Shown here piece after piece: positions 1-45,578 of a DNA stretch of 45,578 nt (the first letter of the stretch is position 1; each line of letters opens with the position of its first letter). The DNA comes from Octopus sinensis (Eukaryota). The DNA lies in the NCBI RefSeq assembly GCF_006345805.1, contig NW_021834806.1, forward strand, positions 1 to 45,578. The letters run 5' to 3'. The notes under the pieces are model-generated. The model was not told the DNA's origin. It was given only the letters and a program-made list of their open reading frames with translations, and made no database searches. The position numbers and the translations under genes were made by a program.

Positions 1-85
1 TTAAAGAGAATAGGGAATGGCAAGAGAACTAGAGACCCTGGGTTGCTATAGCTGTTTCTGCTGATTACACACACACACATACATT

Positions 86-147
<62 letters not shown>

Positions 148-231
148 TAAATACATATGTATGTATATGTATATACATATACATAAATATACATATATAT
201 ATGTGTATGTATCTGTATATATATGTATGTG

Positions 232-420
232 ATCACGTGATCACGTGACCGACCAGACCATCAGATGTTGTTACACATCGCTGGTCACAATGCGTTCGCA
301 TTGTTTTCGCCTTCGAATGACGCCACCCCGCTGGCTAAGCGAGCAGGCCAACAGAAGAAAGAGTGGGAGAAAGAGTGGTGAAAGAGTACAGCAGGTATCA
401 CCACACCCTGCCGGAGCCTC
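232..420 (-). mobile_element. tRNA-derived SINE (family R, tail type 1), 5'-truncated
   Basis: Closely matches 10289-10473 (gtgaccgac..atcagatgttg..cgctggctaagcgagcaggccaacagaagaaagagtg..gccggagcctc). It stops abruptly at 420, where the inverted-repeat element begins. Confidence 0.8.
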
Positions 421-433
421 GTTACATTATTCG

Positions 434-509
434 ATAGTCAAGATAAAACTCTGAGTTTCAGATGCCGAAGTGGAAATCCACAACACCATCTCTTCGGTTA
501 TCTGGCTAT
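434..509 (-). ncRNA. Hammerhead-like motif (reverse copy of 848-923)
   Basis: Reverse complement of the 848-923 motif, inside the left arm of the inverted repeat. Confidence 0.5.
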
Positions 510-847
510 TTGAAAACGCTATGAAAAAATACCGTTATATAAAGGGAAATTACTGTGTTATAACTCTGCTTGCCTGCGTACTTATACATCGCTCGCATTT
601 TTCGTCATAAAAATTATATAAAAATACATAAATTTCTGTTACGTTTTTGGTCCCCTAAAGAAAACAAATAGAACATGCTTTCTATGTTATGTCCCAAGAA
701 GATTTTATATATTTTTATATACTTTTTATGTATTTTTATATAATTTTTATGACGAAAAATGCGAGCGATGTATAAGTACGCAGGCAAGCAGAGTTATAAC
801 ACAGTAATTTCCCTTTATATAACGGTATTTTTTCATAGCGTTTTTAA

Positions 848-923
848 ATAGCCAGATAACCGAAGAGATGGTGTTGTGGATTTCCACTTCGGCATCTGAA
901 ACTCAGAGTTTTATCTTGACTAT
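848..923 (+). ncRNA. Type I hammerhead-like ribozyme, variant core (U4C, extra U before GAAA)
   Basis: Stem I AGATAA(854-859)/TTATCT(911-916), extended by ATAG/CTAT. Core CCGAAGA(860-866). Stem II GATG..GTGGA-TT-TCCAC..CATC, then T-GAAAC-TCAGA-GTT (cleavage triplet GUU, 908-910). Confidence 0.55.
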
Positions 924-1014
924 CGAGTAATGTAACATATTATTGTATAGATACATTTCCTCTATTTACATAATATTGAGGTCTCTTTCTTTCTTTTGTT
1001 ATCTTACCGTTTTA

Positions 1015-1067
<53 letters not shown>

Positions 1068-1069
<2 letters not shown>

Positions 1070-1233
1070 GACGGGCTTCTTTCAGTTTCCGTCTGCTAAA
1101 TGCACTCACAAGTGTTGGGTCTGATAGAGGCTATAGTAGAAGACAATTGCCAAAGGTGCCACGCAGTGGAACTCGACCCAGAAACATGAGGTTGGTAAAC
1201 AAGCTACTTACCACACAGCCACGTCTACGCCTA
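1068..1233 (-). mobile_element. tRNA-derived SINE family A, 5' half
   Basis: Reverse complement of the 1702-1862 head (ggctgtgtggtaagtagcttg..ggttc(g/a)gtcccactgcgtgg..gacggaaactgaaagaagccc). Confidence 0.85.
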
Positions 1234-1241
1234 ATATATAT

Positions 1242-1285
<44 letters not shown>

Positions 1286-1416
1286 ACATATATATTATAT
1301 AGTAAATCATATTTACATATAGTAAATCCCAAAAATAACAAACACAAAAACACAACAATGCGAGAATGTGGTACATGTAAGGATTAAGCAGACGCTCAAG
1401 GAAGTAAATAAAGCTG

Positions 1417-1452
1417 GTTTAACGTTTCGAGCAGACGCTCTTCTTCAAAAAA
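1417..1452 (-). ncRNA. Minimal hammerhead motif (C3U, probably decayed) in a pLTR-like fragment at about 1300-1510
   Basis: Minus strand reads TTT-TTGAAGA-A-GAGC-GTCT-GCTC-GAAAC-GTT-AAAC, with palindromic stem III AACGTT. The flank is homologous to 31285-31369. Confidence 0.5.
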
Positions 1453-1701
1453 AGAGGAGAGTCGAATAGAAGGGAAAACGGAGGAAGAAAATCACCAACG
1501 ATTCTCATGAGCTTTATGTTCTTGCCAGTTTTTGATAGAAGTTATAACTTCTGATATTGGAATCTGTCTGAACCTCTCTCTGTCTCTCCTCCTCCCACAC
1601 AAACACTTGTTTTTCTAGCACAAGATATACAGTTACGCGAGCGCGCACACGCACATACATATATATTGCATACATACACACAATGCACACATGCATATAT
1701 A

Positions 1702-2040
1702 TAGGCGTAGGGGTGGCTGTGTGGTAAGTAGCTTGCTTACCAACCACATGGTTCCGGGTTCAGTCCCACTGCGTGATACCTTGAGTGTCTTCTACTATAG
1801 TCTCGAGCCGACCAAAGCCTTGTGAGTGGATTTGGTAGACGGAAACTGAAAGAAGCCTGACGTATATATATATATATGTGCGTGTTGACAACCGATGCTG
1901 GTGTGTTTACGTCCCCGTAACTTAGCGGTTCGGCAAAAGAGACCGATACAATAAGTACTAGGCTTACAAAGAATAAGTCCTGGGGTCGATTTGATCGATT
2001 AAAGGCGGTGCTCCAGCACATGACTGAAACAAGTAAAAGA

Positions 2041-2048
<8 letters not shown>
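1702..2048 (+). mobile_element. tRNA-derived SINE family A, near full length with internal (TA)n(TG)n
   Basis: A-box-like GTGGCTGTGTGG and B-box-like GGTTCAGTCC. Body and tail (cttagcggttcggcaaaagagaccgat..ggggtcgat..tgactgaaacaagtaaaaga) recur in the window. Confidence 0.9.
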
Positions 2049-2082
<34 letters not shown>

Positions 2083-3021
2083 ATATTTATGTACATATAC
2101 ATATATATGAATAGATGCATAGACTTTCAGTCATACAGTCATTCATACATGTATATATATACATATTGTGATGTAATACAGAATAAAATGAATCAACTTG
2201 AGTTGCAAAAAATGATGATGATAATGATAATGATGATGACGACTACGACGACGTCGATGATGTTAAGGCTGGCCATCACCTTCATATGTATAAAGTGTAT
2301 TACAATTATGGAAAACCTTCAAATAATAATGGTTGTCACTCTTTGTCCCTGCCATGATAAATTCGGAAGCTAATTCAATTGTTTTGAAGTTCTTCGAAGA
2401 TAATTTCATGCCTTTGGAGATAAACTACGTCTATTTTTCAGTAAATTGGTCCGTTTCTGACAATGACTGAATGCCTTATGCTTCTGGTCTTCAAAATGAA
2501 TTTCTATACTTTTTACATCACCTGATGAGATCTACAGTCCTCGAAACGGAACGCTATGCAGCCGAATACTTTTAACAGGATAATTTCACACTTAAAACCT
2601 CCATATCGTTTATCAGAAGTAAACTCTTTCCGCTTACTCCTTCACTATTTATGGACATCAATGACCAATTTTTATAAACATTTGTTGCGCGGGCAAGGAT
2701 CCAGTTCTTTTACTTTTTCTGTTTTTGAAAGTCTCAGGTGTAAGTTGGGAATAAGTCCACGAAAATGAAAATTTATAAAATTTACATAAACACATAAACA
2801 CATAAATACATTTATTGGTATAAAAGTAATTGTAAATATTTAAGTAAATTTCAGGTATACATGCGTGCGCATTTATACATGTATATATGTATGCATACAT
2901 ACACATTGTATATATATGTATCGTATTTGTGTGTACGTCCCCGTTTTTGTATTTTGCCACGGCCATAGTTTCCATTTACAAAACAAATTTTTGTATTAAC
3001 AGTGGATTTACTCTTACACAA

Positions 3022-3218
3022 TCTTTTACTTGTTTCAGTCATGTGACTGTGGCCATGCTGAAGCAGCGCCTTTAGTCGACCAAATCGACCCCAGGACTTA
3101 TTCTTTGTAAGCCTAGTACTTATTCTATCGGTCTCTTTTGCCGAACCGCTAAGTTACGGGGACGTAAACCAGCATCGGTTGTCAAGCGATCTTGGGGGAA
3201 CAAACATAGACACACAAA

Positions 3219-3305
<87 letters not shown>

Positions 3306-3467
3306 TACGACGGCTTCTTTCAGTTTCCGTCTACCAAATCCACTGACAAGGGTTTGGTCGGCCCGAGGCTAGAGTAGAAGACACTTGCCTAAGGTGTCAT
3401 GCAGTGGGACTGAACCCGGAACCATGTGGTTGGTAAGCAAGCTACTTACCACACAACCACTCCTACG
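3022..3467 (-). mobile_element. SINE family A, full length with long internal (TA)n(TG)n
   Basis: Reverse-complement match to 1702-2048 over both head and tail. Confidence 0.9.
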
Positions 3468-4097
3468 TAGAAACTTTAGACTCATTTTTTTCACGGAATT
3501 CAAACCTCTTCTATTTCATAAACCGATAAAATATAATAAATATTGGATATATATATATATATATATATATATTTCTGTGAAATAAAATGAAGGGCAATAC
3601 ATATATATATATATATATATATCAATATGTACTCAATATATTAACTCACAAACCATATTACACTAAAAATCACTTCTATGTATATGAGAGTAAATATGGG
3701 TTTGTATTTGTAGAGAATCTTTATAAAATTTCAAGTTTATAAGTACATCTCACCCTCTTCCCTTTCTCTTTTGCTTTCTCCCTCTCTCTATTTATCTATC
3801 TATCTATTTCTATTTCTATCTATTTCTAACTCAAATTTTACTTCTGTATATACTTCTGCTCCATCGTCTGCCTTCTCCCAGTTTATCTTTCTTTATCGTA
3901 CTTTACGTTATTTATTTCCCTGCTCTCCTGCCGTTCTCAGTCATTTCTCAGTGAGTGGTGGGTGTGGTACTATGATAATATGTGATGCATTTTAAAACGG
4001 TTTCTTGCTTATCTTTCAGTTGATGCATTTTATAGTGTGCATTTTGCGAACGATAGCGTTGTTAACTATCCGTTTATATATATATATATATATACAT

Positions 4098-4143
<46 letters not shown>

Positions 4144-4154
4144 GGGATCTCGAT

Positions 4155-4320
4155 AACTGGTATTAGTGTTGGTTACTTAACTGTTCGGCAAAAGAGAGCA
4201 ATAGGCTTTAAGAAAAAATAAGTCCCCAGATCGATTTGTTTAACTAAAACACTTCAAGGTGGTGCTCCAGCATGGCTGCAGTCAAATGATTGAAACGAGT
4301 AAGCAAGCAAAAGATAAAAT
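4155..4320 (+). mobile_element. SINE family A, diverged 3' half
   Basis: gttcggcaaaagagagcaata..aataagtccccagatcgattt..aaggtggtgctccagcatggctgcagtcaaatgattgaaac matches the family A tail. Confidence 0.7.
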
Positions 4321-4323
4321 ATA

Positions 4324-4400
<77 letters not shown>

Positions 4401-5024
4401 ATGAATGCATGTATGTATGTCAGCTATGACGCAGTCGGGGTAAATTTTAATTAAAACAGCCACCTATAAAACACATTTAATGTATACGTAAGAAATACGT
4501 ATCGAAGTAACTTGCTTATCGATAGTCTGGGTACATTAAATATGATATAGCTGGCTATTTTAATTAAATACTGTGGACTAAACATTCATCCACATTTGAA
4601 TTGCCTATAACGGGTTTTAATCAGCCAGGCGGCTCCTCACATCATCATTCGATATTTACACTTTTTCCTATATCAGCGGATATAAATTCGTATCCGAGCA
4701 CGTGGATGACTGCGAGTATGCACCATTGACAAGGCACAAAAAGGTTGAATTGCATCTGACGCTCACGCTGGCTGCTGCTTTGACGAATGCTTGTCTCTCG
4801 CTCTTTGGGGTTAATTGTGTTTTTAATGCAGCAAGTCCATAGGAAATGTTATCTCTGGACAAATACTGCCTATCGAGAGTCTGTATACATTTAGCATGAT
4901 ACAAAGATGAGTATATTTGTGCGTTCACGTGTGTCAATATGTATGTAAGTATATATATATATATTTGTGTATATGTGCGGGTGTGTATATAATTGTGTGC
5001 CGTGTATGTATAAATATTTCGTAC

Positions 5025-5087
5025 GTACATACATACATACATACATACATACATACATACATACATACATACATACATACATACATA
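5025..5087. repeat. (TACA)n microsatellite
   Basis: Seen directly; similar tracts at about 5690-5827 and 6490-6560 (TATG). Confidence 0.95.
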
Positions 5088-6294
5088 CGTTCAGATATGC
5101 TTGCCTGCCTCCATAATAACTAAATACATAATTTTTTGTCCAGTGAAGACTGAAATAAAATTCAAGACTACCAGACCAAACATAATGATCTGAAACAGAG
5201 GAAAGAAATTATGCTGATTAGCAAATGTTAACAAAATGCTGAACGTTAATGAAAAAGAAAGCATTTATCCCAAACTGAAGATACATTCTTAGATACTCCG
5301 ACCGGACTACAGTTTTAGATTTCTACCCATAATTATTGCTTGGCCAATCTTGAGAAGCTACGTTTTACAAAAGCATGAAGTACAAACATAGTCAAGTGAT
5401 TGCAGCTGAAAGCCATCAACAGCACTACTAAATTATGCAACACAGTCAAGAATTTTGGGGTGTGATAACTCCGTGCGTGTGTGTATGTGTGTGTGTGTGT
5501 GTGTGTGGGGGGGGTCTGTGTGTGTGTGTGTCTGTCTGTATCTGTATTAAGGATATCATTGGTTCATGTTAAGAAATGCCTCAACAATCACTCGAGCCTA
5601 TCACAGAAAAATCGTTGTTCATCTCCATTTGGGATTAATCCACAAATACATACATAAATACACACATACACACACACGCGCGTGTACACACACACATACA
5701 TACATACGTACGTACATACATACATACATACATACATACATACATACATACATACATACATACATACATACATACATACATACATACATACATACATACA
5801 TACATACATACATACATACATACATACAACGTTCTATGAGAGAATTTAGTTGCATAAGGCGCAGCACCGCGGGATCGAACCGCACACTGAGAGGGACGTG
5901 GTTGCAAACCGAATTTCACAAATGCACGAAATAATCTTACTTTGGAATGAGCTACTAATAAAATTACCAACAATTTTTTTTTTAGGTTGTCAAAGGAAGA
6001 AACAGCTATGATGGAGCCTATCATAATTCAAAATCTTTGCACTTAGTGTTTCACGAAGGACTTATATTTACTGGCCTACTTATTTGATATATGATAAAGA
6101 AGGTCAGCCTATTCAAGTAAGTTCTCAGTGAACATGACTTTATGTATGGTACATATAACCACACCTACTAAAACGATCTCCAAAACAATGATGTTGGCAG
6201 ACAAGGCCTTCCAGCTTCCATATTGAACAATGCCTATTCAACTTCATAAACAGTCTACGTTGGAAACTGAGAAGTTTATGGCAAATGAGAAGCA

Positions 6295-6412
6295 TGTTAC
6301 TTTTTTCAGTCATGGCAATGCGGCCATGCAGGAGCAACACCGTGAATGGTTTTAATCCAGCAAATAAAGTATCGTGTTTATTTTTTTCGGTCTCTCTTGC
6401 CGAACCGAAGCA
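6295..6412 (-). mobile_element. SINE family A, diverged tail fragment
   Basis: ttcagtcat..gcggccatgcaggagc..tcggtctctcttgccgaaccg matches the reverse of the family A tail. Confidence 0.55.
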
Positions 6413-6559
6413 TTGGATAGGAAAAAAACTTTTCCATGAAACTCGAAGCCGGTCGTACTTTGCAGCTTATAAGAAACACGCATGCCTGCATGTATGTATG
6501 TATGTATGTATGTATGTATGTATGTATGTATGTATGTATGTATGTATGTATGTATGTAT

Positions 6560-8125
6560 GTATAAGATCAGCTTTAATGCGTATTAACAAACCATGTTCC
6601 AAAGATCTCAAATTAAGACTGATTGCAGCAAGCTTATCTGTGAAACTCATAGACTATGTAACTTTATTGATATATTCCTAAACATCGTTCTTAAACATAT
6701 ATCCTGCTTCATAAGAGCTGACTTAGACTTTCTACGCCATCTTCCGATTAAAACCCACGAAAGACTCTGTGTCATATGATGTAGTACATGTCTACACTAC
6801 GATTCCACATGAATACGAAGTAGAATCTATAAAATTCTGGTTGGAAAAACTCCCAAGCAACCCACCTGAACGAATTAAGAAAATATTTATCATTGAAGGA
6901 TTAATTTATCCTACTAAACAACCTTTCCCGTTTGAATCACATCTAAAAATAGTTATCAGGGACTACGCTGGACACGAAAATAGCTCCCACGTTTGTAAAT
7001 CTGGTTACGGCAAACTTAAAAGTATGCCACGTATACAAGCATTTCAGATAAAAATTCCTCCATAAATACCTATTCACCAGCTGAAAGCACTACTTGAACG
7101 ATTGTTTCATCACGTGGACGCGCAAATTGGATCAATACTATGAGTTTAAAACTCGAATAAATAGCATATATCTCAGTATCCAATTTGCAATGGAATATAA
7201 TTAAAAAGTAACTATTCTGCTTAGACATCTTGATCATAAAAAGAAATACGAATGTTAAACTGACATCCATTTCAAACCAACAGACACGCAAACATTATCT
7301 GCAATTTAAAACATGCGAAATTATATATACACAACCAAGCACGAAGAATCTGCGAAATTTTATGCAAATCCAATACCCAAGAGGAACAACTTGTAAAACT
7401 TAAAAGTATATGACTTGAATAAGAATACCTTATAATCTTAATCAATAACAGAATAGAACGTATAAAACGATAGACGCACAAGAATTACGAAAAGCAAGAA
7501 ACATCCCTAGTACACTCAATACTTTACTTCACTAACACAATTCGAGGACTACAGAAGCATACATCATTTGCTGGGGTGTTTCATTTTTGGTGAACACTCC
7601 CCGACTGATAAAGGCACTCAAAATTCACAAAATTATTAAAAGTAAAAGACAACCAGTTTTTTTAATACTTACAAGCACCAAACTGCGCACCAAAAATGCA
7701 ACTTCAGTAGTCCAAAAGAGTAACTACTTACTTTAGTTGTGGCACCTGCATCAATCTCACTGGGATTTCAGTGTGCGAATTTAAATCATGAAAAATATTT
7801 ACCATAAAAGACGTTTCACTTGTGCATCAAGAAATTTAATTTGCTATTAAATCCAATGGGTGTGATAAAGATTACCTAAGATAAATAGGATATAACTCTG
7901 AGGCACAAAATGACTAATCACCGTCAACAGATAAGAGACCACACTACCAGAAGAAATATACATGTTACTAAACAGATCTATACTAGATCTATATACAAAA
8001 CCAAACATCTCAAATACAAAAATTTTGTCTTTATATTAATATATCGGGAACACTCTAGCTCAATTCCGATTACATAAGGAAAATACGCTTATTAATAAAC
8101 ATAAACAAAAGCTTAATACTCTATA
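6560..8125 (+). pseudogene. Decayed Penelope-like retroelement ORF: reverse transcriptase followed by C-terminal GIY-YIG endonuclease
   Basis: Frameshifted motifs in the expected order: DLKLRLI, ETHRLCNFIDIFL..FIRADLDFLRHLP, SYDVVHVYTTIPH (RT A), GTTLDTKIAPTFVNL (RT B, about 6959-7003), HYLNDCFITW (YLDD-type, about 7088-7117), LDILIIK, a CGTC linker, FTCASRNLIC and LRHKMTNHRQQIRD (GIY-YIG region). Many stops. Confidence 0.85.
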
Positions 8126-8330
8126 ACGACATGATAGAATGAGGAAATACAGTATATTGGGCTCAACTAAGCAAAAGTAAAAAATGTAAATCAAAAGTTG
8201 AGGTAACAAGCTTCTTCCTAAATTACGGTATGATTACGTTTTTTTTTTTGACACGGCTAGCATCAACCTAAATTGACGAATTGGATTATGATTTTGGTTA
8301 AAATCGGACACTGAGAATAAAAGAGAAAAC

Positions 8331-8552
8331 AAGTGATGCTGTTAAGCATTCAACTCATCGAACGTCAGAAAAAAAAAAGTGATGTCTTAAGATAGTCACT
8401 CAACTGGAACGCTAAACTGCTGTCAGCCATAAGCAACTGACGTCCACAGACAGTCAATCAACGCTGGGCTGTTGTCGGGAAGTAACAAATGGCCATAACA
8501 GATGATAAGCAAATGACGTCCTCAAGCAGTTAGCTAACCTGAACGCTAGGCC
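8331..8552 (+). repeat. Degenerate four-unit repeat (TGAYGYY...AACGYY) downstream of the Penelope-like ORF
   Basis: Units start near 8331, 8377, 8431 and 8507; the last two share aagcaa(c/a)tgacgtcc..cagt..aacgct. Confidence 0.5.
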
Positions 8553-10257
8553 AGGGGCGGACAAAAGCAAATAATGTTTTGGAGTAAGTATTCAATCAGG
8601 ACTTGCACTTTTGGCTTGAAAACTACATATGCAAGGCAATGGCTGTTTTTAAATAATTCCACATTCGAACGAGTAAAGCAAACGATGAACATGACAAATC
8701 ACGCATTTTTTTTTTTCTTACACTTTAAAATCTTCCTCATGTCACAATTCATAGCCAGGAAACTTATTGAGCTCTTAAATTTCTGTCATGCATTATTGTT
8801 ATGAAATTTATCGAACAATTGAACTGTCATTATTTCTTGTTCCTGCGAAACTTATGGAACGCATAAATTTTGTTATGAAACCTATAAAACATTTAATATT
8901 TTGAACATGTTTTATCGCTATAAAATTTTTCTCTTGTGCATTCTCCTTCAAATTTTCGTCTTACTCTTAACTTACCAAAGACAAACAAAAAGTTGTGAAA
9001 CCGGTGTAGTATAGTATTAGAAATTAAAAAAAGAAATGCTAAAATTCATTTGAAGACCATGCGTATTTTCAACTCCAAAACTATTTTTTTTATATCCTAC
9101 GTGGAAGTAAACCACTTTTATCCAATACACACACGCACTCAAACAGACTATCACGTACACAGACATGAACATACACGTTCACATACACACATACAAACGA
9201 AATGCATACATACATGTGTGTGTGTGTGTGTGTGTTTGTGTGTGTGTACGTTTATGTGTGCGTTCGGTTTTGCAAACAGGAGAAAGAGAACTGTATGTAT
9301 GTGTGTGTAAGTATGTTTAATAGTACTTATACTTTATGTATAAGGAAAGTATAAATACGATTATGTGCATAAATCCATACCCTTGATTCACCTGAAATCG
9401 AGAAAGATATATTAGCCATTATCAGTCAGGCGACTCCATAAAGTTTACCCTCATTGTCACACAAATTCGTTTATGATCCGTTACAGGCTTTAATGGGCAT
9501 ACAAAGTAATATAACAGTAATGTCATCTGGTTCAAACCCTACACATTTAGTTACTTTTGAAGTCCTGTCCTTTATTACAATACCATATGCCACTCACTGA
9601 AAATTAGAGTACTAAACATACATCTACAGATATCGAACTTGGCACGACAAAGTTCTACTTTCAAAGCAGTAACATTGAATTTCTTTCGTATTCTGAAGAG
9701 AATTATGTAACTAGATTAAGGTAAATATATATTTATATATGTGTGCGTAGATGCATCATAGGCGTCGCCGAGATTTAGAGCGTGGGGGTTCTTGAGTATG
9801 AAAATGGATCTACCACCAGCACTTAATCTGTGAATAACAGTGAAATAGAATAAGTGTTCGATAATAATTATATTTGTGTGAAGCTGTGGGTCTTTAAACC
9901 GAACCTGTCGACCCCGCTCTCGCGACTATGTATGAAAATACAGAGTATGCTGCAACGTAGATAGTATACACATAACATACTTACAAGCACACTTGCACAC
10001 TCACACATACACTCTACATATAATTCATTTATTTCAGCAAATTTGACTTACAGCTGTTTCCAGTAGTCATTATAGGTTCATTACTGATGGATTTTTCAAC
10101 TGGTCTATTGATCAATTCAAGCAAAATGAACGACCTAAGAAAGTCAATGCTACTATTTATACACAGACACACGCATACATAGGCACATTAAGTGTGTATG
10201 TATTATGTATGTATGTATATATATATATATATATTATATAATAATATATATATATAT

Positions 10258-10288
<31 letters not shown>

Positions 10289-10289
<1 letters not shown>

Positions 10290-10586
10290 CACCGTGACCG
10301 ACAGGCTATCAGATGTTGCTACACATCGCTGGTCACAATCCGCTTGGCATTGTTTTAGCTTTCAATGAGACCACCCCCGCTGGCTAAGCGAGCAGGCCAA
10401 CAGAAGAAAGAGTGAGAGCCAGTTGTAGCGAAAGAGTAGAGCAGAGATCGCCACCACCCTCTGCCGGAGCCTCGCGGAGCTTTAGGTGTTTTCGCTCAAT
10501 AAACATACCTAACGCCCGGTCTGGGAATCGAAAACGCGATCCTACGACCGCAAGTCCGCTGCCCTAACCACTGGGGCATTGTGCCT

Positions 10587-10590
<4 letters not shown>
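10289..10590 (-). mobile_element. tRNA-derived SINE family R, full length, tail type 1
   Basis: Minus-strand head tggaggcacaatgccccagtggttagggcagcggacttgcggtcgtaggatcgcgttttcgattcccagaccgggcg has A/B boxes and is near identical to the head at 44802. The tail is shared with 232-420. Confidence 0.9.
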
Positions 10591-10629
<39 letters not shown>

Positions 10630-10665
10630 TACACACACACAACACAGCGGTATATGTATGTATGT

Positions 10666-11010
10666 ATGGCTGTGTGATAAATTTGGCTTCCTAAGCACAT
10701 TGTTCCAGGTTCGTTTCCACTCCGTGGCACTATGGGCTTCTGTCTTCTATAGCCCCGGGCCGACCAAAGCCTCGTAAGGTGATCTGGTTGATGAAAACTG
10801 AGGAAAGCACGCCGTGCTCGTGTGTGTGTGTGTGTGTTCCACCACAGTTTGACAACTGGTGTTACTGCGTTTACGTGCCCGTAAAGCAGCGGTTCAGTAA
10901 AAGATACAGAGAGAATAAGTACCAGGGTTTAGGAAAATATGCAATGGGGTCGATTCGTTCGACTAAAATCCTTCAAGGCTGTGCCTCAGCATGGCCGCAT
11001 CTGATGACTG
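10666..11010 (+). mobile_element. SINE family A, diverged full-length copy
   Basis: atggctgtgtgataa..ggttcgtttccactccgtggcac..gggccgaccaaagcc..(TG)n..gcggttcagtaaaagatacagagagaataagtac..ggggtcgattcgttcgactaaa. Confidence 0.8.
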
Positions 11011-11053
11011 GCCTCAGCCATGTATATGTGTGTGTGTGTCTGCATATATGTAC

Positions 11054-11097
<44 letters not shown>

Positions 11098-11834
11098 ATA
11101 TGTACGTTTGTATGAATTTATATATATTAGTGTATGTCTATGCGTGTATGTATATGCATATATACATATACCCGCATCTATATATTCGTTTGCATACACA
11201 CACACGCGCACAAGCACACACACGCACACATATATATATGTTTATATATTTGCATGTTTGTATACATTAGTGTATGCGTGCATATGTGGATGCATGCGTG
11301 TGTGTCTGTGTGTGTTTCTGTGTGTGTGTGTGTGTCTGTGTGTGTGTGAGTGTGTGTGTGGTGTGTGTGTGTGTGTGTGTGCGTGCGTGCGTGTGTGTGT
11401 GTGTGTGTGTAAGATAGGGAGAAGTATATGAGTGCAATCTCAGTTACTGTAAGACAATTGTACCAAGGTAGAAATCAGGCCGAGGATAAACGTTGAAACA
11501 CGATCTATGTATTGAATTTGGTAGGCAAGGGCGGTAAGTGTGTGGGAATATCTAGTGTTTGATGATTGCGCATGTGTGTGTTTGATGAGTGTGTGTGTGA
11601 TGGGGGACGGGTGAGGTGGGAAGCGTCTACAAGAATCGGCTCAAGTTTACAGAGTACTGGAACCAGGACAACGGGGATATGGGCGGGAACCACAAGGCGA
11701 GGTTGAAATAATACAATATGTATGTATATATGTTTGTATGCATGTATGTTTGTATGTATGTGTGTATGTATGTGTGTATATACACACACAGTTACACACA
11801 AACACAAACATTCATACGGAAAAGAATATATATA

Positions 11835-11872
<38 letters not shown>

Positions 11873-12127
11873 TATTGCATTTGAATAATCGGCCTCCAGC
11901 CATGCCAGAGCATTGCATTCAAGGATTTAGTGAAGAAAATTGGTCCTTGCATTTATCTTAAACTGGTACTTATTGTAAACAATAGTTTTGAATCACTGTA
12001 TGACAAAGAGTATATATAACATAATGGATTTTGTAAAGCGGTCTAAACTTAAGCAAAAGGATGGACGCAGAAGCTCATACATACAAACATGTACACACAC
12101 ATATATACCGTATATATATATATATAT

Positions 12128-12360
12128 TAAAAATGGGAAAGTCCGGTTTATGGGATTGCCTTAGGTTTCTCATCCTTAGAGGATTTAGCCTTATGGCGTA
12201 TCGTCAGATCACAAAACCTGTTGGCTCAAGACCTTTCAAAAATATGGAGGAGGAAATCTTGGACCAACAGGTTTTGGAATCTGACGATACGCCACAAAGC
12301 TAAACCCTTTAAGGACGAGAAAACTAAGGTAATCCTCTAGACCGGCCTTACCCACTTTTA
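12128..12360. mobile_element. Imperfect inverted repeat (arms of about 104 bp) of an HHR-like pLTR fragment
   Basis: taaaaatggg..atcgtcagatc..cctgttggctcaaga (12128-12231) versus tcttggaccaacagg..atctgacgat..cccactttta (12257-12360). The left end abuts (TA)n. Confidence 0.75.
12270..12343 (+). ncRNA. Hammerhead-like motif with branched or long stem II (second copy at 12145-12218 on the minus strand)
   Basis: GGTTTTGGAAT-CTGACGA(12281-87)-[31 nt with two small hairpins]-GAAA(12319-22)-ACTAAG-GTA-ATCC..GACC. The other arm reads GAAACCTAAGGCA-ATCCCATAAACC. Confidence 0.4.
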
Positions 12361-12422
12361 TATGCTCTATATCTTAGAGTGTTTCTTTTTTTCAGATTTG
12401 TTTTTGTACAGACGATATGTGT

Positions 12423-12463
<41 letters not shown>

Positions 12464-13014
12464 CATAAGCAAGCATTTACTAAGTCACACACACACACAC
12501 TTCAACACATACAAATTTTACATGAAGAATTGTATGATATGCATAAATGCCTTGAATTTATTTTTTAATCTAAAAACCAAACCAGAGCAAGTTTGTACTT
12601 TTCTGTTTTAATATTTCGAACTTAGCACCTCTTGTTCAGGAAATCTTCGCAGGAATGGTGTTGTGAGAGATGACTTCTCTGTTCTGTAGTGTGCATGTAT
12701 GACGGGTGTGTGTGTGTGTGTGTGTGCGTGCAGCACAGTTTCTATATTCCAAGTTTCAATCTCAAAGCATTGGGAAACTGAAGGGTACTGTAGAAAACAC
12801 TTGCTGAGTGTGAGGAGCATTGGGGTCGTACCAGAAATTATGTGGTTATGAAGCGAAATTCTTAGGCATGCAGCCATGTTTGCGCCTGTATGTAAATTAA
12901 TTACACAAATACGTTGGCCTCATTCATAACGATTTTGTACGCTAATTATAAAATGTTTCTCACTCATTAATTACAATTCGTGCAACACATACATACATAA
13001 ACCCACACACATAC

Positions 13015-13049
<35 letters not shown>

Positions 13050-13125
13050 TATATAATATATAATATATATATTATATATATATATAGTGCATCTGTGCAT
13101 TTGGCAAAAAAAATTACCAACACGA

Positions 13126-13169
13126 AATACAACAATCTGTGTTTCAATACGCGGTTCACATCAGGTATC
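13126..13169 (-). ncRNA. Degenerate hammerhead motif
   Basis: Minus strand GATAC-CTGATGT-GAACCGCGTATT-GAAAC-ACAGATT-GTT-GTATT, with stem I ATAC/GTAT. A9 is mutated and stem II is weak. The 3' end runs into (TA)n at about 13086. Confidence 0.3.
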
Positions 13170-13292
13170 TTGCAAGACAAATTCATAAACGTTATATAGA
13201 TATATATACATTCAGCTGAATATGGTACTTTATTTGAGGCACCAGAATTTAGTAGGGTATTATCCATGCAATTTCAAAGTAAGGTGATTAAA

Positions 13293-13377
13293 ATCAAAAT
13301 AAGCAACAAGGATGTCCAGAAATAAGGCAGTACGATCGTACTGCATTACCTCTGGATATCCTTGTGCTTATTTTGAT
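13293..13377. repeat. Spacer-less palindrome of about 85 bp centred on GCAGTACGA|TCGTACTGC
   Basis: atcaaaataagcaacaaggatgtccaga..gcagtacga / tcgtactgc..tctggatatccttgtgcttattttgat, followed by (TA)n. Confidence 0.85.
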
Positions 13378-13429
<52 letters not shown>

Positions 13430-13698
13430 GTATATCACTTGCTATCTCTTCATAAACCTTCCGGTCTATCTATTGATTTATCTATCAATCTTAGTCCCCA
13501 CTTCAACGATCTCACTTCATATTCCCATTTCCCATCTAGGCGTCCATCCTGGCTAGCTTCCTTTATAATTTCCTTTCTTTCTGCCACTATCATCAACGCC
13601 ACTCTATTCCACCTACTTCGAAATTCTTCTTTCTATCGTTCTATATCATTTTTATTCTCTTTCTGATCCATACCCCACTTGTCTTTCTCTCCCATTCT

Positions 13699-13729
<31 letters not shown>

Positions 13730-14116
13730 TCTCTCTCTCTCTCCCTCTCTCTCTGTCTTATTCACTCCCTCAACGAGTATCTATCTGCTTCTTTAATCTG
13801 TCTCCATTTCAGACTCCGTCAACACACGGAGCATGAAAAGTGCTGATGTCAGCAACTCAGTGCTGGTTAGAAAACATAACAAAACAGCAAAAGCACCAAG
13901 AACTAAGCAGAACAACGTATAAAAGAAACATGAAATAAGAGAGGATATGGAGGAGCTGGCGGCGGGGAGGGGATGTGTGAGGAAACCCTAGAATATGAAG
14001 TCATTTCTATTAACCTTTTACCTCTCCCATAATTTATGTGTGTACGTGTGGTTGCGTGTATATATAATATATATATCTATATAATATATATATATATATA
14101 TATTATACCACAGCAA

Positions 14117-14516
14117 TATAATAATAATAATAATAATAATAATATATAATATAATAATAATAATAATAATAATAATAAAATAATAATAATAATAAAATAA
14201 TAATAATAATAAAATAATAATAATAATAATAATAATAATAAGAAAGAATAAGAAGAAGAGAAGAAGAAGAAGAGAAGAAGAAGAGAGAGAAGAAGAAGAA
14301 GAAGAAGAAGAAGAACAACAACAAAACAAACAACAACAACATAGTGTTGTTGCTTCTGTTACCCATGTTGCTTAGGAAACCAAATTTGACTTGTTTGCGT
14401 TCTTCTTCTTCTTTTTCTTCTTCTTCTTCTTCTTATTATTATTATATTATTATTATTATTGCTGTTGTTATTACTACTACTACTACTACTACTACACTAC
14501 AACTACTACTACTATA

Positions 14517-14554
<38 letters not shown>

Positions 14555-14555
14555 A

Positions 14556-14598
<43 letters not shown>

Positions 14599-14620
14599 TT
14601 ATTGTTGTTGTTAATGTTGT
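14117..14620. repeat. Compound trinucleotide microsatellites (AAT)(GAA)(CAA)-unique core-(TTC)(TAT)(TAC)
   Basis: Seen directly. Confidence 0.9.
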
Positions 14621-14846
14621 TTTACTTAACATTCATTACTCGGAGAGTCCTGTTGTTTCTGCTTCTGTCAATTCGGTCCCCCGGAGGAAACCCCAGAACA
14701 CAAGCCTTTGCCTACACCACCACCCTCGTCTACTAAACCAAGTCGACCCAACCCATTTCTAGAACATTCCGGTACCATCTTAGCTATAAACATGCACACA
14801 AACACACACACACACACACAAACAAATAGATACACATATGTATATG

Positions 14847-14907
<61 letters not shown>

Positions 14908-15614
14908 CATGTATGTGCATATCTAGGGAAGGATAAATGCAGGGAGACAGTAAGCACACTCCCCCCTCTTTCTTTCTGTCTTTTTCTATTTCTTTCTTTT
15001 TTTCTCTGTCAGTCATTTTCTCTCCCTCTTTGCCTCACGCACACATACATTCAAACACATTCGCATGCTCAGGGACCACGTTTACACACACGCAATATTT
15101 ATAACTGATGTCAAGGGTACTATGAAAGAACATCTCTCACTTCACTGACAACCCCTCCTCTATCCTACCAGAACCACCGCTACTACTGTAACCCCTACCG
15201 TCTTTATCACCCCAATACCACCAGCTTCACCATTACCGCCCTCACAATCACCGACGCGGCCACTACTACCAGTGTGGCCTCAACACACACACACACTCAC
15301 ATATGCATACATACATACATACATACATACATACATACATACATACATACATACGTACATACATACATGAAATCTACGCCTCAGAAATATTATAGAAGGT
15401 ATTTTAATATAAAATGCCTGAATAGCCAAGCGCGGATCTTTTCACTCAGCTGGGTCGCGTTATCTGCATTCACTGTAAAAATATCAGGTGCTGGCACTTC
15501 TGTACCGCGTTTGATATTCATTTAATATTGTTTGGGTGTGCATATTATTACGACCTTACAATGTGCCGCAATTTAAGTACCTAATTCAACGGAATCTTAA
15601 TTGTATTTTACACA

Positions 15615-15657
<43 letters not shown>

Positions 15658-15661
15658 ACAC

Positions 15662-15702
<41 letters not shown>

Positions 15703-15941
15703 CGCCTGTGTATGCATGTATGTATGTATGTATGTATATATGTATGTGTGTGTAATATGCACGCACATACACTCTATAAACATAAAGCTATACATACATA
15801 CATACATACATACATGCATACACAGGCATATGTACGTACATGCATACGTACATACATACACACATGTATGCATACATACACACATACATACGTACATATA
15901 TATGACGAACTAACTGTTACTTTCTCAGATGCAGCACGGAC

Positions 15942-15991
15942 TTTGTCAGTGAACAGGTCGCGGATTTTAGCGACGAAAATATTTTGACAAA
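15942..15991 (+). ncRNA. Type I minimal hammerhead with G3:C8 swapped core
   Basis: Stem I TTTGTCA(15942-48)/TGACAAA(15985-91). Core GTGAACA(15949-55) plus G. Stem II GTCGC/GCGAC. GAAA(15975-78)-ATAT-T-T with palindromic stem III AAATATTT. The element continues about 140 nt into (TA)n at 16131. Confidence 0.6.
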
Positions 15992-16129
15992 TTAAACTTA
16001 AATGTTGAAGTGAATCGAACGGCTTTTGTGTGTTTCTTAAATGGCTTATAAACACCTTCCAAGCTGCAATTGTTTTCGTTTCAGCACACGATCTCAGATC
16101 AAATTACTTGCTATGCGAGTACATCTCCG

Positions 16130-16170
<41 letters not shown>

Positions 16171-16312
16171 CGCATGTATTAACAATTTTTCTGAATTTTC
16201 AGATTTTTCTATATGCTAGGCTACTGGTTTTAAATTGATATTTATTAAATTAATATTCAATTTATCACCCTCATTATTTAAATTATTATATATATATATA
16301 TATATATATATA

Positions 16313-18075
16313 CTCTATACCGTAAGGACCATAAACCCTATGTAAACCCTTTTACGGAGCCCCCAACCCGGCCAATTTGCGGTGCGAATATCTCCAGCAA
16401 TTATAGGCTATCCTACTTCCTCTCACACGTGTTACGAGCACTCATTGAAATGTCCCCAGATGTCTGGTTGAGCTCGGAGGATCTCCTCAGTAGAATCAGT
16501 AGTTGCAACCACCGCAACGACCTCACAGGTTGTGTAGTGAGGTAGGATGGATGTAGTTTCGCTCTACCCAGCTATAGACGTAGATTTTGCTGTGGAAAAA
16601 TGCATTGAGATTATTTGTGAGAGTGAAGTAGAGTTTCGTGAAGTCAACACGAGGAACCTGGGCCCATTCCTTAAACTAAGCTATGACTGTAACTACCTAG
16701 ACAATCATGATCTTAGTAGGTTCTGCCCTACCAGGTCACAGAGAGGAAAACCACCCACCATCACCTCGGCCGGGAAGAAAAGCACCGCAGAGCGCTGGAG
16801 TGGCTAGATCATAAGCACCCAGAACCCTGAGAACAACAGTCAGGTGAAAAGAATGACTGCACATGCTTATAGGGGATAGCAAAAGAAATACATAGTAAAG
16901 TTTAACAGGAAACTATACATGCCGGTTCAAGGTGCAGCCATTAGTGTCGCTGTGGCTGGAGATGTGGTCGGCCACTTCATGACCTGGTGGGACAGAAAAC
17001 TTAAACAGTCCTTAAATAATCTACAACTGTTTTGCTTTACTGTATGTATGAAGCTGACATTAATATCATAGTTAAGACAAACTCTAGTAACTGTAATATA
17101 GAAACCGAGTGGAGCATAATGGAGAGCATCCAGCACGTAGCTAACGCCATCCACGAAAGTATGAAGGTAGCTATAGATTACTCCACTTGGCACCACAACA
17201 ATAGATTCCCTGTCCTTGATACTGAACTTGTTGAGAGATTGTGAACAACAGTGTGCAGCTCCTCCACTCCTGTTACATGAAACCCATAGCTTCTAAACAT
17301 GTTGTTCAAAAGAATTCAGCTTTGTCACACGACGTGAAAATCAACATACTGATACCAGATTTAGTTAGCACAATGAACAACGTGTCCCCATTATGCAAAC
17401 CCTATGAAACAAAGAAACATGCAGCTCTTTGGATATGACCAGAAATATAGGGTTCGGGTATACAGGGGAGCTAGAAAGAACTTAGCATTATATGTAATGA
17501 AACCAGTGTTACCTGCCCTATATATATATAGAAGTAAAGACCAGAATAGGATACAAAGAGTTTGTGATAAAACAAACAAGGTGAACAAGACCGACAAATA
17601 TCAAGGAACGATGTTTGTAAAAGCCACAACCCATTGAGAACTAGCCCGAAGATTTGGGAAAGCTCTGGATCGTTGAAAAGCCAGGGAGCTCCATCAGATT
17701 ACAATTATGTAGGACGTACCTCTTTGAGAATACTACATGAACCAATGATAATTGCACGGTGTGTAAGATTAACCATGGCATTAATTGTAGAACTCGAAAT
17801 GTAGTCTGCAGCTTAAGGTGCTTAGAGTGTGCTTGCAAAGACAAGAACATGATATTAAAAGGTGAGACATCTAAAAGCATTGCGGAGAGACTAAATAGAC
17901 ATTTGAGACAATATGACGGCAAAAAACACTCCTCCATAGTCTACAAAGATGCCAAAGGCCAACATGGAGGCACACTGGGTCAACATTTTATCCAAGCACA
18001 CGAAATACCCAACACTCAGACAAATACAGCAATACGTCCTCATAAATGAAACATCCCTAATACTAAATAGGAAAT
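16313..18075 (+). pseudogene. Second decayed Penelope-like retroelement ORF (RT, Cys linker, GIY-YIG), from a different family than 6560-8125
   Basis: PPTRPICGAN, MDVVSLYPAID (RT A), KFNRKLY..QGAAISVAVAGDVVGHFMTWWDRKL (RT B), YCMYEADINI (YVDD-type), DYSTWHHNNRFPVLD, YMKPIASKHVVQKNSAL, CTVC..CRTRNVVCSLRCLEC..LKGETSKSIAERLNRH (GIY-YIG). Contains stops and frameshifts; 5'-truncated next to (TA)n. Confidence 0.85.
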
Positions 18076-18693
18076 ATACGTAGAAGGTAGTCATACCCCA
18101 ATACCAACAGTTTATATATACACAGGTAGAGTTGTTAGTAGGCTGTTATGTAGATGTGTGTGTGTGTGTGTGTGTGTGTAAAAATGGATATGTAAGTAAA
18201 CAGATAGATAAATAGATAGATAGATAGGTTCTTAGGGTGAATTTTAGAAAACCTGGCCTGATACGAAAAAGAAAATGAATAAAAATCCCCTCGGAGAATT
18301 CAAAAGCGTGCAAATAAGTTCCGTAGATATCAATATGTCAATATAGGGGTTATAAACTTGCAAATATCTTATAATGTTGTCATTACTACTTTGTCGAACG
18401 TTTTAGTAGAGATATAACGAGAGAGAGAGAGAGTAAAGAAGAAAGACAGGGGTGAAAGAGAGAGTCAGAGGACAGTGAAAGAGATGTGCGTTTCTTAGAG
18501 TGAGACAATAAGTTTCATATGGGAATTTGAATATGCAAATAGAGAAATCTTTAATTAGGAAATAGATATATCATTTAAGACGCCATTTCCACCAATGGCG
18601 ACAATTGGAGCAGAGGATTGTCACATTCATTTATATTTGTTATTTTAATAAATTCTACCCTTCTACTCTCTTTATATCCGCTCCCTCCCACCC

Positions 18694-18727
<34 letters not shown>

Positions 18728-19232
18728 TTCTCTCTCTTTCTTCTTTTCTTTATCGCCCCTTCTCTTTCGTTCACCCCCCCTCTCGCTCTTTCACCCGCCT
18801 TTATAATGAGTGTAATATTAAACTAATTTTAAAATAAAACAAACTGCTAAACCATTTAACTGCCAAGTGTTACAGCATCGTATTTCAGAATATTTAGCCA
18901 ACTGTTGCGCGCCAGAAAATATGTTAGTTTGCAATTTTTGCATTGCTACGAAATGTACCAGCCATTTAAACAGATTTTTGCTTATGTACGTCATGTTAAA
19001 AGACTGCATATAACTTCGCACACACAAACACACACGAAGGTGGCGGGTATGTCTGTACCAGCGTTTATCGCGTTTCAGTGCAGAATCCGTTGGTTATTTT
19101 ATTTGTTGCGGCCGTCATGATATCCGAGCCGACAACGTCGCGCCGTCTGACATTCTAGGTCTATCACAGTTAACCGAGTCCCAATGACTATATTTCTCGC
19201 GGCAAGGACACTGGTGACTACTATTACTGCGG

Positions 19233-19465
19233 AAGGCGGCGAGCTGGCAGAAACGTTAGCACGCCGGGCGAAATGTGTGGCCGCATTTCGTCTGCCGTTA
19301 CGTTCTCAGTTCAAATTCCGCCGAGGTCGACTTTGCCTTTCATCCTTTCGGGGTCGATAAATAAAGTACCAGTTTCGCACTGGGGTCGATGTAATCGACT
19401 TAATCCCTTTTTCTGTTCTTGTTTGTCCCTTTTGTGTTTAGCCCCTTGTGGGTAGTAAAGAAATA
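19233..19465 (+). mobile_element. SINE family B, full length
   Basis: aaggcggcgagctggcagaaacgttagcacgccgggcgaaatg..gttcaaattccgccgaggtcgactttgcctttcatcctttcggggtcgat..ccccttgtgggtagtaaagaaata. Highly similar to 26160-26395 and 32739-32974. Confidence 0.92.
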
Positions 19466-19480
19466 TATACATTTATTTGT

Positions 19481-19804
19481 GAAGGCGCGTGGCTTTGTGG
19501 TTAACTTATTCGGCTCATGATCGTAAGGTCATGAGTTCAATTCCCAGCGGCGCATTGTATCCTTTATTTCACGTTACTCCAGTTTACTCAGCTAGCAAAA
19601 ATGAATAGTACCAAAAATGAGTAGTTCCTGTATTTCAAAGGGCCAGCCTTGTCACATTCTGTGTTACGCTGGATCTCCTGATAGCTACGTAAAGAGTACA
19701 CCTGTCTGTGGAGTACTCAACCACTTGCACGTTAATTTCACGAGCACGCTATTCTGTTGATTGAATCAACTAGAACCATCGTCGTCGTAAGCGACGGAGT
19801 ACCA
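19481..19804 (+). mobile_element. tRNA-derived SINE with CORE-like middle (family C1)
   Basis: Head gaaggcgcgtggctttgtggtta..gagttcaattccc. The middle tttatttcacgttactccagtttactcagct..aaaaatga is shared with 43333-43550 and 23790-23965; the tail is different. Confidence 0.7.
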
Positions 19805-20047
19805 ATAGTAAATATTTATATAGATATATCTTCTTGGGACACAAGGTTATGTTTCTAGTACTCAGTGCAATGAAATAAGTTGTGTGATGCCTTCGTAAGT
19901 TAAAGCAAATGTAGGCAGAATTAATAGAAAAGGATCGCTTTTATACGAAGCCAGTAAAGTGTGGGAGCTAACACCGGGAAGTAATGAAAGGAGCCGCCCC
20001 CCTACTACAGCCACCACAAAAAAGACTAAGAATTCTTTCTCTCGGTA

Positions 20048-20322
20048 TTCTTCTTCTTTCTTGAGACAGCATTCACCCGGGGTGGGTTGAGCTGGCTTCA
20101 TTCATCCTCAATGCTGCATCTCTCACAAACGCCGACCAGACCTGGCGATTTGAGGCTAACTACTGCGTGATCTCCAACCACTCCTTATTCCAGCGGCGAA
20201 TGCCGTAGATATGGGGGCCTAGGTTGGGTTCCAGATCAGCCGTGACTGTCATCAGCCAGGTTTTTTGTTCGCCAATCCTGAAGGGGAGCTGAGGCAATTG
20301 CTTCGTAGATGAATTCTCTCGG
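20048..20322 (-). mobile_element. 3' end of an RTE-clade LINE (C-terminus of the RT ORF, short 3' UTR, (GAA)n tail)
   Basis: Minus strand translates PREFIYEAIASAPLQDWR/GEQKTWLMTVTADLEPNLGPHIYGIRRWNKEWLEITQ*LASNRQVWSAFVRDAALRMNEASSTHPG*. This fits the typical RTE C-terminus (G-Q-KTW..DL..W..LAxxRxxW). Confidence 0.7.
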
Positions 20323-20445
20323 TATTGAGTAACTATGATGAGGCTTCTTTTGTTGTTGGACTCTAATGAAGGTAGTACATCAGTTATTTTTAATGTATTG
20401 CAACGAGTACTAGAAACACAAGCTTGTATCTGAATATGTTGCGTA

Positions 20446-20498
<53 letters not shown>

Positions 20499-20604
20499 GT
20501 GATGGACTTTCCTATCGAAGACGACGTATCAGTGTTCAACATTTGCCGGAAGACCTGCACAAAATGATTTGTTTATAGCGATCAAAAGTATGTGCTGTAC
20601 ATTG

Positions 20605-20846
20605 GTCCACTCTCTCCATCAAATCGACGTTGCCTGAACAGGTGCACGATGTACCACGCGTCAGGTATTGAAGTGATAGCAGTGACGTGAGACGAAGAGT
20701 TTTGCTCCAAGTCAAATTTTGCCAAAAGGTTGGCGATACCTGCTCAGAGACCTACGCAGAATGTGTGTGTACATGTGTCTTTACATTATATCATATATTT
20801 AAACCCATCAGTGGACTACAGTAGTCAATACATCCTTCCTCTTTTC

Positions 20847-20918
<72 letters not shown>

Positions 20919-21093
20919 GTTTAGAGCATTGCACTCACGATCTTGAGATTGTGGTTTCAGTTCCTAAACCAGATGGTGCGTTGTGACTTGGAACAAAACA
21001 CTTCGTCTCACGTCTCTGCGATCACTTCGATACCTGTCGCGTGGTATATCGTGCACCTGTTCAGGCAACGTCGATTTGATGGAGAGAGTGGAC
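20605..21093. repeat. 110-bp inverted repeat (20605-20714 / 20984-21093) formed by SINE family D sequence
   Basis: About 7 mismatches by manual alignment. The right copy is preceded by a decayed tRNA/CORE-like head (about 20918-20990). Confidence 0.85.
20711..20761 (+). pseudogene. Very short mariner transposase N-terminal HTH fragment
   Basis: Translates VKFCQKVGDTCSETYAE, resembling the mariner N-terminal pattern IKFCxKLGxTxxETY. Confidence 0.45.
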
Positions 21094-21152
21094 TGCTACT
21101 CTAGGCCGATGAAGGACAACGATCCTGAAACACGGTGTCCCTAGATGCAGTT
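21091..21152 (+). ncRNA. Type I hammerhead ribozyme, extended stem I, U4C core variant
   Basis: GACTGC-TAC-TCTAGG-CCGATGA(21106-12)-AGGA-CAACGA-TCCT-GAAAC-ACGGT-GTC(21137-39)-CCTAGA-T-GCAGTT. All three stems pair; GUC cleavage triplet. Confidence 0.75.
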
Positions 21153-21372
21153 CCGGCGGCCGGGGGTGTTTGTCTCCCCTTCGTATATGTATATAAGGAC
21201 ACAGGGAAAAAAATGTGTCAAAGCTATCAGGAGGCGTTCGATGCTTCCTAGGGCTATACAGCGGTGGTGTACCCCCTACTGTCACTTTCTTGTTAGATTG
21301 ACAGTATACAACCATTCTATCGCCCCACCACCGTACATGTCTCTACGAGAGATTTAGAAATTCAATATTTCT

Positions 21373-21377
<5 letters not shown>
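21091..21377 (+). mobile_element. Short non-coding HHR-headed element (pLTR or retrozyme-like) ending in (TA)n
   Basis: HHR at the 5' end, about 225 nt of unique tail, then (TA)n from about 21377. Confidence 0.5.
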
Positions 21378-21416
<39 letters not shown>

Positions 21417-21425
21417 TATATATAT

Positions 21426-21455
<30 letters not shown>

Positions 21456-21461
<6 letters not shown>

Positions 21462-22965
21462 TAAATATTAGGGAATATATCCAAATTTACAGGGAAAAAA
21501 ATCAGATTTAGGATTAAATCCAATTTTATAGTAAAATATTATAAAATATTATTTGAGACAAAACCACTATTTTGCAAAACAAACAAGGAAAGACTTAATC
21601 AATACATAAATTTAATAAATAGTCAAAAAACCGCCACTACAATCGTTTCTTGTCTTGATCGACAATCTTCAGGTGGACTTCCAATCTAAAAAATCAAAAT
21701 TTAAAATATAAAAATAATACTTTTAAATAATTAAAGTATAAATGAAAAAATATAAGTATATAATCCATATATAACCTATATATAATCCATATCGAAAATA
21801 TAGACTAATTACCACGAATTCCCTAAAAAAACCATGATAAAACAAAACTCTTAAAAACATATAACGATAAAATCTCCCTTTGCTAAACTCTATAACAAAC
21901 CTATAAAGTAAACCCCCTAACCTAAACATTCACACACAAATACACACACGTAAACCACAGACTCACGACTTATACACATACCTATACTAACTTATAAACC
22001 TCAATATACACCAAAACCCACTCCCTCCCCACACAGACAAATTAACACATACATCCCAAAACCTAAATAACAAACCCATATACACATTCACACACAAAAC
22101 ACACACTCACACGCAAAACACTCACACACAAAAGATACATATACTCCCTCACATATACGCCTATACATACTCACTAAAACTCGACATATACAACAATACT
22201 TACACACCCACAAAAAACATTATATACATTTATGAGCTTTAACTCACCTTAGCATCTCTAACAAACAACTTGCAGTAACCCAATCCCATTCTCTATGCCT
22301 ACCTCACTACTACACTATTCCATTCACATTCCAAGCAACGCTAGTCCACCACCCGGTTATTCACGTGGCAAAACGAACACCACTCAAAAATTATGAATGA
22401 AACAATGTAAAAAAATAACCAACACCTAAAATAGACAAAATACCACGAATTACCTAAAAAAAAAAAAAAAACCATGATAAACCAAAACTCATAAAAGCAT
22501 ATAACGATAAAATCTCCCTTTGCTAAACCCTATAACAAACTTATATAGCAATCCCCCTAACCTAAACATTCACACACAAAAAACCCACACGTAAACCACA
22601 GACCCAAGACTTATACACAAACCTATACTAACTTATAAACCTCAATATACACCAAAAACCACTCCCTCCCCACACAGACAAATTAACACATACATCCCAA
22701 ATCCTAAATAACAAACCCAAATACACATTCACACACAAAACACACACTCACACGCAAAACACTCACACACAAAAGATACATATACTCCCTCACATATACG
22801 CATATACATACTCACTAAAACTCGATATATACAACAATATTTACACCCACACTCATACAGATAAATAAATTAATTATACAATAAAAACTCACAACCATCT
22901 CATTGATTAAGTCTTTCCTTGTTTGTTTTGCAAAATAGTGGTTTTGTCTCAAATAATATTTTATA
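21456..22965 (-). mobile_element. About 1.5-kb non-coding HHR element with a partial inverted terminal duplication and an internal direct repeat, flanked by (TA)n
   Basis: 64-bp inverted repeat 21540-21603 / 22902-22965, direct repeat of about 400 bp (21810-22211 / 22441-22850), HHR at 21634-21676, strong A/C strand bias and no meaningful ORF. Confidence 0.7.
21634..21676 (-). ncRNA. Canonical-core type I hammerhead ribozyme
   Basis: Minus strand CCAC-CTGAAGA-TTGTC-GATCAA-GACAA-GAAAC-GATT-GTA-GTGG. Intact CUGANGA/GAAA core with stems I, II and III paired. GUA site; predicted cut between 21638 and 21637. Confidence 0.85.
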
Positions 22966-23789
22966 TATATATATATATATATATGGCCCAGAGCAAGCTA
23001 TAAGAAGTTACACAAGCACTCAGCTCGGAGTTCACTGCTTCTTATAGCAGAAACATTTGTAAGCTATTGTAGATGATTAAATGACTCTTGTTCTCGTAAC
23101 TAATACATCTGGCTGAGTGTGTTGTGTGTGTGTGTGTATGTGTGTGTGTGCGCGCGCGCCTGCATGTGTGTGTGTATGTGTGTGTTTGTGTGTGAGTGTG
23201 TGTTTGTGTGTGCGTGCGTGCATAAAACACATATCAAGTAGAATAAGACAGTAGCTAGAAATTCCTGGTGACGGAACGGAAATGAGATGATGCAATATTC
23301 TTGCTATTACTTGCAGCGAATTTATTACGCAATGGGTGGGGAAAGCGAAATAATTCTAAACAGAACTCGACACTGCGTCACAGAATCGGTTCAGCGGAGA
23401 GAGGTAAGGGCGGGAGATTACATCTTACCGAATTAAAGCTAGTTGTATTTCGATTGTGAAACACTTAAGGATTAAAATCGTTTAATAAAATTATTGAAGT
23501 GAAAACAAACTTTAGAAGTTAACATGTAGATAATTTTTAAGTAAATGTTCAAATGTTATTAAAACGAACAAAACAAAGGAAACAAAAACATGGTAAAAAA
23601 CAACACTCGATCCCCTTAAAAAATTAAAAAGTATTTTCTCACAAGAATCGTGAGATTTTTGTTTGATAGGCGGGAAAATCCTTCAACTAGAACAGAAACT
23701 ACACGAAAATATTTTTGCACCGTTGCGATTAAGAAAAAAAACAGCCATTGGAATGCAGACGGGGGGGGGGTAGCTCACATTACACCGCA

Positions 23790-23965
23790 AGAAGCATAGC
23801 GTCGGTCTCTGGTGCATATATTCGTCTCTGGACGCGACGCTGGTCTGTCCCAAGATTACTCATTTTTACCAGCTGATTGGACTGGTGCAACGTAAAATGA
23901 AATTCTTTGCTTAAGAACACAATGTATCACCCGGTCCATGAATCGAAACCACAATATTACGATAC
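23790..23965 (-). mobile_element. SINE family C2, diverged
   Basis: Reverse match to 43370-43545 (tcgat..ggaccgg..ttgtgttctt..catttcacgttgc..cagctg..gagtaat..gaatatatgc..ccagaga). Confidence 0.65.
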
Positions 23966-24137
23966 CCTTTGCACTTCCACCACACTAGGAGATACACTTA
24001 GAGTAAATTTCAACTGTGCCAATAATATAAGGTCTTCCGATAAATTGTCATATCAATCTGTATGTATACGCATTGGTAGATTCGAAGTCAGTAGATTGGT
24101 AGCCGGTAAATTTACAATACGTTGTCAATGATTTTAA

Positions 24138-24370
24138 CCCTTTGCTTGTCTTATATATGTGTACCACATGTGATATACAAGACGTTTCCCATGTGTTCAT
24201 GTATCATATATAAAACACATTCCCATTTTTATTTTCAACCACCAGAGTAACTTGGGATTTCAAGAAATAAAAGCTTTATATTAGAATCTATAAAACAGCG
24301 GATAACTATGAGTCTAAGAAGCACGAACGTTTAGGACAAACTTATGCAAACGCTTAAAACAGACAAAGAG
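24138..24370. mobile_element. Putative piggyBac-type MITE
   Basis: TTAA(24134-37)-CCCTTTGCTTGTCTT ... AAAACAGACAAAGAG-TTAA(24371-74): imperfect TIRs of about 15 bp with a TTAA target duplication. Confidence 0.5.
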
Positions 24371-26159
24371 TTAAATGCAATGATAGCAATTTGCGTTTGA
24401 CAGAATTGACGGCCTCTATAAGTAAACTGAAGAGGGACTTATCTCAATAATATTGTTAATATAATGTCAATATAAAGATATTCATACTGACAACAATCTG
24501 CTTAAGGCCGGGTTTCATGACTGTATCGCTCAAAGAAAATAACAATGAGGAAATCCCACTTTCGAAAGTTTTGCAATAAGAAAGATTTGCTAATTATATC
24601 TATTCTGTATAGGTTTCCTTCACATCTCTATAATTCATTGTTTTTCTAACGGACGCAACAAAACGTTGGGACAAGGCTTTAAGCGTTGCAGTTAATTTGG
24701 AGGAAATTAGCTTGCTAGAAATACCAACCCAAACAATTTCCAGTCACATTCCACAATCTCTAAGAAAGACATAGCACAATGTGCTCCTACGTGCACTGCC
24801 CCTGAGAAAATGCCTGGCTTGTCATGAGTGAAGCGTCTTTGATTATAGATTCCTTCAGCAAAACTGAAGTGAGGTTAAATTCCAGTAACAACAATGGGAT
24901 ACTAGTTAAAGGTTGCTTTTAAAGTTTCATAATGACTTACCCCAACAATGAAGCCAGCACGTGGTCACCTGATGTGCCAGGAATAGCAGCCAATAAATCC
25001 CTGAAATTACACTCTACTGCTTAAAACAATAGGAAAGAGTACATTAGATGATGTAGTCCAAGATACCTGACAGAATGGGACGGTTAGAAATGGAATGCTT
25101 TTGATCATAAAGGCACTCGATCAGAGCTGACCTACTACTACTACTACTACTCTTTCCATTAAGAAATAACTGTTTCTAATAAAGGCACAAGACTAGCAGC
25201 TTTAAGAGAAGATAAGTCGATTGCATCGAACCAGCACTTCATTTCTACTTTATCTTATCAACTCCAATCTCAGAATCGAATCTCAGAACGTAGAGCCAGA
25301 ACAAATACTGCGACGATTCTGACAGCTATTCCTCATCAACTTACTACATGTACATAGTACATTTTCTTGGTAGGAAAATCACGTTTTATGTGATTTTAGT
25401 GTTTCAATATATTTATTGTCTAATCTGTTCGTGAAAGGAGAAAAGGGTTTGTACTTCTGTCAAGACAAATTGAAATTTTCGAAAAAGAAAAAAAAAGCAT
25501 AGAAAATTTTTTTTTTCGACACTTTGTTTCTATTCCATATGAAAGTTATCGAGGGTGGATAGAGAGGGTGTGGTATGTCACATGTGACATACAAAAGGTG
25601 TTTATTGGTGAATAGAGTATGTTAGTAGGTTATAGTATCTGGAAAGTACCCCAAAATACACGTTGTTGAGGTTTAGACCTAGGTTAGCTGGAATAAAGTG
25701 AACCTACATTCGAACGCGATGCCGTCGTACTTATACAATATCTCTATCTGAGAGTTTCTACATCATCTGTGTCCTTCGTTCCTTTACGATGGCAAGGAAT
25801 GAATATTTGAGGAAGATTTAATTGCTATTTCAAGCAGAAAAATATACTTGATTGTATAAAGCCGGATGTATTCATATGTAACAGAACGTTGTCAGATGTG
25901 ACTTTCTCACCGGTCTCCTTGCTCGATAATCGTCTGCCTCCGATAAAACTGTCGTTTTCCTACAACAAAACTATCGTTTTTCGAAACCCTAACGATTCTG
26001 TCAATTCACAAAACTTCAACTAAAGTAAAAATTGTTTCATGTATAGACAAGGCTTCAAATTTAGTGGAGATAAATGATAATCGATACCATCGATGCCGGA
26101 TTGCACTGGTACATTAAATGATCGACTTTAGTGAGACTTGCACTGTAAACAGAACAAAT

Positions 26160-26395
26160 ACCTATTTCTTTACTACCCACAAGGGGCCAAACACAGAGAG
26201 GACAAACAAGGACAGACAAACGGATTAAGTCGATTACATCGACTCCAGTGCGTAACTGGTACTTAATTTATCGACCCCGAAAGGATGAAAGGCAAAGTCG
26301 ACCTCGGCGGAATTTGAACTGAGAACGTAACGGCAGACGAAATACTGCTACGCTTTTCGCCCGGCGTGCTAACGTTTCTGCCAGCTCGCCGCCTT
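26160..26395 (-). mobile_element. SINE family B, full length
   Basis: Reverse complement of the 19233 and 32739 copies. Confidence 0.92.
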
Positions 26396-26417
26396 TTTAT
26401 TTTTTAAAGTAGGCTTT

Positions 26418-26492
26418 CCCGTACGCGTAGGACTCGAACTTATATCCCTTTGTTAACGTGACTAAATGTGTTACCGATTAGACCAGTGAACC
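26418..26492 (-). pseudogene. tRNA-like remnant or SINE head
   Basis: A-box-like TGGTCTAATCGG and B-box GTTCGAGTCC at tRNA-like spacing, but the acceptor and anticodon stems do not pair. Confidence 0.4.
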
Positions 26493-27109
26493 AGTCTGTC
26501 CATCACGCAAAATACCATCTACCAAATTTCACTTATTAGGCTTTAGCTGACGCGCGACTAAGATAGAAAAATACATTTCTTTTATTTTTTTCTTCTTTTT
26601 GCCTGAAGTGTAATATTTTTAAAGAATATAGAAAGCAGGACGTTGTGATATTGATGCAGTTCTCTAAATCATTAATAATGGTAAAAGAGATTTATCAGTT
26701 TCAACAGCTACTTTTGTTTTGGTGAGAAACGAACAGCAATTTGGCGGGGTTTTTTTTTCTCCTAATTTTCGTATGAGAAGTGGGGAAAAGAAATGGGAAA
26801 GAGAATTTTGGTGAGAGTGACACTTGTATAGTTCACAGACGGAATTTCATTTCTCCTCAGATTGGCACGACCAAATGTCAACATAAGTACAGGTTTAAGA
26901 ACACTGTGAAGTTGATGGACACATTTCTGTAGGAAATGTAGAAATACAAAAATATGTAATAAAATGAAACAGGCATAAAAAAAAAATTACACGGTTGATC
27001 CGACCCTTAATACTGCTTTTCTCTTATTTCCTATGTGTGACTAATTCTTGAAACATCAGAAAGTACTTGAATAATCAGATGTTAAGTCAAGACTGAGAAC
27101 TATCATCCA

Positions 27110-27160
<51 letters not shown>

Positions 27161-27741
27161 AGCCAATGAAAGAACGGAAATGGTGGGTTCCCTTACAAAA
27201 TATGAGATGTCGTAGATCTGATTCGAAATGATTTGAAAAATAATATAACAAAAAATGAAAACAAGAAGATTTGGAATTTCAATGTTAAATTCTTATATTT
27301 TAATGGCCTTCTTGATTTCTTCCTAAATACTTCCTTGTGTGTACATTAGTTTCTTTTTCTTTTCTTTTTTTCTCACATTATCGATGTTGAGACAAAAGAG
27401 TAAGCTGACTTCCAAACCCGATGGCCCTTAGGGACTTCACTGAAAATATTTTCTTCGTGTAATTTAGTCGAGAACCTACTATTATTACTTAGTGTAAGTC
27501 AATCGAGAACCTACTATTATTTCCTACGCTATACACTCTGAACGACTTAAAAAACGTCACTATTATCCATATTGACGCCTTCACCATTGGTAGGAATCGA
27601 ACTATGTATACGTGATCCGAATAATTTGCAAAAAAATGTACACGGCTAAAAAAAAATGCTCAGAGGACCAGGATCGGACGATGTTATTAAACCGAGCTTT
27701 AGATTAAATCTAGCACTCAGTGATATGAGTGGTCTATCCAT

Positions 27742-27885
27742 CGGGCTTCCGTACTGTTTCCGTCTCCTAGTTTCTGTCTCACTAGGCTTCGATTGGCCCG
27801 AATCTACAGTAGAAGACAAGTGCACAGTGAGCATGAAACCTAAATAACATAGTTGAGAAGCGAATCAATTTAACCCTTCAACCAT
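27742..27885 (-). mobile_element. SINE family A, old 5' half
   Basis: cgggcttcc..tgtttccgtct..ggcccgaatctacagtagaagaca resembles the 1068-1233 copy. Confidence 0.6.
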
Positions 27886-28828
27886 ATCTGCACAACACAG
27901 CTGAAGTAGAGTAAAGCACTAAAAGCTGAGGGCAACTAATAACGTTCAGCGTCGACAAAGTTTGACAAATGATTTTATAGAGTGAGAAAGCAGGGTAATT
28001 AACTTGGGGTAACAAGCAGGAATTGAAACCAGCTCCCCCAAAATTTACTTCTTAGTTTATGCTACTCGACTCCTTTGAATGTTACCAACTATAAATCTAA
28101 GTTGCTGGCTGAATTCTTTGACATCCATTTTTCATATCCGGCTCATTAGCTTAACTGAACGTGGACTGGAAGGGTTGTGAATAAAAGGAATACCGGATGG
28201 ACCCCCTTCCATCGGGCATGAAATTACTTGTCAGTCAATGGACGCTCGGCTAAAGATGGACACTTCTGTATGCGTGCGCGCGCACTCACACACACATAAA
28301 CACACACACACGCACATACACACGCACAGACACACACACACACACACACGCACACACACACACACACACACATACACAGAGACGTGTTCCCGCTGCAATC
28401 ATAAGACGATAAGAAAACAGATTAAGGGGAAAAATTGAAATAAAATCTGGCACTGACAGGGACAATTCCCAAATAGACTTCCAGCTGTTGTTAGTCTACT
28501 GCTACTGCTGCTACTACTGCTACCAACACCACCACTACCACTACTACCGCTTCTGTTGCTAATGCAGCTAATGATGGTCATAATCATGATGTAGCCCCGT
28601 TTCATACATTACAGAGTTGAGGTTCACTTTGTGTCACTCCTACAACCTGTGGCAACCATATTTTACGTCAAAACAACCACATTTCCTCTCTTATCCTACC
28701 TTAAGCATAAAACTTGTATTCTAACAAATCTAACTGGCACTATTAATTAAAAGCAACTAAGCGACCTGAGTCAACGGTTTACATGCGACCGCTGGTTGAG
28801 TACAGTTCTCATTATTTCATATCGATAC

Positions 28829-29440
28829 AGGCGGCGAGCTGGCAGAACCGTTAGCACGCCGGGCAAAATATTTAGCGGTATTTCGTCCGTCTTTACGTTC
28901 TGAGTTCAAATACCACCGAGGTTGACTCTTACTTTCATCCTTTCGGATCGATAAAATAAGTAACAATTGAGCACGGGGAACGATGTAATCGACATTTGTC
29001 TCCCTTCAAAATCGCTGACATTATGCCAAAGTGATAAAGGATTATTATATATCGTTAAAGGTGCTATGTTGGCAGAACAGTTAGCACGCCGGACAAAATG
29101 CTTAACAGCATTTCTTTCCGCTTTACTTTCTCATTTTAAATGCTGCTGAGGCTGACTTTGCCTTTCATCCTTTAGGGGTTGATAAAATAAGTAGAAGTTC
29201 AGCACTGATGCCCATGCAATCAACTAGACCCTCTCCTCGAAATTTCAGGTCATGTGAAGTAGAAAGGGTTATTTCATATAGTTTATATTATAGGCATAAG
29301 ACCTGAAATTTACATTGACTCCGGTGTGCAACTGGTATTTATTTCATCGACCCTGAAAGGATGAAAGATAAAGCTGATCTCGTCGGAATTTGAACTCAGA
29401 ACTTAAAGACGGACGAAATGCCGGTAAGATCGCCGCCTTA
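28829..29440. mobile_element. Cluster of SINE family B copies: 28829-29045 (+), 29058-29275 (+), 29288-29440 (-)
   Basis: Repeated ggcagaa..gttagcacgccgg..aaatg..ctttcatcctt..gataaaataagta and its reverse complement. Confidence 0.8.
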
Positions 29441-30259
29441 GAATTATGACATATCGTTAACGATTTCGGTAAAAATATTAAACACTACCATATCCCATTT
29501 TGACTCCCGGCCACCCAGTTAATCTTAGAATTTTAACCTAAACGAACGAAAATTATTATTTGCTAAAACGGGTTCATTGTGGCTCAAAGAAAGAAATGTA
29601 AGATGTTGAAAGTGGCTTTCCCAGTTGTGAGCCCATTGGAATTGTTATATGATTAATTCGTCATATAACAGATATCATAATAGGACAGACATCAGTAAGA
29701 AAGTAGGGAAATGGAAACTAAACAGATCTACATACATAGAAAATCTGTTGGGAAAATACAAAACAATAGAGACATAGAGAGAGAGAGAGGGAGGGGAGGA
29801 GAGATGTATGTATGCACACACACACACATATATATATATAGGCATATACACATACATGCACTCACACACACAAGCATATATGTACGTACGTGTACACACA
29901 TACGTACAGCTATGCACACGGACATGTAGATGGTGGAAGAAAGAAGACTGGAACGGAAATATGTGTCAAGTCCTTAGTACCGAATTTTTCTCTACCATTT
30001 CACACCATCTGACCAACCACCTGTGACGACTTCTAACAATGATTCACTTAAAACTGAAAGAAGCAACTGAAAAAGCAATAACTAGGTCCTAATTATTATT
30101 ATGGGTAAGGATTGTTAGGATGGACGGAAGACTTAAGTGGAGATGATGCGTGGAAGAGATGGCTTGGTGACGATGGAGACGAGATGATGGAGAAGGCATC
30201 GAAAATACAAATAGAAGAGATACGCAGATAGAGGAATCTAAATATGGGCATATAGAGCA

Positions 30260-30290
30260 TATATTATATATATGTGTGTGTGTGTGTGTG

Positions 30291-30325
<35 letters not shown>

Positions 30326-30329
30326 CATC

Positions 30330-30426
<97 letters not shown>

Positions 30427-30500
30427 CTACATATATATAATATATATCATATATATATATATATATATACATATCTATATATATATATAACATATTATAC

Positions 30501-30555
<55 letters not shown>

Positions 30556-30695
30556 CTATATATATATATATACATATATATATATAATATATATACATCT
30601 ATATATATATACATATATATATATATATTATAAATATATATAATATATATTAAATATCTATATATATCTATTACATATATATATATATATATATA

Positions 30696-30758
<63 letters not shown>

Positions 30759-30762
30759 CATA

Positions 30763-30797
<35 letters not shown>

Positions 30798-30858
30798 ATA
30801 TATATATATATACATATATTATATATATATAATATATATATATATATAATATATATAC

Positions 30859-30909
<51 letters not shown>

Positions 30910-31052
30910 ACACATATATATATATATACATATTATATATATACATATACATACTTATATATATATACATATACATATAATACATATATATATATATACA
31001 TATATATATATACATATATCTACATATATATTATATACATATATACATATAC

Positions 31053-31084
<32 letters not shown>

Positions 31085-31185
31085 ATATACATATATATAC
31101 ATATATATAATATACATAAATATATATATATAATATAATATATACATATACAAATACATATATAGATAGCTAGATAGATAGATAG

Positions 31186-31279
<94 letters not shown>

Positions 31280-31282
31280 GAT
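30260..31282. repeat. About 0.9-kb interrupted (TA)n tract followed by (GATA)n
   Basis: Seen directly. Confidence 0.95.
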
Positions 31283-31335
31283 ATACATGGTGCATGCAAA
31301 GTATTAGCAGAGGCTCCGTGAAGGAAAGAAAGGTA

Positions 31336-31369
31336 GTTTTACGTTTCAAACAATTTCTTCGTCAGAAAC
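31336..31369 (-). ncRNA. Minimal hammerhead motif (same family as 1417-1452)
   Basis: Minus strand GTTT-CTGACGA-AGAAATTGTTT-GAAAC-GTA-AAAC, with stem I GTTT/AAAC, a palindromic ACGT stem III and a weak stem II. The 3' end faces the (GATA)n/(TA)n tract. Confidence 0.55.
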
Positions 31370-32738
31370 AGGAGACGGAAGAAAGTAAAAATCATGGATT
31401 GTTGCCGTTTGCAATTGTATCCCAATATAATGAATGGTGGAAGTATTATTAACCATAGCAAAGAATTAATTTTAGTACCGTTTTTGATGCATAAAAGACG
31501 CATGGGTGTATTAGACGACTCCATTTTCAGCACCGCATATTCAGGAGAAAAACGTAGTGTTAGCAACAGCTCTGCGAGTGACTGAAGATTTATTAAATTT
31601 TAATCTAGATAACATTATGTCCCCACTCATTAGATTTAGATAATCTTAACACTAAATTCCTCATCTTGGTTTGATCTAGTGTCAAAGTTTACCAAGAAGT
31701 TTTCCAAAGAGCTGATATCAAACACCATATAACTACATACTTATAGGATTAGATATATGAAACACGAGAGCGCTTGATTGGCTCTTTTCTAGACTACAAC
31801 GAATCTATGCAAGCAGAGTCTACGAAATTTTCTGTACAACAGCGACAACAGTCCCCATATCTGTCTGCCGTAGAAAATTTCAACAAACGTGTTCAGATCA
31901 CATCCTCAAATCCCACTCCCCACTGGACAAAGGTTCCATGCAATGAAATAGTTCAATAATTGAATCATAAAGTGACGAACCCTCCAAGTATCAATCTGTA
32001 CAATGTGAGTATTTACTGTCTCGAGCAGCTTTGTAGTTATCTAGCGTGGCTCGTAATAAGAAGGGTACAAGCTAGCCTGCTGCTTCTGAGATATATTTTT
32101 AGGTACGACCAACAACAACGGGAATATCATTAACAATTGTAACATGGATAACAACATGCTGAGACATATTCAATGACAAAACTCAACATACTTTAAATAT
32201 CATACCGATTCCTTTCTTTCATGCAAAAGAAAAAAAATACAGTTAAAACAGTTAAAATATATGGGAAGAGACATAACAGATGAAGTGATCCTTACTGTTG
32301 TCATTATTGTACAATATTTTTCATGTGTTGTATGGGCATTTTTACAATATTGTCAAGCAATAAAGCGCGTGTGAATCTCACTCACTCTAGTCACGTTCAA
32401 CTTTATTCAAGTTCTTCGTGGATAAATGATAATGTGAAAAATGTACATAGTTCCCGCTTTTATTCTTTTTCTAAGAAAGTGGGCGGAATTAAATGGTGTG
32501 GCCTGTGAAACTTTGTCCACTAGTATCAGTGACGTAGACGATGTGAAATATCTGTAGAATGGAATGATGTAAAAGCTGGGTGGACTGCTGACTCGGCTAT
32601 TCAGGAGCTCACATATACCCAGGCACTCGTGCGACAAATAGAATTCCATTTTCCTTTTTAAATTTCTCTTTGTCTTTTTTTTTTATTTCTTCAATATGTA
32701 TTATCAATGGTATCCATCAAAAGGTAATAACATTGAAG

Positions 32739-32974
32739 AAGGCGGCGGGCTGGCAGAAACGTTAGCACGCCGGGCGAAATGCGTAGCCGTATTTCGTCTG
32801 CCGCTACGTTTTGAGTTCAAATTGCGCCGAAGTCGACTTGCCTTTCATCCTTTCGGGGTCGATTAAATAAGTACCAGTTACGCACTGGGGTCGATATAAT
32901 CGACTTAATCCGTTTGTCTCTCCTTGTTTGTCGCCTCTGTGTTTAGCCCCCTTGTGGGCAGTAAAGAAATAGGT
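32739..32974 (+). mobile_element. SINE family B, full length, with apparent target-site duplication
   Basis: Matches the 19233 copy; aggtaataacattgaag occurs on both sides (about 32722-32738 and 32971-32987). Confidence 0.92.
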
Positions 32975-34285
32975 AATAACATTGAAGTGGTTGAACAAAA
33001 ATAAATCAAAATTTATACATTTCCCAAAGTTTATGCGAAGAATCTGGAAAAATATTCAGTTAAAGCAAGATTCGGAACCGGATCTAGAGGCTCGGTTCTC
33101 CAGGAATTTACAAACATCCTGTATTCTTTAAAACATTTGTATTCTATAATAGCTTAAGATCATCCCAATCGAGAATACGCGACCGACAGCAAAAATAGGT
33201 CAGAGATATGCCGGCTTTTCTAAATTTTAACACGTGGTTTCTTTTCTTTTCTTCCTTTTTATCTATTTTTTCTTTCTTTCTTTTTTACTAGCAGACATGT
33301 GCAGGAAAGCAGAAAGTGTGCTGAGCCGGCAAAATATAACGTTCAGTAGAAATATATATATATATGCGTGTATGTGTGTATCATGGGTGTGAATGCATAT
33401 ATGTATGTATAATCGTGGAGGATTTTTTTTTTTTGCCATGTAAGAACAGAAGTCGGATATATTATCTTTCCTTGTATTGTTTCTTATTTATTATGAATTG
33501 ATCGAAAAAATAAAATGTCGCACTTCTGCGACCTGATTGCTGAAGCAGCTCTACTGTAGCACTGTGTGAACGATCAGTTTGCAGAAGTGAAAGAACATTT
33601 TTATAGCCCTTTATAGACCGAGCTATAAAGAAATAAATGAAATGTGAATATAATTAGTTTTGGTTCTAAGATGACTTAAAAATGTCGCCCACAATGTAAT
33701 TGCTCCAGTTTCAAGACATGGCTCAGATCAAGCCATTTTCCGAAAAAAAAAAAGAAAAAGAACATTCAATATTGAAGTGCGTGCGCGTGTGTGCATATAT
33801 GTGTGTGTGTGTAACGAACGAATTAGTGATATGGAGACAAAGCAAGTGACAATAAATTAATAAATAGTTAAATAAAAATGGATGAATGAGTTCTACGAAA
33901 AAGTAAAGGAAAGAGAAGACAGAAGACATGTGTGTGAACATGGAATGGAAGAATTCTTTAAATGAGGAAAGAAGACGTTGAAGATTGATGAAAAGTAAAG
34001 TCTATAGATTAAAGAAAGAAGGAATAGTTTAAAAGTAAAAAGGTGATTTAAAATAAAGAAAAGGAAGAGGACTTTGGAGAAAATAAATGGCAAAGAAGGA
34101 AATAAAAACTGAGACATGTTACTTACTCATTTCTTGAAGAAGAAATGAATGTTCCTTGGTCTGGAAGAATTTGATCTCCGAAGGAATGCTACCAGTTAAG
34201 ATCTGTACTCAACCCGGTTGAGTGCAAGACTGGTCTGTTACCTAAACTGGTTCCTTACTTATAAACGTTCGAAAATTTCAGAGAA

Positions 34286-34303
34286 TCGCACCAGAGGGCG
34301 CTG
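34286..34303 (+). promoter_or_regulatory. CTCF-like binding motif
   Basis: tcgCACCAGAGGGCGCTG compared with the consensus CCACCAGGGGGCGC, in unique sequence. Motif match only. Confidence 0.35.
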
Positions 34304-34494
34304 AAGAAGAAAAATCTTCACAAGGTCAAATTCAGAAAAAACAAGAAAAAATAATAAAATAATAATAATAATAACAACAACAACAATAATAATGTTAATC
34401 ACGCCTTTCTATCCATCCATCAATCCAACACCACCAATACCCACCGCTACTGCCACTGTCATTGCCACCACTACCACATCCAGTTCGAAGAAGT

Positions 34495-35900
34495 AGGGGG
34501 AGAGGAGGGGGAAGAGGAGGAGAAAGAAGAAGAAGAAGAGAAGAAGAAGAAGAGAAGAAGGAGAAGAAGAAGAAGAAGAAGAAGAAGAAGAAGCAGAAGA
34601 AGAAGAAGAAGAAGTGGAAGAGGAAGAAGAAGACCACCTCCACCGTCAAATAACCACCCCCATCACTTCCCACTAACCACTAGAATCCCCTCCTCTCCAC
34701 CTCCACCGCCATTTTCTCACTCTACTTCCTTTACATGTATACTCTTTCTTTCTTTCTTTCTCTCATTGTTTCTCAATCTTTCAATCTTTCACGTCTTTTT
34801 CTCCACCACCCCTCTCTCTCACTCTCTCCATCTTTCTATGGTCTCAACCTTCTAAATTTTCATTTTCCGCTCAGAAAACCTACAACAGCCACCAACACCA
34901 CTACCACCCCTAACAGAGTCATCATTCCTACAGACATGCACACACATACACACACATATACACACGCATACACACAGATACGCATACGCACACACCCATA
35001 TACACTCACGTACACAGATAAATGCACACAGACACACACACAAACACACACACACACACACGCACACATATCACGCGTCCACTCCACCCGTCCAGTCTCA
35101 CCCCTCAAATATATTTCACAATTCCATGTTACCCCCACTCCTGCTTACACCACCATCACCACCATAACCACCACCAACCACCACCACACCACCCCTTTAC
35201 CACCACCATGAGACCAACCACCAAACAAAAACCCCACCCTGTACCCAACCACCTAGCAACACCCTTAGCCAAAGCCGGCGTTAATATCTCATGCACACAG
35301 ACACACATGCACACACATACACGCACTCACACCCTATCTACATTTCGCCTCCACCAGCTACACCACTACCACCACCACCATTTATCCCTAACCTCAACCC
35401 TCGCACCCCACAGTCGCTCACTCCCTTTTACAGTTCAATCCCACCCCTAGTGCCCATCTTTTTTTTCCTTCTTTTTCACGACCTTGTTCTCTACCTTTAC
35501 TCAAGCGTCATCAAATCCAACATCATCCACATCACAATAAGAAACCTACACCCAGCCACCGATTTCCCCCATCACCACAGACACCAGCACCACCGACGTT
35601 AGCCCTGCTATAACACCAGACACCATCCCACCCACCCACAAACCCAAGCACACACACACACACACCCCTCATGCTCGTTCCTTACCACACCACTGTCACT
35701 ATAACACTAAAACAGCACCATGTCTGCCCTCCACTCAGCATCACCACCACAAACACATACACACACCAATTTTCCACTATAAAACACCACCGCCACCAAC
35801 CACCACCGCCACCAATATACCCAGCTACCCAGAACGTAAATACACGACTATCAACACACCCATTAGACCAACCTCTCGATACAAGCACACACACACACAC
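34495..35900. repeat. Low-complexity (GAA)n, (CT)n, (CA)n and (CCA)n-rich block
   Basis: Seen directly. Confidence 0.8.
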
Positions 35901-36095
35901 ATTTATATGGAGATATATAGATAGACAGACGCAAATCTATAGGCTTGCAGTCACACATAAACACACATGTGTGTGTATGAATGTATATGAATGCACAGAA
36001 AGAGAGGAGAGGGTGGGGTTACAGGAGAAATCACTATTATCTTGCGAAATATTTCTTAAAACAATTAATTGATATACTGATAAATAATAATAATA

Positions 36096-36499
36096 CTTTT
36101 TACTAAAAGCACAAAACCTGAAATTTTGAGGGAGGTAGCTAGTCGATTACACCGACCTCCACCAGTGGTTAAGTAGTACTTATGTCATCGACCCTGATAT
36201 GATGAAAGGCAAATTCGATCTCAGCCAGATTTGAACTTAGAACCAAAACACTGAAAGACGGCTGATGAGTATTTTTTTTGTTTTTATTTTGCTTGGTGCG
36301 CTAACGATTCCGCCAGCTCTCCGCCTTCATAAGTACCGCAAATTTTGGGTACACGACCAGTAATTTGAGGAGAGGGGGTAATCGATGACATCGACCCCAC
36401 TGCTCAAATGATACTTATCGTATCGACCCCGGAAGAATGAAAGTCAAAATGAGTTCGGCGGAATTTGAACTCAGAGATTAAGGAGCCAGAAGAAATGAA

Positions 36500-36565
<66 letters not shown>

Positions 36566-36661
36566 CATTATTATTATTATTTTATTATTATTATTATCAT
36601 CATATTATTATTATTATTTTATTATTATTATCATCAATATTATTATTATTATTATCATCAA

Positions 36662-36703
<42 letters not shown>

Positions 36704-37094
36704 CATCATCATCAATATTATTATTATTATTATTATCATCATCAATATTATTACTATTATCATCAATATTATTATTATTATTATCATCAATATTATTATT
36801 ATTATTATTATTATTATTATCATCAATATTATTATTATTATTATTATTATTATCATCAATTTTGTTATTATTATTATTATTATTATTATCATCAATATTA
36901 TTATTATTATTATTATTATTATTATCATTATTATCATTATTATTATTATTTATTTTTATTATTATTATTATTATTATAATCATTATTATCATTATTAATC
37001 ATAAGAACAACAATAACAACAACAAAAACAACAACAAAAACAACAACATAAACAACAACAACAACAACAACTAATAATAATAATAATAATAATA

Positions 37095-37143
<49 letters not shown>

Positions 37144-37568
37144 TCTTTTCTACTAAAGGCACTAGGCCTGAAATCGTGGAGGAGAGGATCAAGCTGATTA
37201 CATTGACCCCAGTGTTTCATTGGTACTTAATTTATCGACTTCGAAAGGATGAAAGGCAAAGTCGACCTCAGCAGAATTTGAACTCGGAACGTAGCGATGG
37301 GCGAAATACCGCTAAGCATTTCGTCCAGCTTGCTAACGATTCTGCCAGCTCACCAATAATAACGATAACAATCCTTGCTACTGGAGGCACAAGGCCTCAA
37401 ACTTGTGGGGAGGGAACTAGTAGATTACATCGACCCCAGTACTTTACTTTATCGAGACCAAAAGGATGAAAGGTGAAGCCGACCTCGGCAGAATTTGAAC
37501 TCCAAACGTAAAGACAGACGAAATGTCGCTAAGCATTTTGTCCGGCGTGCCAACGATTCTTCCTGCTC
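36096..37568 (-). mobile_element. Four SINE family B copies (about 36096-36328, 36340-36490, 37144-37352, 37372-37568) around a long (ATT)n array
   Basis: Each contains atcgaccc..gatgaaagg..gaatttgaact; three extend to ctaacgattc..ccagctc-like ends. Confidence 0.8.
36499..37143. repeat. (ATT)n array with periodic ATCATCAAT interruptions, then (CAA)n, (TAA)n and (TTA)n
   Basis: Seen directly. Confidence 0.95.
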
Positions 37569-37603
37569 GAATAATGATGATGATGATATTATTATTAAAA
37601 TAA

Positions 37604-37655
<52 letters not shown>

Positions 37656-37756
37656 TATTATATTATTATCATCATCATCATCATCATCATCATCATTATT
37701 ATTATTATTATTATTATTATATTATTATTATTATTATTATTATCATTATTATTATA

Positions 37757-37807
<51 letters not shown>

Positions 37808-37809
<2 letters not shown>

Positions 37810-38312
37810 GCAGTACCAGGCAGTGGCTCTCGTAGCTTCTGATCTTAACTGATTGTAAATGTTATCATGTACATTGTTTTGTCTTGGTATAAAAGATGGG
37901 CTACATCAAATATTCTGCTCAATATCACAGATTTTCTTGTCAGTTGTTTGACCTTAACTAGTTGAGTATGTCCCTTAGTGGCTGACGATATGTGCGAGAG
38001 GAATTCTTTAGGGTTTGTATAATTCACCTTTGGAAACATGGGTATTTCGTTCAACATCCTTAAACAACCCTTATTCAGAGAACTCTTGAGTGGGGTGGGT
38101 TACTCGACCAGAAGAAAATTCTAACTGGGTCCCACCTGCAAGGTCATGCGCTGTTTATCTTGATATGAGATCACCATGTCGCGTACATAAGGTTGTGATG
38201 CATGTGCCTAATGTACCCTTATCAAATGGGTAGTCATGGTGGATATACTGGACTTCGTATCTTTTACCCCAGTGACACTTCGATGGCATGCACTGCTCTC
38301 TTACTCCATAAT
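37808..38312. mobile_element. Probable interspersed repeat embedded between (TAT)n and (AAT)/(GGT)n
   Basis: About 500 bp of non-coding complex sequence sharply bounded by trinucleotide tracts. It resembles an octopus repeat I recall, but there is only one copy here, so the window does not prove it. Confidence 0.35.
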
Positions 38313-38388
38313 AATGGTGGTGGTGGTGGTGGTGATGGTGGTGGTGGTGGTGGTGGTGGTGTTTGTGGTGGTTGTTTTGGTGGTGGTG

Positions 38389-38421
<33 letters not shown>

Positions 38422-39707
38422 TAGTAGTAGTAGTAGTAGTAGTAGTAGTCTTTCTATTGTAGATATAAGGCCCCAGTGCTCAACTAGTGCTTATTTTATC
38501 GACCCCGAAAGGGTGAAAGACAATGTCGACAGCCGGTGCATATGATTATCACTGGCAATGTGACGCTCCCAAAATACTACACATACATACATACGTACAT
38601 ACATAAATACATAATAGATATGAACAATGACATACATACGTGTGTATGTTTATGTAGACAGACACGTACACATACGTACTCATACACACACACACACACA
38701 CACACACTCACACGTACACGCATACATGTGCACACACAAACATACTAACAAATAGCTGAGAAAGAAAGAGATGGATAGGTCAGATAAAGGGACGATAGAC
38801 AGATAGACATAAGGACAAATGTAGAACGATATATGAATTATTGCTTATATTATATCAATATATATATAAATATATGTATGTATATATGTATATGCATACA
38901 TATTGATATTGACTCTATTTGTATTAATTTATTATTGCTGTTTTGCTGCAAGTTTATCCCCGAATAACCAAGTTTTCCATCTTAACTTTCATACTTTGTC
39001 TATCAAAGTATGATTCCATTACTTAACTTCTTCGCATTTAAAGAACGCTACTTTATGAATCCAGGGTAATTTGGCTGTTATTTCTAGCAAACCAAAAAGT
39101 GAGAAAAACATAAATGCAGAGGTCGTGAAACTATTTAATATATAATCCAGGGCTGAAATGCAAGTGCATGAGAACCTATGGGGGCACATCTGTACTAAGA
39201 AAAAATATAATGAATCTTTAATGTTACAAAATTCATATGTAACTTATATTAAATTACAGGTTTAGTTTTAAGAATTAAACTGTTATTTTTTCTATTTCTT
39301 TTTCACATGAGTTTTCTTCGGTAGTGTCAGTGGGTAGTTTGAAATTCGAATCCAAGAGACGGGTTTCCCACACGTTGCATACAGGCTCCCTCTTTGGGCC
39401 CCGCTTTATTTTGTTTGGTTCTTTGTTTTTTATTTTTGTTATAGTATTGAGATGTTAAAAAAAAAAGCATAAAGATGGTCAAATACTTATGGATACAAAA
39501 TGAATTAACTCATGCTTAAACGTGTCATGCTTTCACCTTCGTATGATTGACTTTAGCAAAAAAAATACAGCTGCTTCGTTATTGTTTATTTTAAACCTTA
39601 GAAGGTTTGTTGCCCTTGAAGATTTAGGGACAAGTCGATTCTTCAGTTTACTCTATAAACACAGTCTATCACAAACATACATGATGTGTATGTAAATATA
39701 TGAATGG

Positions 39708-40026
39708 GTGTGTCTGTGAAATAAGAAGTTTGCTTTCCAATCAGACGGTTCCGGACCCAGCCCCACTGTGTGGAGCCTTGGGCATGTGTCTTCAACTATA
39801 ACCCTGGAGCGACCAAAGCTTTGTGACTGGACTTGATTGACAGAAACAGAAAGAAGCACGTCATGTGTGTGTGTGTGTGTGTGTGTGTGTGCTTGTCCCC
39901 CACCACTGCTTGACTTAGCGGTTCGGTTCAGAACGGGTAAAATAAATACCATGCTTAAGCAAAAATAAGTACTAAGGTCGACTCGTTCGATTAAACGCCC
40001 TTGAATGTGGCACCCCAGCATGACCA
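39708..40026 (+). mobile_element. SINE family A, diverged full-length copy
   Basis: cccactgtgtggagccttgggcatgtgtcttc..gaccaaagct..gaaagaagc..(TG)n..cttagcggttcgg..aataagtactaaggtcgactcgttcgattaa..ccccagcatgacc. Confidence 0.8.
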
Positions 40027-40038
40027 CACACACACAAC

Positions 40039-40094
<56 letters not shown>

Positions 40095-40702
40095 GTATAT
40101 ATATGTATATATATATAGTGTACTGTTCCGTGGTGGTAAAATCATCAAAAGAAGTACTCAATCTGATGAGAAATAAATATTATTTAATAAACACAATATA
40201 TGTATTTATGTGCTACTATTAGTTTCCAGTGTTGAGATCAGGCCTTTTTTAACACAATGCTATGTGGGCGGTGTCTGATGATTGTGCTAGGATACAAGAC
40301 GTGTAAGAAAACACTGTTTGGCATGCTTTCAGCACATGAAAGTAATAGTTGCACATAAATACATAAATTGTGCTTATCAAATAATGGTGATTAACTTTAC
40401 TTGTTAGTATAGTTACTACTCTCATCCCTTATTGAGATTTTACTTCTTGTTGGTGATTGTTGCTTTGTTTACAATATATTGCTAGCTAGAGCGAACTCAG
40501 GCCATCTCTCCGGCAACTAGGTGTTAGCGACTGATGGTGAGCGACGGAGTGCAGTGCTGCATCAATAGTCAGCTGACGAAAGATCTGCCTGGGGTTACAC
40601 CAGTAGTAACAGGGAACAGCCCCATATTGATGTGGCGATTAAATTTACTTGTTAATATAGTTACTAGTTTAATCTATTTTGCAACAAGCTACTTTGCTCA
40701 TA

Positions 40703-41963
40703 TATACAAGGTGCGGTGAATAAACTGCCGTCTAAATTACGCAAAAATAAAATTAACACTGAGTTCTCATTTTAACAGATGTATTTACCAAAATTGCATA
40801 AAAACATCTTGAATTACTTAAGAGTAAATTTATTCAATAAAATCGCCGTTGGCTTCAACCACCGCCCCCAAAACGACTTCGAAATTTCCTGTAACTCTTC
40901 TAAACGGTCTCCTTGTTTAAATTGGTCAATGCTGCCATTATCCTTACCTTCAGTTCACCTTTGGTGTTACGAGGAGTTTTGTTGGTCTCTCGCTCAAGTG
41001 CAACCTACACATAGTGATCAAGGAGGTTGCAGCCTGGGGCGTTAGGTGGCCAAATGTTAGGGGTGATGTGGTCGCAGAAATTGTCTGACAGCTATGACTG
41101 GGTTCTCCTGCTAATGTGACATGGTGCAGAATCCTGTTGCCAGACATAGGGTCTTCCAGCAGTCATCCGCTTGACCCAGGGGGGCATTATCTCCTCCAGG
41201 CACTTGATGTAGGCCCTCGTGTTGAGCCTGAAGCTTGTGGCAAGATGAATGGATGCATAACGTCGCTATCACTAGTGATCTCTCCAAACACCATGGTGTT
41301 GAGTGGATGTTTGACTTTTATCACCCTCGGTGCATATTTTGGAGACACAGCAAGCCAAAGGTTGTTCTGTGTGTTCACCATCAGATCCTGACAGAAATTT
41401 TTTCTCGTCTGAGAAAAACCAAAGCATTCTCGGTTGGAGGGGTTGCTTGAGTTTGTTCAGGAGCTTCATAGCGCGGTCTTTCCTCTTGTCTTGGAAGGCT
41501 TGGGATAGAAATTGGCCGTTTCTCATCTTGTATGAGGAATACCGAATGTCCCCATGCATTAACTGCCTGATAAGAAACTCAGACACTCCCATATCCCTGG
41601 TGATGGACCTGGATGATTTCGAAGGATCGTTGTCAATCATGGCCTGGATCTCAACAATAAATTCAGGAGTTCTTTTCTTATCAAACGATCGGAGTGAGTT
41701 TTCTGAGCTGCCGTACCTTCCTAATTACAATTAGACTCATCCAATCTTCTCGAATCCTCTGCACTGTCCTCAGATTGGCACCCAAGCACTCTAAGATGTT
41801 CATATTGGAGCTTCCGGTGCGAATGCCAAACAGTACAGTATGTCATTTCCAAATTTCTGGCAGAGAGAATTGCATCATAGTGTTCTTATTCTCGCAGACG
41901 GTGTAGTCGACAAAATCAAAAACAAACAATGCGCGAAAGTAAAAGTATAAAATTTTGTACCTG

Positions 41964-41966
<3 letters not shown>
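40703..41966 (-). mobile_element. Decayed Tc1/mariner element, DD37D (maT) family
   Basis: Contains the transposase remnant 40830-41878. Ends TA-CAAGGTGC.. and ..GTACCTG-TA match only weakly as TIRs. Confidence 0.8.
40830..41878 (-). pseudogene. DD37D transposase pseudogene
   Basis: [11 protein letters not shown].., HTH-like PSKSSRSITRDMGVSEFLIRQLM, WFFSDEKKF, VWQQDSAPCH..WPPNAPGCNLLDHY with 37 residues between the second and third D, ending AVVEANGDFIE*. Internal stops and frameshifts. Confidence 0.9.
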
Positions 41967-42036
<70 letters not shown>

Positions 42037-43061
42037 TATACATACATATATACATATATATACATATATATACATATATATACATATATATACATATATA
42101 TACACGCATATATAAACTTATATATACATACATAGATATATATATACACGCGCGCACACATGCACACCATGTACACACACATACGTATATATGAATATAT
42201 ATGTATGCATGTATGTATGTACGTATGTATGTATATGTATACATACACACACAAACAAATATTGTGTGAGGTTGGTTACGAGCGCTACTGGGTAACATGA
42301 CCATGATGTAACCCAATGCAACCTGTTGCATAATCGACGGCCGGCGACTAAAGCGACAATCCGTCCAGCACTTGTTTAATGAAGAGGGTGGTTTTGGACA
42401 CCTTGCAGCTGAGAAAACAAGACCTGCCAAAGGTCAGTTGAAGACTAAAAATTTGTCTATATTATAGTGTGAACATTTTCTCGTACCTGCAAATGTCCGT
42501 TTGTTTCTGAGTGTTGCGTCTGTACGAGCGCTGGAGTTTCTGTGTGGGCGCGTACTGATGTATACGTGTGTCTGTGTGTTTGTATGTGTATGGTTAGTAC
42601 TACGTATTTCATTTCATTGAGGCATAAATGAAGTAACCCGGTCGTTTCCCAAGTTTCAGAATTGGCGGTACCCTCCAGTTTTATTGTACGCCCATTGCTA
42701 ACATCGTTCAGTAGCGGTCTATTACATGGTGGTGTCTGTTTACAACTTAGTAGACTGGGCCGTTGAGATTTAGGTCGTGTCATGTATACAAACATACAAT
42801 GTCTAGATTGGACAGGAAACCCTGCCATTTTAACTATTTTATTAGCTACGACGCCAAAATGAACACACATGCATATGCTTATATACACACACATATATAT
42901 ATACACAAGTATATGCATACACACACAATTATATCTATGCATATATATATATATATATACACGAGTATTTGTATGTATATATATATATATATATATATAC
43001 ACACAATTATATGTATGTGTCTATATATTTATATGTATGCAATTATTTGTATACACACATG

Positions 43062-43118
<57 letters not shown>

Positions 43119-43332
43119 TCATACACACATTTAAATACATGAACCATACACATTCAAACGTGCGCGCGAACACACACAAATACACATAGAGACAAACACG
43201 CATGTGTGCTTCACTTATTAATACATACACTTGTATGCAAATTCACATACACACACATACATACATATGTATACACTTGAATATACAAATGCACACATGC
43301 TTCCGTAATTACATACATTTATACGCAAATTA

Positions 43333-43552
43333 TGAAGGTGCATGACTTAGTGGTGACGTTGTTGGACTGTTGATCGTCATATTGTGATTTCGATCCTTGG
43401 ACCGGGCGATACGTTGTGTTCTTGAACAAAACATTTCATTTCACGTTGCACAAGTCTACTCAGCTGAGTAATTCTGCGATGGACTAGTATCCTGTCTAGT
43501 GAAGAATATATGCGCCAGAGAAACCGGAAAACTATCCCTATGCTCCTTAAGG
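43333..43552 (+). mobile_element. tRNA-derived SINE family C2 (CORE-like middle, ctgcgatggact..cctgtc tail)
   Basis: Head gaaggtgcatgacttagtgg..tttcgatcc; second copy at 23790-23965. Confidence 0.7.
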
Positions 43553-43603
43553 AGTAATCTTGTCTAATCATATGGAAATTGGCACACACAAACACACACA
43601 CAA

Positions 43604-43649
<46 letters not shown>

Positions 43650-43719
43650 ACACACACACATACATACACATACACACACATTCACAAACACACGCATACA
43701 TTCTCGGTACTGAATTATC

Positions 43720-44040
43720 ACATAGGCACAAGACCGCAAATATACGAAGGGAAGAGTATTTTCCATTATATCGACTGATACTCTATTATTATTATACCGG
43801 CAGGATGAAAGGCAAAGTTGACCTCCGTAGTACTTGAACTTAGAACGAAAAGAACTACGAGCAAATATAAGTCCTTTCTGGCCCTCAACGGTTCTGTCGT
43901 TCAACTTTCGGCGAGGATAATTATACGCGTTATTTGCTTCGCTTCTTTTTGTTCTAAGTTCAAATCACGCTGAAGTCAGCTTTGTCTTTTATCTTTTCGG
44001 GGTCGATAACTAAGTTACCAGTCTTGCGTTGAGGTTGACT
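43720..44040. mobile_element. Two old SINE family B copies in opposite orientation (about 43720-43860 minus, 43905-44040 plus)
   Basis: aggatgaaaggcaaagttgacctc..ttgaacttagaac versus gttctaagttcaa..gtcagctttgtcttttatctt. Confidence 0.7.
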
Positions 44041-44390
44041 CTACCTCTCTCTCCCTGTCTCTTTCTCTCTTTCTTTTTCTCTCTCTCTCTCTTTCTTTCT
44101 TCCTTTCTTGCTCTCTTTTTCTCTCTCACACACTCTCTCCTTCTCTGTCTCCCTTGCACTTTCTCTTTCTTTCTTTCTCCTTCTCTCTTGCTCTTTCCCG
44201 CTATCTTGCTTTCCGTCTTTCTCTATCTCTCTCTCCCTCCCTACTTTCTCTCTCACTCACTCTTTCCTTCTTTGTCTCCCTTGCTCTTTTTCTTTCTTTC
44301 TTTCTTTCTCCTTCTCTCTTGCTCTTTCCCGCTATCTTGCTTTCCGTCTCTCTCTATATCTCTCTCCCTCCCCACTCTCTCTTCTCTCAT
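44040..44390. repeat. Polypyrimidine tract with an internal direct duplication of about 110 bp (44132-44241 / 44260-44373)
   Basis: tgtctcccttgc..ctccttctctcttgctctttcccgctatcttgctttccgtct..ctccctccc occurs twice. Confidence 0.85.
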
Positions 44391-44801
44391 CCTGTAATTC
44401 AAACGTCCAGTTTTCACATTGTGTCACACACTGATTGCGTCTAAAATTGCTCTTAAAATACACCTGTTCTAGAAATACTCCACAATTTTACGAATAGGGA
44501 TTCCGTTGACCTTAACACTGAAAGATCAGCGTCAACATCAATGGACAATCCGCCATATCCATATGAATAGTCAGATTTGGTTACAATGCGAGAGAAAACC
44601 TTGATATTTTGTAACTTCCCAAATCAAAACTCTTCATCATTACGGAACAACATATTGGATTACAATGGATGTTAGACCACCTATCAACGTAACCTTGATC
44701 ATGTTGCATTACAATAACTAGTCTTAGTTATTACTATTACTAGTCTTAGGTATTGCATAACAACCCCATTTCTCTTCCTACCGTCACCTCCAACAACAAC
44801 A

Positions 44802-45198
44802 GTGGAGGCGCAATGGCCCAGTGGTTAGGGCAGCGGACTCGCGGTCGGAGGATCGAGGTTTCGATTCCCAGACCGGGCGTTGGGTGTGTTTATTGAGCGA
44901 AAACACCTAAAGCTCCGGCAGGGGAGGGGGGGCGACCCCTGTTGTACTCTTTCGCTCCAACTTTTTCTCACTCTTTCTTCTTGTTTCTTGTCCCCGACTT
45001 CCTACGCAACCGCCGAGCCAGGATGCACATTCATCCATCCGTCGATGCTCTCGGTGTCGCGAGTTGACCTGCTTTCTCTTCTGCGGGTTTTACAAATAGC
45101 AAAGGACCACGTTTCGGACTTCTCCCATCTTGCGAGCTCTGAGACGAAGCCCGCTTCGCTCAACAGCTATAGCAGCAACAGCAACAACAACAACAACA
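44802..45198 (+). mobile_element. tRNA-derived SINE family R, tail type 2, ending in (CAA)n
   Basis: The head tggaggcgcaatggcccagtggttagggcagcggactcgcggtc..ggtttcgattcccagaccgggcg matches 10289-10590; the sequence diverges after ctcactctttcttc. (CAA)n lies on both flanks. Confidence 0.88.
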
Positions 45199-45401
45199 CT
45201 TTCACCGCCGTCACTACAAATGAGAAGGAACTGAGAGTACAGGGGAATTGTTCTTCAGTGTATACGCGTATATATTTGTGCGTAAATGCGTGTATGTTTG
45301 GATGGGTGAATACATGTATATATGTGTGCTTCTGTAAGCAAGGAGCTCTGTATACATTTATCCGTGTAACACAATAATACGCGTTGTATGTGCATCTATT
45401 C

Positions 45402-45578
45402 ATGACTGACCGTGTGATTGCACCTAGAAAGTTTCCCTCCCAGGCACAAGTCCGGGCAAGGTTGTTTATGGAAGACTAGCAGTTGTCCATGCATACCGGC
45501 CTCACCCTCTCCACGCCACCAGTGTTATCCAAGGAAAGGCAAGGGCCGATACAGCTTGGCACCTGTGACGTCGCAACT
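45402..45578 (-). mobile_element. Probable SINE or RTE-related tail fragment running off the window
   Basis: GC-richer non-coding block resembling RTE-related cephalopod SINE tails as I recall them; single copy in the window. Confidence 0.35.

Follow-up and report, generated by a model that had tools for sequence, protein, structure and literature searches.

Small type I hammerhead ribozymes, the min-HHRs, have been described in Penelope-like elements (PLEs) of metazoans (Cervera & de la Peña 2014, PMC4209133), where they are characterized by a tiny palindromic helix III, a bulged base after A9 and a G10.1-C11.1 pair. Most occur singly, probably as remnants of truncated PLEs; some form opposite-strand pairs 100-700 bp apart. 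Insertions of EN+ PLEs, including Neptune and Naiad (Craig et al. 2021, PMC8557442) and the Anolis Poseidon element PAc (Frangieh et al. 2024, PMC11167929), are 5' truncated; an inverted 5'-truncated copy, a one-sided tail and a bias toward (TA)n are among the features described (PMC8557442). Work on PAc revealed two reverse transcriptase (RT) start sites, showed that insertion draws mainly on uncut RNA as its template, and found that a C3G/G8C double mutant partly restores cleavage (PMC11167929). Non-LTR retrozymes (Cervera & de la Peña 2020, PMC7229834; Li, Clavereau & Pollet 2026 preprint) are non-coding type I hammerhead repeats that are kin to PLE pseudo-LTRs.

The window analyzed here, a stretch of 45,578 nucleotides from Octopus sinensis (contig NW_021834806.1), contains ten hammerhead motifs that probably mark the 3' ends of several PLE families, whose 5'-truncated copies inserted into TA microsatellites. 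As in the min-HHRs of PMC4209133, a paper in two of whose three supplement files the name "Octopus" is absent, the motifs are of type I with a tiny palindromic helix III, and in some families a bulged base after A9, and are mostly single and dispersed, with many divergent families in one genome; the opposite-strand pairs of families A and C resemble the published pairs. Unlike the min-HHRs, families A, C and F have a stem I that is longer and interrupted and a helix III made up of 3 bp and one central base, and whereas the core covariation in min-HHRs is U3-A8, one family here has G3-C8 and two have U4C. The window shares with EN+ PLE insertions the 5' truncation, the inverted partner, the tail at one end, the AT-rich or (TA)n targets, the hammerhead upstream of the copying start and the uncut template.

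Motifs and Their Excess over Chance

An earlier note on this DNA had listed ten hammerhead motifs from several unrelated families. All ten were found again, on the same strands and at the same coordinates, and fall into eight loci and seven families (Table 1). The ten are not independent: the motifs at 1417 and 31336 share a lineage (75% alike over 60 nt, E 5e-6), and four motifs constitute two duplicated pairs. Of these, 434 and 848 lie in the two arms of an inverted repeat (212 nt, with 2 differences between them), and 12145 and 12270 in those of another.

Table 1. Hammerhead-bearing fragments and the PLE coding remnant in the window
Feature	Positions	Strand	Boundaries and neighbors	Predicted motif or coding content
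Family A, left arm of inverted insertion	421..632	-	no tail; terminates against truncated tRNA-headed SINE	434-509; core CCGAAGA at 497, H17 at 447
Family A, right arm and tail	725..1017	+	arm 725-936; one-sided 81-nt tail 937-1017, adjoining (TA)n 1018-1068	848-923 (+); U4C core, extra U before G12, long stem I
Family B/H fragment	1293..1560	-	runs into (TA)n; outer boundaries approximate	1417-1452 (-); minimal, C3U, bulged A, 4-bp stem II, GAAA-CG-UU
Family C inverted pair	12128..12360	both strands	arms 12128-12231 and 12257-12360, 84% alike over 104 nt, 25-nt spacer; left arm adjoins (TA)n 12111-12127	12145-12218 (-) and 12270-12343 (+); canonical CUGACGA/GAAA intact
Family D fragment	13087..13190	-	adjoins (TA)n; 5' boundary approximate	13126-13169 (-); weak: A9U, 2 perfect stem II pairs only, forced fold -0.7 kcal/mol
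Family E, 3' fragment of very abundant repeat	15903..16131	+	adjoins (TA)n 16132-16170
Family E, minimal type I hammerhead	15942..15991	+		core pair swapped, G3-C8; core GUGAACA 15949-15955 (G3 15949, C8 15954); 7-bp stem I, bulged G, 5-bp stem II starting G10.1-C11.1; variable loop II 15962-15969; GAAA 15975-15978; H17 15984; palindromic helix III AAUAUU
Decayed 5'-truncated PLE ORF	16315..18074	+	begins directly after (TA)n 16287-16312	RT motifs, Cys-rich linker, C-terminal GIY-YIG
Family F fragment	21091..21375	+	5' end joined to another repeat through ~3-nt microhomology; 3' end on (TA)n 21376-21468	21091-21152 (+); U4C core CCGAUGA, 6-bp proximal stem I
Family G insertion	21469..22961	-	(TA)n at both ends; one-sided tail ~70 nt at 21469; 3' end repeated as inverted 69-nt copy at 22902-22970	canonical, 21634-21676; outside an internal direct duplication of 425 nt (92%)
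Family B/H fragment	31286..31400	-	adjoins (GATA)n/(TA)n; 5' boundary undefined	31336-31369 (-); minimal, canonical core, weak stem II

The frequency of motifs was compared with 200 dinucleotide shuffles of the window in which the microsatellites were kept in place, and it exceeds that control. A canonical core with stem I of at least 4 and stem II of at least 3 gave two matches (21672- and 31365-) against a shuffle mean of 0.00, and 0 of 200 shuffles reached two. When the core was relaxed to allow one change or a swapped 3-8 pair, relaxations picked after the motifs were known, there were 4 matches against 0.17 in shuffles (stems I and II at least 4 and 3), 5 against 0.21 (at least 3 and 4) and 8 against 0.51 (at least 3 and 3), each count being reached by 0 of 200 shuffles. 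The loosest setting admits noise, since it adds three matches outside the earlier list (17634+, 29386- and 33540+). Five of the ten motifs (1417, 15942, 21091, 21634 and 31336) pass some setting, well above shuffles. The other five fail all of them: 434 and 848 through the core CCGAAGA and the extra U before G12; 12145 and 12270 through an irregular stem II and one helix III lesion per arm, the two arms having decayed at different positions; and 13126, the weak member of the list.

The core CUGANGA/GAAA/NUH is present in families G and H, whose motifs pass the canonical descriptor; the right arm of C (12270) has all the core letters among irregular stems, and the left arm has C at 16.1. The literal CUGANGA is absent from A and F (U4C), B (C3U), D (A9U) and E (G3-C8, which keeps a Watson-Crick 3-8 pair). 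Helix III is wholly or 8/9 self-complementary in seven of the ten motifs (A and F 8/9, G 8/8, E 6/6, B and H 4/4) and less so in C (6/9 in both arms) and D (6/11). The extra base after A9 and the G10.1-C11.1 pair occur together in B and E. In H the extra base is accompanied by G-U; in A the pair is G-C and the extra base lies on the 3' side; and the stem II closing pairs of F and G are A-U/U-A. In eight of the ten motifs the lowest-energy fold pairs core bases, the exceptions being E (nearly) and G.

It is very unlikely that A, D, E and F are dead or chance look-alikes within MITE- or SINE-like repeats, with only G, B/H and perhaps C as hammerheads. The post hoc relaxation and the matches added at its loosest form would fit such an explanation, as would the weakness of D, the two departures needed by A, and an Rfam scan of the window in which the 150 of 295 matches listed include no hammerhead family and are microsatellite-driven miRNA, snoRNA and viral-UTR hits. 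Against it, E combines stems of 7 and 5 bp with a perfectly palindromic helix III and G10.1-C11.1, departs from the core at precisely two bases, which are each other's pairing partners, and passes a setting at which shuffles yield 0.08 matches per window; A and F, moreover, share U4C independently, each with the same degree of helix III self-complementarity.

Insertion Structure and Orientation

The fragments mostly adjoin (TA)n or (GATA)n, with the motif near the 3' end of each short fragment, and inverted 5'-truncated partners are present at A, C and G. One-sided tails occur at A and G, and other copies of family E terminate instead around 16062-16073, where TA- or AT-rich sequence follows, which implies a tail of ~60 nt; loose ends at those positions number 19, 25, 50 and 1 records in four runs. 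Contigs of family E also show opposite-strand joints, and these, with the second 3' end, match the two RT start sites of PMC11167929.

Most motifs had been said to point into (TA)n tracts. Measured from the predicted cut to the next downstream (TA) of at least 5 or (GATA) of at least 3 repeats, the distances for the ten motifs are 244, 107, 141, 31, 684, 45, 148, 237, 183 and 63 nt; 20-24% of background positions lie within 240 nt of such a tract. The choice of one arm of each pair and the 240-nt limit were post hoc, and were replaced by a rank test on the six unpaired sites, which gives a combined p of 0.009 on the downstream side and 0.34 on the upstream side. The downstream orientation is real, but the effect is modest and hammerheads are not alone in showing it: a hammerhead-less repeat adjoins TA in three of three copies, and a tRNA-headed SINE in two of three (at 2 and 42 nt, the third copy being a shorter match), while another repeat does so in 0 of 13. 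The cut faces a TA tract because the geometry of target-primed insertion puts it there.

Sequence on both sides of the predicted cut is retained in all ten motifs; thus the copied template was uncut (or religated). No same-strand tandem of any motif occurs at the eight loci, and paired motifs lie on opposite strands. These features make it highly improbable that the motifs are non-LTR retrozymes, in which tandem hammerhead units of 150-450 bp would be cut to monomers, circularized and reinserted. Type I hammerheads do sit in non-coding repeats here, and a family E joint that "goes back 105", in one contig in each of two runs, would suit retrozymes. Unlike those of PMC7229834, however, the window has no head-to-tail units, and its motifs are minimal or variant rather than of the canonical type tied to retrozymes. 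Inverted arms with one-sided tails are the published signature of 5'-truncated PLEs. The hammerhead folds, the PLE link and the TA association of the earlier note thus survive, but not its distinct population of short self-cleaving RNAs or retrozymes.

The motifs, their excess over chance, their orientation, the inverted arms, the tails and the family-wide G3 and C8 are observations made here, whereas the insertion mechanism fitted to them comes from published PLE work. A PLE RNA would carry a minimal type I hammerhead, placed upstream of the point at which 3' copying starts by anything from tens to a few hundred bases. AT-rich or (TA)n DNA would be nicked by the GIY-YIG endonuclease, and RT would prime on the nick at either of two internal start sites, leaving an optional tail. 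Copying would run back through the uncut hammerhead, mostly halting within a few hundred bases, and an inverted second copy would sometimes be added. Hammerheads with a self-complementary helix III may act as dimers, or with protein help, in a multi-copy precursor RNA; single genomic copies would be mostly decaying passengers. Each family presumably has a PLE parent, and any catalytic activity of the motifs is a prediction.

Source of the Insertions

The PLE coding remnant has a Neptune/Nematis-type layout and is frameshifted (tblastn E 1.5e-61). No hammerhead was found downstream of it, and by blastn it matches no hammerhead-bearing fragment in the window. A profile of 24 related proteins matched 16315-17977 only, in a search of the window for which other clades may fall below detection. 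A Pfam search of the read-through frames that surround or lie upstream of 31336 and 2522 found nothing, and three word-index protein searches returned nothing at threshold. The region at 6.6-8.2 kb has RT-like motifs by eye, but it was rejected as a confirmed PLE because Pfam and the 24-protein profile were blank and ESM Atlas leads were below 0.9. Mobilization by the window's own PLE remnants, as the earlier note proposed, is not sustained, since the sole confirmed remnant is broken and unconnected to the motifs.

Several observations count against PLE parentage. No hammerhead fragment is joined to detectable RT or endonuclease coding sequence (no RT plus GIY-YIG ORF was detected in the window in cis with a hammerhead-bearing end), and the tails, at 60-81 nt, exceed the 30-40 bp published for EN+ PLEs. 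Also unlike those elements, the window contains no direct pseudo-LTR with a hammerhead, and no motif has a same-strand second copy.

It is possible, though unlikely, that some families, most plausibly E, G and A, are short non-autonomous elements, non-coding RNAs that retain the 3' end and hammerhead of a PLE and borrow the RT and endonuclease of autonomous PLEs in trans. Insertion would proceed as for truncated PLEs, with only the parent differing; this is the earlier idea without its retrozyme circle. Non-autonomous PLE derivatives have been described (PMC8557442; preprint 10.64898/2026.07.22.740005), no coding sequence was detected upstream of any motif, and family E is very abundant, with summed depth that falls steeply 5' of the motif. 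The 1.2 kb of non-coding sequence upstream in family G, with its internal duplication and no ORF of at least 100 aa, also fits a non-autonomous element. On the other hand, 5' ends in the window are ragged and joined to unrelated repeats, as at the F junction; PLE 3' UTRs can be long, and short truncated copies need not reach the ORF; and the listing of family E contigs gives no position at which many records start, though contigs cannot show RNA ends. Truncated PLE 3' ends remain the preferred source.

The Swapped Core Pair of Family E

The compensated G3-C8 core of the motif at 15942 is the least ordinary feature of the window, and was absent from the earlier note. Family E, the sole family of the seven to be compared across copies, is represented by 17,126 and 10,534 contigs in two public DNA runs, and by 1,308 and 610 in two runs guessed to be RNA, whose contigs show neither strand nor ends. 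Its summed depth, which is not copy number, reaches 4.4 million against 33-67 for the long contigs listed and suggests a very large family.

Positions 15949 and 15954 have no variant at or above 3% in either DNA run, and such variants are absent from 15947-15961 and 15976-15986 in all four runs. Loop II is variable at 5 of 8 positions, compared with 6 of 42 in the core and stems (p 0.009 by Fisher's test). In stem I, the principal variant (15987 A>G, 8-16%) retains a U-G pair, and G12 itself is subject to CpG decay (15975 G>A, at 3.5-11% in three of the runs and 1% in the fourth). Because positions 3 and 8 show no variant at that level while loop II varies, G3-C8 is a trait of the abundant family and not decay. 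Selection on the stems relative to downstream sequence was not seen in family E (6/42 versus 21/140 variable positions, p = 1.0); the core and stems are as variable as the downstream region, and the data therefore show a fixed family trait rather than ongoing selection. The predicted hammerhead would have inherited a compensated swap, C3-G8 to G3-C8, from its source element, with the tertiary pair kept.

Family E-like loci in metagenome contigs (120 of ~190 listed) and viral contigs (6) were set aside as chance: none of these 126 matches to a degenerate family E pattern has the stem II closure and GAAA, and eight are 25-27-nt matches forced by the pattern. An exact family E 19-mer in prokaryote genomes occurs in nine unrelated bacteria and is taken as chance; a downstream 23-mer occurs in no viral contig. 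A 2017 study by Lünse et al. reportedly concerns PLE hammerhead variants. In the literature searched, outside which Lünse 2017 and Przybilski & Hammann 2007 fall, G3-C8 appears only as an engineered, partly active mutant; a natural example could already stand in either of those two papers, in supplement file 1 of PMC4209133 or in figures S6-S7 of PMC3088659. The swap is natural here but engineered in PAc (PMC11167929). The core-variation section of Perreault et al. 2011 (PMC3088659) includes a compensated U3-A8 and a viroid U4C of low in vitro activity but not G3-C8, which here is the norm throughout a very abundant repeat of an animal.

Implications

A cluster of this kind comes as no surprise where an animal genome holds much PLE debris. 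A stronger proposal, held at slightly under even confidence, is that family E was mobilized by PLEs from a source that used a working natural G3-C8 hammerhead, and that A and F, with U4C and a dimerizing helix III of 3 bp, make up another natural class. If so, C3 and U4 would not be required in animal PLE hammerheads, and censuses based on CUGANGA would miss some of this genome's most abundant ribozyme families, making descriptor counts too low.

What hammerheads do in PLEs is an open question, and this gives the swap its importance. The one reconstituted PLE could insert in vitro without cleavage (PMC11167929), and PLE ribozymes may be passengers, as suggested in PMC8557442. Selection on an active fold would leave just such a mark, a double transversion at exactly the two core bases that are paired; if the proposal holds, the natural swap would be evolutionary proof of selection on the 3-8 tertiary pair, and hence on an active fold, in a PLE. 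Family E offers a ready natural substrate for testing the role of the hammerhead in these elements.

Number and Distribution of the Hammerhead Motifs

All ten hammerhead motifs described in the earlier note, named here by their start coordinates, were confirmed at their positions. They collapse to eight loci and seven families, the redundancy consisting of two inverted pairs and one common lineage (1417 with 31336). A canonical type I descriptor gave two matches in the window, versus 0.00 on average across 200 shuffles. Relaxed to tolerate a single change in the core or a swap of the 3-8 pair, with relaxations picked once the motifs were already known, it gave 4, 5 or 8 matches versus 0.17, 0.21 or 0.51; the observed count was reached by none of the 200 shuffles at any setting. 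The descriptor, which required helix III complementarity at the first pair only, accepts five of the ten motifs and rejects five. Motifs 434 and 848 fail through an additional U ahead of G12, and 12145 and 12270 through an irregular stem II; 13126 is weak in every respect. Helix III is self-complementary in most motifs.

The remnant at 2522-2560, absent from the earlier list, would be an eleventh; it has G at 16.1 and poor stems and fails the descriptor, and Pfam gave no match on the frames around it.

Features of the window, in order of position (PLE, Penelope-like element)
Feature	Position (strand)	Remarks
Family A	421-632 (-), 725-1017 (+)	motifs 434, 848
Families B/H	1293-1560 (-), 31286-31400 (-)	motifs 1417, 31336
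Hammerhead-like remnant	2522-2560 (+)	CUGAUGA ... GAAACG
Heavily broken frames	6600-8200 (+)	motifs resembling RT on visual inspection; may be a second PLE clade
tRNA-headed SINE	10291-10590, 229-421, 44803-44981	three copies ~85% alike; in two, the tail end meets or lies close to (TA)n
Family C	12128-12360	motifs 12145, 12270
Family D	13087-13190 (-)	motif 13126
Short self-complementary element	13287-13380	seen in sequence; adjoins (TA)n, just upstream of weak motif D
Family E	15903-16131 (+)	motif 15942
AT-rich piece, 116 nt	16171-16286	between two TA tracts, family E on one side and PLE ORF remnant on the other; possibly the end of another family
PLE ORF remnant	16315-18074 (+)	starts at TA tract; broken
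Dispersed repeat	19230-19470	13 matches in window, 76-94%
Inverted pair, 110 nt	20605-20714, 20984-21093	94%; around TA tract
Family F	21091-21375 (+)	motif 21091
Family G	21469-22961 (-)	motif 21634
Degenerate (TA)n array, ~1 kb	30296-31285	shades into (GATA)n; may include assembly error
Broken frames	40940-41960 (-)	resemble a Tc1/mariner-type transposase; Pfam gave HTH_23 alone, E 0.15

For nine of the ten motifs, a TA or GATA tract follows downstream of the predicted cut at a distance of 31-244 nt. A rank test restricted to the six unpaired sites gave p=0.009 for the downstream direction and 0.34 for the upstream one. The window itself is AT-rich eukaryotic DNA, dense in microsatellites (228 tandem-repeat rows) and short interspersed repeats, with a repeat landscape resembling that of octopus genomes. 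A repeat that carries no hammerhead adjoins TA in all three of its copies, and the tRNA-headed SINE does so in two of three. A useful negative control is provided by the repeat at 19230-19470 and 12 further places, none of whose 13 copies adjoins a TA tract or lies within 300 nt of one. TA adjacency is a property of some element families in the window, not of hammerheads as such.

Anatomy of the Insertions

The anatomy of families A, C, and G is that published for PLE insertions, which, in the sections of Craig et al. 2021 (PMC8557442) consulted, comprises truncation at the 5' end, a partner copy in inverted orientation, a tail of 30-40 bp at one of the two ends, and a bias for microsatellites. 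The two arms of family A form an inverted pair of 212 nt, and only the right one is extended, by 81 nt, reaching (TA)n. Family G spans TA to TA with its motif near one end; an extension of ~70 nt is found at the motif end, and an inverted 69-nt copy of that end at the opposite side. The family C pair is older (arms 84% alike), and lesions differ between its arms. The right arm of the 110-nt inverted pair is joined to family F via ~3 common bases. Minimal hammerheads are described, in the relevant part of Cervera & de la Peña 2014 (PMC4209133), mostly as single motifs from truncated PLEs, with some opposite-strand pairs.

Both sides of the predicted cut are kept in all ten motifs, which fits an uncut template. 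For PAc, the Poseidon PLE of Anolis, the portions of Frangieh et al. 2024 (PMC11167929) consulted report that the main template is uncut RNA, that two internal RT starts account for the tail, that AT-rich DNA is cleaved, and that hammerhead cleavage is helped by protein. The cluster is likely to be of a known kind, consisting of PLE-type 3' ends that are decaying within TA microsatellites.

Tandem units are presented as a defining trait of retrozymes in the passages covered (PMC7229834; preprint 10.64898/2026.07.22.740005). They occur in none of the eight loci, and a retrozyme reading is very unlikely.

Coding Partners

The read-through RT fragment has 203 relatives at E<=0.001. Its Neptune/Nematis label comes from a layout like that in the consulted part of PMC8557442, not from a tree. 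The ORF remnant has no hammerhead motif behind it, and a profile of 24 relatives found no match in the window besides this remnant. The connection of each motif to an autonomous parent is inferred. Descent of the hammerhead fragments from non-autonomous parents seems improbable by comparison with decaying PLE-type ends. For the frames at 6600-8200, the ESM Atlas points to RVT_1/HTH_animal clusters with scores of just 0.82-0.83.

The Swapped Core Pair of Family E

In motif 15942-15991, stem I is 7 bp long and stem II, which starts with G-C, 5 bp; the motif also has a bulged base, GAAA, the fully palindromic AAUAUU, and UU at the predicted cut. Its core, GUGAACA, has G at position 3 and C at position 8, the swapped form of the usual C3-G8 pair. 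Public-run sequences matching 15903-18150 come from four organisms, all as assembled contigs. Contigs of four runs were aligned to 15903-16131 (80% likeness, 3% threshold), family E records numbering 17,126 in X2, 10,534 in X1, 1,308 in X14, and 610 in X16 (two organisms); for X2 and X16 the variant table is complete and agrees with the run totals (24 and 31 changes).

The stretches 15947-15961 and 15976-15986 are free of variants at the 3% threshold in these contigs, so that the G3-C8 swap can be taken as a family trait that came from the source element. A second subfamily, seen in loose ends (109 to 11 records per run), has an identical core and a different loop II. Loop II, variable at five of eight positions and also taking insertions, is more variable than the core and stems (p=0.009), which are themselves no more conserved than the downstream part (6/42 vs 21/140 variable positions). 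CpG sites make up four of the six variable core and stem positions, and the most frequent stem change preserves a U-G pair. Over the core, depth reaches about one quarter of its peak value, so the table covers mainly copies close to the 15942 copy and may miss more distant subfamilies. In other copies the repeat stops near 16062-16073, on TA- or AT-rich sequence, and the two alternative ends correspond to the two-end pattern of PLEs.

Within the passages covered, the literature on hammerhead G3-C8 (C3G with G8C) holds engineered mutants only. The C3G/G8C mutant of PAc showed partial rescue (PMC11167929, in part), and a G3-C8-type mutant figures as an unpublished remark in the portion of PMC3884650 consulted. 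A natural U3-A8 pair is reported, and U4C, with C in place of core U4, cited from a viroid, in the passages of Perreault 2011 (PMC3088659) covered. The O. vulgaris repeat annotation names active Penelope families, and the word 'ribozyme' is absent from the passages covered (PMC13282606). U4C is seen in two further families of the window, A and F, in single loci only. What raises the cluster above the routine is a compensated core swap in the putative ribozyme of family E, shared throughout this very abundant repeat.
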